NCBI GenBank assembly: GCA_963737265.1
Contig: CAVTRY010000012.1
Span: forward strand, 224,001-288,000
Direction: 5' to 3'
DNA: 64,000 nt
Origin: an uncultured delta proteobacterium
GTDB lineage: Bacteria > Myxococcota_A > Polyangia > Fen-1088
The notes beneath the pieces are model-generated. The model saw only the letters and a list, made by a program, of their open reading frames with translations. It was not told the origin of the DNA and did not search any database. This document shows, piece after piece, positions 1 through 64,000 of this stretch; the stretch's first letter is position 1; the number at the start of each line of letters is the position of its first letter. The position numbers and the translations under genes are program-made.

Positions 1-2593
1 GGCGCGTCTCATCGTCAGCGACTCCGACGGCCCGCTCGCCGAACAGATAGGCCGGCGCTTCCACGTCGAGATGCCACCGCCTCTTCTCCCAGGCAAGGAT
101 CGATCGGCCGATTTGCCGATGCCGAGAGCGCTCGCGCCATTTAGCACGCGCCCGCTCAAGCGCCCCGATCTGAGCGCGTTCAACGGCCTCGGCGGCTTTA
201 CCCACGACGGACGCGAGTACGTCATCACCACGACCACGCACTCCCCCACGCCAGCGCCCTGGGTGAACGTGCTCGCGAATCCGTGGTTCGGCACCGTGGT
301 CAGCGAAAGCGGCAGCGCCTACACCTTCTGCGAGAACGCGCACAGCTATCGCCTGACCCCGTGGCACAACGACCCGGTCAGCGATGACAGCGGCGAGGCC
401 TTCTACCTGCGCGACGAGAGCGATGGCAGCTTCTGGTCGCCCACCCTTCTGCCGGCGGGCGGGCCGATCGCCCTACACCACCCGCCACGGCTTCGGCTAC
501 AGCGTGTTCGAGCACAGCGAGAGCGGCATCGCCACCGAGCTGCGCACCTTCGTGGCCACCGACGCGCCGCTCAAGTTCATGCTGCTCAAAGTGCGCAACC
601 TATCGGGCCGGGCGCGGCGCTTGTCGGTCACGGGCTTCTTCGAGCTGGTACTCGGCGCCAACCGCCCCGTCAACCTGCCCCACATCGTCACCGAGGTCGA
701 TCCAGGTAGCGGCGGCCTGTTCGCGCGCAACGCCTACAGCAACGAGTTCGCCAAACGCGTCGCCTTTCTCGACTGCAGCGAACGCATTCGCTCCGTCAGC
801 GGCGATCGTCTCGAGTTCATCGGCCGCAACGGCAATCTGTCCCGGCCCGCCAGCATGCGACGCTCGCGCCTTTCCGGCCGCGTCGGCGCGGGGCTCGATC
901 CATGCCTGGCCATGCAGGTCGAATTGGACTTGGCCGACGGCCAGGAGCGCGAGATCGCCTTCACCTTCGGCTCCGGGCGCGATCTTGCCGATGCCCGCTC
1001 GCTGCTGCACCGATTTCGCGGCACCGGCCCGGCCAATGCCGCTCTCGAAGGGGTATGGTCGTACTGGAACCGAGCCCTGGGCGCGGTCAACGTGGAGACG
1101 CCGGATGCTTCGCTGAACTTTCTCGCCAACGGCTGGCTGCTTTATCAGACCTTGGCGGCGCGCATGTGGGCCCGCAGCGGCTTTTACCAATCGGGCGGCG
1201 CATTCGGTTTTCGCGACCAGCTTCAGGACGCGATGGCGCTAGTGCACGCCGAGCCGGCCATCCTGCGCGAGCAACTCCTGCGTTCGGCCGGCCGCCAGTT
1301 CCGCGAGGGCGACGTCCAGCACTGGTGGCATCCGCCCATGGGGCGCGGCGTGCGCACGCACATCTCGGACGACTACCTGTGGCTTCCCTACGCCGTCTGC
1401 CGCTACGTCGCCACCTTGGGCGACACCGGCGTGCTCGACGGAAAGAGTCCGCTTTCTCGAAGGCCACGCCGTCAAGCCCGAGGAAGACAGCTACTACGAC
1501 TTGCCCGGCCAGTCGGAAGAATCGGCCACGCTCTACGAGCACTGCGTGCGCGCCATCAAGAACGGACTGCGCGTCGGGCCAGCACGGTCTGCCGCTCATG
1601 GGCAGCGGCGACTGGAACGACGGCATGAATCTCGTGGGCGAGCACGGCAAGGGCGAAAGCGTCTGGCTGGCGTTCTTCCTCTACGACGTGCTGGTGCGCT
1701 TCGCCGACATCGCACGCACGCAGAACGACGTCGCCTTCGCCGACCGGTGCGTAGCCGAGGCCGCCCACTTGCGCGACAACATCGAGAAGCACGCCTGGGA
1801 CGGCGAATGGTACCGCCGCGCCTACTTCGACAACGGCGAGCCGCTCGGGTCGTCTACCAATCCCGAGTGCCAAATCGATTCGTTGCCGCAGAGCTGGTCG
1901 GTGCTGTCCCGGGCCGGCGATCCGGCGCGCGCGCGCCAGGCGCTCGATGCCCGTCGACCGCCGCCTGGTGAGGCGCGATCTGCGGCCTCGTCCAGCTCTT
2001 CGATCCGCCCTTCGACAAGTCCGACCTGAAACCCGGCTACGTCAAAGGCTACGTGCCCGGCGTCCGCGAAAACGGCGGCCAGTACACCCACGCCGCGGTC
2101 TGGGCGGCCATGGCCTTCGCCGCCGCTGGCGACACCCACCGCGCCTGGGAGCTGTTCGACCTCATCAATCCCGTGCGCCACGGCGACAGCCCCGCCACCA
2201 TCGCCACTTACAAGGTCGAGCCCTACGTCGTCGCCGCCGACGTCTACACCAACCCCGCAGCACGCCGGCCGCGGCGGCTGGACCTGGTACACCGGCTCGG
2301 CGGGCTGGATGTATCGCCTCATCGTCGAGTCGCTGCTCGGCTTGCAGCGCGAGCGCGACCACCTGCACATCACCCCGCTCATCCCCCGCACGTGGGAAGG
2401 TTTCGACCTGCACTACCGCTACTACCAAAGCACCTACCACATTCACGTGCGCAACCTTGGCGGCGATGGCCGCGCCGTCGCGCGCGTGCGCTGCGACGGC
2501 GCCGACCAACCTAAACGAACTATTCCCCTTCACGACGACGGCCAAGATCACCAAGTCGAAGTCGAGCTCGGGACGCCGACTGACGGTTCCTGA
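1..2593 (+). pseudogene. 3' part of GH94 glycoside phosphorylase / cyclic beta-1,2-glucan synthase NdvB-like gene, broken by several frameshifts (possibly sequencing errors)
   Basis: Consecutive ORF pieces (71-709, 384-1628, 902-2029, 2053-2514, 2309-2593) carry GH94 motifs TPAPWVNVLAN, RSGFYQSGGAFGFRDQLQD, GLPLMGSGDWNDGMN, GVRENGGQYTHAA and YKVEPYVVAADVY. Open at window start; stop at 2593. Confidence 0.88.
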
Positions 2594-2749
2594 TCAGGTC
2601 AAATCCCGGCCTCTATTGCAACTTCAGCCAATTGTAAGCGATGGCACGATGCCACGACAGGTTCACGCGGGCTGCGTCCTCGCTTCCCGTGTGTTAGACC
2701 AACCCTGCGGCCCCGGCATTCGCGGCGCCGACACGAAGAAAAAAGGCTC

Positions 2750-3958
2750 ATGAAACGTCCATCATCGTTCCCCCTGTCCCGGCCGGCATCCTCCGTAGCA
2801 GAGCTCACGCGCCGATTCGCCGATCTCCTCTCTGGTGTGGCCGAAGAAGCCGCCACGAAACGCGGTGAGGAAATCATCGCGGCGATCTTTTCCAGCGTCT
2901 CTGACGGAAGGATTTTTCCCGGCGGAAAGGGCGCGGCAAGGCGCGCGGCGGCTGAACGCCGTCGGCTCGTCGCCAGGTTCACCCGGCAGATCGTCGGCGC
3001 CATCGAGCAGTCGATGCATGCTCGCGTACGCGAGCTTCTCGACCATGGACTAACCGGCTCTGGGCGGGTCAAGCAGGCCACTCAAGCGGCCGATCCGTCG
3101 CCGCAGGAGCCTGACTTAGCAGCGGTAGAGTTGCCACAGCGCCGCCAGATTTCCCGACGTCGGCCAAATCTCTTGCAACCCCCTCCGCTCGATCCGGAGC
3201 AAATCAAGCGCGACGCTGAGTTTGCGCGGCTGCGCGCGCTGCTCAAGCCCATGGCCGAGGAGGTCGCGCCGCGCGCAAGCCCGGCGGTCGCCCCGACACC
3301 CGCGCCCCAACCACAGCGTCCGCAAACTCCGGCAGAATTCCTGCGCGCGCTGGAGCAGGAGATCATGAACGGCGTGCCTTTTCTCGGCGATCTCGGCCCC
3401 GAGCGCTGTGGCGCCCAAATCGCGGTGTGGGCCGGCCTGGCACGCGAGCTGCGCGATCGACTTGCCCCCGATTTTGCCGCCACCATGCGGCCCGCATTTC
3501 GCATCTTCTTCGAACACCTCACCCAGCTTCGCGATCAAATGGAGACCCAGATCGTGGATGCGCTCGAGCCCACCTGGACACCTCCGGACTGGAGCAGCTA
3601 CGTGGAAGTCAATCGCGCGCGCGTGGAAGGGCGCGCCCCGGATATCTCCACCGACAGGCTACACGTCCATCACCGAACCATGTTGCGTGCGCTGACACTA
3701 CAGCACCGCCGGCGTGCGCCCGAGGAGGTCTCGCCGATTATCACGGCGGCCGCGGCAGTTCTGCCGGCAAGCGATCCGCAGCTTCAGTCCACGGTTAGGA
3801 GGTTCGGCTCGACCTGGAAAGCGCCCGCGGCGCCAGCGGCGGCGCATCCGCCGCGCGACGCGAAGACGCCCGGCGGCGCCGCCCTTCCCGTGGAGCCCGA
3901 AAACAAGAGGGACGAAAAGGAACCCGACAGCGACTTCGATCAGACCTGGACCAAGTAA
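2750..3958 (+). CDS. Hypothetical protein (402 aa)
   Basis: Long ORF with AAAGG just upstream of the ATG; no recognisable motif. Confidence 0.65.
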   Translation: MKRPSSFPLSRPASSVAELTRRFADLLSGVAEEAATKRGEEIIAAIFSSVSDGRIFPGGKGAARRAAAERRRLVARFTRQIVGAIEQSMHARVRELLDHGLTGSGRVKQATQAADPSPQEPDLAAVELPQRRQISRRRPNLLQPPPLDPEQIKRDAEFARLRALLKPMAEEVAPRASPAVAPTPAPQPQRPQTPAEFLRALEQEIMNGVPFLGDLGPERCGAQIAVWAGLARELRDRLAPDFAATMRPAFRIFFEHLTQLRDQMETQIVDALEPTWTPPDWSSYVEVNRARVEGRAPDISTDRLHVHHRTMLRALTLQHRRRAPEEVSPIITAAAAVLPASDPQLQSTVRRFGSTWKAPAAPAAAHPPRDAKTPGGAALPVEPENKRDEKEPDSDFDQTWTK

Positions 3959-4054
3959 AGCCCATGCCTGTCGGCGCGCATGTGCGGCCGTGCCCGCAAC
4001 CTGCGTTTCACCGCCGAGGAGATTGGCGGAGCAAGCTAGGCTGGAGAATCCGCG

Positions 4055-4627
4055 ATGGACATCGTGCTACATTTCTTTCGTCGTATGTTCACCGAGAAGC
4101 CGTTTGCGCTCCTCGCGTGGCCGGTGGCGGCGATGGTTGTTGGCACCCTGATGCGCGCGCTTCTGGGCAAGCACGCCAGCCGACTTGCCATCGTTCCGCG
4201 AACCCTGGGCGGGCTGGTGGGAATCGTCAGCGCTCCCTTCGTGCACGGTAATGCCGCGCACTTGGCCGCCAATCTTCCGCCCTTTGTGGTGCTGGGCGCC
4301 TTGGTGCTCAGGCACGGCGAGCGGGCCTTCGTCACGACCGCGACGATTATCGCGCTCGGCTCCGGCTTGTTGCTGTGGTTACTCGGCCGCGCAGCCGCGC
4401 ACATGGGCGGAAGCGGCGTGATTTTCGGCTTCTTCGGCTATCTCGTTGCGCTGGCCTACCTCACCCGCGCCGTCACCGACGTGCTCATCGCTGGCGCCAT
4501 TGTCCTGCTCTACGGCTCCATGCTGGCTGGAATCAAACCCGCCCGTAACGGCACATCATGGGAGGGCCATCTCTTCGGCCTCGTCGCCGGCATCGCCACC
4601 GCGTGGGCGAAGTCGGGAAAATTCTAG
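4055..4627 (+). CDS. Rhomboid family intramembrane serine protease
   Basis: Hydrophobic helices; H..HLAAN motif, catalytic GGSG, and SWEGHLFG containing the catalytic His. Confidence 0.88.
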   Translation: MDIVLHFFRRMFTEKPFALLAWPVAAMVVGTLMRALLGKHASRLAIVPRTLGGLVGIVSAPFVHGNAAHLAANLPPFVVLGALVLRHGERAFVTTATIIALGSGLLLWLLGRAAAHMGGSGVIFGFFGYLVALAYLTRAVTDVLIAGAIVLLYGSMLAGIKPARNGTSWEGHLFGLVAGIATAWAKSGKF

Positions 4628-4690
4628 ATGTGGGTCTATAGACCACCGCGTAGTTCCTGCTTTACAAGGGTCGGAATCGGTTGTTCGCGG

Positions 4691-5803
4691 TCAGAAGCGA
4701 CAGAATTCTTGTAGCTCTTCTCGACTGATGCCTCGCTTGTGTCGGCGCGAACATTGATGAATGCGCGCCAATAGGGCGTCCAAGTCGACGTCTGGCAGAT
4801 TCCAACCCGCGGCGGACAGTGCTGCTCGCACGCTCGCCTTGCCTGAATGCTTGCCAAGAACGATCCCGCTGCCATCCCGACCGACGCGGGCCGGCTCGAA
4901 AGGCTGATAGGCCAAGCTGTCTTTCTCCAAACCGGCGCAATGGATCCCGGACTCGTGACGAAAGGCTGAATCGCCCAAGATGGGTTTGCTGGTCGGGATG
5001 CTTCGTCCGGCGGCGCTCATGACCAATCGTCCGAGCGGCATCAATTGCGACGTCGCCACGCCGGTCCTCCCCGACGAATGCATGTCGAGCACCATGACCA
5101 CTTCTTCGAGGGCAGCGTTCCCCGCCCGTTCGCCGAGGCCGGCAACCGTGACGTCCACCGAGGTTGCGCCAGCTTCGATGGCGGCCAGGGAATTGGCGGT
5201 GGCCAGGCCCAAGTCGTTGTGGGCGTGAAAGCCGAGCGCCATGTCGCCCGCGTGTTCGAGCGCGGCTTCCACCAGACGCTCGGTCAAACGCGGAGTGAGC
5301 ACCCCAACGGTGTCGGCCAAGCGAACGCGATCCGCCCCGCCGGTTCGCGCAGCCGCGACGAATTGACGAAGGAACGCCAAGGAGGCGCGACTGGCGTCTT
5401 GGGCGCCAACCGATACGAATTGAAAGTGCCCGCGCGCATAGTCGAGTAGTGTTGCCAATTCCAGCAGAACGGATTGTTCGCTCTGTTTGAAACACGCCAT
5501 GAGCCGCGGCGAGACGGGAAAGGACATATGCACCGCCGACAGCTCGCACGCGACAGCCGCGTCGATATCCGACCGGCGGGCCCTGCACCACGCGGTCATG
5601 CGAACGCAACCGTCCAATTCCAGGAGGGCGCGAATATCCTCTATTTCCTCCTTCCCCATCGCCGGCGTTCCCACCTCCAGCTCGGGCACGCCCGCCGCCG
5701 CCAGGGCGCGCGCGATGCTCAGTTTCTCGGCGCGCGAAAAGACCACGCCAGGGGCTTGCTCGCCGTCGCGCAGGGTGGTGTCCACCAGCCAGACGTTCTT
5801 CAC
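4691..5803 (-). CDS. nifV: Homocitrate synthase
   Basis: [19 protein letters not shown] and GLGERAGNA motifs. The GTG start at 5803 overlaps the nifB stop (GTGA); last gene of the nif operon. Confidence 0.92.
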
Positions 5804-7104
5804 GAGCAACCCCCGCCCCCGCCACCGCAACCTAGTCCGCAGCCTTTGAAGGCCTTGCGCAGTGATGGGGGAATCGGCTTGCCGCCAAACACCGCCCCAA
5901 GACCATCGTCGATGAGTCCCTCCATTTCCACAATTTCGATTCCCCGCCCCGTCAACACGCGTCGTGGCGCCGAACCCACGCCCGAGGTCAGAAGCGCCCG
6001 GCAGTCGTGCAAAAGGTCCGCCAAGTCCAGCCATCGCTTGACGCCGCTGCCGGAATCTGGGGCCGTCCTGACCGCAACGTGCTCCGCCACGCCGTCCCTT
6101 TCGGCGAAGATGTAGAGCTTCTCCGCCTCACCGACATGTTGATTGACCAACATTCCCTCGCGCGAAGCAACCGCGACGTAGGGCCGATCGCGCGTGGGCT
6201 TGCTCGGCAAGAAGGCGAACTCGCGCGGATCGGGAACGTCGAGCGCGGTCTCGCCCACCAGACCACAGGCATCCGCGCGACAGCGAGAGCAATGAGCCAT
6301 TTGCGGCAACTGTTCTCCAGCCACGTGGCGAACACGCTCCATCACATCCGCGCTCGGCTCGCCCAGGACCTCAAACGGCGTTCCTTTGACGGGCACCATC
6401 GCCATAGTATTCATAATCTTGGCGCCCATGGCGCGAACTTCCTCGGCGACACTTCCAATCTCGCTGTCGTTGATTCCCGGCAGGACGATGGTATTCACCT
6501 TCACCAAGATGGGTGTTTCCCTCAGGCGCGCCAGCGCCTCTCGTTGCCGCGCCAAGAGCAATTCCGAGCCCTGCACGCCGCGATAGGCACTGTTCCCATT
6601 GCGTACCCAGCGGTAGATCTTCGCCCCAACCGCCGGGTTGACCGTATTGATGGTCATCGTCACGTGACTGACCTTGAGCTCGACCAATTCGTCGATATAT
6701 TCGACAAGTCCGAGCCCGTTGGTCGCAACGCAAAGGAGAATATTGGGAAATTCCTCGCGCACGAGACGAAGGGTTTCCATGGTTTCGACAGGATTGGCGA
6801 AAGGATCGCCCGGGCCCGCGATCCCCACCACGGACAGGTGAGGCATCTTCGCGTAGACCGCCTTCAAATAGGACAGCGCCTGGAAAGGTGACAGCAACAC
6901 GCTGGAAACACCGGGACGAGTTTCATTGGCGCAATCGAACGAACGGTCGCAGTAGTTGCACTGCAGGTTGCATTTCGGCGCCACCGGTAAGTGCACACGC
7001 GCCGACTGCTTGTAAACGTCCTTATTGAAACATGGATGATTGGTAACATCCAGTTTAGCTGTCGTCGAACGCACAGAATAGAGTCTGTTTGCTGGGTCTG
7101 ACAT
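5800..7104 (-). CDS. nifB: Nitrogenase cofactor radical SAM protein with C-terminal NifX-like domain
   Basis: [18 protein letters not shown] (CxxxCxxC), ETRPG, AGPGDP, CxRCRxDA; C-terminal [14 protein letters not shown] domain. Confidence 0.96.
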
Positions 7105-7146
7105 CGCTTGCCTCTACTACCTGACAGATGCAATGCGCGGGCCGAA

Positions 7147-7944
7147 TCACAAAACGGTCTTCACGCGGTAGACACCGCCAATCACCAGAAACTCGTCCTC
7201 CCCTTTCAGGATACTTTCGGGAAACAATTGGCTGAAGAAGAAGATCTTGACCAGGGGAACCCGGGTCTCCCACACCGTCGAACCAAACTCGAAAGCCCGC
7301 TCCGCATCGGGCATAAACGAGCTGAGATTATTGAGCCGGACGATTCTTTCCCGCGGCGACACAATCTTCAGAGTGTGATAGTCGTTCGGGTCGTGGGTTC
7401 CGCGATAGAGCGAGAACCAGCTTTGCCCTGGATTGCGCCGCGCAAGTTCGGATTGACAGAACGCGTAGACCAAATCCAACTGAGAATTGATGGCATTGCT
7501 GCCCGCCATCCCCTTCATCCGATCCGTGGCGAATGTCAGTTGCGCCTCCGCATCCTCGGGCGTCACCTTGCCGCGATGGAAGGTCGGACGCAGTCCGATG
7601 CGGCTTTCCACCCATGCTTTCAGGACCGCTCCCTCGATGGAGTTGGAATCCACGCCCCAGCCCCGCAGATAGCGAACGTAGGTATTGCGCAAACTGCGCC
7701 GGGCACTCTGGGTGTGCTCGCGGTCCAGCTCGCCAAGGTGAAACTTTTCCGCGATGTAGGAATAGAACGTTTCGATGCGCTTTTGTGCTTCGGGAATGGC
7801 GTCTAAGCGCTGGAACAAATGCCGGCTCGCGGGAAATACGCCCTGGATTTCGAAGCGCTGCGGGTCTTCGTTGAATTCCAGGCTGCCGATGTAGGAGGCT
7901 GGCAGGTCACATAGGTTCCAGGTGAGGGTCCATTCTTTGTCCAT
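7147..7944 (-). CDS. draT: NAD(+)--dinitrogen-reductase ADP-ribosyltransferase
   Basis: YLRGWGVDSNSIEGAVLKAWVESRIGL, LYRG, LNNLSSF and LKGEDEFLVIGG match DraT. Confidence 0.92.
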   Translation of the reverse strand: MDKEWTLTWNLCDLPASYIGSLEFNEDPQRFEIQGVFPASRHLFQRLDAIPEAQKRIETFYSYIAEKFHLGELDREHTQSARRSLRNTYVRYLRGWGVDSNSIEGAVLKAWVESRIGLRPTFHRGKVTPEDAEAQLTFATDRMKGMAGSNAINSQLDLVYAFCQSELARRNPGQSWFSLYRGTHDPNDYHTLKIVSPRERIVRLNNLSSFMPDAERAFEFGSTVWETRVPLVKIFFFSQLFPESILKGEDEFLVIGGVYRVKTVL

Positions 7945-8889
7945 CTAACCTGCCTTTCGCATCGATGGCCACGCCAGCGTCGCCGGCCTTCCTTGCGCCA
8001 GGGGCGAGGCATCGATCAGGAGATCCGCCAGCACCTCAAGCTCGGTGCGTATCGCGCTATCGAGTTTCCGAATCCACCCGCGGGGAATGGCCTCAAGACC
8101 GTAGTACGCACCGGCGATGGCGCCCACGATGGCGCCGGTGGTATCCGCGTCGCCACCTTGGTTTACCGTCTCTACCAAGCACTCCTCGAACGACGACGTG
8201 GAAAACAGAAAGTGCAGCACGGTCTGCATGGTATCCACGACATAGGCGGTGGAAAGTCCATGATACGGAAGGTAGCGAAACTTCGGCACGTCGGCCACGG
8301 TCGCGGCGGCCTGCTGTTCCAGCCGTTCCATGGCGTGGCCAATCAAAGCCAGTTGAATGAGCTGTCCAACCAACAAACAAGCGGCGTCCGACAGGGGATT
8401 GTGGTGCGTGATGTGCGCCTGTCCAATCGCGCCGGCCTCCAATAGGTCGCCTTCCGCAAGCGCGGCCAGGGCTACGGGTGCCATGCGCATCACGGCGCCG
8501 TTGCCGGCGTCGCCTTCGTTGGGCTGGCCATGGACCGTTCCTTGATTGATAAACCTTGCGATTCCCCGGCGGCAGGTGTTGCCCACGTCGGGCGGTCGCC
8601 CACGGTACCAGTCAACGAATCGGCGGGCTATGTCGCTGGGTGAAAAGCCGACCGCCACGATCGACCGGGCGATACACAGTGACATCTGCGTATCGTCCGT
8701 GACCTCGCCCGGCCGCAGGTTCAACCATCCCCCACCGATGAGCTTGCGATGGCAGCCATATTGGGACTTGATCTCCGATGCCGTCATGAACTCCACTGTC
8801 GCGCCAAGGGAATCCCCTATCGCCAGGCCGAGCAAACAAGCTCGGGCTCGGCTCCGCACGTCCGGCAGATTGGGTAAGGAATCGGTCAC
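7945..8889 (-). CDS. draG: ADP-ribosyl-[dinitrogen reductase] hydrolase
   Basis: GDSLGATVEFM, TDDTQM, GNGAVMR and NQGGDADTTGA motifs. Confidence 0.93.
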   Translation of the reverse strand: MTDSLPNLPDVRSRARACLLGLAIGDSLGATVEFMTASEIKSQYGCHRKLIGGGWLNLRPGEVTDDTQMSLCIARSIVAVGFSPSDIARRFVDWYRGRPPDVGNTCRRGIARFINQGTVHGQPNEGDAGNGAVMRMAPVALAALAEGDLLEAGAIGQAHITHHNPLSDAACLLVGQLIQLALIGHAMERLEQQAAATVADVPKFRYLPYHGLSTAYVVDTMQTVLHFLFSTSSFEECLVETVNQGGDADTTGAIVGAIAGAYYGLEAIPRGWIRKLDSAIRTELEVLADLLIDASPLAQGRPATLAWPSMRKAG

Positions 8890-8907
8890 GAGACGACGGT
8901 TCTGGCC

Positions 8908-10269
8908 TCATAAATAGGAAAAGCCGATGGGGGAGCTACTTTGCCGTGCCTCAAGCAAGGCATTGACCACCAAATCGAAAAGCTGCATGGTGCCGCGATA
9001 GCCAACCAATAGCTGTCTTCCCGCGCCGATTCGGTCGTGAATCGGGAATCCGGCGCGAATCAAGGGCACACCGAGGGCGCGCGACATTCGATAGCCCTTG
9101 CTGCTACCGATTAAGAGATCCAGCTTGAGGTTGCCGCAGGCCGTTTCAATTTTGCCGTAGTCGGTGTCTTCCAAAATCTCTTCGATTCCACTGGCTGGTA
9201 TTTGCTCCAGGGCAGGTCTTAACGAACGATTCCGCGCACCCGTGGCACAAAGCACGGGACGTGCGCCAATCTCGGCAAGGAAGCCGGCAACGCCAGCCAC
9301 CAATTCGGGATCTCCGTACACGCCAACCCGCTTGCCGAAAACATACTTATGCCCATCGGCATAGGCGTCGAGGAGCCGCCCCCGTTCCTGCTCCAGCCAT
9401 GCCGGCAGCTCTTTCCCCGACAAATTGGCGAGTACGCCGGTCAACCCGTCACACGCTCTCACTCCAATGGGCAGGCCGAGGATTGTCGCCGGCGCTCCTC
9501 GCTTGGCAAGCACTTGGCTGGCGGCTCGGGCCTTGCCCGTCAGGGTCAAATCCAGGGTCGCGACGGCTCTCGGCATCTCCGCGATTTCGTCGAGCGTCGT
9601 GCCGCCGGTCGGAAGGGGACAATAGTGGTCGAGAATCACACCGTCGAGCGTCTCCGAGTAATCGGGCAAAAGGGTTGCCGCGAGCCCAAAGGCGCTGACT
9701 ATCTCCCGCAAGTGGCGCAGGTCCGCCGGCGAGACAATCGGAGGCAGCACGTTCACACTCTGTTTTTGCGGACCCCGCTCCACGGCGAGCTGGTCCACCA
9801 GGGAATAGACCATAGTGTGGAAACCCTCGACGTGGCCGTCCTTGAAGCTGGGTGTCGAAGCCGAGACCACCGGGATGTTCGAGCTGCGCTGTTCTTGGTA
9901 CGCACGGAGGAGATGCCCGACATCTTCCCCGATGGTCTCGGCCAGACAGGTTGTTGCCACGGTCACCAGCTTGGGCTTGTACTGGCGGGCAATATTGTCC
10001 AAAGCACGATGCAAATTGGCCTCGCCGCCAAAAACCGTCTGCGCTTCGCCAAAGCTGGACGAAGCGACATCCATGGGTTCGCGAAAGTGGCTAATGAGAT
10101 AGCGGCGAATATAGGTGGCGCACCCTTGCGCGCCATGCAACAGGGGAACAGTCTCGGCCACGCCGGCGCTGGCAAGGGCCGCGCCCAGCGGGGCGCAGAG
10201 GGTACACGGATTCACCGTGGCTGAGCCTTCACTCGAATGAACGTTCTCGGGTTGCGAAACGCAGCTCAT
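8908..10269 (-). CDS. nifN: Nitrogenase FeMo-cofactor scaffold subunit
   Basis: NPCTLCAPLGA, HGAQGCATYIRR, HFREP, TTCLAETIGED, GFPIHDR. The ATG at 10269 overlaps the nifE stop. Confidence 0.92.
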   Translation of the reverse strand: MSCVSQPENVHSSEGSATVNPCTLCAPLGAALASAGVAETVPLLHGAQGCATYIRRYLISHFREPMDVASSSFGEAQTVFGGEANLHRALDNIARQYKPKLVTVATTCLAETIGEDVGHLLRAYQEQRSSNIPVVSASTPSFKDGHVEGFHTMVYSLVDQLAVERGPQKQSVNVLPPIVSPADLRHLREIVSAFGLAATLLPDYSETLDGVILDHYCPLPTGGTTLDEIAEMPRAVATLDLTLTGKARAASQVLAKRGAPATILGLPIGVRACDGLTGVLANLSGKELPAWLEQERGRLLDAYADGHKYVFGKRVGVYGDPELVAGVAGFLAEIGARPVLCATGARNRSLRPALEQIPASGIEEILEDTDYGKIETACGNLKLDLLIGSSKGYRMSRALGVPLIRAGFPIHDRIGAGRQLLVGYRGTMQLFDLVVNALLEARQSSSPIGFSYL

Positions 10270-11657
10270 GTGTTTCCCGCTTTCTTGGCCGTCGTCAGCG
10301 AAGTCGCATGTCTGCCGGCTTTTCGCGGCATGAGCGCCCAAATTGGGCTTGTCGCCGTGGCATGAATTTCGCGCGCGAACGCCACGGCTCCTTCGAATCC
10401 AGCCAGCGGAATCTTGCGTTCGTGGTTGTGGTCGCAGAATCCGAGGCCCAGCTTGTAGGCAATCGGGCGTTCCTTCACGCCGCCGATGAAGACGTCGACA
10501 TCCTGTTCCACAAGATAGTTGGCCAGTTCCAGCGCATTCGTGTCGTCCACGATGATGGTGTTATCGTCGCAGACTGCCTGCAATTCCTCGTATTCCTCTT
10601 GACTGCCGGTTTGCGTCCCGGCCAGTGCCACCGTCACTCCCAATTGCCGCAAGGCGCGCACGAGGGAGAATGCCTTGAAGGCGCCGCCCACGTAGAGCCC
10701 AGCCCTTTTCCCTTGCAGGTCCTTCTTGAGATCCTTGAGGACGGGCAAGACCTTGGCGATTTCTTCGCTAACCAGCGCCTGCGTTTTCTCCTTGATCGCC
10801 GGATCTCCCAGCCTTTCGGCGACTTCATAAAGGGCGTGCGCGGTGTCCTCGATGCCGAAGAACGAAATCCGTATGAACGGGATGCCGTACTTTTCTTCCA
10901 TTGCTTTGGCAAGCGAGGTCATCGAGCCGGCGCATTGGACCACGTTCAAGTGGGCGCCGTGCGCGCGACGAATTTCATCCACGCGGCCATCACCGGTAAG
11001 AACCGAAACAACCTCGACGCCCATGCGCGCGAAATAGTCCTTGATAATCCAGCTTTCGCCCGCCACGTTGAAATCGCCCAACAGATTGATGGACAAAGGC
11101 CCGATTGCCTGCGTGTCGCCGGTTCCAATCAATTCCAGCAAGGCCCTTGTCGCGGCGTTGTAGCCATCGCGTTTCGTCCCGCGAAAGCCTTCGGCCATGA
11201 CTGGAATGACGGGGATCCCGGTATCGACCTCCACCCGTTTGCAGACCGCGGGGACATCGTCGCCGATAACGCCCACCACGCACGTTGCGTACACGAAGGC
11301 CGCCTTGGGGCTGTATTTCGCGATGAGCTCTCGCAACGAGGCCTCTAGCTGCTTTTCCCCGCCAAAGACAACGTCCTTTTCACGCAAATCGGTCGAGCAA
11401 CTGATGCGATGCAATTCCGGACCGGACGAGAGCGCGCCACGAATATCCCAAGTGTAGGCGGCACAGCCCACCGGTCCATGCACCAAGTGAAGGGCGTCGG
11501 CGATGGGGTACAAGACAACGCGCGAGCCGCAGAACGTGCAGGCGCGCTGGCTGACCGCGCCCGCAGCGCTGGCCTTGTTGCAATCGAGAGCGACGGCCGC
11601 GCCCTTTTGCGTGCGAACCACCTGCCCCGTTCGTTCGTCCAGTACCTTGAAGCTCAT
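10266..11657 (-). CDS. nifE: Nitrogenase FeMo-cofactor scaffold subunit
   Basis: SQRACTFCGSRVVL, HGPVGCAAYTWD, TDLREKDVVFGGE, FCDHNHER. Confidence 0.94.
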   Translation of the reverse strand: MSFKVLDERTGQVVRTQKGAAVALDCNKASAAGAVSQRACTFCGSRVVLYPIADALHLVHGPVGCAAYTWDIRGALSSGPELHRISCSTDLREKDVVFGGEKQLEASLRELIAKYSPKAAFVYATCVVGVIGDDVPAVCKRVEVDTGIPVIPVMAEGFRGTKRDGYNAATRALLELIGTGDTQAIGPLSINLLGDFNVAGESWIIKDYFARMGVEVVSVLTGDGRVDEIRRAHGAHLNVVQCAGSMTSLAKAMEEKYGIPFIRISFFGIEDTAHALYEVAERLGDPAIKEKTQALVSEEIAKVLPVLKDLKKDLQGKRAGLYVGGAFKAFSLVRALRQLGVTVALAGTQTGSQEEYEELQAVCDDNTIIVDDTNALELANYLVEQDVDVFIGGVKERPIAYKLGLGFCDHNHERKIPLAGFEGAVAFAREIHATATSPIWALMPRKAGRHATSLTTAKKAGNT

Positions 11658-11666
11658 GATGTTCCG

Positions 11667-11993
11667 TCAGGTGACACTCATCCGATTGGTTCCGCGCTTC
11701 GATGGGTCCAGCGTGACCAGACCGCGCGGCCGCGGGCGAAAGAATGGCTCGATATCGCTGCCACCGCGGGCGTAGCGGTCGTGGGTTCGTTGCAACGCCG
11801 CCGCGTAGAGCTGCGAACGCTCCGATTCCGCAAGCGGCGGATCCCGCCGTTCGAGCACGCCTATCTCCAAACCGAAGCGCTTGAGGATGGCAACGCGATG
11901 CACAGCAAGCACCGCCGGATCGAAGGAAACCTCCAGCAACGCGAACAGGTCTTCGGCACCATCGATGTGACCAATCGCCTGGAGCAAGTCCAT
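11667..11993 (-). CDS. nifW: Nitrogenase-stabilising protein NifW-like
   Basis: AEDLFALLEVSFDPAVLAVHRVAILKRF resembles the NifW core; position within the nif operon. Confidence 0.72.
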   Translation of the reverse strand: MDLLQAIGHIDGAEDLFALLEVSFDPAVLAVHRVAILKRFGLEIGVLERRDPPLAESERSQLYAAALQRTHDRYARGGSDIEPFFRPRPRGLVTLDPSKRGTNRMSVT

Positions 11994-12003
11994 TTCGCTC
12001 ACC

Positions 12004-12267
12004 TCACGCCAACAATGGCTCGAAGCTGAACGCCTTCTTGTTGCATGTGTGGCCGCACGCCTCGCACCCAATGCACGCCTCGGGGTTCTTCACCGAGGCA
12101 AACATTTTCGCCGATTCCTCCTCGTCCACTTCCTTGGGGGCCAGCACCCCGTGGGCACAGATCTTCATGCAGCGGCCGCAGCCGATGCACTTGTTGTCGT
12201 CGACGGCCTTGACGAACTTTGGCGTCCATTCTTGCCGTCCCCGCGTGAGTCCAGTAACGTACGACAT
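12004..12267 (-). CDS. fdxB: nif-specific 2x[4Fe-4S] ferredoxin III
   Basis: CIGCGRCMKIC and CIGCEACGHTC motifs; N-terminal TRG..WTPKF typical of FdxB. Confidence 0.88.
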   Translation of the reverse strand: MSYVTGLTRGRQEWTPKFVKAVDDNKCIGCGRCMKICAHGVLAPKEVDEEESAKMFASVKNPEACIGCEACGHTCNKKAFSFEPLLA

Positions 12268-12307
12268 CTTCGCATCCTTTCTATTGTGATGGGAACCCTG
12301 GAACGGG

Positions 12308-12724
12308 CTATTCCTCGTCGATTTGTTCGATGTGACGACGGCGGGGCGTCACGCCCAGCGTCTTGGCCAACCAAGGTGGCGCCTCGCCGCGCAGCACGTT
12401 TTGCAATTTTTCGACAAATTCCACGATGGGGGCCTCGGTCTGTGTCTTCATGGGATGAATGCGCCTGGCCACCAGTTTGGCAGCGGCCGGACCACCTATC
12501 TGCATCGTGCAAACGATTGAACAACCCGCGAGGGCGGTTGCGCGAGCCGAGATCCGGTCCTCGCCCGTTTCGACGCCGTCCTGGCTGTCCGCACTGTCGG
12601 GCCAGTCCACTTTGCTCACGCACGCCGCCCGGTCCGGTTCGATGTCCCAAAGATAGAACGCCGTGGAGCTACCAAAGTGTTCGTTGATGCGTTCGCCGTC
12701 GCTGCTTGTGAATGCTACCTTCAT
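12308..12724 (-). CDS. nifX: NifX family FeMo-co carrier
   Basis: MKVAFTSSDGERINEHFG, IGGPAAAKLV..IHP, C-terminal PPWL. Confidence 0.87.
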   Translation of the reverse strand: MKVAFTSSDGERINEHFGSSTAFYLWDIEPDRAACVSKVDWPDSADSQDGVETGEDRISARATALAGCSIVCTMQIGGPAAAKLVARRIHPMKTQTEAPIVEFVEKLQNVLRGEAPPWLAKTLGVTPRRRHIEQIDEE

Positions 12725-12739
12725 GATTGAATCCTCCAA

Positions 12740-14209
12740 TCAGCGCATGATCTCGAAGTGACGGTTGTCGCAGGTCTCGTCCTTGATATCGATGTACTTG
12801 TTGCAGATCTCGGTCAGCATGTTGATGACGCCCTGGTAGCCGATGAGGGGTCGGCGGTGCAGATTGACCCGGTCGAAGATGGGAAATCCGAAGCGGAAGA
12901 GCGGAATCTTGGCGTCGCGGGCGATTTGTTTACCGTGGGTGTCGCCGATGATTCCATCCACCTTGTCGGTCATGACGAGCGAGCGCAGGTGCCACAGATC
13001 CTTGTTCATGTAGACCTTGCTTGCCTTGCCGAAGGGCGAGGCATCGAGCAAGGCATGCAATTCGCGTTCGAGCTTCTTCGAGCCCTTGGAACAAAGGATG
13101 TGGTACGGAATAGCGCCCATTTCCAGCAGGAACGAAACGTAGCCGAGCAGGTAGTCCGAGTCGCCATAGACTGCGAACTTCTTGCCGTGTATGTATTGTT
13201 GCGCATCGGTCATCGCGTCCACCGCACGGCCGCGCTCGGCTTTGAGCTGCGCCGGCACGGGCTTGCCGAACAGTTCGGAAAGCTTCATGACAAAGGCGTC
13301 GGTCTTGGCGATGCCCATGGGCATCGGCATGGAAACGTGCTCGCCGGAGTATTGCTCTTTGATCCAAACGAAGGTCTTCAAGGTGGCGAAGGGCGCCACG
13401 GTCAGCGTGGCCTTGCCATTGATAGAGTCCCCCGCCTCTTCGAGTTTGGTGCCGCCAGGATAGATACGGTAGGTCCCGTCGTTGGGCGAATCGAAGGTTT
13501 CGGAAATGTCGGCCAACAAGGTGTAAGGGATGCCGAAGACTTCGAAGATGCGCTTGTACTCGCGGTAGTTGCCGGTATTGGCGTCGAATCCAGCAATGAA
13601 GTTGAGTTTCCCCGTGCAGCGCCCTTCGACGGCTTTGCCCTCGGTCAGGGTCTGTAGAATGCTCATAAGCATCGAGTCGTAGCCATGCACGTGCGATCCG
13701 CTGAACGAAGGCGTGTTGGCATAGGGAATAAGGAAATCGTTCGGGATGCACCCCTTTTGCCGAGCATTCCCGATGAACGATCGAAGGTCATCGCCGATAA
13801 CCTCGGGCATGCATGACGTGAAAACCGCAATCATCTTGGGTTTGTACAGCGCATAGGCATTTTCCAAGCCCTCGTGCAGGTTGTTTTGGCCTCCGAACAC
13901 GGCGCCGTCCTCGGTCATCGAGTCGGACACTGCTGGCGCGGGTTCGCGGAAGTGACGGTTGAGCGTCGAGCGATAGTAGGACGCGCAGCCCTGGGCGCCG
14001 TGGACGAAGGGCAAGGTTTCGGCGAAACCGTGCGCGGCGAGCTGCGCTCCGAGCGGCTGGCAAGCGTGCGCGGGATTCACCACCAGGGCTTGGCGCGCGA
14101 AGTTCTTCTCTTTGTAGTCCTCGGTGTTGATCCACTCGGCGATACGTTTCTCATCTTCCGGACAAATGCCGGTGACGGGCTTGACGGGCAATCCTAGGTC
14201 GTTGGACAT
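12740..14209 (-). CDS. nifK: Nitrogenase MoFe protein beta chain
   Basis: NPAHACQPLG, HGAQGC, HFREP, TSCMPEVIGDD, TPSF, GFPIFDR. Confidence 0.97.
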   Translation of the reverse strand: MSNDLGLPVKPVTGICPEDEKRIAEWINTEDYKEKNFARQALVVNPAHACQPLGAQLAAHGFAETLPFVHGAQGCASYYRSTLNRHFREPAPAVSDSMTEDGAVFGGQNNLHEGLENAYALYKPKMIAVFTSCMPEVIGDDLRSFIGNARQKGCIPNDFLIPYANTPSFSGSHVHGYDSMLMSILQTLTEGKAVEGRCTGKLNFIAGFDANTGNYREYKRIFEVFGIPYTLLADISETFDSPNDGTYRIYPGGTKLEEAGDSINGKATLTVAPFATLKTFVWIKEQYSGEHVSMPMPMGIAKTDAFVMKLSELFGKPVPAQLKAERGRAVDAMTDAQQYIHGKKFAVYGDSDYLLGYVSFLLEMGAIPYHILCSKGSKKLERELHALLDASPFGKASKVYMNKDLWHLRSLVMTDKVDGIIGDTHGKQIARDAKIPLFRFGFPIFDRVNLHRRPLIGYQGVINMLTEICNKYIDIKDETCDNRHFEIMR

Positions 14210-14231
14210 GGTGAAACTCCGCAACATACGG

Positions 14232-15680
14232 TTAGAAAGGCGCCTTGACTAACTTCCACGTGGGACTGTTGATGGCCAGGTCGAGATCTTTGGCGAACAC
14301 CGGGAAGCCCATGTACGCGTGGTACGGCCCGGAATAGTCCCAGCTGTGCATTTGGCGAAAGGGTATCCCCATCTTTTGGAATAGGTATTTCTCCTTGATG
14401 CCACTGCCCACGAGGTCGGGCTTTAGCTCCTCGACAAACTTCTCAAGCTCGTATTCGCTGGCGTCGTCGTAGATGACCGTGGCGTCCGGCATTTCGGGCG
14501 AGGTGCGCTCGTAGTCGTCGTTGTGGGCGAATTCGTAGCCCGATCCGACCACCACCATGCCGAGATCCTCGTAGGCACTCACGGTATGCCGGGGGCGCAA
14601 CCCGCCCACATAGAGCATGACCTTCTTGCCTTCGAGGCGCGGCCGGTACTCCTCGATCACCTTCTGCATTTCCGGATCGTACTTGGCGATGGCCGCCTCG
14701 ACCTTCTCCTTGATGGTGTCGTCGAAGCGCTCGGCGAGTTTGCGAAGGCTGGCCTTGATCTTGGTGGGACCGAAGAAGTTTAGCTCCAACCAGGGAATCT
14801 TGTACTTCTCCTCCATCACGCGGGCCATGTAGTTCATGGAGCGATAGCAGTGAATGACATTCAACTTCACCTGATGGGTTGCGGCGATGCGGTCAATCTC
14901 GCCGTCGCCGGTCCAGGTGGCCTTGACGTTGAAACCACACTCTTCCAAGAGCGGCTTGACCGACCAGACGTCGCCACCAATGTTGTAGTCGCCGATGAGC
15001 GCGATATCGTAGGGGCCGACCGGTTCACTGAATTCGCGCGTCTCGATGATGTAGTCGCGAATCGTGTCGTTGGAGATGTGGTGGCCAAGCGACTGACTGA
15101 CCCCGCGGAAGCCCTCGCAGTTGCACGGGATGACGGGCAAGTCCAATTCCTTCGACATCGTCCGCGCCACCGAGTTGATGTCGTCGCCGATAAGTCCGAC
15201 CGGACACTCCGAGAGGACGGAGATTCCTTTGGCCAGCGGGAAAAGCTGTTTGGTCTCCTTGAGCAGTTGGGCCAGCTTTTTGTCGCCACCGTAGACGATG
15301 TCCTTCTCCTGGAAGTCCGAGGTCATCTGCATGGCGAAGTTGGACACGCCGTTGATGCCGGACATGAGATTGCGGCGCGTGCCCCATGAGTACCAGCCGC
15401 AACCCACCGGACCGTGCGAGATGTGGGCCATGTCGCGGATGGGGCCCCACACCACGCCCTTGGCGCCGGCGTAGGCGCAGCCGCGCGCACTCATCACGCC
15501 GGGCACGGTCTTCCGGTTCGACTTCACGCACGCCGATGTGGCCTCCGGATCGTTGGGCGCCAAGTGCGGCGTCCGTTTCTTGCGGGCCTTTTCCGGATAG
15601 ACCTCAAGGGTGCGGTCGATCATGGCCTGCGTCGACTCGCGCGTGATGCCTTCCACTGTTTTCTTTACATCGGCGGACAT
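14232..15680 (-). CDS. nifD: Nitrogenase MoFe protein alpha chain
   Basis: [27 protein letters not shown] (Cys ligand), GGLRPRH, MHSWDY (His ligand). Confidence 0.98.
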
Positions 15681-15701
15681 GGTCAGGTTCTCCTTGGTGA
15701 T

Positions 15702-16622
<921 letters not shown>

Positions 16623-16651
16623 TCAACAGTCGATTACTGACTAGCCACTAC

Positions 16652-16667
16652 TGCAACAGGAATGCCA
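16652..16667 (-). promoter_or_regulatory. sigma54 (-24/-12) promoter of nifH operon
   Basis: Minus strand reads TGGCATTCCTGTTGCA (GG-N10-GC spacing), about 78 bp upstream of the nifH ATG. Confidence 0.9.
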
Positions 16668-16786
16668 GGCCGCAAGTGGGGCGAATCCTCGCGCTTCACC
16701 CAAGCCGTTCGACAAGAACGACGAACATCGAGGCGATGCCGGAAGCGATTGTCGAAGCCGACTGTCGAGCTTTGGGCGCGGCCGTG

Positions 16787-18412
16787 TCAGACAGCTCTGC
16801 GCGCCCGCCTGGCGGGTGCCAGTTGGGCCAGATCGATGGCCAGCTTGTGGATCTTGTAGCGCACCATGCGTTCACCCAGGCCCAGCTCGCGGCCGGCAGC
16901 ACTGACATTGCCCGCCGCGCGTTTGAGCGCATCGACAAGCATGTCGCGTTCTAGCTGGGCAACATTGGATCGGAGCGAGCCATCGGTGCTGGCCGGCAAC
17001 TGCGCCGGCATTTGCAACGTGGGAGGCAGGTCGCGGCCGTGAATGACCCCTTCTTTCGACAGGAGCACCGCGTGCTCCATGCAGTTTTCCAGCTCCCTAA
17101 CATTGCCGGGCCAGTGATAGGCCACCAACATATTGATGGCGCTGGTGGTGATGCGCCGAACTGGCTTCTTCATTTTGGCCGCGAACTTCTGACTGAAGTG
17201 GTTGGCCAAGGCCAGCACGTCGTCCTTGCGCTCGCGCAAAGGTGGCAAAAAGACTGGAAAGACGTTGATGCGGTAGAAGAGGTCGGCGCGAAACTGGCCG
17301 TCTTTCATCAGGGCTTCGAGATCCCGATTGGTCGCCGCCACCAGGCGAACGTTGACTCGAATGGTCTTGTTGCTGCCCACGCGTTCAAATTCGCGTTCTT
17401 GAATGGTGCGTAGCAGTTTGACCTGCACCGACGGCGAAAAGTCGCCGATCTCGTCGAGAAAAAGCGTGCCACCGTCGGCCTCCTCGAAACGACCGGCTCT
17501 GGCGAACAGTGCCGATGTAAAGGCACCCTTTTCGTGACCGAAAAGCTCGCTTTCGAGAAGACCCTCGCTGAGCGCCGAGCAGTTCACCTTCACGAACGGG
17601 CCGCGCGAGCGACCACTTAGGTAATGAATGGCGGCAGCCACCAGTTCCTTGCCAGTCCCCGATTCGCCCCGAATTAGCACCGTCGTGTCCGCCTCGGCGA
17701 CTTGGCGGATGCGTGCGTAGACCGGCCGCATCGAAGCGGAATCCCCGACCATGTTCTCGGGTCGCGACGCCACCTGCAATTCAGACAACAGACGCTTTCG
17801 TTCGTCCTCAAGCGCGACCGCCTCGGCGTGCATTTCCCGTCGGCGTTTGATGTCGTTGGCAATCAGTCCGGCGACGATGCTTAGGACTCTTTCCGCGTCT
17901 TGTAGAAAATCGATGTCCCGTTTGGGTAAATCGACCGAGAGTGTGCCCACCGTTTCTTGTCCGATCGCAACCGGCAAGGCGATGAAGCTCCATCCCTTGG
18001 CATCGATCTGCGCGCCTTTGCGGCGATGCACCCGGTCCTGAAAGCGAGGTTCGTCCTCGATACTAGGAATGATCAGCGACTTTCCCGTTTCCACCACCCG
18101 CCCCAGAATTCCCTCGCCGCGCCGATAGCGCGCGCCATCGCGTGGCTTGGTGCCCGACGGACGCAGTGCCTCGACATACAGCTCGGCGCCATCGCTCAAC
18201 AGCAACATCACGGTCGCGCGTGACATTTCCAGGCGCTCTTCGAGAACGCGCAGAATTTCCCGCAGCATGTCCTCCTGCGAGGCCGTCGAGGCCAAGGTCC
18301 GCGCGACCTCGGCCAGCGCATCCAGCGATTGCACGTGCCGTCGCGAGCCAGATCGACAAATGTGACAAGGATCCCGGTGGAGCCGCAGCAGGCTTTCAGG
18401 AACGAGCGTCAT
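16787..18412 (-). CDS. nifA: NifA-like sigma54 enhancer-binding protein (GAF-AAA+-HTH)
   Basis: GAF region, GESGTGKE, ESELFGHEKGAFTSA, LFLDEI, WPGNVRELEN, C-terminal Fis-type HTH. The ATG at 18412 overlaps the GNAT stop. Confidence 0.85.
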   Translation of the reverse strand: MTLVPESLLRLHRDPCHICRSGSRRHVQSLDALAEVARTLASTASQEDMLREILRVLEERLEMSRATVMLLLSDGAELYVEALRPSGTKPRDGARYRRGEGILGRVVETGKSLIIPSIEDEPRFQDRVHRRKGAQIDAKGWSFIALPVAIGQETVGTLSVDLPKRDIDFLQDAERVLSIVAGLIANDIKRRREMHAEAVALEDERKRLLSELQVASRPENMVGDSASMRPVYARIRQVAEADTTVLIRGESGTGKELVAAAIHYLSGRSRGPFVKVNCSALSEGLLESELFGHEKGAFTSALFARAGRFEEADGGTLFLDEIGDFSPSVQVKLLRTIQEREFERVGSNKTIRVNVRLVAATNRDLEALMKDGQFRADLFYRINVFPVFLPPLRERKDDVLALANHFSQKFAAKMKKPVRRITTSAINMLVAYHWPGNVRELENCMEHAVLLSKEGVIHGRDLPPTLQMPAQLPASTDGSLRSNVAQLERDMLVDALKRAAGNVSAAGRELGLGERMVRYKIHKLAIDLAQLAPARRARRAV

Positions 18413-18954
18413 GCCACGGAAAGCGAGGGCAATTGCACGTTGGTTCGCCGCCCCAAATGCAACCGCAACGGCTGCATGGCCGAGGCAGAGAACCCGTGGC
18501 GCGCATAAAGACGGCGGGCGCGGGCGTTGTCGCCGTCGGCGAGAAGGGTAATTCGCGTCACCCCTTCGCGCCGCGCCCACTCGATGGCCGCGCGCAGGAG
18601 TCGAGTCCCCAACCCCTTGCCGCGTTGGTCGGGCCGGACGACCAGATCCTCAAGCCACGCCACTTTGCCGCCCTCGGCGGTGCTGATGGTGAATAGCAAG
18701 CTAACCATGCCAAGAATTTTCGCTCCACGCGTGAGCACGAACAAGCGACCGATGGTTGGCTGCGCCAGCAGCAGCTCGAGCGCCCGCCTCTGTTTCGCCG
18801 GCGCCGGGGCGAAGTCCGCTTCCTGCTTGAACAAATAGCCCAAGAGCTCGGCCATCGCCTCGATATCGGGTTCGCGCGCCTCGCGCACACGGATCCATTC
18901 TCGCGTCCGCGTCTTTCGCGCCGGGCGGCGCGGGCTGTCGGTGGTTGCTTCCAT
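18409..18954 (-). CDS. GNAT family acetyltransferase
   Basis: LEDLVVRPDQRGKGLG acetyl-CoA motif; N..ARRLY...GF. Confidence 0.88.
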   Translation of the reverse strand: MEATTDSPRRPARKTRTREWIRVREAREPDIEAMAELLGYLFKQEADFAPAPAKQRRALELLLAQPTIGRLFVLTRGAKILGMVSLLFTISTAEGGKVAWLEDLVVRPDQRGKGLGTRLLRAAIEWARREGVTRITLLADGDNARARRLYARHGFSASAMQPLRLHLGRRTNVQLPSLSVA

Positions 18955-19180
18955 ATTGTCCTCTTACTCTAACCGCGAACTTGTTATCGAAATGTTTCGT
19001 TTCGATGAACGATGGACGACAGCGGCGTGCTTCTGCCTCCGCGCCGGCATTGACAGGTCTCACCTCGGCGTCGGCCCACAGAGGTGAACGGTGGAGAGCA
19101 AGGCTGGCGCAGCATAGGGCCGCCGTGCGCGCTGGTTGGTGAAGGTTCGGTGACAATATCCAAACAAATCCGCGCTATGC

Positions 19181-20413
19181 TTGGTGGCTGTCACTGAAAA
19201 AAGCGCGAGAAACACCTTGAGTCGCACCTTCGGCCTGTTCGTCGTCCTGACCATCGCTTGCGCCATCGTCGCTGGACTCCACTACTATTTCTGGATCCGC
19301 CTGGTGCGCGACACTCAGCTCTCGGGCATTGGACGATACCTGGCAACGGCTGGCGTCGTCGGCCTGGTCGTCCTCGTCGTGGCGACGGTGTCGGTGGGTC
19401 GCATGGTTCCGCGCCTCGGCCGCGTGCTTGCCTGGCCGGGCTTCGTGTGGATGGGCATGATGTTCATGCTGCTGATGGTCCTTGCCAGCCTGGATGTAGT
19501 TCGCCTGGTCGCGCTGCTGGCAAGCCGGCTGGCCGCGCCAGCCCACGCCGTCGATCCCGCGCGCCGCACCTTCATCGCGCGCGCCCTCGCCGGTTCGGCC
19601 CTCGCCGCGCTGGGAGGGCTTGCCGGTGCGGCCGTGCGAGCGACGTTAAAGGACGTGGCGGTCAAACGCGTGGAGATTACCTTGGACCGTCTTCCACCGG
19701 CTCTCGACGGGTTCAAGATAGTCCAGCTTTGCGATCTCCACATCGGCGGAATTCTTGGACGGGATTTCGTGGAACAGGTCGTCCGCCACACCAACGACCT
19801 CCATCCCGACGTGGTCGCGATCGTGGGTGACCTGGTCGACGGGAGCGTGGCCAAGCTGCGTCCGGCGCTTCGGCCCCTTACCGAGCTGAAGGCCGCGCAC
19901 GGGCTCTTCTTCGTCACGGGCAACCACGAGTACTACTCGGGTTCCGGCGCCGCTGACTGGATGGCCGAGCTCGAACGCATGGGATTCCGCGTGCTGCGCA
20001 ACGAACGCGTTGCCATCGGTTCGGCGCAAGCGAGCTTCGACCTGGCGGGCGTTCCCGATCACGGAGCCGTGCGTTTTCCCGACGACGGTCCGAGTGAAAA
20101 CGTCGCCCTGGCGATGTCTGGGCGGGATCCCTCGCGCGCCGTCGTGCTGCTTGCCCATCAACCGATTGCCATCCATCAGGCGGCCCGCCTCGGCGTCGAT
20201 TTGCAGCTTTCCGGCCATACCCACGGCGGACAAATCTGGCCGTGGGGCGCGCTGGTCAGGCTCCAGCAGCCCTTCATCCGCAGCTTGCATCGCGTGGGCG
20301 AGACCCAGCTTTATGTAAGCTGCGGAACCGGCTACTGGGGACCGCCCATGCGGCTCGGCGCGCCGGCGGAGATCACCGAGATCATCTTGCGCGCGGGGCG
20401 CACGATGGGGTGA
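19181..20413 (+). CDS. Membrane-anchored metallophosphoesterase (YkuE/YaeI-like)
   Basis: N-terminal TM helices; DLH, GDLVD, GNHE, HQP, SGHTHGGQ. Confidence 0.88.
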   Translation: MVAVTEKSARNTLSRTFGLFVVLTIACAIVAGLHYYFWIRLVRDTQLSGIGRYLATAGVVGLVVLVVATVSVGRMVPRLGRVLAWPGFVWMGMMFMLLMVLASLDVVRLVALLASRLAAPAHAVDPARRTFIARALAGSALAALGGLAGAAVRATLKDVAVKRVEITLDRLPPALDGFKIVQLCDLHIGGILGRDFVEQVVRHTNDLHPDVVAIVGDLVDGSVAKLRPALRPLTELKAAHGLFFVTGNHEYYSGSGAADWMAELERMGFRVLRNERVAIGSAQASFDLAGVPDHGAVRFPDDGPSENVALAMSGRDPSRAVVLLAHQPIAIHQAARLGVDLQLSGHTHGGQIWPWGALVRLQQPFIRSLHRVGETQLYVSCGTGYWGPPMRLGAPAEITEIILRAGRTMG

Positions 20414-20421
20414 AAGGTTGA

Positions 20422-21309
20422 TTGACCATGGACCGTCGAGAATCACTCCGCGCGCTCGCGACTCTGTCGGTTTCGGCACTTGCGTGCGCGCGGCGAAAGC
20501 AAAGGACGATGACGACGATGAATGAAGCAAACCCAGCGCGTTCGCGCATGCCCATTATTTTCGCCGCGCACGGTGCGCCGGTGCTTCTCGACGATGCCGT
20601 GTGGATGCGCGAGCTGGCGGCCTGGGCGGCTGCGATGCCGAAGCCCAAGAGCATCCTGATGGTTTCCGCGCATTGGGAAGAGCGGCCGGCCACGCTCGGC
20701 GCGACGCGAACCGTGCCGCTCGTTTACGATTTCTACGGCTTTCCCGAGCGCTACTATCAGACCGAGTACGCCGCTCCGGGGGCGCCTGCCCTCGCGACTC
20801 GCGTGCGCGAGCTTCTGCGCAGCCGCAATCTGCCGTTCGCCGACGACGGGGAACGTGGCCTCGACCATGGCGCCTATGTTCCGCTCGTTGCCATGTACCC
20901 CGGAGCCGATGTACCGGTCCTGCAACTCTCGATGCCCCGTCTTGATCCCAAGGGACTCTACGAGCTCGGCCAAGCGCTCGCACCCCTGCGCGGCGAAGGC
21001 GTGCTCGTCTTTGGCAGCGGATTTCTGACCCACAACATGCGCTACGCATTTCGTCCCGGCATCCCGACGTGGGCCAAGGAATTCGACGCCTGGGCCGCCG
21101 AGGCGCTGTTGCGTTTCGATGTGGATGCGCTTCAGGATTTTCGCGCGCGCGCGCCGTCGGCCGAGCTGGCCCTGCCGACGTGGGAGCACTACGCGCCGCT
21201 ATTGGTCGCCGCGGGCGCCGCAAGCGAAAGCCACCCCACGACCACCTTTCCCATCACTGGATTCTGGATGGACGGAGCATTCACCCGCCGATCGGTTCAG
21301 TTCGACTGA
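20422..21309 (+). CDS. Class III extradiol dioxygenase (LigB/DODA/YgiD-like)
   Basis: HGAP, SAHWE, YDFYGFP, RGLDHG, GSGFLTHN, EHYAPL. Exact start uncertain. Confidence 0.88.
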   Translation: MTMDRRESLRALATLSVSALACARRKQRTMTTMNEANPARSRMPIIFAAHGAPVLLDDAVWMRELAAWAAAMPKPKSILMVSAHWEERPATLGATRTVPLVYDFYGFPERYYQTEYAAPGAPALATRVRELLRSRNLPFADDGERGLDHGAYVPLVAMYPGADVPVLQLSMPRLDPKGLYELGQALAPLRGEGVLVFGSGFLTHNMRYAFRPGIPTWAKEFDAWAAEALLRFDVDALQDFRARAPSAELALPTWEHYAPLLVAAGAASESHPTTTFPITGFWMDGAFTRRSVQFD

Positions 21310-21429
21310 CAGGGAGCGAACTGACGAAGACGGGGAGGATTCAGTAGAGCCGATTCGTTCACGGGCAGCTCCGCGACGGTGCCGTCGGGGCCAATGCGGC
21401 CGATTCTTCCGTCCTCGACAATAAGGGCC

Positions 21430-21622
21430 GATATCCGCTTGCCAAGAATTGCCTTTCGAGCCAGCATTGCCGTCGTGAGCTATCGTCATGGACTCATCCC
21501 CCGAGGATTCGCCCTATGTTCCGGGCTCGCCATCGCCGTTTTGGTCGCTTCGGCGACACCCGCCGTTGGTGCAGACAAGCAGGCCAACCAGGCCAAGGAG
21601 CGCGCGGCGAGAAAGGCATGCT
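21430..21622 (+). repeat. 193-bp direct repeat, copy 1 (upstream region plus signal-peptide-coding 5' end)
   Basis: Highly similar to 22844-23036 (GATAT.CGCTTGCCAA...GCCAAGGAGCGCGCGGCGAGAAAGGC). Confidence 0.9.
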
Positions 21623-22002
21623 CGGTAGACGGTCAAGAGTGGCCTCGGCTTGCTACAGGGGTTTGGAAGTTGACTAATACCGTCACCACGGGCAGTCGGA
21701 AGGCGAAAACCTCGACACTAAAGACCGAGGCATGTACGGACCCGAGCTGGCTGTTCTCAACCTACTTCGGGCGCGGAATACTTGAACGCCAAGGATGCCA
21801 GTTCAGCTCGTGGCAAACCTCTTCGGATCACTACCGGATCGAGACCGCTTGCAGGGTTCGTCACGTGGGAGCGTCCCGGACGAAGGGCACCGTCGTCGTC
21901 GAGAACCCCCATGGATTTCGCATGGAGGCCGAGTTGCTCGAGGGAACGAAGCAGATCCAAATCGTCCAGACTGGAAAATGGATTGCGAACTGTAATCATT
22001 AG
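21475..22002 (+). CDS. Secreted hypothetical protein, DUF3617-like, chimeric N-terminus
   Basis: Signal-like AIAVLVASATPAVGA, then GVWKLT..C..GC..C pattern typical of DUF3617. Start approximate (GTG). Confidence 0.55.
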   Translation: MSYRHGLIPRGFALCSGLAIAVLVASATPAVGADKQANQAKERAARKACSVDGQEWPRLATGVWKLTNTVTTGSRKAKTSTLKTEACTDPSWLFSTYFGRGILERQGCQFSSWQTSSDHYRIETACRVRHVGASRTKGTVVVENPHGFRMEAELLEGTKQIQIVQTGKWIANCNH

Positions 22003-22017
22003 TCTTGGAGAATCCTC

Positions 22018-22575
22018 ATGGCCAATTCAGTCACTGTCACGGTAACGAGCCAAATTGTAGGAACGGGATTGGTTGTCCCCTACAATCACCAGCAGGGGCT
22101 CCAGGTACGCAGGCCCGCGCCCGGAAGGCCAGGCCAGCTCGTTCTCTACCAGGTTCCCCTTTATGAGGTTCGAATCGAGGGCGCTCGATCCTATAAGGCG
22201 ATTCGCTTTGCTGTTCGTAATACCGGCGCTGCGCCTTCGACACGTGGTTGCGACACTGGCCTGTCGCATCCCCGTACCTGCACGCCTTCATGGGTGCCCA
22301 ACTACAGTCCGCACAGCTTCAATGGCATCGCGCGTCCTGGAGCATGGCAGCTTCTTCCCGGTGAAGGATTTCTCATTCACGAGGGGGCTGACAGTCGTCG
22401 TCGCGAGGTGGGCGGCAGCATCGGTTGCATCGAAATCGTTGACGGGGGATGGAATTCATTCCTCGCGGATATTGAACACCTCTCGGGGGCTATCTGTTCG
22501 CAAATTGGGCAGGAGCGATTGCTTACCGTCAAGATTCAAGCCGCACCCTATCCGACGGCCACTCTGGTCAGATAG
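22018..22575 (+). CDS. Hypothetical protein with L,D-transpeptidase-like His/Cys motif
   Basis: GGAG SD; FLIHEG...GGSIGCI motif; no signal peptide. Confidence 0.6.
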   Translation: MANSVTVTVTSQIVGTGLVVPYNHQQGLQVRRPAPGRPGQLVLYQVPLYEVRIEGARSYKAIRFAVRNTGAAPSTRGCDTGLSHPRTCTPSWVPNYSPHSFNGIARPGAWQLLPGEGFLIHEGADSRRREVGGSIGCIEIVDGGWNSFLADIEHLSGAICSQIGQERLLTVKIQAAPYPTATLVR

Positions 22576-22843
22576 TGACGGCGGGCAACACAGTAGGCAA
22601 CCCTACGCTATCAACGCGTAAGCGAAACAAGCGGGGTGTTGCGGTGGGCGGAGGGTCTCTGGAAAAGAACTGCTCGCCCGCGATCTCGTCGCGCTCATGC
22701 GCGCGGCACACGCCTCATGTCGAGACGTTAGCGGTGTTGCGAATGAATTGAGCGCGTTCAGCCGGCCCGCTCGGAGGCCCACCCGCTAATCAGAAGCCAG
22801 CACAAGTCGGCTAGCGTGGTGGGGGCAGGGTCTGGGTGAGCTC

Positions 22844-23036
22844 GATATTCGCTTGCCAAAAATTGCCTTTCGAGCCAGCATTGCCGCCATGAGCTACCGT
22901 CATGGACTCATCCCCCGAGGATTCGCCCTATCTTCCGGGCTCGCCATCGCGGTTTTGGTAACTTCAGTGACAACCGCTTTTGGTGCAAGCAAGGAGACCG
23001 ACCAGGCCAAGGAGCGCGCGGCGAGAAAGGCCTGCT
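22844..23036 (+). repeat. 193-bp direct repeat, copy 2, within a truncated TPR-like secreted-protein gene remnant
   Basis: Matches 21430-21622; the ORF ends soon after ARKACLSGD at 23077. Confidence 0.85.
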
Positions 23037-23124
23037 TGAGCGGCGACTCGGACCTTTTCATAGCTACGCATGACTAGATCCACATCTTCAAGCAGGGCAG
23101 GGGCAGTTGTCTTGAACAGAAACA

Positions 23125-23951
23125 TCAGTATCCAGAGGCGATCGATATGCCGTCACCGTTGCCATTGCCGATTTCGATGGAATCGAGGTCGTTTCGCGCC
23201 CCGGCATGAGAATACTGTTGCCAGCCAAGAACATCGTTGAAGCGGGAAGATACGTTGCCCCAAGAGGTAAGGAGGGGCAAGCAACCATAACACTCGATGT
23301 CGCCATCGATCCTCCAGCCATTCGCGAGCGCCGCCCAGGTGGCGCCGTCCGCTTCATTCAAGCTGTTGGAGTGCTGTCGTGAAGCGCCTGCGCCTGTGCT
23401 CAAATCGAAGCTTCGGAGGGATTGCCCCGAATGAAGCTCCATCTGCTCCAGCCCATCGGAGGATCGAGGCCAAGCGCCGAAGAAGAGCCTCCGCTGCCGC
23501 CCGCGGCCGCGGAGCCGCCATTGCTCGTCGAACCGCCAGAGCCGGTCGCGCCGCCTGAGCCAGTGGTACTGCCCGTGACGACCGCGCCCCCGGAGCCAGT
23601 CGCGCCGCCTGTCCCAGTCGCGCCGCCAGAGCCGGTCGCCCCGCCGGAAACAGTGGCGCCGCCTGCCCCGGTCGAACCATGAGAGCCAGTGGTGCCGCCC
23701 GTGACAGCCGCACCGCCAGAGCCAGTGGCGCCGCCCGCGACTGCCGCCCCACCGTGGCCGGCGCCGCTACCGCCCGCGGTCACACCGCCCGAGCTTGCGC
23801 TGCCGCCGCTACCCACTCTGCCGCCTGTGCTCGTTCCGCCTGAGCCGGTAGAGCCACCGTTGTTCGATTGGCAGCCAGGCGCAAAGAATGCAGACGCGAT
23901 CAGGGCAGCGCTCGCCAACAACCTCGAACGGCAGGAGAATGCACTTGTCAT
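23125..23951 (-). pseudogene. Degraded GH27-like lipoprotein with Gly-rich linker
   Basis: Lipobox APGC, Gly/Thr linker, PPMGWS, then a frame change near 23400 into WRIDGDIECY...NDLDSIEIGNG. The middle and end of the catalytic domain are missing. Confidence 0.75.
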
Positions 23952-24179
23952 AACAACCTCAATGAGATGAAACCAATCGGGTGAAGGGCGGGAACGACCT
24001 GGCCGTTCCTAACCTGAATCTAGATAAACAGTACATAAATATCGAAAAGCAGTCCAAAGCTTGAATCCGTTGCGGGCGAGCAGCGCGTGGCGCCAAGGAT
24101 CGCCGCGTGGCGGTGCCCGTTCGCAGGCACAGATCGGCGATTACGCGAACCCAAAGTGCGACGAGCTATGTGCAGGGTG

Positions 24180-24530
24180 TTAGAGCGCGCCGCCCGTGAA
24201 CCACTCGACGAGCAGACGTTTGCCGTTCGGTCCGAGACCACCGCCCGGTGGCATCTGGTGCGGGTTCGAATAGACTGCGTCCTCGATCATCTTGTATGCC
24301 ATCGAGTGTGCGCCCAAGATGCTCCCGGTATCGTCCAAGACATCGAGCCTGAAGGTTGTGGGTGCGCCATGATCCGACGGCGAGCTGTGACAGATGAGAC
24401 AGTGATCCGCGAGATAGGGGCGAATGTCCTCGGCGTAGGTCGGATTGGCTGGCACCGATGAAATATCGGGCACGGCAATGGTGCATGCCGGCAGGCACAG
24501 TGCGAACAGGGGCCCAATCAACCGGCGCAT
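24180..24530 (-). CDS. Small monoheme c-type cytochrome lipoprotein
   Basis: Lipobox-like LPAC, CLICH heme motif, distal MPP. Confidence 0.72.
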   Translation of the reverse strand: MRRLIGPLFALCLPACTIAVPDISSVPANPTYAEDIRPYLADHCLICHSSPSDHGAPTTFRLDVLDDTGSILGAHSMAYKMIEDAVYSNPHQMPPGGGLGPNGKRLLVEWFTGGAL

Positions 24531-24531
24531 G

Positions 24532-25221
24532 TCAGAAAATCCATACCGTGGCCGCGACCGTAAGCAAGCCAAAGGTGGAATAGCCAATGATCTGGTGCGT
24601 CCGCGCCAGGGTCTGCAGGTCGTGCGGATTGCCGGCCTGAGCCCGCGCGTGGGTGAAGAGCCCAAGTCCGATTTCCGTGAGCATGCCCAAGGTGGCACCA
24701 GCCGTTGCGATCCGGTGCACCAGCGCGGTGTCAAAGCGCAAGGGCCTGGCGTAGGGCTTGGGAGCCAGGATGGACAATGTCCCCGTGCCGAGAAATGCAG
24801 CGGAGGTAGCGATGACCAAGATCGTGTGCGCGCTTTGCCACTCTCGGCTGCCGCCGCCGCCGCCGTACAATTGATTGTAGTTGAGTTGGCCGACGGTGAC
24901 CGTGGCCGCCATCAGCGCCCACGTGGCAAGGCCCAACGCCTGATGCGTTTTGAGCATCCACCGCCGCGTCCGCACCTTCGCCTCGAAATTGGGATCCGAT
25001 GCAACGAAGGGTGCTTTCAATCCCGGGGAGCCCGGGGCATCCGCGGCAAAAAAATCAAAATCGAGCTTTCCCGAAGCGTTTTTGGCCGAACTCCCCGGAG
25101 CGGCTTCTTGCCCAGCCGCCAAGTCCAAGGCGCCGGCCAAATCCCCGCTCTCCCCAGCCTTGGCGGGAACGGGAACCAGCAGGAATGAACAAGCAAGAAG
25201 AAGAGAAAGTTGCAGTCGCAT
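24532..25221 (-). CDS. Hypothetical membrane protein with His-bearing helices
   Basis: Signal peptide plus about four TM segments, each preceded by His; directly upstream of the cytochrome gene. Confidence 0.65.
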   Translation of the reverse strand: MRLQLSLLLACSFLLVPVPAKAGESGDLAGALDLAAGQEAAPGSSAKNASGKLDFDFFAADAPGSPGLKAPFVASDPNFEAKVRTRRWMLKTHQALGLATWALMAATVTVGQLNYNQLYGGGGGSREWQSAHTILVIATSAAFLGTGTLSILAPKPYARPLRFDTALVHRIATAGATLGMLTEIGLGLFTHARAQAGNPHDLQTLARTHQIIGYSTFGLLTVAATVWIF

Positions 25222-25374
25222 GGTGCCCAGGCCGTATGCCTATTTTCTACCCACGAAATGAACTCCCGTCCATGATTTCCTGACAGGTCATCGCCCCTCG
25301 GGGCGGCCCCGGTTTATCGCCCCACCGCACAAAGTCGAAGGACAACCCCGAAGGACAACAGGGACAACCCCATA

Positions 25375-25405
25375 GATAGACCATGGTAATGAACCATGGT
25401 ATAAA
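25375..25405 (+). promoter_or_regulatory. Putative TA autoregulatory operator/promoter
   Basis: Two ACCATGGT palindromes (25380-25387, 25393-25400) followed by ATAAAT, just upstream of the antitoxin. Confidence 0.55.
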
Positions 25406-25412
25406 TGTCTTC

Positions 25413-25652
25413 ATGCACACGATGCCCATTTCTAAATTCAAGGCCACATGTCTGGCGACCCTTGAACGGGTTCGGAGGACTGGGCAGCCCCTGTGCGTGA
25501 CCCGATTCGGCAAGCCCATCGCCGAGGTCATGCCGCCAACACCCGCGCCCCTCCCGCGAAACTGGATGGGCAGTTTGCGCGGCACCGGCAAGATTTTGGC
25601 TGATTTGACCTCACCCACGGGCGACTTGGTCGAGTGGGAGGTTCAAGAGTGA
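25413..25652 (+). CDS. Phd/YefM family antitoxin
   Basis: ISKFKATCLATLERV...TRFGKPIAEV; overlaps the toxin start. Confidence 0.88.
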   Translation: MHTMPISKFKATCLATLERVRRTGQPLCVTRFGKPIAEVMPPTPAPLPRNWMGSLRGTGKILADLTSPTGDLVEWEVQE

Positions 25653-26044
25653 AAATTCTGCTCGATACGCACATTTGGATTTGGAGTCATCTGGACCCGT
25701 CCAGGATCAACAAGCGCCTGACCCAGGCTTTGCTCGATCGGGCCAACGAGTTGTGGCTTTCGCCCATCAGCCTGTGGGAATGCACGGTGTTGGCTGGCAA
25801 GAAGCGCTTGGCCCTGAGGGATGGACCAGAGGCATGGATTGCCACTGCGCTGGCGGCGGCGCCAATGCATGAGGCGCCCTTGAACAACGAGGTGGCCCTC
25901 ACCAGCCGTGCGGTCAAAGTTGAACATGACGACCCCGCTGACAGGTTTCTTGCAGCTACCGCAGCCGTTTACGATCTTGTGCTTGCAACCGCGGATTCGC
26001 GGCTCCTGCGGGGCACAGGATTCAAGACCCTCGACAACAGATAA
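25649..26044 (+). CDS. VapC/PIN toxin
   Basis: ILLDTHIWIW, SPISLWE, DPADRFLAATA, TAD. Confidence 0.9.
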   Translation: MKILLDTHIWIWSHLDPSRINKRLTQALLDRANELWLSPISLWECTVLAGKKRLALRDGPEAWIATALAAAPMHEAPLNNEVALTSRAVKVEHDDPADRFLAATAAVYDLVLATADSRLLRGTGFKTLDNR

Positions 26045-26073
26045 ATGACCAGCGCGTGCTGGCCGGCGCCGAC

Positions 26074-26171
26074 CTAAAGCCGCACAAGACTTGCAACCTC
26101 GATGTTCCAGCACGAGCTTGTATCGTAGATGACCTCCAGCCCGTTCGCGTTGGCGAGACCGAAAGATATTG
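26074..26171 (-). pseudogene. Orphan C-terminal fragment of the 888-aa metallophosphoesterase
   Basis: Reads SFGLANANGLEVIYDTSSCWNIEVA versus FGSAGGLEDIYDASSCWNIEVE in 30618-33284. Confidence 0.8.
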
Positions 26172-27121
26172 TCAGTAGGCAATCAGCAGCCAGTCGCCTT
26201 CGCTGCTCTGGCCGATGGCGAAGCGGGGGCGTTTGAACTTCGTTCGCTGCAGTTGGAGAAGAATTTCTCTTATCTCTACCTTGTTTTCGGCAATGATGTT
26301 TCCGTGTTCCGTAACGCTCGAAAATTTCCTGCAGCTGTTGTCGTGAAAGAGCACTTGCGATGCCCAAGTAGGAGCTACGACCTCGCCTCCAAAGTCTGCC
26401 AATTTGCGCTTCCAGACTGTCTCCAACCCACGATTTGTTCGGAAGAGAACCGTGTCATCTCTTTCATCGCTGATTTTCCAAAAGAGGAAATCACTGCCCC
26501 GAGAGGCGAACGGCAGACTTGCAGGTGCCCGTTCCGTTTCGTACCTGGTGCGGACCAACCCCCAATCTGCAGGGCCACCGGATTGCGGGCTACCACCTAG
26601 GGTCCAGAACCATTCCCGCTTCTTCTTCATCCATGAAAGCGCCTTTTGCACTACGACGGCTCCCCGTGTGTCGAGAACAGTTGCTGTCGACGGCCAGACC
26701 TCGTCGAACAGGCCAGGTACATTGCCATAGGGGTAGATCTCCTTGAAGGCCTCGATGAGGAGTAGATCCCCCGCTTCGGAGGCTATCGCTCCAGTCTGAT
26801 CGAGCTGGAGCCCGCACGAACACGGTTGTTTAGCGTCTCCTGCCGAATCGGGGCAGCGCGGTTTGTCGATAGCGGCCAAGGGGCGCGACTTTTCCACCGA
26901 CTCGCGGCCATCAAGATCGAAATAGGAAACGACCTTATCGCTCACCACCCACAGCCCGGTGGGACTTGACCGATAGAGCGTAGTCTTCGTGGCCTGAACG
27001 ACGAATGACCGAGCCCGGCCCTTGTGCAGAGTCCCGGTATCGATTTCGACGACCTCGCTGGCACTCGCTACGACGAAGCGGTTGCCAAAGACCTGCCCGG
27101 TCTTGACCTCGCCGACGATGT

Positions 27122-27310
27122 CAGGGCCATCGCATCATCCTACATCGACGCAGGATCCATCAGAGTCTCGGCCATTTCTGGAAGGTTTTCCCCTGGGGTC
27201 GGTGCGCGCGCCGGTGTGCAGGCAGGTTCGGCAGCGCGCACGGGCGCGGAGACCGGCATAACTATCGGCATCTCCGCAAGATCACTTACAATTTAGATGC
27301 GTTGGCCCTG
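27122..27310. mobile_element. 189-bp non-autonomous MITE with ISAs1-type ends
   Basis: Ends CAGGGCCATCGCATC...GATGCGTTGGCCCTG; perfect 10-bp TSD CCGACGATGT (27112-27121, 27311-27320). Confidence 0.9.
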
Positions 27311-27597
27311 CCGACGATGTCGAGAGGGCTTCGTCCCAGCTCGTGCCCCTCTCTGTCCCAAAGCATGAGAGCGAGGGCATCCGTTTCCAGGTTCTTCACA
27401 ATGGCCAGGATCTTGCCCCCGGGCAAGGGATAGACCGGCGGTATGAACTCGCCTTGCACCTGCCAGCTTGCCTGCCATCCCGTGAGCTGCAGTCGTTGGC
27501 TCAGACCACGCACCGTCACACGGTTTTCTTCAGCACGAACATTGTACGTCATGATGAGTCCAGCAAATACGAGTCCAGCGAATACGAGGATCGCACA

Positions 27598-28885
27598 CAG
27601 GGTCATCGCATCTAAATCCCGAACGATCTTCGTGGTATAGCCGGCGCACCAGAGAGGAACGTTTTTTGATTGAAGGGCGATATCGTGGCTTGTTCGTAAG
27701 TCATGAAGCGAACAACCGTGGCGGAACGAGAAAAGGAAGAGCTGGCGGCATCGATCCTGGAGTACTTCGCGTCGGTGCCGGATCCGCGGGTGGAGCGGAC
27801 GCGGCACCACGCGCTGACGGACATCCTGATGCTATCGTTGTGTGCCGTGGTCTGTGGTGCTGACTCCTTCTGTGCTATCGAGACCTATGGGCGGGCAAGA
27901 GAAGCCTGGTTACGAACGTTTATCGGTCTGCGCGGCGGGATTCCCACACACGACACCATCGGGAGGGTGTTTGCAGCCCTGAATCCAGATGCCCTGGCTG
28001 AGAGGTTCCGGCAGTGGATCTTGAGCGTGGCGCGACTCACGAAAGGCGAGGTCGTGGCCATCGACGGCAAGACGCTGCGACGATCCTTCCAAGAGGCCGG
28101 CAGCCACGCTTTCGTCCACATGGTTAGTGCCTGGGCCACCAACAACCACGTGGTTCTTGGGCAGGTCAAGACAGAGGAGAAATCCAACGAGATCACTGCC
28201 ATTCCGCGGTTGCTCAAGCTCCTGAAGATCAAGGGCTGTCTAGTAACTATCGATGCGATGGGCTGCCAGAAGCAGATCACCGCAGATATCCAGGACGCCG
28301 ACGCGGATTACCTGCTCGCGGTGAAGGAGAACCAACCCACGCTCAGCGCTGAAGTGACGACAATCTTCGCGCATTGTCGTCGCGACCCGACGGGATTGGA
28401 CGTGGATTTTCACGAGACACGCGATGTTGGGCACGGACGAACCGAGGTTCGCCGGTGCTGGACCACAAACATGGTCGAGAGCATCTCCCAGTACCAGGAA
28501 TGGACGGGTCTGAGCAGCTTGGTATTGATCGAGTCCGAGCGCACGGTCTCGGGGCACACTTCAACCGAGTGCCGCTACTACATCAGTTCGCGAAAGAACC
28601 TCCCAGCAGATGCCGCTCTCGACGCCGCTCGGAAGCACTGGGGAATCGAAAATGAATTGCACTGGGTTCTCGACGTCACTTTCCGTGAGGACGAATGCCG
28701 TGTTCGCGCCGGCAACGCCGCCCAGAACTTTGCAGTGATGCGCCACATCTCACTCAACCTCCTCAAATCAGTCAAAGACTGCAAGCTCAGCATCAGGCTT
28801 CGCCGAATGCGCGCGGCATGGGATCAGGACTTCATTCTGCAAGTCCTCATGGCCCAACCCGATGTGGGATGATGCGATGACCCTG
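27598..28885 (+). mobile_element. ISAs1 family insertion sequence, copy 1
   Basis: TIR CAGGGTCATCGCATC / GATGCGATGACCCTG; 10-bp TSD GGATCGCACA. Confidence 0.96.
27703..28872 (+). CDS. ISAs1 family transposase
   Basis: VPDPR, AIDGKTLR, KSNEITAIP, TIDAMGCQ, HWGIENELHWVLDV. Confidence 0.96.
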   Translation: MKRTTVAEREKEELAASILEYFASVPDPRVERTRHHALTDILMLSLCAVVCGADSFCAIETYGRAREAWLRTFIGLRGGIPTHDTIGRVFAALNPDALAERFRQWILSVARLTKGEVVAIDGKTLRRSFQEAGSHAFVHMVSAWATNNHVVLGQVKTEEKSNEITAIPRLLKLLKIKGCLVTIDAMGCQKQITADIQDADADYLLAVKENQPTLSAEVTTIFAHCRRDPTGLDVDFHETRDVGHGRTEVRRCWTTNMVESISQYQEWTGLSSLVLIESERTVSGHTSTECRYYISSRKNLPADAALDAARKHWGIENELHWVLDVTFREDECRVRAGNAAQNFAVMRHISLNLLKSVKDCKLSIRLRRMRAAWDQDFILQVLMAQPDVG

Positions 28886-29082
28886 GGATCGCACATCGCA
28901 TGGCTACAGAGCCCTATCGGTAGGGGGCGAACTGGCGACGCCACGAAAAGTTCGGGGCTTCGTTATGGGCGTGGAGGAGACCATCTGTCGGCTCTCACGG
29001 TATATCTGAGTGCCTTCCCACTCGGATTCACCAGGGAGCGGCGCATCTCTCTCGCTCTGGCCCACCTATTCGCCAACCCATA

Positions 29083-29158
29083 GGGGGCGCGCAGCGGCGG
29101 TCAAGGGCGCGCAGCGGCTCGCGAAGCGAGCGAACCCTTGACGGCTGCGAGCACCCCC
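29083..29158. repeat. Long imperfect inverted repeat with inner GCGAAGC hairpin
   Basis: GGGGGCGCGCAGC..GTCAAGGG ... GCTCGCGAAGCGAGC ... CCCTTGACGGCTGCGAGCACCCCC. Confidence 0.75.
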
Positions 29159-29228
29159 GCACGATTGCCGAATGTGGGACGCGGGTGCCCGTCCGCCCTT
29201 GGGTGTCCGTGATAATCCACCCGGTGGA

Positions 29229-29397
29229 TCACGAAATAGCGTGATATCCAACACCAGCATTCTCACCATGGGGAATGATGTCGTATCTTTGCGATCCTCA
29301 GAAGTTCCAGAACGATGGCTTGGCCTCGACCCCAATGTTCCAGCGTGAGCTGAAGTCGTAGATGTCCTCCAGCCCATTCGCGTTGGCGAAACCGGCA
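29229..29397 (-). pseudogene. Orphan C-terminal fragment of the 888-aa metallophosphoesterase
   Basis: Reads GFANANGLEDIYDFSSRWNIGVEAKPSFWNF*GSQRYDIIPHGENAG, matching the C-terminus of 30618-33284 with a Trp-to-stop change. Confidence 0.88.
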
Positions 29398-30606
29398 TCA
29401 ATACGCAATCAGCAACCAATCTCCCTCGGCACCCTGGCCGATGGCGAAACGGGGACGCTTGCCTTGCGTGGCGTCCTGTTCTAGAAAAATCTCTCGGACA
29501 GGCACGGTTGCCTCGACCTTTTGCCCGCCGCGGTCAGAGATACTTGAGAATCTGTAGCTGGTATCGTGAAGAAGTATAGGCGATGTCCACGATGGCGAGA
29601 TGAAGATCTCACCCGCGAAATCCTGTAGGCTACGTTTCCAAAGCAGCTCGAATCTGCGATCTATGCGTTGAATAATCGTCTCATGTGAGCCCGAGGTGAA
29701 CAAAAAGTCGGTGCCGCGGGATGCGAAGAAACGGCCTGCGCCGATTCCGTCAGTCTCATATCGGGTTCGCACCAGTCCCCAGTCCACGGGGCCACCGGAT
29801 TGTGGACTACCCCCTTGGGTCCAAAACCACTCCCGCTTGGTCTTCATCCATGAGTAAGGCCTTTGTACGATGATGTTTCCGTGGGGATCGAGAATGGTCA
29901 CGACAGAAGGCCAAACCTGGTCTGGGAGTACGCCGGTTGTGCTGATGGGATGTCTTTCCAAATACACATCGAGAACGAGCATCTCTCCGGCATCGGACAC
30001 CAGCATCTTCGCTTCCTTCGGCTGGAAGCCTGCCGAGCAAGGCGCCTTGATGCTCGAGGGGTCACTGGAACACGCAGGTTTGTCCGAAACCGACACCAAC
30101 GGCCGATTCCTTGTCATAGGAGCGCGTCCGTCCAAGTCAAAGTAGGAGAGCGCTCGATCAGTGACCTCCCAAAGGCCGCTCGGTCCGGCGTAGTAGTTGG
30201 TCTTCTCGGAGGGAACAGGTAGCTGTCGCGTTCGGCCCGGGCGCAGGTTGTCGGTGTCGTACTCCACCACCTCGCCAGTCGAGGCAACGATCAGATGCCT
30301 TTCTAAAACGCGAGATGCCACCACATCACCCACGAGGGATAAGGGAGATCGTGCCAGCTCCTGACCTTCCTTGTTCCACAAGACGAGGTCCCTCGGCTCC
30401 TTCTCGAGCGTCTTGACGACGGCAAGAATTCTGCCACCCGGAAGCGCATGGATGGGCGGAAGGATCTCGCCCGTGGCCGGCCACGAGGCCTGCCGGCCGG
30501 TGAGCTGCAACCGTTGGTTTAGACTGCGGACTGTTACGAAGTCTTCTCCTGCGCGAACATTTCCGGCCATCATCAACCCTGCCAAAGTGAAAAGGAAGTA
30601 TTCCAT
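29398..30606 (-). CDS. Exported protein, putative immunity protein (402 aa)
   Basis: Signal peptide MEYFLFTLAGLMMAGNVRA; starts 12 bp after the phosphoesterase stop; has a paralog downstream. Confidence 0.7.
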   Translation of the reverse strand: MEYFLFTLAGLMMAGNVRAGEDFVTVRSLNQRLQLTGRQASWPATGEILPPIHALPGGRILAVVKTLEKEPRDLVLWNKEGQELARSPLSLVGDVVASRVLERHLIVASTGEVVEYDTDNLRPGRTRQLPVPSEKTNYYAGPSGLWEVTDRALSYFDLDGRAPMTRNRPLVSVSDKPACSSDPSSIKAPCSAGFQPKEAKMLVSDAGEMLVLDVYLERHPISTTGVLPDQVWPSVVTILDPHGNIIVQRPYSWMKTKREWFWTQGGSPQSGGPVDWGLVRTRYETDGIGAGRFFASRGTDFLFTSGSHETIIQRIDRRFELLWKRSLQDFAGEIFISPSWTSPILLHDTSYRFSSISDRGGQKVEATVPVREIFLEQDATQGKRPRFAIGQGAEGDWLLIAY

Positions 30607-30617
30607 AGCACCAGAAT

Positions 30618-33284
30618 CTACTTGTAATTGGGGAACTGACGGCGCCAGGTGAAGTTGGGGGCCTCGTTGTGCGTGTGGAGGAGGCCGGTGTTTTCGCCGT
30701 GAGGAATGATGTCGTACTTCTGCGAGCCCCAGAAGTTCCCGAACGAAGGCTTGGCCTCGACTTCGATGTTCCAGCACGAGCTTGCATCGTAAATGTCCTC
30801 CAGCCCCCCCGCACTGCCGAAGCGGAAAGACATGAATCTGCCGGCTTTGGAACCAAATTGGAGCCAGGCCATAAACTCTCCGCTCTGTTCTATGAGCACG
30901 TCGAAAACATTCTGAGCAGGCACGATCGTCTTTGGGTCGGGGTTACTTTTCGGTTTGAAGCGGCCCGACTGCTGCGCAAGTGGAATCTTGACCCAAGGGT
31001 TCCCATCGTTGGCCGTTGCCTTTCCAAAGAGAACCACATCCATGTTCATCGCCAGTACGTCCGGGAAGTTCTCGTGGAAGGTGATCGTAATCGAGTGCCT
31101 TACATCGCCAGCGGTCGCCCGCTCGAAAGGCTCGACGGCAATCTCCTTGAACACCTGGTTCTTCATCACGTGCAGGTAATCCACCGCGACGGCCAACCTG
31201 GGCTTGGTTTGGTCGAGCGTGGAGTACACGGGCTCGATGCTGGTCACATTACCGCTGTCCGAGATGGTCACCATTGTGCCCGAGGGGCGGTCGCTGCCAT
31301 ATTCGCCGAACGTGGCGCCACCGCCATAGAACCCGTCGAAGTTGATGCGCGGGAGCGGACCCGCGGAATCCGACACGATGATAGGTGGGCGGCCATTGAT
31401 ACGAGGCGCTGGATTGACGACCCCGCTCGGACTCCGCATGCCGTAGGCCTCGGTTGGATAGCCTTTGTCGTCAGCCGCTCCAAGCAGGTACATACTCTTG
31501 CGGTGCGAGTGGCCGGAAAACCCGCATGCCGTGACTTTGCCGTCGGCCATCTGCTTGTACAGTTCGGATCGCCGCTTTTCGAAGGTGCCGAAGTCGTATT
31601 TGCCAAAGGGGGCTCCGCCGCGAAGGAGCCCAGTGCCACCGACATCCACGTGGCCCAGGGTCGGACCCTCGCCATAGGAAACACTCTCGACGTAGCTCAC
31701 GAAGGTGAAGTGGCTCATGAGTACGGTCTTCTTGCCCGCGGTTGCATCGGGCTTGGCTAGCGCGAGCTGCGCAGCGGTGACCGCCTCGTTGGCGCGCGGA
31801 AGGTGTCCCAACAGACCACCCTGGCCGAGCGACCCAGGCAGGCTCACCGATTCTTCGCTTTCGCCCCAGCCCAAGCCGGCGAGAAGAATCTTGGGCAGCT
31901 GCAGGTTGAAATCCAAGAAGGGGGTCAGGACGGCATAGAACCACTCGTAGTATTGCGGATCGAAGAGCTCCCCCAAGGCAACGCTGTCCCAAGATTCGCC
32001 GAAGGCCAGCATGGCCTCGTAAAAGGTCAGGTTGTGGTCGGCCGGGATGCCTTCGTTGGCCTTCTTCAAACCCAGAAGAAGCCTTGGCGAGATGCCGTAG
32101 ATGTGGTTCTTCTTGTAGCAATCGTGGTTTCCCGTCACCGCGAACGCCGGTTTGCCTTTGCTCGCGCAGAAGTTCCGGATCGCCGTGAAGAAGGCGATGT
32201 AGTCGACGTAGGATTGGTAGTTGCGTTTGTAGTTGTTGTCGACGTCGACCAGATCCCAGATGGCGGCGGCGCTTGGAGAGCGCAGCTTTTCCGCGCCGAC
32301 GCCGTTGTGATAGGGGAAGGCATTGTCGACGTGCTCGATAAGGTCGCCGCCGACGAGCAGCACGTCGATGCCCTTGTTGTCGAGGGCATCGAGGATCGAC
32401 AGAAATGAACGCTCGAAGGTGTTCATCATCGAGCCGATAACTGGCGATTCCGCGGTTCCGGATTCGGCATCGATCACGCGGGCGGGGCTTTTGGCCAAGA
32501 GCTTCTGCCGGGCGTTGATGTGGATATCGGTGACATGCCCGAGGTTGAGCATCTGCAAGGATCCTGCCGCGTACACATAGAGCGGGTGATAGGCCACGAT
32601 GCGCTGGTCGAGGTCGACCCGCGAGTAATCCACACCCTCGCCGTCGAGCTCGAATTCGTGCGTGCCGAAGCCGCCGCTGCCTTGCAGGGCCGGGCCGTTC
32701 AGGCGCTTAAAAACCTTGCGTATCTGGAGGTCCTGATATTCGGAATTCCCTGAACCGTCGTCCGCGCCAGGGCTGCCCGCTCCCTGCGAAGCTGCCGCCA
32801 GGCAAGACTCGTGTACCTGGATGGCGTAGAAACCGTCCAGCTCCTTGGGCAGCCAGTTGGAAACCGTGTCGTGCAGGACGCCACGAAAGATCCCCTTGGT
32901 CTTGAGCTGGCCGACTGCATCGCGCTCCACCGGCTCGACCGCGATCTTGCCCGTGGGATCGTCGAACAAATCGTCGTCCGTCACGCGTTTCTTGGCATCG
33001 AGGCCGGGCGCGAATTTGAGGTGGCGGTTTACGTCGTCGATGGCGAGGGCGGGCGACTTGGGCGCGGCCACCAGGAGCTCGATCATGCCCTTGTTCTCGC
33101 CGCGCACGTGCAGGTTGGGCGTCAGCAGCGAGGGAAACAGCACCACCGCCGGAATGTTCGGCCGCGTGTCGATGGTGTTGAGGTGCTCGGGGGCGACCTG
33201 GAATTTGCCCTGCGACGGATCGGGTCGCGACACGAACGAGAAGGCTCGCCACACCAGGTTGTAGATATCGGGTTTACTGGCCAT
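30618..33284 (-). CDS. Large calcineurin-like metallophosphoesterase, putative secreted effector (888 aa)
   Basis: TDIH, GGDLIE, GNHD, SH and GHSH motifs; no signal peptide. The effector role is inferred from context. Confidence 0.8.
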   Translation of the reverse strand: MASKPDIYNLVWRAFSFVSRPDPSQGKFQVAPEHLNTIDTRPNIPAVVLFPSLLTPNLHVRGENKGMIELLVAAPKSPALAIDDVNRHLKFAPGLDAKKRVTDDDLFDDPTGKIAVEPVERDAVGQLKTKGIFRGVLHDTVSNWLPKELDGFYAIQVHESCLAAASQGAGSPGADDGSGNSEYQDLQIRKVFKRLNGPALQGSGGFGTHEFELDGEGVDYSRVDLDQRIVAYHPLYVYAAGSLQMLNLGHVTDIHINARQKLLAKSPARVIDAESGTAESPVIGSMMNTFERSFLSILDALDNKGIDVLLVGGDLIEHVDNAFPYHNGVGAEKLRSPSAAAIWDLVDVDNNYKRNYQSYVDYIAFFTAIRNFCASKGKPAFAVTGNHDCYKKNHIYGISPRLLLGLKKANEGIPADHNLTFYEAMLAFGESWDSVALGELFDPQYYEWFYAVLTPFLDFNLQLPKILLAGLGWGESEESVSLPGSLGQGGLLGHLPRANEAVTAAQLALAKPDATAGKKTVLMSHFTFVSYVESVSYGEGPTLGHVDVGGTGLLRGGAPFGKYDFGTFEKRRSELYKQMADGKVTACGFSGHSHRKSMYLLGAADDKGYPTEAYGMRSPSGVVNPAPRINGRPPIIVSDSAGPLPRINFDGFYGGGATFGEYGSDRPSGTMVTISDSGNVTSIEPVYSTLDQTKPRLAVAVDYLHVMKNQVFKEIAVEPFERATAGDVRHSITITFHENFPDVLAMNMDVVLFGKATANDGNPWVKIPLAQQSGRFKPKSNPDPKTIVPAQNVFDVLIEQSGEFMAWLQFGSKAGRFMSFRFGSAGGLEDIYDASSCWNIEVEAKPSFGNFWGSQKYDIIPHGENTGLLHTHNEAPNFTWRRQFPNYK

Positions 33285-33293
33285 GTGTTTTTC

Positions 33294-33464
33294 CTAGCGG
33301 GTGGGGAAGCGGGCGCCCGGGCCATAGCTTAGCCCATCGGCTCGCACGACAAGGTCAGGGGCATAAGAAACTCGTCTGGCTTCGGCCAAGAAGACCGGGT
33401 CGATTAGCAGCCGCTGCTCTTCGTCGGTGAGGGGTGGTCGGGCGGAGGGATTGGGGGGCGCCAT
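33294..33464 (-). CDS. Small hypothetical protein (56 aa), absent from the ORF track
   Basis: AGGAGA SD, then MAPPNPSARPPLTDEEQRLLIDPVFLAEARRVSYAPDLVVRADGLSYGPGARFPTR*, filling the gap within the operon. Confidence 0.55.
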   Translation of the reverse strand: MAPPNPSARPPLTDEEQRLLIDPVFLAEARRVSYAPDLVVRADGLSYGPGARFPTR

Positions 33465-33497
33465 GGGTTCTCCTGCGGGCGGTTCGGCCGTGCCGGG

Positions 33498-34396
33498 TTA
33501 CCTGCCGTGGGCCGCGTGGAGTGCGGCGAGGAAGTCGTCATCGACCACGTCTTGGTCATCCAGCAGCTTGACCCAGCGGAAATGCGCGATGGCGGTGTGG
33601 GTGGCATCGTCGGCGTTTCCGTCGATCGGGCCCGTGTAGAAGCCGAGGTTCTGCAGGCGAGCTTGGATTCCCGCGGTGGTGTCGGACGGATCCAGTCCGC
33701 CCACGGCGAAATCGTAGGCAGCAAAGGGCTGGTCGGCGTCGCTGCCCGCGCGCGAAAGCTCGACGTGGACCTTGCTGGTATCGGGTGGCAAGTCGATTTC
33801 CAGTTTTCCGGTCGAAGGTAGCGTGCCTTCCACGGCGCCACCGGTGTCAGGGGTTGCCTTGAAGGTGACCGGGTTCTCCTCGCTGCACTTGACTCCGGCG
33901 AAGCGCACGCGCAGCACCTCGGACGCGCCCTGCACGACGTATTCAGCCGCGCCACCCGGGACCTCCGCCTCGCGCGCGAGCTTGCTCGGGATGGCGACCT
34001 TGTCGCCCGGCAAGAGGATGTGGGCGGTTCCGCGCAACTTGCGCAGGTCTTCGTTCTTCGCAAAATCCCAAATGGTTTGCCAACGAATGAAGCCATGCGC
34101 CCGAGCGATCGTGGGCAACCGGTCGCCTTGCTCGACCGTGTACTGCGACGCCTCGCTACGCTCGTCCTCGGCCAGATCGAGCGCGCCATCCCCGTCCCAG
34201 TCGGCGCCATCGAGGTCGGGGAAGGTCACCGTGAAGACGCCCGGTGAAGAGCTCGTCGCCCGAACAGCGCGTGGAGGGGACTGAGAGCCTCGTATTCACC
34301 CTCGCGACACAGCCGACTGGCATCGAGCCTGCCGACCAAGATGACCTTGTTCTCGATTTGCCAAAAAGGCGAGATGCCAAGCGAGGGGCCAAACAT
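33498..34396 (-). pseudogene. LysM + peptidoglycan-binding-domain protein whose shared N-terminal module is out of frame (deletion near 34263)
   Basis: YTVEQGD..TIA..G..WQTIW..LLPGDKVAIP (LysM) and GIQARLQNLGFYTGPIDG (PG-binding) in 33498-34229. The upstream ATG at 34396 encodes MFGPSLGISPFWQIENK, as in 41860. The 243-aa part could still be translated from the GTG. Confidence 0.78.
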
Positions 34397-34638
34397 GTGT
34401 GTCCTTTCACCTGCGCCGTCCGAGGTGTCTGCCCGGATAGCCAATGTTTCTAAACCACTAGGGCGCCTTGTGGATATTCATTTTAGACGCCATCTTCGTT
34501 CACCTGGATGATACGCTCGGGTACCCGAGTCCCCTCGTTTACTACTCGCGGGATGACGCGCAATCGATCGCAGTTTCGCTGCGACTCAATACCTTGGCCT
34601 GTACACCTGCACCGCCTTGTTCGGCATCATCCCGCGTC

Positions 34639-34667
34639 TTGACGTCAGAACGTTATGACGTCACAAT
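34639..34667 (+). promoter_or_regulatory. sigma70-type promoter with overlapping antitoxin operator
   Basis: TTGACG-17bp-CACAAT with two TGACGTCA palindromes (34640-34647, 34656-34663). Confidence 0.7.
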
Positions 34668-34674
34668 GTTTACC

Positions 34675-34905
34675 ATGGCACAGGCAAAGAGAGCCACCGT
34701 TCACTTGGAGCCGACACTACACCGCGCCCTTCGCGTCAAGGCCGCGGAGACGGATTTGTCGGTGTCTGAACTTGTGAACAACGCCGTTCGCGCAGGACTA
34801 GCTGAGGACGCCGAGGATCTGGAGGCGTTCCGAGCCCGGGCGAAGGAGCCCACGTCGTCCTTTGAGAAACTCGTCAGCGATCTGAAGCGACGTGGAAAGC
34901 CATAG
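34675..34905 (+). CDS. CopG/ribbon-helix-helix antitoxin
   Basis: KRATVHLEPTLHRALRVKAA...SVSELVN; overlaps the toxin. Confidence 0.82.
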   Translation: MAQAKRATVHLEPTLHRALRVKAAETDLSVSELVNNAVRAGLAEDAEDLEAFRARAKEPTSSFEKLVSDLKRRGKP

Positions 34906-35149
34906 ACTCGAAGTCAAGCCTTCGGCTGCCAGGGAGATCGGAGATCTGCGGAAGGCCGACTGCCAGCGTGTTGTCGCGAAGATTCAACTGCTCGCGAGCA
35001 ACCCACGACCCAAGGGCTGCGAGAGACTGAGCGGCGCGGAGAAGTACCGCATTCGCCAAGGGGACTACCGCATTCTCTACGAAATCGACGACTCGATGAA
35101 ATTGGTGACCATAGTGAAGGTCGGCAACCGGCGAGAAGTCTACCGCTGA
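34892..35149 (+). CDS. RelE/ParE family toxin
   Basis: LASNPRPKGCERL..YRIRQGDYRILYEIDD..VGNRREVYR. Confidence 0.92.
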   Translation: MESHRLEVKPSAAREIGDLRKADCQRVVAKIQLLASNPRPKGCERLSGAEKYRIRQGDYRILYEIDDSMKLVTIVKVGNRREVYR

Positions 35150-36589
35150 ACCACCCGCTGTCTGCCGAACGCCTTGATCGGCATAGGGGCCTCGACAGAT
35201 CGCTAAATACTCTGCCAAGATCTCGCGCCGTGCGCTTGGGGTCATCTGTGGAGCTGGGGGCTCGACCGAGGAGTTGCTGGAGCTGCTGTGTCCTTCCGGC
35301 ACGCGTGCGCAGGCGCCGGGTTGATGCCAGCGTAGGGTTGGCGGCCGACTCGGGGGGGGGCGCTGGCGCCTGGCACTGCAGTCAGGTTGAGGTCGGATCG
35401 AGCGTGGCTAGGCCCTGGCGGTAGTTCCATGGCATCCAGGCGGCCGGCTCGTCGGCGGCTGCCTCTGGATGGCGGAGGATCTCGACCAGGTAGGGAAACG
35501 GCTGGACACCGCAGAGCTCGGCCGTGTGAATCAGGCTCATGAAGATGTCGCCGACGTGCGCGCCGTGCTCGGTCTTGAAGAAGTACGAGTTCTTCCGATG
35601 CAGGATCGCCTTCTTCAAAATTCTCTCGCAAATATTGTTATCCAGTGGGGCGCCGGCCACGCGCAGAAAGAGGGTGAGCTTGAGCCAGTGCTTCTGCATG
35701 TACTCGATGGCCTCGCCGAGGCCAGAATTGGGCTCGGTCTTGCGCTCTTCGAACTGCGCCTTCATCCAATCCTCGAGCGACTTCATGTGCGGGGCGCTTT
35801 CGGCCTGGTGAAAGGCCAGTCGATCCTCGGTGGACAGGCCTCGCTGACGAGCGAGCTGGTCGTTGTGGTAGACCCCGCGCAGGGTTTCTAGGACGAAACG
35901 ACACTCCTCGGGAAAGTCGTCGACGACATCGACATAGCGGCGACGTGCGTGGCTGAGGCAATTAGCCAGGATGGTTTGCATTGCTGGTGAGGTATTTGCG
36001 GCGAGGGCGTCGCACATCTGAATGGGGGGGCCCAATTCCTGCGAGCGTCGGGCCAGGACATCGGCGATGTTCTCGCCAGCGTGCTTGCGCCCGGTAAAAA
36101 ACAGGGCAACACGATGGTCATCGACGACGGACACGATGCCCGAGGTATACATGCCCGTGCGGTCAGGCACATCCGGGCTGGCATCGGGGCCTGCTCTTTT
36201 CCCCACCCGGGTTGTGTTCTCGTCGGGCTTCTCCTTCTCCTTCTCCTCTTCGGCCTGGGCCATCAGCTCGAGGATCTTGGCCGGCGTATCGTCATTGTGC
36301 AGGACCGATCCCTGTGCGCCCTGGTTGATGAGTTCACTGTAGACCGGCTCAAGCCGGTCGGCCGCGCGCTCGACGATTTCCCACTGCGTGGCCGCAGGCA
36401 ACGGAACGCCCATGTTGGCCTGCAACCGTTCGAGGCGATTGAACGGCAGGCCTGCCCCATACTTGACGGTGCCGACCATCGCAGCCGCCGTCTCGTCGTA
36501 CTTCGCGCTGCCAACGCCGTCGGGCGCCGGGGCGGTAAAGACTTCGCCACAGAGATTGCAGCGCAGACGATCCAGCTCGTGCACGGTGA

Positions 36590-37877
36590 CAGGGTCATCG
36601 CATCATCCGACATCGGGTTGGGCCATGAGGACTTGCAGAATGAAGTCCTGATCCCATGCCGCGCGCATTCGGCGAAGCCTGATGCTGAGCTTGCAGTCTT
36701 TGACTGATTTGAGGAGGTTGAGTGAGATGTGGCGCATCACTGCAAAGTTCTGGGCGGCGTTGCCGGCGCGAACACGGCATTCGTCCTCACGGAAAGTGAC
36801 GTCGAGAACCCAGTGCAATTCATTTTCGATTCCCCAGTGCTTCCGAGCGGCGTCGAGAGCGGCATCTGCTGGGAGGTTCTTTCGCGAACTGATGTAGTAG
36901 CGGCACTCGGTTGAAGTGTGCCCCGAGACCGTGCGCTCGGACTCGATCAATACCAAGCTGCTCAGACCCGTCCATTCCTGGTACTGGGAGATGCTCTCGA
37001 CCATGTTTGTGGTCCAGCACCGGCGAACCTCGGTTCGTCCGTGCCCAACATCGCGTGTCTCGTGAAAATCCACGTCCAATCCCGTCGGGTCGCGACGACA
37101 ATGCGCGAAGATTGTCGTCACTTCAGCGCTGAGCGTGGGTTGGTTCTCCTTCACCGCGAGCAGGTAATCCGCGTCGGCGTCCTGGATATCTGCGGTGATC
37201 TGCTTCTGGCAGCCCATCGCATCGATAGTTACTAGACAGCCCTTGATCTTCAGGAGCTTGAGCAACCGCGGAATGGCAGTGATCTCGTTGGATTTCTCCT
37301 CTGTCTTGACCTGCCCAAGAACCACGTGGTTGTTGGTGGCCCAGGCACTAACCATGTGGACGAAAGCGTGGCTGCCGGCCTCTTGGAAGGATCGTCGCAG
37401 CGTCTTGCCGTCGATGGCCACGACCTCGCCTTTCGTGAGTCGCGCCACGCTCAAGATCCACTGCCGGAACCTCTCAGCCAGGGCATCTGGATTCAGGGCT
37501 GCAAACACCCTCCCGATGGTGTCGTGTGTGGGAATCCCGCCGCGCAGACCGATAAACGTTCGTAACCAGGCTTCTCTTGCCCGCCCATAGGTCTCGATAG
37601 CACAGAAGGAGTCAGCACCACAGACCACGGCACACAACGATAGCATCAGGATGTCCGTCAGCGCGTGGTGCCGCGTCCGCTCCACCCGCGGATCCGGCAC
37701 CGACGCGAAGTACTCCAGGATCGATGCCGCCAGCTCTTCCTTTTCTCGTTCCGCCACGGTTGTTCGCTTCATGACTTACGAACAAGCCACGATATCGCCC
37801 TTCAATCAAAAAACGTTCCTCTCTGGTGCGCCGGCTATACCACGAAGATCGTTCGGGATTTAGATGCGATGACCCTG
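36590..37877 (-). mobile_element. ISAs1 family insertion sequence, copy 2 (inverted relative to copy 1)
   Basis: Same TIRs; flanks are an imperfect duplication GTGCACGGTGA / GTGCATGGTGG. Confidence 0.95.
36603..37772 (-). CDS. ISAs1 family transposase
   Basis: Same 389-aa translation as 27703-28872. Confidence 0.96.
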   Translation of the reverse strand: MKRTTVAEREKEELAASILEYFASVPDPRVERTRHHALTDILMLSLCAVVCGADSFCAIETYGRAREAWLRTFIGLRGGIPTHDTIGRVFAALNPDALAERFRQWILSVARLTKGEVVAIDGKTLRRSFQEAGSHAFVHMVSAWATNNHVVLGQVKTEEKSNEITAIPRLLKLLKIKGCLVTIDAMGCQKQITADIQDADADYLLAVKENQPTLSAEVTTIFAHCRRDPTGLDVDFHETRDVGHGRTEVRRCWTTNMVESISQYQEWTGLSSLVLIESERTVSGHTSTECRYYISSRKNLPADAALDAARKHWGIENELHWVLDVTFREDECRVRAGNAAQNFAVMRHISLNLLKSVKDCKLSIRLRRMRAAWDQDFILQVLMAQPDVG

Positions 37878-38419
37878 GTGCATGGTGGCGGACAATGGCG
37901 CCATGCCCACAATGCGCACGATCACTGCTGGTTCGGCCATCGTGTAGACCTTGCCTTTGAAACACGCGGGGCACGAATCGCCCTTCTTGAGCGACGGGTG
38001 CGCTACCTTGATCCTTTTCGCTCCCGTGTAGCTGGCGGCGCCGTTGCGGCCATGCCCTGCCGTCGCCGGCTTCTCCCGATTGCCGGTTGCTTTGCCTTCC
38101 TCGTCGCTGCTCCCAGTGGCCGATGTCCCCGCCGTATCAGATCCCGGCGGAGGATCTTTTGGGGGTTCGTCGCCAAGCACCTTGCCGGTCTTCTCGGTGG
38201 GTGCCCCGAACAGCATGTGCCGCAGTCGCTGCAACGAAGCGCCCTTTGCCTCGAGTTCCTGCGTGAGAAAGGCAAGCGTGTCCACCGCGCTCTTGAGGGC
38301 TTCGTAGTCCGCCGGGCTCAAAGCTCCCCGTGTTTGCTCTACAATCGCATTGAGCTCTTCACGCCGCAGTTGTTGCCTTTGCGGTTTCTGGCGCTGCTTG
38401 TGTCGCTGCTTGTGTTCTT

Positions 38420-39286
38420 TCATGGTGCCCCCGACAGTAGTGCGCGAAAGTTCTTCACTAGCGCGAGCCCAAGCACATCCTTGATTGGGCGATTTTGCTT
38501 ATGCGTGTGGTCGTCTTTTCCTCGGCCCGTGGTGCGACCGAGCAGAACCCAGTTGGCCGCTCGATAGCACGTGCCACGAAATCGTTCCGCATGAACGAAC
38601 GTCTCCACGAAGTGAATCGGGTGACTGTAGACACGCACCCATTCGTCGGACAACAGCCTCGTCATTCGCCCCAGCAGGTGCGACGCCAGGTATGGAACCA
38701 CCACCCACGGCATGATCAGAAAACGACTATTGTAGGCCACAAACCCAATGTTCTTTCGCCGCCACTCCGCCGACCACCCGATGTAGCGGTCGCGTGGGCC
38801 CAGGTGCCGCGGCGCCGAACTCCACGCGAAGGCCGCCACTGGCCGCTGCCCCGCCAACACCAGATACTTGAGGTGCTCGCCCACCGGCTGCGTGTAGCCC
38901 AGGTAGTGGTGCGCCTCCATCAGTCCGTTGAACGTCGTTTCCTCGTGGCTGCGCCGCACTTGCCGAAACTCCAGCAGGCCTAGTTCCGCCAAGCTCATCC
39001 GCAGTGGCGTCCGATCAATCTCCACGGACGCAGGCCGCGCCCGGCGGGCCAGCGGGTTGCGCGGCACCATGCGCACCGCAGGTAGCTCAATATGCCCGGC
39101 GCGATGTAGTGCCAGCATCAGGCCCCGGCACACCATGTCCCGAGGCCGACCGTTCGCCTGGGTCCAGCCCCACGCCGCGCACAGCTTCTCCGACAGCCGG
39201 CGGCGGCTCGCCTCCGCATGCTCCGCGATGAGGCTGCGAATGAACTCAACATCCGCCGCGGTCACCGCGCGTCCTCGGTGGGTCAA
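38420..39286 (-). CDS. DUF4338 (DruA-like) protein inside IS66
   Basis: SRRRLSEKLC..W.Q.NG, HHYLGY, RDRYIGW, NSRFLIMPW, ETFV..RFRGTCYRAANW..GRT.GRG. Confidence 0.82.
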   Translation of the reverse strand: MTHRGRAVTAADVEFIRSLIAEHAEASRRRLSEKLCAAWGWTQANGRPRDMVCRGLMLALHRAGHIELPAVRMVPRNPLARRARPASVEIDRTPLRMSLAELGLLEFRQVRRSHEETTFNGLMEAHHYLGYTQPVGEHLKYLVLAGQRPVAAFAWSSAPRHLGPRDRYIGWSAEWRRKNIGFVAYNSRFLIMPWVVVPYLASHLLGRMTRLLSDEWVRVYSHPIHFVETFVHAERFRGTCYRAANWVLLGRTTGRGKDDHTHKQNRPIKDVLGLALVKNFRALLSGAP

Positions 39287-39350
39287 CAGGGTTTCGATGC
39301 GGACCTACGTACCAGAGCGGACCCTGGAACGCAAGCTCTTTTCTCGCCGA

Positions 39351-39713
39351 CTATCTTGCCGGCCCGACCTGCCGCCACACCGGCGCTGCCTGCGTCGCCG
39401 ACGGATCGCCGCCAAACAGCAAGACCTGCAGCTCATGCGCTTGCAGCGTCGTCGCGACCGCGCCATCGGCCGAGGGCCACCAGCGGAATTGCCCCTGGGT
39501 CAGTCGCTTCTGACACAGCCAGAATCCCTGCCCATCGTAGACCAGCAGCTTCACGGACTTTCGCCGACGGCTGCGGAAAACAAAGACCGTGCCCCCCAGC
39601 GGATCCGCGGCCAGGCGCTCGCGGCAGACCTGTGCGAGCCCATCCATGCCGCGGCGAAAATCGACGGGCTCCACCGCGACCAACACGCGCATCTGTGGCG
39701 TTATCTGGATCAT
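39351..39713 (-). CDS. tnpB: IS66 accessory protein TnpB
   Basis: PVDFRRGMDGL, VFVFRSRR, YDGQGFWLCQKRL..G.F.W. Confidence 0.93.
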   Translation of the reverse strand: MIQITPQMRVLVAVEPVDFRRGMDGLAQVCRERLAADPLGGTVFVFRSRRRKSVKLLVYDGQGFWLCQKRLTQGQFRWWPSADGAVATTLQAHELQVLLFGGDPSATQAAPVWRQVGPAR

Positions 39714-39715
39714 TC

Positions 39716-40231
39716 CTAGCCTCGGCCGAACGCCGCCAAGATTCCCGCCACGTCGACAGCCATCCCAGCTCCAAGCCGCAATGTCAGTCGCCGACCCTCA
39801 CCGTCTGCTATCTCGATAACCGTGCCGCAGACATCTGGCGGGTGCCCCGCCACTCGAATTTGTCCAATCTCGACGAAGCCCACACGCTCGTCGCTGCGGG
39901 CATTGGCGCGCTTGCCAGCCGCACCCGCCGCCGCCGTCGTCCCCCCGCCTAAATCTGCCTTGGAACTCACGTGCGCAGCCCCTGCAGCACGGACTTGGCC
40001 CTTCAGCGACTCGTACGGCAACCCAACTGCGCGTGCCGTCCGATACGCCCCGAGCCGCTTCGCCAGCCAAATCGCATCCACCCATAATTCCGCAGGCACC
40101 CGCGTCCGCCGCACCCGCGTCCGTCGCCACTCCTCGACCCGCCGTCGTAGCTCCTCGATCCGCTTCGCCTCCGAGGCCGCCGTCTGAGGTGTTTCGCCTT
40201 TCTCGATCCGCTCCGTGTCCATGCCGCCCAC
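39716..40231 (-). CDS. IS66 TnpA-like protein
   Basis: WRRTR..RVPAELW..A helix-turn-helix-like region and GFVEI; first ORF of the element. Confidence 0.75.
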   Translation of the reverse strand: MGGMDTERIEKGETPQTAASEAKRIEELRRRVEEWRRTRVRRTRVPAELWVDAIWLAKRLGAYRTARAVGLPYESLKGQVRAAGAAHVSSKADLGGGTTAAAGAAGKRANARSDERVGFVEIGQIRVAGHPPDVCGTVIEIADGEGRRLTLRLGAGMAVDVAGILAAFGRG

Positions 40232-40336
40232 GGTACCCGGCCTCCCACCATCGAGTCATACACGCTTACCGGAAGGACACGAGCTGCTGCGCGAAGGGCG
40301 TCGCATGGGTGGGTCGAAGGAGCCGCCGAAGGGGCT

Positions 40337-40759
40337 GTGAGACTCCTGCTCGATGCCAACGTGCTCGTGTTCGCCCTGAATGACACTGGTGGTGTGCGTG
40401 GGCGATTGAACGACGCCCAGGCGTCCGGAGACTGGATTCTCACCAGCGCGGTAGTTGTGGGCGAGCTTGCCTTCGGCGCATCGGCTTCGGCCAGACCGGA
40501 ACAGAACCATACCCGCCTCCGCGCGATGCTGGCGAGAATGGAAGTGCTTCCGTTCACCGAAAGTGCCGCCCAGAAGTTTGGCGAAATCAAGGCAGCACTC
40601 CGCGCGCGTGGACTCGCCAAGAGCGACGCAGATCTGCAGATCGCTGCAAGGGCTATCGTTGAAGACGCCACGCTCGTCACCGATGACCGAGCGCTACTTG
40701 ACGAATCCATCGCGAATCTCAAGGCGGTGAACTGGGTGGTGCGAAGCCAGCGGACCTGA
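40337..40759 (+). CDS. VapC/PIN toxin
   Basis: LLDANVL, ELAFGA, DLQIAARA, LVTDD. Confidence 0.88.
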   Translation: MRLLLDANVLVFALNDTGGVRGRLNDAQASGDWILTSAVVVGELAFGASASARPEQNHTRLRAMLARMEVLPFTESAAQKFGEIKAALRARGLAKSDADLQIAARAIVEDATLVTDDRALLDESIANLKAVNWVVRSQRT

Positions 40760-40773
40760 GGCAGACTGGGAAT

Positions 40774-41466
40774 GTGACGAAAGACCCCACTCAGCTACCC
40801 GACTGGGAGAAACTTCTGGCGGCGGAGCGGCACATTCAGGCGCTTGTGCCAGGGACGGTCCTCGTGGGGGGAACGGCGGCAGCCATCCATGTCGGCCATC
40901 GCGTGAGCCTGGACGGCGATCATGTCGTTGCCGACCTGCGCGATCGTTTCGACGAAGTCATCCGGCAGCTCGAATCGGCCGCCGGCTGGCAGACCGAGCG
41001 ACTGCAAAAGCCGGTGCTGATTCTCGGGCAAATGGACGGGATACTGACCGGGATAAGGCAACTGCGCCGCGCGCACCCGCTCGAATGGGAAATCGTGGAC
41101 GGCTTGCGCGTGCCGACGCTCGCGGAGATGGCGCGCGTGAAGGCTTGGCTGCTCGCGACCCGGTACACGGTTCGCGACTACCTCGATACCGTCGTCCTGT
41201 TCGAGCGCATCGGGCAGGAACACCTGGAGTCGGCCCTGCGCGATTTCGACGTACTGTACGCACAGCCGACCGGCGCTTCCGTATTGGCCGAGGTTGCCGA
41301 CCGATTGGCGGTGGCCGCGCCCGGCGACGCGGATCGCATCGACCTATCCAGCTACCGTGGCCTACGGGCACCGTGGAATGACTGGAACTACCTTGTCGAG
41401 CGCGGGCGGTCGTATGCGGCGATCGTCGCGCGCATTGCACTGACCGGCGGGCGAGGCTCGCCGTGA
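40774..41466 (+). CDS. Nucleotidyltransferase, AbiEii-like type IV toxin
   Basis: LVGGTAA..HRVSLDGD (GG..DxD), K..L..R..RDYLD. Confidence 0.75.
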   Translation: MTKDPTQLPDWEKLLAAERHIQALVPGTVLVGGTAAAIHVGHRVSLDGDHVVADLRDRFDEVIRQLESAAGWQTERLQKPVLILGQMDGILTGIRQLRRAHPLEWEIVDGLRVPTLAEMARVKAWLLATRYTVRDYLDTVVLFERIGQEHLESALRDFDVLYAQPTGASVLAEVADRLAVAAPGDADRIDLSSYRGLRAPWNDWNYLVERGRSYAAIVARIALTGGRGSP

Positions 41467-41750
41467 CGAACGCAACCTTGGCGCAATCGCGGGCGCTGTG
41501 GAATCGCCGCCAGCCTGTGGACTTGAACGACGAGGGCGTTCTTGCGCAAATCCTAGACCGCGGCGAGATGTCCGCTTGGCGGGAGCTGTACCGCCTTGCC
41601 GGTGCAGACCCGGATCTGCGTGCGCGAATCGCCCGGGTGGTGGCGAAAGTGCCATTGCTCATGCCGAGGTTTTGGCTTGCGGCCCTGAAGAGTCTTGGCG
41701 AGCCGGTCGACCTCGGCATGGATCTGCCGCGAGCCGATCTCGGGCTTTGA
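41463..41750 (+). CDS. Small protein, putative partner/antitoxin of the nucleotidyltransferase
   Basis: GTGA overlap with the upstream gene; QILDRGEMSAWRELY motif. Confidence 0.6.
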   Translation: MTNATLAQSRALWNRRQPVDLNDEGVLAQILDRGEMSAWRELYRLAGADPDLRARIARVVAKVPLLMPRFWLAALKSLGEPVDLGMDLPRADLGL

Positions 41751-41850
41751 TCTACTACCTCCGGGCCGTCGCCCCAAAAGGCCAGGGGGTTAGGGAAGAA
41801 CTAGCCGCGGCCAGGCTGGACCAAAAAACAACTTCGTATAGCATGGCGCC

Positions 41851-44184
41851 ATGGATTTGATGTTTGGCCCCTCGCTTGGCATCTCGCCTTTTTGGCAGCT
41901 CGAAAACAAGGTCATCTTGGTTGGCAGGCTCGATGCCAGTCGGCTATGTCGCGACGGCGAATACGAGGCTCTCAATCTCCTCCAGGCGCTGTGGGACTTT
42001 CGCCGCCTGTGGCCGAGGCCGCCCTGGCGCATGCGGCGCTTCGCCGCCGACGCCCGGCTGTCGAGATTCCCGCTGTCGTCGCTCGACGATCGCAAGGTGG
42101 ACGAGCTGATTGAAAGCGCCATCCGGCTCGGCGATTTGGTCGCCATCAGGAAGGTCGACCCGGCCGTGCTTGCGGCGCGGCCCGTGGATCCAGCCGTGGC
42201 GAAGCTGCGCCTGATTCGCGAGATCGAAGCCAAGACCGGCGGGAAGATGACCGAGTCGGGCCGTCACTACCGGCTGCTGCGCGACATCGACTTCGAAAAG
42301 TTCCCCGAGCGCAACTACTACTATGTGGTCCGCCAGGACGAGGCCAAGCAAGTCCTGGACGCCCTGGCCAAAGGGACCGGCACGTCCGGCGAGCTGGCAG
42401 CACTTTTCGCCAAGGCGCGCGACCAGATTACCCGCGACTGGCGTCGGCCCTTTTCATCGCCCGACGGTCTCATCCTTCTTCGCCGCGCGCCGGTCGAGCG
42501 CGCGCCAGCGAAGGATACCGGACCCGCCATCACGCCGTCGCAGATGAAGGCGCTGCTCGATGCCGAAAAGCCGGTCACGTTCTTTGCCCGTTTCGTCGAC
42601 GAGCACGGCAAGGGGCTGTCCGGTTTTACCGGCACGCTGGCGCACGGCTCGGATCCCGATAGCGACTTGGCGTTTCCCGGCAGCGGATTCGCCAAGGTCA
42701 CCCTCAAGGGCAAAGCGCAGGCGTGGCTCACCCTATCGGACGATGCGACCCAGGACTTGGTCGATGCCTTGAAAGCCCGCTGGAAGGAAATTCGCGGCAA
42801 GGTGGACAAGGCGTGGAAAGCGAAGGAAGAAGCGCTGGTCGAAGTGTCGTTCGAGAAGGGCAAGCTGCCCGAACTGCAACTGGAAGCCGAGAAGAAGCAC
42901 ACCTTCATGCTCCGGCCCCCCGTGGCGTTGGCGCGCATGCACGGCATGTACTTCGATGCCAACAAATGCTTCCTGCTGCCCACGGCGATTGCCAGCCTTA
43001 AGCGTCTGGTCCAAATCTACGAGCTGCACCTCGATTCGGAGTTGCTGATCGTCGGCCACACCGACACGGCGGGCTCCGAGGCTTTCAACCTGGATTTGTC
43101 CGCCGATCGGGCCGAGGCGATGCGGGCATACCTGCGCGACGACGCCGACACCTGGCTCGCCTGGTGGAACGAAGGCGTCAGGAAGAGCAAACGCTGGGGC
43201 GAGCACGAGGATCTCCAGATGATCGACGCCCTGGTGCCCGACGACCGATTCGGCGACGGCAGTCACGTCAAAGCTTACCAGAACTGGCACAACGGCGAGG
43301 CGCCCGACGCGCGCCAAGAAGACCAGGCACGCGGCCAGCCCGACGGATGGGAAGAGCTGAAAGTCGACGGTATCCTGGGACCGAAAACGCGCCGGCAACT
43401 GATCCTCGATTACATGAATCTGGCCGGCACGTCGCTGGAAGACGACGTGCGCGTAGTCACCTACGGTTGCGGGGAATACTTTCCGCTTGAAAGCGAGGAA
43501 GGCGAGGTCGATCAAAAGGCCGAGGACAATGAAGAGGTGCAATTCGACCGGCGCGTGGAAGTGTTCTTCTTCGCCAAACCGTTCGGCATCCTTCCGCCCG
43601 TGCCTGGGGTGGCCGACGGCGTGTCGTCGAAGACAGCGACCAAGGCAGCCAAGGGCGACAAGCTGTATCCCGAGTGGCGGCTGCGCGCATCCCGTTTCCA
43701 TGCCGTCGAGACCGAGGCCGATGGTTTTCGGTTTCGCTTGTGCGACAGCGACCTTGCGCCCTATGCCAACCGACCGTTTGCCTTGTGCCTGGAAGACTAT
43801 CCCGAGCTTCGCGGTACTACCGACGACGGCGGCTTCGTCATTGTCGACTCGCCGCCGGCGGGTGCGCAAGGCTACGTCGAGGTGTGGCCCGACGACGAGC
43901 TTCCCGAGGAAACCGTTCGCTGGGAGCTCGGCATCGACGCCATGATTTCGCCCGCAACGCCGCTTGGCGCATCAACTCGACTGTTCAATCTGGACTACTT
44001 CGCCGGCGAGCCGAGCGACGAAATGACGGACGAGCTGCAGGACGCCATCAGTTACTTCCAGGGCGACACCGCCGGGCTGGAAATTACGGGCGAGCTGGAC
44101 GACGACACTTGCGCAGGGTTGCGCAACCTCCACGAGTGCGAGCCACTGGCCGCTTCCCCTGGCTCCGAGGAGCCGACCGGATGA
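41851..44184 (+). CDS. OmpA-like + peptidoglycan-binding multidomain protein (777 aa)
   Basis: FDANKCFLLP, IVGHTDTAGSEAFNLDLSADRAEA, RRVEVFFF (OmpA C-domain); LKVDGILGPKTR and RLFNLDY..FQ..LEITGELD (PG-binding). No signal peptide. Confidence 0.85.
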   Translation: MDLMFGPSLGISPFWQLENKVILVGRLDASRLCRDGEYEALNLLQALWDFRRLWPRPPWRMRRFAADARLSRFPLSSLDDRKVDELIESAIRLGDLVAIRKVDPAVLAARPVDPAVAKLRLIREIEAKTGGKMTESGRHYRLLRDIDFEKFPERNYYYVVRQDEAKQVLDALAKGTGTSGELAALFAKARDQITRDWRRPFSSPDGLILLRRAPVERAPAKDTGPAITPSQMKALLDAEKPVTFFARFVDEHGKGLSGFTGTLAHGSDPDSDLAFPGSGFAKVTLKGKAQAWLTLSDDATQDLVDALKARWKEIRGKVDKAWKAKEEALVEVSFEKGKLPELQLEAEKKHTFMLRPPVALARMHGMYFDANKCFLLPTAIASLKRLVQIYELHLDSELLIVGHTDTAGSEAFNLDLSADRAEAMRAYLRDDADTWLAWWNEGVRKSKRWGEHEDLQMIDALVPDDRFGDGSHVKAYQNWHNGEAPDARQEDQARGQPDGWEELKVDGILGPKTRRQLILDYMNLAGTSLEDDVRVVTYGCGEYFPLESEEGEVDQKAEDNEEVQFDRRVEVFFFAKPFGILPPVPGVADGVSSKTATKAAKGDKLYPEWRLRASRFHAVETEADGFRFRLCDSDLAPYANRPFALCLEDYPELRGTTDDGGFVIVDSPPAGAQGYVEVWPDDELPEETVRWELGIDAMISPATPLGASTRLFNLDYFAGEPSDEMTDELQDAISYFQGDTAGLEITGELDDDTCAGLRNLHECEPLAASPGSEEPTG

Positions 44185-45053
44185 CGAGGCGCCGCGGTAT
44201 CTTCCTGGTTGCCTGGGTCGTTGGGGGATGGCTGGCGGCACTGGTCGCGGTGCCGCATCTGCGCTGGTGGATCGAGGAGCACAACCATCGCACGACAGGA
44301 CCGTCGTACGGGCTGGCCAACGACGCGGCGGCGTCCCTCGCGGCGGCTCTCGATCAACCAGCGCGCGTTGCCGAGCTGGTGGCAGTTCCGGAATCCGAGC
44401 CCACGCCCGCGACCTCGTGCGAGCTCACCTGGACCGATCGAGAAAAGACCTATGTCTACGCGCAGCGGGCCTCGCGGGCAGCGCCCGAGACCGCGTGGCG
44501 GGCGGTCACGGTCGCCGGCAAGGCGATCCTCGGCCGCTATGTCGCGGACTTGTGGGCGGGCGACTGCAGGGAGAAGGGCTCCGACTACAAAAGGGACTGC
44601 ACCGTGGTGGAGCGCGCGCGACTGGTCGAGCGGCGGGAGATCCCCGTGGCACCTTCACCCGACAGGGCGACACCGCTGCTGCCCGGTGAGTGCACGCTCG
44701 GAACCTTCGCGGGCAAGCCAGGCGTCGTCGGCCGGTACAAGGTGACCCTGCCCGCGGAGCGCGAGATCACGGTGCGCGCATTCGTGATCCCGGCCACCGC
44801 GTTCCTGGCGTACCGGCTGTCGCTGCGCGGACAGGATGCCCCACACGTCGACAAGGAGAGCACCATGTTTCGCTCGCTCGGCCAGGGCGAATACGACCTG
44901 GAGGTCACCCTGCTACCCGCAGTCGGCGCCGCCGACCTGCCCGGCGAGTACAGCCTGCAAGTCCACTGGGGCCGCGCTGTCGGCCCTCGCTGTCCCATTC
45001 CGAGCTTCGACGAGAGCAACTGCTACGACGTTCCGGGCGGGAAGCAGCCATGA
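44181..45053 (+). CDS. Membrane-anchored Cys-containing protein A1, putative immunity
   Basis: ATGA overlap with the upstream gene; N-terminal TM helix; paralogous to 45050-45931. Confidence 0.72.
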   Translation: MTRRRGIFLVAWVVGGWLAALVAVPHLRWWIEEHNHRTTGPSYGLANDAAASLAAALDQPARVAELVAVPESEPTPATSCELTWTDREKTYVYAQRASRAAPETAWRAVTVAGKAILGRYVADLWAGDCREKGSDYKRDCTVVERARLVERREIPVAPSPDRATPLLPGECTLGTFAGKPGVVGRYKVTLPAEREITVRAFVIPATAFLAYRLSLRGQDAPHVDKESTMFRSLGQGEYDLEVTLLPAVGAADLPGEYSLQVHWGRAVGPRCPIPSFDESNCYDVPGGKQP

Positions 45054-45931
45054 AGGCTAACGGATCGCCCATCGAACACCTCGCGCGGGCTGTCGGAGCC
45101 GTGGGCTGGGCGTGGGCGACGATCCTGCTCCTGGGGACGGTGCTGACCCTGGAACGCGACCGTGGGGCGCCGTATCCGGCGGGCCAGTTGGGAGAGGCGT
45201 TTGCGAGCACAAAGCCAGTGGACCGTGAGATTTTCGGTCCATCGGGGACGCGTCTCCTAGGGCACGGTACTTGTCGCGATATGTGGTTCGATGATGACGC
45301 TGTACTGATTCGCGGAATCGGACCCATGAACGGCTCGACGGCATCGGCCTGGCTGACCCTGACAGTTGGCTCCCAGGTCTTCGTTGGCAGAGTGACCGTG
45401 GACCTGTGGAACGGAGCCGGGGCAGGAACGGGTGGCCTGGAATCCTCGACAAACTATATCATCGCCACCAACCTTCGTTTTGTGGAGCGAGTTCCGCCAC
45501 CCCGCTCTGCCCCCCCCGGATGGCGGGTCATGCGTCCGGGCGAGTGCGTCCTCTGCAGCGCAGAGCCACTGGATGCTTCCGGAGTCATCGGAAGGTTCTT
45601 GATCGACCTGCCGGCAGAACGCTTCGTCAACATTGGACTGATGCCGGAAGCTGAAGGCGAGTACATACCAATGGACTGGAAGCTCACTTTCGATGGGCAG
45701 GATGTCCGAACGGTCCAAGAGGACGAGTACAAAGAAGGCCGATATCGGCCACAACGAGAAGGACGATACGGGCTTACGGTCCGTCGAACCGATGGACCAG
45801 ATGCCGGCCGGATACCCGGAAGACCATGGCAACACTACAGCGTCCAGGTGGATTGGGGTGCGGCGATAACAGGGTCGTGCGAGCCACCTCATGGCAATTC
45901 CGACTGTTTCATGGAGGTCCATCGTGAGTGA
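45050..45931 (+). CDS. Membrane-anchored Cys-containing protein B1, putative immunity
   Basis: ATGA overlap; TM helix; shares VDLW, PGEC.L, GR..LPAER and YS.QV.WG...C with A1. Confidence 0.72.
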   Translation: MKANGSPIEHLARAVGAVGWAWATILLLGTVLTLERDRGAPYPAGQLGEAFASTKPVDREIFGPSGTRLLGHGTCRDMWFDDDAVLIRGIGPMNGSTASAWLTLTVGSQVFVGRVTVDLWNGAGAGTGGLESSTNYIIATNLRFVERVPPPRSAPPGWRVMRPGECVLCSAEPLDASGVIGRFLIDLPAERFVNIGLMPEAEGEYIPMDWKLTFDGQDVRTVQEDEYKEGRYRPQREGRYGLTVRRTDGPDAGRIPGRPWQHYSVQVDWGAAITGSCEPPHGNSDCFMEVHRE

Positions 45932-46297
45932 TTCACCGGGAAGATTTCGAGGCAAGGACGTGAAGGCGACAGGAGCACACCAGAAAGCAGATGCCAATGA
46001 GAAGCGCAATCACCCGCTGCCGGACTCGATCGAATACCAAGTTCGGCCCGAGATCGCCAAGACCCTGCGGGCTCCGTCCGCGCACAGCGTCGATCCTCAT
46101 GGCACTTCGACGCTCGTTCAGAAAGAAGTGGCCACCCTCATCTACATGGACGTAGGCCGCTGGAGCGGGAGTGCGCCGACGGAGCATGATACGCAGTCTC
46201 ATTGGGGCAAGCATCGCGACTTCGGAATCGTCTGCGGTCGCCTCGCCGTCCTCTGCACCTATACAGGCGATCCTTCGTCGGGGGGACCGGATGATCC

Positions 46298-47725
46298 CAT
46301 AGGCATTAACCCAAAAACTTGCGATTTCTCCAAGAACGCCCGCATATGCTCGGGATGGACAACATAGCGAAGGACAGCACCACGGGCGACTGGCCAATGA
46401 TTGCGGCGCAGCTTCCATCCGGATGGGAGGATCTGGCGGTCGAGATGGGCGTGGTCTACACGAAGTTTCCGGCGCACATGGGCACGAAGGTGACCGAGGC
46501 GGCACATTTGCTGCAGCCGATTCTGTACCAGGTGGCGACGAACTCGTCGCTGGCCGTGACGGTGGCGATGGCGGCGGCGGCCGGGGTGATCAAGATGTCG
46601 GCAGTCGGGCTGCACAAGCGAATGAGAACCATTGGTCCCTACCTGGCGCGACTGGTGACGCTGATGACGGATGCCGAGGCTTCGTTCGCAGCGGAGCGAT
46701 GGGCGGGCTACGACGTGGTGATCGTGGACGGCTCTTCGGTGTCGCGGCCAGGAGCCGAGGGCACCACGGCTCGCGTTCACTATGCGCTGCGCTTGAGCAC
46801 GTTGCGGCCTGTGCAAATCGAGGTCACGGATGACAAGGGCGGCGAGACGTTCAGAAACTTCGATGCCGAGGCGGGACAACTGTGGATGGGCGACCGCGGC
46901 TACTCGAACCCGCCTGGCATAGCGGCGATCATGGCGGCGGATGCCGACGTACTGGTCCGATACAACCGTGGCTCGCTTCCTCTGTACGGCATGAACGGGC
47001 AGCTACTCGACGTTCAGCGAATGCTGGCTCGCCTCAAGCATCCGGGGGTTGCACGCGAATGGTACGCAGAGGTCCATCCGCAGGGTGGCAAGGCGATCGC
47101 TGGCCGGCTGTGCGCGTTGCTCTTGCCGCCCGACAAAGCAGAGGAGGCTCGGCAGCGCGCGCGACGGGAACAAGGTCCGTCTGTGACTGAGGAAACCCTT
47201 GCGGCCGCGCAGTACGTGGTGGTGTTCACGACCGTACCGAGGTCGCGGCTGACCGCCGCCCTGGTCATGGAACTATACGGCCTCCGCTGGCAAATCGAGC
47301 TTCACATCAAGCGGGACAAATCCATCGCAGGGCTCAACCGACTGCCCAACTTTCGCAACGACACTGTCTATTCCTGGATTTGCGCCAAGATGCTGCTTAC
47401 CCAGATCGCCCGCAAACTTGCTACACCCAACGTGGCTATTCCCCCCTGTGGAGAACTCGACTGGTTCGGCATCCGACGAGCCGCAGAAAGGCGTCAGGGC
47501 CGGACTCAGGCGATCAAAGCACCGGGTCGTAGCCGAGCCATGGCGTCTCATGACCGTCCTCTGGCAAACCGTATGCGCGGCGCTCACGCCGATCAGCGCC
47601 AGTCGGTTTCCCGATTTCTTGCAGGCATTCCTTGACCACCTTCAACTCCAAGTCCCGCGCAAGCGTCTACGCAGCGCCGTTAAGTTCCAGCAACATCTTG
47701 CGGAGGAATTGGGTTAATGCCTATG
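46298..47725 (+). mobile_element. IS4 family insertion sequence
   Basis: Perfect 15-bp TIR CATAGGCATTAACCC / GGGTTAATGCCTATG; 11-bp TSD CCGGATGATCC / CTGGATGATCC. Confidence 0.92.
46346..47717 (+). CDS. IS4 family transposase (frameshift at a C-run near 47441-47446)
   Basis: IVDGS, GDRGY, Y..RWQIE..K (YREK) motifs; the C-terminus continues in ORF 47418-47717. Confidence 0.85.
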
Positions 47726-49263
47726 CTGGATGATCCTGTGCTCAAAGCCGTAGAAGACTCAATCAAATCCTCACCCGAATTCGAGAAGATCCTCCCCCTT
47801 CTCAACATCCTCTCCTCCGATCCCAAGCTTGGCTGGGTTCAGGTAACCAAGGCGGCGCTGGGCCGCAAGTTGAACAACGAGATCCCGAAGGAGGACAGGA
47901 TCTACGTGATTCTCGGGGATCTCCATGCCCCGGTCATGACCGACGGCAGGCGCACGTACTCGGACGAGCCCCAGCAGAGGTCGCTGGCCGACGCGATGGG
48001 CGTCCAATCAATTCCTGGCGGCTACGCCAGTGCCGCTCTTGCATCGGGGGTGCTCAAGCGCGGACCCCTGCACAGATGGCGCGGGCGCTACGATCCGGGC
48101 GTTCTGGCCAGCGAGGTCTTGCCTGACGTCGCCCGCGACTTGGGCGAGAGCGCGAAGGCGATCGTCGAGGCCAATCCCATCGCGCTCTATGCTGGGGAGA
48201 CCCTGGCCGTGGCGGAGGCTCCGGGGACCGCGACGGCGCTCATTACCGTGGGCGGCGCCGCCTCGGCGGTTCTGATCGAGCTTGCCGCCAAGACCCGCCT
48301 GCGCGAATGGCCCGACACGGAGGGTGGCCATGCCGAGAACGTCCGCGATTGGTTCGCCCGATACCACGGCACCCACGACAAGAAAGGCGCCGACATCTTC
48401 GAGGACGCGGGGACCGACTTGTTGCTCTGGCTCGCGCTGCTCAAGGACTACAACCAGGCAAAAGAGGGAAACAACCTGCCGGTGCGGCTGATGCAACTCG
48501 GGGATCTCTTCGATTTCTGGATCGGGCTCAAGTGCCCTTTCAGCCTGACCCACGGGTCCAGGAGCTTCCCGAACAAGAAAGCGGCCTTGGAGTTCGTGCA
48601 GTACTGGATGGACGAAACCCTGCGCTCTCCGTCCATTAACTACCTGTGGAACTTCGACAAGCACGCGGCGACCAGGCCCGACCTCAAGACCGTGTTTCTG
48701 TACGGAAACCACGACACGTACATGGGCAGCCTTCTTCCGGCAATCGTAAAAGAGCGTTTCGAAGACGATCCCGGTCTGGTCGCGCAGCACGGCCACCAGG
48801 AAGACACCTTCAACAAAGAGGAGAACGCGGCGAGGGGTTACCTGCTCACCCAGGCTGCCTTTTCCGACGACTACATTCGCGGCATCGAAGATCCCATGTC
48901 CGCCCTGGGTCCCACGCTCTTCGGCGGAAGCTGGACGCGCCTGGATCTGGCCGAGATGGCACTTCGGACCTGCGTCTTCGATAGGGTCAACCTAGGAAAG
49001 AAGCCGGCCATGACCTTCGTCATGGGCCACACCCACGAGCCGGTGCTGCAGGTGATCCATGTCGTCGCAGTCCACCAGGACGAGTCCCGAGCGACATCGA
49101 AGCCCCCAGGCGCGCCCACACCCATGTTGCAGGCCCCGTCCGCGGCCGAGTCCCAATCTCGAAATACGTCCACCAAGACTGGGTATAGGGGATAATTCCG
49201 CCGTGTAGGCGGATGTAGTTTACATGGTCTCTGTTCATCGGCGTTTTTTTCGAGCGAGGGAAA

Positions 49264-50154
49264 ATGGCGCTTGAAATGACTATCCACAGGCGCCGGGGCC
49301 TCTCCCTGGTTGCTTGGGTCGTTGGGGGATGGCTGGCGGCACTGGTCGCGGTGCCGCATCTGCGCTGGTGGATCGAGGAGCACAACCATCGCACGACAGG
49401 ACCGTCGTACGGGCTGGCCAACGACGCGGCGGCGTCCCTCGCGGCGGCTCTCGATCAACCAGCGCGCGTTGCCGAGCTGGTGGCAGTTCCGGAATCCGAG
49501 CCCACGCCCGCGACCTCGTGCGAGCTCACCTGGACCGATCGAGAAAAGACCTATGTCTACGCGCAGCGGGCCTCGCGGGCAGCGCCCGAGACCGCGTGGC
49601 GGGCGGTCACGGTCGCCGGCAAGGCGATCCTCGGCCGCTATGTCGCGGACTTGTGGGCGGGCGACTGCAGGGAGAAGGGCTCCGACTACAAAAGGGACTG
49701 CACCGTGGTGGAGCGCGCGCGACTGGTCGAGCGGCGGGAGATCCCCGTGGCACCTTCACCCGACAGGGCGACACCGCTGCTGCCCGGTGAGTGCACGCTC
49801 GGAACCTTCGCGGGCAAGCCAGGCATCGTCGGCCGGTACAAGGTGACCCTGCCCGCGGAGCGCGAGATCACGGTGCGCGCATTCGTGATCCCAGCCACCG
49901 CGTTCCTGGCGTACCGGCTGTCGCTGCGCGGACAGGATGCCCCACACGTCGACAAGGAGAGCACCATGTTTCGCTCGCTCGGCCAGGGCGAATACGACCT
50001 GGAGGTCACCCTGCTACCCGCAGTCGGCGCCGCCGACCTGCCCGGCGAATACAGCCTGCAAGTCCACTGGGGCCGCGCTGTCGGCCCTCGCTGTCCCATT
50101 CCGAGCTTCGACGAGAGCAACTGCTACGGCGTTCCGGGCGGGAAGCAGCCTTGA
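49264..50154 (+). CDS. Membrane-anchored protein A2 (near-identical copy of A1)
   Basis: Translation almost identical to 44181-45053; GAGGG SD. Confidence 0.78.
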   Translation: MALEMTIHRRRGLSLVAWVVGGWLAALVAVPHLRWWIEEHNHRTTGPSYGLANDAAASLAAALDQPARVAELVAVPESEPTPATSCELTWTDREKTYVYAQRASRAAPETAWRAVTVAGKAILGRYVADLWAGDCREKGSDYKRDCTVVERARLVERREIPVAPSPDRATPLLPGECTLGTFAGKPGIVGRYKVTLPAEREITVRAFVIPATAFLAYRLSLRGQDAPHVDKESTMFRSLGQGEYDLEVTLLPAVGAADLPGEYSLQVHWGRAVGPRCPIPSFDESNCYGVPGGKQP

Positions 50155-52851
50155 AGACTAACGGATCGCCCATCGAGCACCTCGCGCGGGCTGTCGGAGC
50201 CGTGGGCTGGGCGTGGGCGATGATCCTGCTCCTGGGGACGGTGCTGACCCTGGAACGCGACCGTGGGGCGCCGTATCCGGCGGGGGAGCCGCAAGACGCG
50301 TTTGAGCACATCCACCCAATCTACCGAGAGCTTCTCGGCCACGCGGAACCCGCCTTCAGGGACGAGGCACCTGCGATAAAGATGTGGTTCGATGACGATG
50401 GGGTGCGAATTCGCGGGACTCGGTCCGATGAACGGTTCCACTGCCCCAGTATGGATGACCCTGACAGTTGCCGGCCAGGTTTTTGTCGGCAAGAGTCACC
50501 GTGGACCTGTGGCGCGGAACCTCCCTGGGAACTGGTGGCCTGGATTCCACGCACAACTACACCGTTGGTGACAACCTTCGCTTCGTGGAGCGAGTGCCAC
50601 CGCCCCGCCCTGGCCCGCCAGGGTTGGCGGGTCATTCGGCCAGGCGAGTGCGTCCTCGGCAGCACGGAGCCACTGGATGCTTCCGGAGTCATCGGGCGGT
50701 TCTTGATCGACCTGCCGGCAGAACGATTCGTCAACATTGGATTGATGCCAGAAGCTGAAGGGGATTACATACCAATGGACTGGAAGCTCACTTTCGATGG
50801 GCAGGATGTCCGAACGGTCCAAGAGGACGAGTACAAAGAAGGCCGATATCGGCCAGAACGATCGGGACGATATGAGCTTACGGTCCGTCGAACCGACGGA
50901 CCAGACGCCGGCCAGATACCCGGAAGGCCATGGCAACACTACAGCGTCCAGGTGGACATGGGGTGCGTCGATAACAGGATCGTGTCAGCCGCCTCATAGC
51001 GATTCCAACTGTTTCATGGAGGTCCGACCATGAGTAACTCACCAGGCAAGTTCCGCAATCGTGACGTGAAGGGCGACAGGCGCGCACCAGAAAGCGGAGG
51101 AGAAAGATAAAGAGAATATTCCGCTGCCAGACTCAATCGAATATCAGGTTCCGCCTGAGGTGGCCAAGACCCTGCGGGCCCCGTCCGTACACAGCGTCGA
51201 TCCTCATGGCACTTCGACGCTCGTTCAGCAAGAAGTGGCCACCCTCATCTACATGGACGTAGGCCGCTGGAGCGGCAGCGCACCGACGAAGCATGATACT
51301 CAGTCTCATTGGGGCAGGCATCGCGACTTCGGAATCGTCTGCGGTCGCCTCGCCGTACTCTGCACCTACACACAAGAACGCTCCACGGAATGGAAAGGAT
51401 GAGCCCGTGATCGACCATGCCGTCGAAGACTCAATCAAATCCTCACCCGAATTCGAGAAGGTTCGTCCCCTTCTCAACATCCTCTCCTCCAATCCCAAGC
51501 TTGGCTGGGTTCAGGTAACCAAGGCGGCGCTGGGCCGCAAGTTGAACAACGAGATCCCGAAGGAGGACAGGATCTACGTGATTCTCGGGGATCTCCATGC
51601 CCCGGTCATGACCGACGGCAGGCGCACGTACTCGGACGAGCCCCAGCAGAGGTCGCTGGCCGACGCGATGGGCGTCCAATCAATTCCTGGCGGCTACGCC
51701 AGTGCCGCTCTTGCATCGGGGGTGCTCAAGCGCGGACCCCTGCACGGATGGCGCGGGCGCTACGATCCGGGCGTTCTGGCCAGCGAGGTCTTGCCTGACG
51801 TCGCCCGCGACTTGGGCGAGAGCGCGAAGGCGATCGTCGAGGCCAATCCCATCGCGCTCTATGCTGGGGAGACCCTGGCCGTGGCGGAGGCTCCGGGGAC
51901 CGCGACGGCGCTCATTACCGTGGGCGGCGCCGCCTCGGCGGTTCTGATCGAGCTTGCCGCCAAGACCCGCCTGCGCGAATGGCCCGACACGGAGGGTGGC
52001 CATGCCGAGAACGTCCGCGATTGGTTCGCCCGATACCACGGCACCCACGACAAGAAAGGCGCCGACATCTTCGAGGACGCGGGGACCGACTTGTTGCTCT
52101 GGCTCGCGCTGCTCAAGGACTACAACCAGGCAAAAGAGGGAAACAACCTGCCGGTGCGGCTGATGCAACTCGGGGATCTCTTCGATTTCTGGATCGGGCT
52201 CAAGTGCCCTTTCAGCCTGACCCACGGGTCCAGGAGCTTCCCGTACAAGAAAGCGGCCTTGGAGTTCGTGCAGTACTGGATGGACGAAACCCTGCGCTCT
52301 CCGTCCATTAACTACCTGTGGAACTTCGACAAGCACGCGGCGACCAGGCCCGACCTCAAGACCGTGTTTCTGTACGGAAACCACGATACGTACATGGGCA
52401 GCCTTCTTCCGGCAATCGTAAAAGAGCGTTTCGAAGACGATCCCGGTCTGGTCGCGCAGCACGGCCACCAGGAAGACACCTTCAACAAAGAGGAGAACGC
52501 GGCGAGGGGTTACCTGCTCACCCAGGCTGCCTTTTCCGACGACTACATTCGCGGCATCGAAGATCCCATGTCCGCCCTGGGTCCCACGCTCTTCGGCGGA
52601 AGCTGGACGCGCCTGGATCTGGCCGAGATGGCACTTCGGACCTGCGTCTTCGATAGGGTCAACCTAGGAAAGAAGCCGGCCATGACCTTCGTCATGGGCC
52701 ACACCCACGAGCCGGTGCTGCAGGTGATCCACGTCGTCGCAGTCCACCAGGACGAGTCCCGAGCGACATCGAAGCCCCCAGGCGCGCCCACACCCATGTT
52801 GCAGGCCCCGTCCGCGGCCGAGTCCCAATCTCGAAATACGTCCACCAAGAC
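49288..52851 (+). repeat. Tandem duplication unit 2
   Basis: Counterpart of 44187-49179; both copies end at TCCACCAAGAC. Confidence 0.92.
50151..51033 (+). pseudogene. Protein B2, divergent allele of B1 with apparent frameshifts
   Basis: Ends match B1, the centre (about 50285-50640) differs, and the reading frame shifts several times. Confidence 0.7.
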
Positions 52852-52858
52852 CCGCTGA
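51030..52858 (+). pseudogene. LpxH-like metallophosphoesterase copy 2, two apparent frameshifts in the 5' part
   Basis: ATG at 51030 (MSNSPGKFR); frame changes near 51072 and 51375; catalytic part nearly identical to copy 1; no IS4. Confidence 0.8.
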
Positions 52859-53149
52859 CCTTCACGCCGAGCCTAGTCCTTTTGAATGTGCTTCTGCGAC
52901 GTCAGAGGACCCTTTGAACACGGGCGCAGTCGGCTTTCCTGAATATGGCACAAGTCCGGTCGTTCCAACTTCGCCCTGCCCATCTTGACTATGTTCCGGT
53001 CGAAGGCACGTGGGCACAGCCTGCACAGGCGGCTCGGGTGACTCTATCGCCAAGAGATCCTCGGGAGACGAGGCTCTCTGGCGCCTTAGCAGCCGCCAGC
53101 TCCGTCGGCGATGGCACGCAGTCGAGCCGGAAACGGTGTCCGAATGGCT

Positions 53150-55177
53150 CTACGGCATCGTGCCGTCGGTGCCGGAGATCTTCACCATCACCACGCCGTG
53201 CGCGGGCACGGTTGCGCTGTAGCTGTCGGTGAAGCTGCCGAGATCCTCTTGGGCCCACAGATCGCGCACGGTAGCGGCGCCGGATGCCAGCCAGATCTGG
53301 CCCCAGCTCACCTGGATGACGAGGGCCCCGGTGCCGTGATTGAACAGCAAGACGGCGCGCTGTCCAGCTCCGTTCAAAATCCTTCCGTAAATCTGTTGGT
53401 CACCACTTGAATAAACGCTGACGCCTTGCTTGCCCAGAGGATCTTGGTCGACCGCGATCACTTCCGGGGCAGTGAGGATGTCCTTGGTTGCTTGCGACAT
53501 GGAACGCAGATCGTTACCCGCGATAAGCGGCGCGGCCATGATGGACCACAAGCTGAAGTGCGTGCGGTATTCGGTGTCGCTCATTCCGCCGTTTCCCACC
53601 TCAAGTACGTCGGGATCGTTCCAGTGCCCCGGGCTGGCATATTTTGCCAGCCCAGAGTTCGTGTTAGCGTTACCCGTCATGGAGCCCCAGCTATCGTTGA
53701 TGTCGCCGGTCGTGCGCCAGAGATTGCCGAGTACCGGCTCCCAGGTCTGGAACGACCAGGCACAAATACTGAAAACGATGGCGTGCCCCGAGTTCTTCAA
53801 GGCGTCGCTCATGGTCTTGTACTGCGTCTGCTGGTCCAGATTCGCGTTGCAGTTGTCGTATTTCAGATAGTCGATTCCCCAGGCCGCATAGGTGTTTGCG
53901 TCTTGGACCTCATGGCCCTGAGATCCCGGACGCCCTTCGCAGGTCGCCGTTCCGCGATCCGAGTAGGTTCCGAGCTTCAAACCGAGACCATGGACATAGT
54001 CCGCCACAGTCTTCAGACTTTGCCCGGTAAAGGCAGTGGATGCCTGGATGGTTCCGTCCCCTGCCCGGCTGACTTGCCAGCAGTCGTCGATGTTCACGTA
54101 CTGATAGCCAACGTCTTTCATGCCGGACGACACCATGGCGTCGGCCATCCCTTTGATCATCGTCTCGTTGACGTTGCATCCAAAGTAGTTCCAACTGTCC
54201 CATCCCATGGGAGGGGTTGCGGCGAGAATGCCGCCTGTGCCACTCGCGCCGCCCGCAGCGGGCGTGCCACCCGCGCCGGGCGCGCCACCCGCCGCGCCGG
54301 GCGCGCCGCCGGTACTCGGTGCGCCGCCCGCGCTCATTGTACCGCCCGAAATCACCACGCCGCCCGCACCCGGTGCGCCTCCGGAGCCGGTCGCGCCGCC
54401 GCTAGCCGTTGCGCCGCCCGCACCCGGTGCGCCTCCGGAGCCAGTTGCGCCACCGCTACCCGTCGTTCCACCGCTGGTCGTTGAACCACCCGTGCCGATC
54501 ACACCACCGGTACTCGTTGCGCCGCCCGCGCTCATTGCACCGCCTGAAATCACCACGCCACCTGCACCCGTTGCGCCGCCTTTGGCGCTCGTCCCGCCGA
54601 CTATTGCCGTACCGCCTGACCCCGTCGCACCGCCTGCCCCGGTCGCGCCGCCCGCGCCGGTCGTTCCACCGCCACCTGGCGCCCCGCCTGCGCCCGTTAT
54701 TCCGCCCGTGGCCACTACCCCTCCAGCTCCGGATTGATTTTGGTCCTGGCCTGCGTCGGCGGTATAGGGCGCATCTGGAATTTGGGTCTGCGGAACATCG
54801 ACTGTACCGTCGCTTGAGAGTGCGTCCGGATGGGCATTGCCAATGGCATCGGGGCTGCCGTCCCCTGCGCGAGCGACATCGGTGGTCGTCGGCGCGTCGT
54901 TGCCACCGTCGCCGGAGAGAAGCGCCGCGATTACGTCCGAAGGCAGGCTGGCCCCACAACCCGTGCCCTTACAGCACACGCTGACCACTGGAGGCTGTGC
55001 AACACTTTTCGGGAACTGGACCTGCTCGCAGGTGTAGCCAGATGGACAATCAGCCTGTGTTTGGCAGCTGATGTGGCCATTCGGAATATTTGGCGAAAAG
55101 CTACAGGCGGCAAGAGCGTATGCGTAGCCCGCGAGCGCCAGCCGGCGAACCTGAAATCTGGGAATGGTCATCCTCAT
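53150..55177 (-). CDS. GH27 alpha-galactosidase lipoprotein with Gly-rich linker
   Basis: LAAC lipobox; TPPMGWDSW, NIDDCW, DYLKYDNC, WRTTGDI, WNDPD. Confidence 0.92.
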   Translation of the reverse strand: MRMTIPRFQVRRLALAGYAYALAACSFSPNIPNGHISCQTQADCPSGYTCEQVQFPKSVAQPPVVSVCCKGTGCGASLPSDVIAALLSGDGGNDAPTTTDVARAGDGSPDAIGNAHPDALSSDGTVDVPQTQIPDAPYTADAGQDQNQSGAGGVVATGGITGAGGAPGGGGTTGAGGATGAGGATGSGGTAIVGGTSAKGGATGAGGVVISGGAMSAGGATSTGGVIGTGGSTTSGGTTGSGGATGSGGAPGAGGATASGGATGSGGAPGAGGVVISGGTMSAGGAPSTGGAPGAAGGAPGAGGTPAAGGASGTGGILAATPPMGWDSWNYFGCNVNETMIKGMADAMVSSGMKDVGYQYVNIDDCWQVSRAGDGTIQASTAFTGQSLKTVADYVHGLGLKLGTYSDRGTATCEGRPGSQGHEVQDANTYAAWGIDYLKYDNCNANLDQQTQYKTMSDALKNSGHAIVFSICAWSFQTWEPVLGNLWRTTGDINDSWGSMTGNANTNSGLAKYASPGHWNDPDVLEVGNGGMSDTEYRTHFSLWSIMAAPLIAGNDLRSMSQATKDILTAPEVIAVDQDPLGKQGVSVYSSGDQQIYGRILNGAGQRAVLLFNHGTGALVIQVSWGQIWLASGAATVRDLWAQEDLGSFTDSYSATVPAHGVVMVKISGTDGTMP

Positions 55178-55189
55178 CGGAAAACGCGA

Positions 55190-55960
55190 CTAGAAAACCA
55201 TGTTCAGGCCGGCGCCCGCGCCGCCGGCCATGAATACGGGAGAGACATACGTCGATGTTACCCGAGTTTTGTGCGCGGTGGACGTCGTTCCCATCCAGTA
55301 CAGCACGCTGCCAGCGACAACCGCCGCCGCGCCCACACCATACGAAATCCATTGCATGGTCTCGTAGCGACGACCGTCCGCGAGCTTTCCGCTGACCGCG
55401 GACAGCTGGACCCCATAGCCCTTGGTCTGATTCTCGACGTCGCTTGCCGTCTGCTTCACGAGCAGCGTGAACACGGCCCCGGTAACCAAGGCCGCGCCCC
55501 CGAAAATGCCAACTCCGATTCCTGCGTAGCGCAGACCGCGTTCGGGCTCGGGCGGGATGGCTTGCGCGGAGGTGACGGGCACGAGTGCCGCGGCGGTCGA
55601 CGCGGCCCCGCCAGCCGGCTGCTCCCGTTGCTGATCGGCTTCGATTTCAGCGATGTATTTCTTCGCGTCCTTGATATCTTCATCGAGCGCGCCCTGACTC
55701 TTGCGCAAGAATTCCTTGAATCTGGACAGGGCGAGGGCAGGCTGAGCGTTCTGGTGATAGCAACGTCCCTGGTTGAAAATCCAGATCGAGTCGCCCGACG
55801 CCATATACAGCTCAGCCAGAAGTCGAACACCCTTCTGGACGTCGCCCGCCACGCAGGCTGCCTTCGCCTCGCCCACGCGTGGGTCCTGGCCAGCCTCCTC
55901 GGCCCGCGCAACACGGCCCGCAAGCAGGCAACACACAAGCAAGCCAAAGATCTTCTGCAT
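55190..55960 (-). CDS. Secreted TPR-like protein with C-terminal membrane segments
   Basis: Signal peptide; IFNQGRCY..A...F..FL TPR-like helices; hydrophobic C-terminus. Confidence 0.7.
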   Translation of the reverse strand: MQKIFGLLVCCLLAGRVARAEEAGQDPRVGEAKAACVAGDVQKGVRLLAELYMASGDSIWIFNQGRCYHQNAQPALALSRFKEFLRKSQGALDEDIKDAKKYIAEIEADQQREQPAGGAASTAAALVPVTSAQAIPPEPERGLRYAGIGVGIFGGAALVTGAVFTLLVKQTASDVENQTKGYGVQLSAVSGKLADGRRYETMQWISYGVGAAAVVAGSVLYWMGTTSTAHKTRVTSTYVSPVFMAGGAGAGLNMVF

Positions 55961-55976
55961 TCTCTTTCCTCGCCAG

Positions 55977-56016
55977 AGGCCGAAATAGTACCAGACAGGC
56001 CGAAATAGTACAAGAC
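55977..56016. repeat. 2 x 20-bp tandem repeat upstream of the TPR-like gene
   Basis: AGGCCGAAATAGTACCAGAC AGGCCGAAATAGTACAAGAC. Confidence 0.8.
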
Positions 56017-56099
56017 AACTTCTCGGATGCATACAACACCCGGAGAAGGCTGGGGTGCCGAGACCCTGCGCGTAGCTACTTGGCTGAAACCGAATGGCT

Positions 56100-57677
56100 C
56101 TACGGCATCGTGCCGTCGGTGCCGGAGATATTCACCATCACTGCGCCATGCGCGGGAACGGTTGCGCTGTAGCTGTCGGTGAAGCTGCCAAGATCCTTTT
56201 GGGCCCACAGATCGCGCACGGTGGCGGCGCCGGATGCCAGCCAGATCTGGTTCCAGGACACCTTGATGGTGGGGTTTCCGGTGCCGTGATTGAACAGTAG
56301 AACGGCGCGCTGTCCAGCCCCGTTCAAAATCCGTCCGTAGATCTGTTGGTCACCGTTCGAATAAACGCTGACGCCTTGCTTGCCTAGGGGATCTTGGTCG
56401 ACCGCAATCACTTCTGGGGCGGTCAGGATGTCCGTGGTCGCCTGCGACATGGAACGTAGATCGTTTCCGGCGATAAGCGGCGCGGCCATGATGGACCACA
56501 AGCTGAAGTGCGTGCGGTATTCGGTGTCGCTCATTCCGCCGTTTCCGACCTCAAGCATGTCGGGATCGTTCCAGTGCCCTGGGCTGGCATACTTCGCCAG
56601 CCCGGTGTTCGTGTTAGCGTTACCCGTCATGGAGCCCCAGCTGTCGTTGATGTCGCCGGTCGTGCGCCAGAGATTGCCGAGTACCGGCTCCCAGGTCTGG
56701 AACGACCAGGCGCAAATACTGAATACGATGGGGTGATTCAATTTGTTGTTCTTCAAGGCGTCGCTCATGGTCTTGTACTGCGTCTGCTGGTCCAGATTCG
56801 CGTTGCAGTTGTCGTATTTCAGATAATCGACCCCCCAGGCCGCATAGGTGTTTGCGTCTTGGACCTCGTAACCCTGCCCCCCCGGGCGCCCAGCGCAGGT
56901 GTTGGTTCCGCGATCCGAGTAGGCTCCGAGCTTCAAACCGAGCCCATGAACGTAGTCCGCCAAGGTCTTCAGACTTTGCCCAGTGAAGCCAGTGGAGGCC
57001 TGGATGGTTCCGTCCCCAGCCCGGCTGACTTGCCAGCAGTCGTCGATGTTCACGTATTGATAGCCAGCGGCCTTCATGCCTGACGACACCATGGCGTCGG
57101 CCATCCCTTTGATCATCGACTCGTTGACGTTGCATCCAAACTTGTTCCAACTGTTCCATCCCATGGGCGGGGTTGCGGCGAGGATCCCGGTGCCACTCGC
57201 GCCGCCCGCGGCGGACGTGCCACCCGTGCCGGTTTTGCCACCTGAGCCCGACGCGCCGCCCGCGCTGGATGCGCCGCCCGAAGCGGTTGTGCCGCCAGAG
57301 CCCGACGCACCACCCGAACCAGGCGCACCGCCCGAGCCAACCGCGCCGCCGAGGATTGGCGCTCCTCCGGTCGCGCTCGCGCCGCCGCTGCCGGTGGGCG
57401 CTGTCGCTCCACCACTGCTGGCGGGCAACGTGGATCCACCCATGCCGGTTCGTCCACCCGTGGCCGCAACAGCTCCCCCGGTCGCGCTCGCACCGCCACT
57501 GCTGGCGGGCGCTGCCGACCCACCCGCGCCCGTTCGTCCACCGGTGGCCGCGACGGTTCCTCCGCTGGCGACCGAGCCGCCGGTCTTGCTGCCTCCCGTG
57601 TCTGTGCTCGAACCACCGCCGCCTGAGGAACAACCGGCCAAAATCATCCCTAGAAACGTGAGCTTGTGGATTCTCAT
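56100..57677 (-). CDS. GH27 alpha-galactosidase lipoprotein with Gly-rich linker (paralog)
   Basis: LAGC lipobox; TPPMGWNSWN; catalytic domain near-identical to 53150-55177. Confidence 0.93.
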   Translation of the reverse strand: MRIHKLTFLGMILAGCSSGGGGSSTDTGGSKTGGSVASGGTVAATGGRTGAGGSAAPASSGGASATGGAVAATGGRTGMGGSTLPASSGGATAPTGSGGASATGGAPILGGAVGSGGAPGSGGASGSGGTTASGGASSAGGASGSGGKTGTGGTSAAGGASGTGILAATPPMGWNSWNKFGCNVNESMIKGMADAMVSSGMKAAGYQYVNIDDCWQVSRAGDGTIQASTGFTGQSLKTLADYVHGLGLKLGAYSDRGTNTCAGRPGGQGYEVQDANTYAAWGVDYLKYDNCNANLDQQTQYKTMSDALKNNKLNHPIVFSICAWSFQTWEPVLGNLWRTTGDINDSWGSMTGNANTNTGLAKYASPGHWNDPDMLEVGNGGMSDTEYRTHFSLWSIMAAPLIAGNDLRSMSQATTDILTAPEVIAVDQDPLGKQGVSVYSNGDQQIYGRILNGAGQRAVLLFNHGTGNPTIKVSWNQIWLASGAATVRDLWAQKDLGSFTDSYSATVPAHGAVMVNISGTDGTMP

Positions 57678-57869
57678 GATTACCCCTCGTGCTGGTGGTA
57701 GGTCCGCGTGGCGAGTCCGCACGTTGACAACCAATGTGTCGAGGCTTCCAGAAGCTTCAACCCAATGCATTTTGTTGAGATCGAGGTACGGGGCACGAGG
57801 CGTGCCAGCGGGAAGTGCGGCGGCAGTCGGCCCCGGCGACGTGCCATCAGCGACTTAGAAAGATCAAGC

Positions 57870-58193
57870 TCACGCCGTAGATGTTTTGCGGGAAGGTCGC
57901 GGTCCACGATGGGCCCGCGGCCGTGGTCGAGTATAGCAAAGTTCGGCGGCGTTGCTGATCTGTGTCCACTGCGCTTGCGAGGGCTTGGCGGGCTTTCCCA
58001 GGCCGGCTGGGTGAAGCCGATCTCCAACGACCGGACGCATGCCGGCCGCGACGATGCCGTCGTAGACCCGATCGAACTTGGCCCAGGTGTAGACCGGCGT
58101 TCCGTTTTTTTCGCTGTACACGCCAATGTCGGAGTCGAGAACGCCGTGAAAACGAACAGACTGGAAACCGGCATGGTCGTGTCCCTTTTCCAA
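57870..58193 (-). pseudogene. GH39 beta-xylosidase-like fragment
   Basis: SVRFHGVLDSDIGVY..YTWAKFDRVYD..GMRPVV(E)IGF; short and frameshifted. Confidence 0.7.
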
Positions 58194-58239
58194 GGCGGCC
58201 TGGGCCTGTCCCAGCCGGCGGCGACAGGGGTTTTCCAGA

Positions 58240-59436
58240 TCAGCGATATTGTGGGGCGGCTGCGAAAGCTTTGCCTAACGAGGTGATGACGGAAACGCCG
58301 GCCGCGTTGGCCTGGTAAAGTTCGTTGTAGGTGTTCCAGGGGTACCAGGCGTAGCGTTCGACCAGCGGATGATTCTTGAGCATCGCGATCGCGTTGCCAA
58401 AGAAGGTGAGCACGGTCTGTTCGTCCGGATTGCTCGATCCCATGCACCCGAACTCGGTAATCCAGACGGGAAGGCCCCACTGCGAAGCCCAGTTGATCGC
58501 ACCCTGGAGCTGACCTGACGTACAGGAGCCAGCATTCCAGCCATACCAGTGCATAGCAATAGAGTCGACACGCAGACCCTTCGCCTTGACCTGAGTCATG
58601 AAGCTCTCGAGCCAAGCGCGCCCGTCGTCGGAAACAGCGGGGCTGCTGACCCGGATGTTCGGATTGCTGGTTAGGGTCGGCCAAAGCGCGATGGCGGCAT
58701 CTACCGTCATGTTGGCCTGGTCGGCCTTGTTGGGTTCGTTGAAGCCGAGCACCGTCTTGTACCCGGCGTTACCAATTGCCTTGATGGCGCCTGCGACGTC
58801 GCCCCCTCCCCAGACCATCGGCACGAAGTAGGGATCGTTGCAGTCCGTGGCTTTCGGCGAGGTTCCCCAGTTGTAACACCAGGTGGAGCCCAAAGCCGCG
58901 AGCTGTGCCGCTGGGGAATTCGCCACGCCTTTATAAGGAGATTGGCCCGTGGTTCCGCCCGTACTGGTCGCGCCGCCCGTGCCGGCGCCGCCCGTGCCCG
59001 CGCCGCCCGTGCCCGTCCGTCCACCGGCGGCGACGGCAGCGTCCGCAGACGCGCCACCGGACCCAAGGTTTCCGCTGGTTTGTCCGCCCGTGGCAGCGTC
59101 GGCCGATGTCCCACCGGCCCCGATGACGCCACCAGAGCCCGTCCGTCCGCCCGTGACCGCCCCGCCAACCGCTGACGCACCACCGTTCGCGGTAGCGCCG
59201 CCGTTTTTCTGGCCGCCCACGCCACCGCTGGTTTGCGGTGATGCGCCACCGCTGCCCGTTGCGCCGCCATGCAGGGTCGAGGTGCCGCCCGAACCTCCCT
59301 GACCAATCGCGCCCCCAGTCCCAGGCGTGGCACCACCACTAGCTGGCCCGGGCGAGCCGCCTTGGGGATCGGCGCTGCAGCTGAAAAAACCGAGACCGAA
59401 TAGTGCAGTCACGAAGACCGCCGCTACTTTGTGCAT
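58240..59436 (-). CDS. GH128-like beta-1,3-glucanase lipoprotein with Gly-rich linker
   Basis: FFSC lipobox; WCYNW, FVPMVWG, LGFNEP, HWY, WITEFG, VERYAW. Confidence 0.88.
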   Translation of the reverse strand: MHKVAAVFVTALFGLGFFSCSADPQGGSPGPASGGATPGTGGAIGQGGSGGTSTLHGGATGSGGASPQTSGGVGGQKNGGATANGGASAVGGAVTGGRTGSGGVIGAGGTSADAATGGQTSGNLGSGGASADAAVAAGGRTGTGGAGTGGAGTGGATSTGGTTGQSPYKGVANSPAAQLAALGSTWCYNWGTSPKATDCNDPYFVPMVWGGGDVAGAIKAIGNAGYKTVLGFNEPNKADQANMTVDAAIALWPTLTSNPNIRVSSPAVSDDGRAWLESFMTQVKAKGLRVDSIAMHWYGWNAGSCTSGQLQGAINWASQWGLPVWITEFGCMGSSNPDEQTVLTFFGNAIAMLKNHPLVERYAWYPWNTYNELYQANAAGVSVITSLGKAFAAAPQYR

Positions 59437-59564
59437 ACCAATCCCTCCGTTGGCACGCACTTACTCTACAGGAAAAGCGGGTCTTGGGAACGCGCAAATG
59501 GGCTTGCACGCGGGCGCCGCCGCGATCTTGGTTGCCGGCTACTCTGGCCTTGTCCGTCGCGACT

Positions 59565-59939
59565 TCACGCGACCTTGGCAGAGACGCGGTCCCGATCTCC
59601 GATTGCGCCGTACTGGCTCTCATCGACCCGTATGCAAATCGCCTCAGCGACTGGATAGACGAAGATATTGCCGTTGCCTACTTCCCCGGGGCGAGCGGTC
59701 GACACGATGGCGTCCACGGCTGGCTTCACCAGTTCCTCGTCGAGAACAATCTGGACGCGCACCATGGGTACGGAGTCGATCACGAAGGACGAACCACGGT
59801 AGATTCTCGGCTTGCCATCGGTGAAGGCGCAATCCTTGACATCCGAAAGCGTCATAGCCCTCACTCCCACCTGCCGGACCAGTTTCTTCACCGCCTCCAC
59901 GTTTGACGGTTTGATGATGGCGTCGATGCATTTCATCAT
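59565..59939 (-). CDS. Divergent PII family protein
   Basis: I.AIIKP, YRG, TARPGEVGNGNIFVYPV..IR; AGGAG SD. Confidence 0.85.
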   Translation of the reverse strand: MMKCIDAIIKPSNVEAVKKLVRQVGVRAMTLSDVKDCAFTDGKPRIYRGSSFVIDSVPMVRVQIVLDEELVKPAVDAIVSTARPGEVGNGNIFVYPVAEAICIRVDESQYGAIGDRDRVSAKVA

Positions 59940-60287
59940 GTTGGCTCCTTTTACTGAGGAAAGCAGAGCGGACGGGATATCACAATGGATCGAGGCACGA
60001 GTTTTCGCCGGATTTGCCCGACAGAAACAGCTACGAAACGTCAGAAACAACGGGGCAACATTCCGTTCTTAACCTAGTTTGCAGGTGTGACGGCGCAAGC
60101 CAGGATCGAGTCGGTATCGAGATCCGTGGCAATGTGCCGCATGTAACCGTCGAATCGCCGCGCTCAAGACGTGTCCATAAATGGACCCGTCTTGAAGATT
60201 TTTGAAGGGAGGGCCGCTGCCCTCCCCTCGTCCGCGAAGTAAATTCGCGGACTTCACCCCACCTGCGGCCGAGCCCTTGGCTCGGCT

Positions 60288-60324
60288 GCTGAAGAACTGT
60301 CCAATTTTTGGACAGTTCTTCAGC
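60288..60324. repeat. Perfect 17-bp-arm palindrome overlapping the TonB-receptor stop codon
   Basis: GCTGAAGAACTGTCCAA TTT TTGGACAGTTCTTCAGC. Confidence 0.85.
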
Positions 60325-62572
60325 GCAACCGAAAGCCCGCCAGGAGCAGCCTTGGCGGGCCGATGGTGTCGACGCCGGGGCGGCCGACCAGGTACCTCGT
60401 GTCGAAGAGGTTTTGCACCAGGCCGTAGGCTTCGAGGCCGCGGTAGAGGGGAAGGGCGGCGAAAAGGTCGACGACGGCGAAACCACGCATCGGCAGCGTG
60501 TTGAGAGCGTCTTCGTATTGCGCGGATTGGGCGCGCACCTGCACGGAGATGAAGGCCAAGTGTGGGTCGACGTAACGAATTTCGGCGCGGCCGCGGTGGA
60601 CGGGATCTTGGGGCAAGCGTTTGCCCTGCAACGCCGGAGTGTCGGCCTCGACGACCCTGGCGTCGATGGCGTCGTAGGACAGCGACGCAATGAAATGCCG
60701 AAAAGGGCGCACGTCCAATGAGCTTTCGATGCCGCGCACGTCGGCCTTGCCCAGGTTTTGGCGCTGCTGGGTGGCGCCATTGATGGGCTGGGCCAGCGTG
60801 ACGCTGAGGATTGGATCGTCGAGGCGGTTGACGAACCCGGTGACACGAACGGCGCCGAGGTCGGTGAAAAGGTACTCGAGCCCGAGGTCAGCGCCGAGCA
60901 AGTGCTCGGACGTCAGGTTTTCATTGGCGGCGGTCAACACGGTGCCGACCTGAAACGGGCGGTACAGCTCGCTCAGCGTCGGCGCGCGGAATGCGGTGTA
61001 GCCGGCTGCGCGGATGCGCCAGGCCTGCGCGGGTTTAAGCAGCAGGCCCAAACGCGGGTTGATCTCCGAGGCGCTGCGATCGGCGAAGTCATTCACAATG
61101 GTCGTGCCCGACTGCTGACGGACAGTGCGCTCCCCGTCGACATTGCTCCAGCGATCGAAGCGAAGCGCGAAGGACGCCTCGATCCATTGGGCCGGGTCGT
61201 ACACGTCCTGCGCGAAAATACCGACGAAACGCTGTTCGCCGCCCGCGGCGCGGTGAACTGTGGAGGTGTCGGTCAGCACCGCGGGGAAGAGCGTATCGTC
61301 CGCCGTGCCCGAGACGCGAAAGGCGTCGGCACCGATCATCAAAGTGTGAGCGCCAGCGGCCTCGAGCGGGCGGCTGGTGAAAACCACACTGCCCCCCTGC
61401 GAATCGTCCTTGACCTGCTGCTGGTCGGCGAGGGCTTCGGACGACCGGTCGCTGGCCACGCTCGATCGGCCTTGCAGAAAGGTTTCCCAGCCGAGGAACG
61501 CATTTGCGGTCAGAGCCCCCGCGTTTTCGAAGGCGTGTTCGAAGGTCAGACCGAAGGATTGCGTGCTTGGGCGGCCGGTCGTCAGGGGCGTGCCGCCGTT
61601 TTCGCTTTCTTCGAAGACGCGAAACTGCGCGCCCACCCGCGTGGCCTCCGATGGATCCCAGGCAACGCGCGCGTTGATGGCGCCGTGGCGGCTCCACGCG
61701 GGTTGATCGATGGCGCCCCGCTGATTGGCAGCGACCTGCACGTAGCCGTCGAAGTCGGTCCCTTCCGCCTCGACGGCGACACCCAGATTGCGGTAGCGAT
61801 AGCCGGCCGCCACAGACGCCGTTTTCAGGCCAAAATTGCCAAGCGCCGCTTCGGCCTCGACCCGGTTCGCAATCGGCCGCGAGAACATTTGGATGACACC
61901 ACCCATCGCCGTGTTGCCGAACAACGCGGACGTGCCACCGGGGACGACTTCGACGCGGTCGATGCCCAGGCGCGGAAGCGCTTGCCAATAAATCCAGCCG
62001 CCAAAGGCTTGCGTGACCGGAACCCCGTCGAGCAGCACCAGCGCACGCGACACGCCCGAAGGCGCCAGCCCGCGCAGGGTCAGGCCCTGGGACGTGGGAT
62101 CGGCGGTCAGGCTCGAGGATCGCCGAAAGGTGGCGACCGTCGGCAGCGCGCGCACCAGCTCGTCGGTCGCGAGCGCCGGCGTGGTGTCGATTTCATCGCG
62201 GGTGAGCACCGTGACGGTGTTCGGCACGTCTGGCAGCGGGCGCGGCAGGCGCAAAGAAGTGACCGTGGTCTCGTAAACGGGCTGGCGCCTGGGCGCCGAT
62301 CCCGCGTTGCCCGAAACGGCGGAGGCTGTGGGGGTTGCGTTCGCAGGCACATTCGCCGGCGCGGCAGGCGTACCCGTCGGCTGGTTCGCCGATGCGGCGA
62401 GCGCATCCTTCGGCGAAGCCGGCGCAGGCGCGGATTCGGCCGGCGTTGGTGGTGGGCCTTCCGAGGATACCGGCGGTGGGTCCGTGCCCTGGGCCCGCGC
62501 CCAGCTCGGCGCCAATCCCAACGCCAGGAACAGGAGAGACCGATGCAGCAGTTCTCCAGGGGATCCGCGCAT
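60320..62572 (-). CDS. TonB-dependent receptor
   Basis: Signal peptide, ETTVTS box, plug motifs LVLLDGVP and RVEVVPGGTSALFG..GGVI, FRAPTLSELY, NLFD, C-terminal GFRLR. Confidence 0.92.
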   Translation of the reverse strand: MRGSPGELLHRSLLFLALGLAPSWARAQGTDPPPVSSEGPPPTPAESAPAPASPKDALAASANQPTGTPAAPANVPANATPTASAVSGNAGSAPRRQPVYETTVTSLRLPRPLPDVPNTVTVLTRDEIDTTPALATDELVRALPTVATFRRSSSLTADPTSQGLTLRGLAPSGVSRALVLLDGVPVTQAFGGWIYWQALPRLGIDRVEVVPGGTSALFGNTAMGGVIQMFSRPIANRVEAEAALGNFGLKTASVAAGYRYRNLGVAVEAEGTDFDGYVQVAANQRGAIDQPAWSRHGAINARVAWDPSEATRVGAQFRVFEESENGGTPLTTGRPSTQSFGLTFEHAFENAGALTANAFLGWETFLQGRSSVASDRSSEALADQQQVKDDSQGGSVVFTSRPLEAAGAHTLMIGADAFRVSGTADDTLFPAVLTDTSTVHRAAGGEQRFVGIFAQDVYDPAQWIEASFALRFDRWSNVDGERTVRQQSGTTIVNDFADRSASEINPRLGLLLKPAQAWRIRAAGYTAFRAPTLSELYRPFQVGTVLTAANENLTSEHLLGADLGLEYLFTDLGAVRVTGFVNRLDDPILSVTLAQPINGATQQRQNLGKADVRGIESSLDVRPFRHFIASLSYDAIDARVVEADTPALQGKRLPQDPVHRGRAEIRYVDPHLAFISVQVRAQSAQYEDALNTLPMRGFAVVDLFAALPLYRGLEAYGLVQNLFDTRYLVGRPGVDTIGPPRLLLAGFRLR

Positions 62573-62609
62573 GGTGCGGGCACGTTACTGAAAATTCTCT
62601 TCGTTGTCT

Positions 62610-62672
62610 ACGGACGGGAATTCCGTGAATTCCGTGCTTGACGTCCCCTTTTCCAGACGGACGGGAATTCCG
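62610..62672. promoter_or_regulatory. Repeated operator-like motif between divergent genes
   Basis: ACGGACGGGAATTCCG at 62610-62625 and 62657-62672, plus an extra GAATTCCG at 62627-62634. Confidence 0.55.
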
Positions 62673-62729
62673 CAAACGGTACCTTTTTCAGACTTGAATT
62701 AGGACTTGTTTGCGCCCATGATCCCGCGC

Positions 62730-63017
62730 ATGCGGGCCATCAAAGTTGCCGAAGACATCGTTCCGGTGGGCGAGTTCAAGGGACAGACAGCGCGTTGGCT
62801 CAGGCATGCCGCCGAAACGGGGCAACCCGTGGTGATCACCCAGAACGGCAAGCCGGCCGGCGTCCTGGTCTCGCCGACCGAGTACGACCGTCTGACGGAG
62901 CGGGAACGTTTCATCGAGTCGGTCGCGCTCGGTCTTGCCGATTCTGAAGCTGGTAAAACCATGGACACGAAGAAACTCCTGCGCCGACTTGAAGAGCGGC
63001 GGTCGCTCGGACGGTAG
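62730..63017 (+). CDS. Phd/YefM family antitoxin
   Basis: DIVPVGEFK, PVVITQNGKPAGVLVSP.EY. Confidence 0.9.
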   Translation: MRAIKVAEDIVPVGEFKGQTARWLRHAAETGQPVVITQNGKPAGVLVSPTEYDRLTERERFIESVALGLADSEAGKTMDTKKLLRRLEERRSLGR

Positions 63018-63019
63018 CC

Positions 63020-63316
63020 TTGAAGGTCGTCTGGAGTGAGCAGGCGCTCGTGCGCTTAACCGAGATTCAGGACTTCGTCGCCCGCGCCAATCCCGAGGCG
63101 GCCGAGCGTCTCGTACACCGAATCGCCGACCGAGGCGAGGAGTTGTCCAAGTTTCCCGAAATGGGAAGAACGGTGTCCGAGCTTCCTGGAACGGGTCTGC
63201 GTGAAATCATTGAGGGACGTCACCGAATCGTCTACCGAATCCAGTCGAAGGACATCGAGGTTCTGACCGTCTTCGAAGGACACCGTCAGTTCCCGGCGGA
63301 GGATGTGGTTAAGTAA
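63020..63316 (+). CDS. RelE/ParE family toxin
   Basis: VVWSEQA..L.EI.DF, FPEMGR.V.E, RIVYR, VLTVFEG. Confidence 0.9.
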   Translation: MKVVWSEQALVRLTEIQDFVARANPEAAERLVHRIADRGEELSKFPEMGRTVSELPGTGLREIIEGRHRIVYRIQSKDIEVLTVFEGHRQFPAEDVVK

Positions 63317-63633
63317 CGATTTCGGACAATCGTGTGCTCGATCGCTGCGGGTTCCATCAGCGGATCTCGAGGAAAGTACCCTCGGACGGGATCTGCCGGG
63401 ATCTGCCGGGCAATGGGCAGAGCCGCTCGTGCGTCAGTTCCACTCCCTCGCTCGCCTCAGGTTCTGGCTGCGACTACTAATCTGCCCGTGCCCGGCATCA
63501 TCTGGGATCGCGGGGCATGGAAAGGGCAGCGGAAAGTTGCGCGAAAAGCGCCCTGGGCGGGATTTTGGGGAAGAGCGTTGCCCGGTGATCGGAATCTGTC
63601 CATAGTTACCAGACATACCGAACGGAGCACAGC

Positions 63634-63920
63634 GCGAATGCGTCAATCGTGGACCTTCGCCACAAGACCGAGCAGATTATCGAGGCACTGGACCGGAGAG
63701 AGACCGTCTCGGTTCTCTATCGCGGCAAGGTGAAGGGCCGACTGGTGCCGGCGGTGTTGGCGGACCGCCCAAAGTGCAGAACAGCGCCTTCTTCGGCATG
63801 CGGGCGAAAGACCGCACGCCGGTGCCAAAGGTGATGCAGGCGCTCAGGGGCGGATGGTATCGCAATCTTTGATACGGACGTCCTTATCTACGCGCAACGT
63901 GGCGTGCGCCGGGCAGCGCT
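63634..63920 (+). pseudogene. Degraded Phd-like antitoxin plus 5' remnant of a PIN toxin
   Basis: ASIVDLRHKTEQIIEALDRRETVSVLYRGK with lost start and a frameshift; then IFDTDVLIYAQRG, truncated. Confidence 0.65.
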
Positions 63921-64000
63921 CCACGCGACAGGAAGCGAACCGCCCGGGCTCGGACGCCTGCCTCACCGTGTCTTCATCGGATGCAACAGTTTCTCGGACA

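Follow-up and report, generated by a model that had tools for sequence, protein, structure and literature searches.

Within the window (the whole 64,000-nt stretch of DNA that was analysed, from a soil myxobacterium), positions 26074-52858 hold two gene sets arranged back to back, and their features are collected in Table 1. The first-pass annotation had described two divergent operons here, and the gene sets are present at these coordinates; their implied intactness, however, did not hold, as several genes are wrecked and most delivery parts are broken. The MFGPSLGISPFWQ N-terminal module (N-module) stands at the heads of both operons, just as had been claimed for the two carriers.

Table 1. 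Features of the two divergent gene sets and of the mobile DNA inserted in them (window positions).
Feature	Position	Strand	Remarks
Second small orphan MPE-L C-terminus remnant	26089-26169	-	residues 818-844, 63% identical
Second partner-L paralogue, in pieces	26172-27573	-	adjoins IS
IS, DDE_Tnp_1 transposase 27703-28872	27598-28887	+	inserted at 5' end of second partner-L gene
Orphan MPE-L C-terminus remnant	29250-29390	-	residues 822-868, 77% identical
Partner L, 402-aa exported protein	29398-30606	-	candidate immunity protein; signal-peptide-like N-terminus
MPE-L, intact 888-aa metallophosphoesterase	30618-33284	-	variable region about residues 700-850
56-aa ORF	33294-33464	-	in-frame internal-deletion remnant of 368-aa pentapeptide-repeat protein
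243-aa ORF, left carrier C-terminal part	33498-34229	-	residues 278-531; LysM-like, PG_binding_1
Left carrier remnant	34226-34444	-	covers N-module residues 4-52, after which the frame is lost and a stop follows; tblastn with intact 531-aa C23 carrier
Mobile-DNA insert	34424-41531		7.1 kb between operon heads; ParE-like toxin, IS66 TnpC/TnpB, second DDE IS copy, DruA-like ORF
Right carrier, 777 aa	41851-44184	+	N-module, TTR-like, OmpA-like, PG_binding_1
R1, 290 aa	44181-45053	+	single membrane anchor at the N-terminus; immunity candidate
R2, 293 aa	45050-45931	+	R1 paralogue, 27% identical
MPE-R copy 1, 5' part	45924-46301	+	residues 1-126 of full-length family; cut off by IS
IS4-like element, transposase 46319-47635	46296-47726	+	short direct repeat flanks
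MPE-R copy 1 remainder, 492-aa ORF	47717-49195	+	divergent metallophosphoesterase, nearest solved fold LpxH
R1', intact R1 copy	49264-50154	+	98% identical
R2', diverged R2 copy	50151-50999	+	62% identical; no ATG, 3'-end frameshift
MPE-R copy 2	51028-52858	+	open 521-aa frame from 51293

On the left, what had been taken for a LysM/PG-binding gene is the end of a broken carrier. Comparison with the intact carrier of the C23 sister locus showed a frameshifting deletion of about 225 residues, residues 4-52 being encoded at 34396-34256 and residues 278-531 at 34262-33501 in a different frame; PG_binding_1 in the 243-aa ORF stands, but LysM is sub-threshold (E 0.053). The 56-aa ORF joins residues 1-31 in frame to residues 343-368 of a pentapeptide-repeat protein, which had been overlooked and which in this genome is intact only at the C23 sister locus. 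The 888-aa ORF matches Pfam Metallophos (23.5 bits, cut-off 21.5), in agreement with its annotation, and contains all the metal-binding motifs that are invariant across the MPE-L family. As to the two paralogous exported proteins reported next to it, partner L, for which there is a weak beta-propeller-like lead, does have the expected N-terminus, but the second is a fragment beside an IS, and its 5' piece (27289-27573, residues 6-100) is not in the same frame as its 3' piece (26175-27119, residues 91-402).

The right OmpA/PG-binding gene had been correctly recognised: its 777-aa product comprises the N-module (residues 1-~225), a TTR-like beta-sandwich (~240-305) and the OmpA-like and PG_binding_1 domains. 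The translations also bear out a single hydrophobic anchor in R1 and R2, as well as enzymes devoid of signal peptides next to exported partners; the carriers likewise have neither signal nor anchor. Duplication of the last three genes is evident from the match of 44187-46265 to 49288-51372 (90.7%) and of 47747-49179 to 51419-52851 (99.3%), but the copies are not all sound, R2' being probably a pseudogene and both MPE-R copies having damaged 5' ends. The IS4-like element, one of 10 near-identical copies in the genome (9 besides this one), interrupts copy 1, whose remainder matches at 47729-49177; in copy 2 the frame changes twice within the first ~125 codons, and these frameshifts could be assembly errors.

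Apart from this damage, the description of MPE-R as LpxH-like was supported by its model (pLDDT 80.8), whose best match, LpxH 5b49_A (Z 8.3, rmsd 3.8, 176 residues), lies barely above the level where such matches become meaningful and is followed by other metallophosphoesterase folds. Foldseek placed LpxH at ranks 1-3 and 7 (E 0.05-0.55). MPE-R was not recognised by Pfam or by a profile search of PDB sequences, and NCBIfam gave no match at E <= 0.01, hence none to its LpxH model. The metal-binding motifs are invariant in the MPE-R family, and in congeners the carrier-R-R-MPE-R operon is intact and encodes an enzyme of 705-723 aa.

The loci in the window are in decay. Deletions have removed parts of the left carrier and of the pentapeptide-repeat gene, and each MPE-R copy is broken at its 5' end; the partner genes mostly survive. 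At the C11 sister locus only 74 bp separate the operon heads, as against the 7.1 kb here, and the IS at 27598-28887 has many copies in the genome. Such an IS-rich, toxin-antitoxin-rich stretch with a DruA-like ORF, along with weak PADLOC matches of the OmpA domain to ZorB of Zorya (E 2.9e-5), might suggest anti-phage defence or envelope maintenance, in which wall-anchored sensors and phosphoesterase effectors act in the producing cell. We consider this very improbable. PADLOC found nothing besides ZorB in the 8 proteins, and that match is confined to the generic OmpA-like domain; the linkage of relatives to VgrG and T6SS adaptors and the VgrG fusion (see below) would be unexpected for defence, and the sporadic multi-copy distribution speaks against housekeeping. 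Moreover, the carriers and enzymes have no export signal of any kind, so that the producer's own wall is out of their reach.

The genome encodes three full-length MPE-L paralogues, 100% identical in residues 1-200 and divergent further on, one of them being only ~55% identical to the other two in the catalytic domain. Against these 3 enzymes stand 7 partner-L copies, though with assembly contamination estimated at 7.6% some paralogues could stem from a co-binned strain; their flanks differ. The pattern is mosaic, with a conserved N-terminal and a variable C-terminal part. The latter does not represent an exchanged toxin head: it is a stretch that diverges within a single conserved architecture, in which the C-terminal end motif is kept across phyla. 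The orphan C-terminal fragments, by contrast, are real: displaced MPE-L pieces occur in the window and at one sister locus, each followed by an exported partner gene. The identity of the partner-L proteins to the window copy (71%, 52%, 42%) tracks MPE-L residues 700-850, not the catalytic domain, and every MPE-L and every orphan piece in the genome keeps its own partner L.

These data fit partner L as the candidate protector of MPE-L, but the roles on the left might be swapped within the same T6SS effector scheme, the pentapeptide-repeat protein being the true immunity protein and partner L an accessory, a receptor-like propeller or a second effector. We regard this as possible but doubtful. 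The pentapeptide-repeat gene is the most constant neighbour of MPE-L (49/65 loci), whereas partner L was found in only 4 other myxobacterial loci and is absent from the Enhygromyxa loci. In Proteobacteria and Ignavibacteria the pentapeptide-repeat gene comes after the effector, is in tandem in three loci (L056, L061, L069) and often encodes signal or lipoprotein sequences (a hydrophobic N-terminus in 25 of 50 proteins, a lipobox-like motif in 11), as is typical of T6SS immunity genes. On the other hand, this genome has one intact pentapeptide-repeat gene for its three full-length, partly distant MPE-L genes, all of them accompanied by partner L. No export signal is seen in half of the pentapeptide-repeat proteins, among them every myxobacterial one, so that a simple periplasmic immunity role fits them badly, and such proteins are already described as T6SS loading accessories (TvpB/TvpAB of Serratia; PMC13373197).

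Mapping of gene neighbourhoods, which the first-pass annotation had proposed, placed relatives of both enzymes next to VgrG, adaptors of the T6SS or complete T6SS clusters. VgrG, DUF4123, DUF1795 or core T6SS genes lie in the fetched flanks of 21 of the 65 MPE-L loci, and VgrG in 7 of the 28 MPE-R loci; the fetched DNA of the other 44 and 21 loci holds no T6SS marker, and many of the contigs are short. Where at least 5 kb was available on both sides, markers were found at 9 of 30 MPE-L loci. A Pfam check of seed ORFs at MPE-L loci identified VgrG, DUF4123, DcrB/DUF1795, PAAR, Tle1-like, TssE and TssF, and in L018, L020, L021 and L045 a whole T6SS cluster surrounds the gene. TssC was present elsewhere in all five tested genomes having MPE-L without a local VgrG, which is weak evidence because T6SS is common in these phyla. 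The genome studied encodes TssC at 2 loci; Phage_GPD (VgrG) was matched 5 times, over 4 places, one being a split gene. Neither the window nor the two sister loci contain any T6SS gene.

At the MPE-R loci, a carrier-like or PG-binding gene lies upstream of the enzyme in 19 of 28 cases, and an N-anchored R1/R2 family between carrier/VgrG and MPE-R in 10; a profile of this family matches R1 (4e-11) and R2 (1e-8). In four of the seven VgrG-bearing loci (L079, L080, L083, L084) the C-terminal segment of a VgrG of 1085-1090 aa shares 43-45% identity with carrier residues 225-526, that is, with the TTR-like/LysM-like/PG-binding part, and elsewhere in bacteria this part either is encoded directly behind vgrG as a small protein of its own or forms the end of VgrG itself. 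This homology of the carrier to a VgrG C-terminal extension identifies the kind of system as T6SS cargo delivery rather than a novel means of delivery; an undescribed system had been proposed. A conflict-type locus rather than housekeeping was rightly suspected: of 300 other genomes sampled across the class, 5 carry MPE-L, and a search among 1.84 billion representatives gave only 179 matches to MPE-R.

All nine genomes sampled from the genus contain multiple copies of the N-module, which matches no known family or fold, T6SS adaptor families included, nor any relative of known function. Carriers with this module occupy the exact position that VgrG has in other lineages, and vgrG is not nearby in 13 of 15 congener loci or at any of the three loci of this genome. 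One may therefore imagine conflict systems in which the N-module, replacing VgrG, routes the cargo via outer-membrane exchange, vesicles or lysis-dependent release. This seems improbable to us: in the other two congener loci the N-module is head to head with vgrG, a distant paralogue on the same contig adjoins DcrB/DUF1795 and DUF4123 genes, and a T6SS is encoded in this genome. Furthermore, toxins of outer-membrane exchange would need a signal peptide or a lipobox, and the carriers have neither.

Taken together, the data make it likely that the window holds two head-to-head VgrG-less ("orphan") T6SS cargo-effector loci, partly decayed, with carrier, phosphoesterase and protector proteins. Two families of metal-dependent phosphoesterases, candidate toxins, are probably carried by the spike of the type VI secretion system. 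The carrier, made without a secretion signal, combines the genus-specific N-module, the TTR-like beta-sandwich and peptidoglycan-binding domains (LysM-like and PG_binding_1 on the left, OmpA and PG_binding_1 on the right) and would bind the large phosphoesterase, MPE-L or the LpxH-like MPE-R, to the spike. After firing, it may tether the secreted enzyme to the wall of the target cell, where, presumably in the periplasm, the enzyme would hydrolyse a phosphodiester or pyrophosphate bond in some component of the envelope; conceivable substrates are the head groups of phospholipids or lipid-linked precursors of the wall. Exported partner L and membrane-anchored R1/R2 would confer immunity, and the pentapeptide-repeat protein may inhibit MPE-L as well or help to load it.

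Rhs/CDI-type polymorphic toxin loci reportedly contain arrays of orphan C-terminal pieces and immunity genes. The loci described here resemble them in the identical N-terminal 200 residues, the diverging downstream parts, the displaced C-terminal pieces each with a partner gene, and the excess of partners over toxins; they differ in that MPE-L residues ~700-850 diverge within one conserved architecture instead of forming an exchangeable toxin domain, and in having no Rhs, PAAR or CdiA repeats. Evolved VgrGs bear peptidoglycan-binding or -degrading C-terminal extensions, e.g., V. cholerae VgrG-3. As in these, wall-binding domains travel on the spike, the four MPE-R loci having such a VgrG fusion, but here the wall-binding part contains no recognisable hydrolase and the enzyme is separate and of a different class. 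MPE-R has the same metal-binding motif set as its best structural match LpxH (UDP-2,3-diacylglucosamine pyrophosphatase; PDB 5B49, 8QJZ), but identity is ~20% and MPE-R is double the length: it has an N-terminal domain of 125 residues, and a large helical insertion separates its first motif from the second. It is encoded in T6SS-type loci, not in lipid A operons.

Like TvpB (PMC13373197), the pentapeptide-repeat protein is encoded within a T6SS effector locus; unlike TvpB, it has no DUF2169, DUF4150 or DUF3540 partner and adjoins a metallophosphoesterase, and signals for export or lipoprotein processing are found in half of its family. For Neisseria, effectors with a metallophosphatase domain have been predicted computationally downstream of vgrG (PMC12046857), so that metallophosphatases are predicted as T6SS cargo there too; the accessible part of that source gives no family description, carrier or partner genes, or experiment. 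T6SS cargo effectors are loaded on VgrG via its C-terminal TTR domain or via the adaptors DUF4123/DUF1795 (e.g., Tle1 on EAEC VgrG1, PDB 6SJL), and relatives of the present loci share the vgrG-adaptor-effector-partner order. Unlike Tle1/VgrG1, the effector here is a metallophosphoesterase instead of a lipase, LysM-like/OmpA and PG_binding_1 domains are present in the extension, and in this genus a 225-residue N-module without a known relative replaces VgrG. Carrier residues 243-305 nevertheless have the TTR domain of EAEC VgrG1 as their best structural match (Z 5.6, rmsd 1.9, 57 residues), a weak one tied with other beta-sandwiches, and the carrier is homologous in sequence to the C-terminal ends of VgrG proteins.

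Re-reading the content of the two divergent operons showed that the gene list of the first-pass annotation was essentially right. The left operon encodes an 888-aa metallophosphoesterase (hereafter MPE-L) with an exported partner (partner L), and the right operon encodes an LpxH-like enzyme (MPE-R), present in two copies, with the membrane-anchored paralogues R1 and R2. Each operon is headed by a carrier, a protein composed of an N-terminal module of about 225 residues (N-module), a TTR-like part and a peptidoglycan-binding part. The right carrier matched the Pfam families OmpA (35.7 bits, cut-off 27.2) and PG_binding_1 (27.9 bits, cut-off 23), and the left 243-aa ORF matched PG_binding_1 (25.7 bits). 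The LysM match in the window stayed below its cut-off (13.9 vs. 20.9 bits), which is exceeded in fused relatives.

Features of the two operons and of the neighbouring DNA (window positions)
Feature	Position	Strand	Remark
Shared N-module remnant	34226-34444	-	left operon
243-aa ORF, PG_binding_1 and sub-threshold LysM	33498-34229	-	left operon
56-aa ORF	33294-33464	-	left operon
MPE-L, 888-aa metallophosphoesterase	30618-33284	-	left operon
Partner L, 402 aa, exported	29398-30606	-	left operon; beyond it an IS and fragments of a second partner gene
Right carrier, 777 aa, OmpA and PG_binding_1	41851-44184	+	head of right operon
R1, R2, IS4-like element, 492-aa MPE-R ORF, second R1/R2/MPE-R set		+	order after the right carrier
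Phd/YefM-like antitoxin ORF	25383-25652	+	flank of left operon
DDE-type IS with partner-L 5′ fragment	27121-28887		
ParE-type toxin ORF	34892-35149	+	other flank of left operon
DruA-like ORF, 288 aa	38420-39286	-	inside IS66-rich insertion
Three putative nifH/D/K-like ORFs	12740-16574	-	
Secreted protein with long linkers	53150-55177	-	
Paralogous secreted protein	56100-57770	-	

The window (contig C12:224001-288000) belongs to a genome with two sister loci, on contigs C23 and C11. The C23 locus is more intact: it encodes a 531-aa carrier, a 368-aa pentapeptide-repeat protein (Pentapeptide_4, 58.1 bits) and an 876-aa MPE-L, behind which partner genes and C-terminal pieces of MPE-L form an array. 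Compared with it, the left carrier of the window has lost residues ~53-277 with a change of frame, and the 56-aa ORF proved to be residues 1-31 of the pentapeptide-repeat protein fused in frame to residues 343-368, so that 56 flanking residues are retained and no repeats. The C11 locus bears the same two lesions. The operon heads are 74 bp apart in C11 vs. 7.1 kb in the window, where the gap is filled with IS66, DDE-IS, ParE-like and DruA-like DNA. In the right operon, the N-terminal codons of the first MPE-R copy (45924-46301) are severed by the IS4-like element, which has a short direct repeat on its flanks, and the N-terminal ~125 codons of the second copy change frame twice as assembled; the second R2 copy is diverged and frameshifted, and the C11 MPE-R carries a 1.4-kb insertion at the same place. 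Because their flanking sequences differ, the three loci cannot simply be one place assembled three times. A possible alternative is that the paralogous loci come from co-binned strains; the assembly (6.55 Mb in 25 contigs) has a completeness of 99.5% and an estimated contamination of 7.6%. The window is mainly a record of decay, a decayed copy in which the delivery parts of a putative effector are being lost while its presumed protector genes persist.

The DDE-type IS, together with ~475 bp including the partner-L 5′ fragment, recurs with 100% identity on two further contigs (C18:287720-289486 and C13:261923-263686), and it seems to have carried along a piece of the immunity-like gene. Several other observations concern the surroundings. 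The ParE-type ORF matched at E 6e-10, and the Phd/YefM-like ORF on the opposite flank remained below the cut-off (27.2 vs. 29.8 bits). The DruA (Druantia) match reached E 5e-26; no other Druantia genes were visible near it, and PADLOC gave no match. Among the eight proteins submitted to PADLOC, seven were without a match, and the remaining match paired a generic OmpA part with ZorB. One of the three nitrogenase-like ORFs (290 aa) opens with a NifH-type P-loop, as read from the translation only. The paralogous secreted proteins have long Gly/Ser/Thr/Ala-rich linkers and near-identical C-terminal domains of ~380 residues, with more copies elsewhere in the genome.

As for the enzymes, MPE-L matched Pfam PF00149 (Metallophos) just over the cut-off (23.5 vs. 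21.5 bits, E 8.6e-5), and PF00149 is found in most of its relatives too. The metal-binding motif set DxH, GD, GNH[DE], H, GHxH is present, and D253, H255, G313, D314, G385-N386-H387-D388, H525 and G591-H592-S593-H594 are invariant in 31 aligned sequences. Searches of the PDB by sequence and by profile returned nothing relevant for MPE-L. Judged from its sequence, MPE-L can be assigned to the calcineurin-like metallophosphoesterase superfamily. MPE-R had no match in Pfam, none to any NCBIfam family at E ≤ 0.01 and nothing relevant in the PDB with either a single sequence or a profile, and hhalign of the two enzyme profiles gave a probability of 14%. It keeps the same motif set: in 35 sequences D68/H70 are nearly invariant, and G262-D263, N331-H332, H358-G359-H360 and H438/H440 are invariant. 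The best fold match of its AlphaFold model (pLDDT 80.8) among 48,161 chains was LpxH (5b49_A; Z 8.3, rmsd 3.8 over 176 residues), followed by the Pol delta B subunit, SbcD, Mre11, Vps29 and YfcE; Foldseek also ranked LpxH first, weakly (E 0.05). The motif set and the modelled fold thus place MPE-R, too, among the predicted calcineurin-like metallophosphoesterases. The name "LpxH-like" given to it earlier is therefore fair for the fold but not for the function: unlike an LpxH equivalog, MPE-R neither matches the LpxH model nor lies in a lipid A operon, its context being carrier/VgrG loci. Full-length relatives have ~125 extra N-terminal residues. In addition, a 1754-aa database protein (P0231) has an MPE-R-like domain at its C-terminus together with Peptidase_S8, and a Peptidase_S8 gene follows the second R1 copy in the C11 sister locus (L107:15433-16623).

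Both enzyme families are sporadic. MPE-L has 189 relatives at E ≤ 0.001 (7,999 scored candidates); a profile search of the class found it in five of 300 other sampled genomes, including one of seven from the same genus, and a single-protein query in none of 400 in a phylum-wide sample. MPE-R is rarer, with 179 matches at E ≤ 0.001 among 1.84 billion representatives. This distribution supports the earlier proposal of a conflict locus rather than a housekeeping one. The 65 MPE-L loci that we took from species-representative genomes span, according to record titles, at least ten phylum-level groups, including Myxococcota, Acidobacteriota, Planctomycetota, Ignavibacteria, Latescibacterota, Gemmatimonadota, Verrucomicrobia, and Gamma- and Betaproteobacteria.

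The ORFs of all 65 loci were clustered, and cluster representatives were checked with Pfam; type VI secretion (T6SS) markers were counted with our own profiles, that for VgrG being built from N-terminal seeds only. At least one marker was found in 21 loci, and in 9 of the 30 loci whose flanks reach 5 kb or more on each side. VgrG genes lie upstream of MPE-L on the same strand; in one locus (L068) a DUF4123 gene stands between them, and our profile also places DUF4123 in L069-L071. Pfam further identified DcrB/DUF1795, PAAR, a Tle1-like lipase, TssE and TssF, and in four loci (L018, L020, L021 and L045) a complete T6SS cluster encloses the MPE-L gene. TssC occurs elsewhere in five of five tested genomes with marker-less loci; since many members of these groups have a T6SS, this co-occurrence carries little weight. 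VgrG is likewise encoded in 7 of 28 MPE-R metagenome loci. The window's genome has TssC at two loci and five Phage_GPD (VgrG) matches at four places, all far from the loci studied here; a phage-type sheath was not found in it, and vgrG, PAAR or adaptor genes are absent beside the putative effectors in the window and its two sister loci. The comparative context, i.e., T6SS-linked relatives of both enzymes, supports the proposal of a contact-dependent weapon with phosphoesterase toxins, and T6SS is the most probable delivery route.

The carriers provide a further connection with VgrG. In four of the seven VgrG-bearing MPE-R loci, the VgrG is 1085-1090 aa long and its end segment shares 43-45% identity with C23 carrier residues 225-526, and in L097 the gene order is VgrG, a free LysM-like/PG-binding protein and an MPE-R-like enzyme. 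These likenesses indicate that the C-terminal part of the carriers is a VgrG tail extension, which also occurs free or on the N-module. The structural comparison fits this reading: the best match of carrier residues 243-305 was the TTR domain of the Tle1-loaded VgrG (6sjl_A; Z 5.6, rmsd 1.9, 57 residues), tied with other beta-sandwiches.

Of all the parts, the N-module is understood least and is the most original. It matched no Pfam family, its model found nothing in Foldseek at E ≤ 0.001 and no usable match in the ESM Atlas, and the VIA-align matches of residues 127-219 were no more than weak and split-barrel-like (Z about 5). The module was present in nine of nine sampled genomes of the genus (two to seven listed matches in each, the open frames being 281-886 residues long) and in at least 11 of 71 across the family. 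None was found in other families of the class sample, where the first look was stricter, so that this distribution is a floor. Among 15 congener loci, two N-module genes are head-to-head with vgrG, two head complete right-type operons, and the rest head operons of uncharacterised genes. A distant paralogue, 230 kb off on the window's contig, lies beside DcrB/DUF1795 and DUF4123 genes. Most of the 19 longer N-module proteins found have PG-binding domains at their end. Two (P0135 and P0136) end instead in an HExxH-type metallopeptidase-like motif without wall-binding domains, which hints that the module may carry enzymatic heads directly. Separately, an N-module/PG-binding carrier is followed by a ~700-aa protein with a Lys/Ala-rich head on C11 (L115:3020-5128) and in a congener (L157:10880-12952); the C11 copy, when scanned, had no Pfam match, and the protein is a candidate further cargo family.

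Over residues 1-200, the genome's three MPE-L paralogues share 100% identity. Those of the window and C23 remain ~100% identical up to residue 700 and then fall to 49-76%, and the C11 version is ~55% identical from residue 250 onward. Such mosaic identity and the orphan C-terminal pieces agree with the suggestion of a polymorphic toxin system, but all versions retain one architecture and end motif, which does not. A metagenome protein of 538 aa (P0037), in which MPE-L residues 182-483 (78% identical) are joined to a dCMP/MafB19-type deaminase domain, was rejected as a toxin-head swap; since the join cuts through the catalytic domain, it is probably a deletion or chimera. MPE and partner seemed to be fused in L019 and L015, which was also rejected: the long ORFs are in another frame, and the partner genes are separate.

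Partner L is confined to the window's genome and four other myxobacterial loci. The genome has seven copies of it vs. three MPE-L enzymes, with a partner-L gene behind every orphan C-terminal piece of MPE-L. Identity to the window's copy is 52% for the main C23 partner, 71% for that behind the C23 orphan piece and 42% for C11; in these three comparisons, partner L tracks the C-terminal stretch of MPE-L, not the catalytic domain. We read partner L as a putative lineage-specific exported immunity protein against the variable C-terminal region. An Atlas search gave PQQ/BamB-like propeller clusters at 0.90-0.93, a lead only, and complex prediction for one pair (MPE-L residues 430-888 with partner L residues 26-402) scored 0.11 and 0.00 against a mark of 0.32, values that argue neither for nor against a complex. 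MPE-L has its constant partner in the pentapeptide-repeat protein, which was found in 49 of the 65 loci, with tandem copies in three; a hydrophobic N-terminus was seen in 25 of 50 such proteins and a lipobox-like motif in 11 of 50, and the myxobacterial copies have neither. We read it as a possible second inhibitor or loading factor. A serious rival reverses these roles, making this constant partner the MPE-L immunity protein and partner L, with its narrow distribution, something else; the preferred assignment of immunity to partner L has the copy numbers and the identity pattern on its side. In the right operon, R1 and R2 represent an R family of ~280-310-aa proteins anchored in the membrane by their N-terminus; in 10 of 28 MPE-R loci a member is encoded between the carrier or VgrG and the enzyme. 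The family profile matches R1 (4e-11) and R2 (1e-8), and in congeners a carrier, R1-like and R2-like proteins and a 705-723-aa MPE-R form a single operon.

The most far-reaching reading of these data is one that we consider unlikely. The N-module would be a portable spike-docking domain that loads many cargo operons onto unlinked VgrG spikes ("VgrG-tail without VgrG") in a soil myxobacterial genus. Both phosphoesterase families would be the first T6SS toxins to cut pyrophosphate-/phosphodiester-linked envelope lipids (lipid II/undecaprenyl-PP-type carriers or phospholipids), tethered to prey peptidoglycan by the LysM/OmpA/PG-binding carriers, and the pentapeptide-repeat lipoproteins would be a new immunity class. 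Apart from that, if the two widespread families are T6SS toxins as proposed above, they would add a new enzymatic class, the metallophosphoesterases, to such toxins. The wall-binding carriers represent modular cargo attachment, with the TTR-like/LysM-like/PG-binding unit free, fused to VgrG or placed on a genus-specific N-module, and offer testable hypotheses on the matching of cargo to spikes. Candidate new immunity families are the R family and the pentapeptide-repeat lipoproteins.

In open-access papers and preprints (subscription journals and supplements lay outside the search), we found no characterised metallophosphoesterase or metallophosphatase T6SS effector. The only mention was a one-line prediction, in which a survey of Neisseria names "metallophosphatase" as one of several predicted effector domains (PMC12046857), and pentapeptide-repeat T6SS accessory proteins have been described in a different context (PMC13373197). 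What is new here is the proposed effector class and the carrier architecture, inside a known kind of system.
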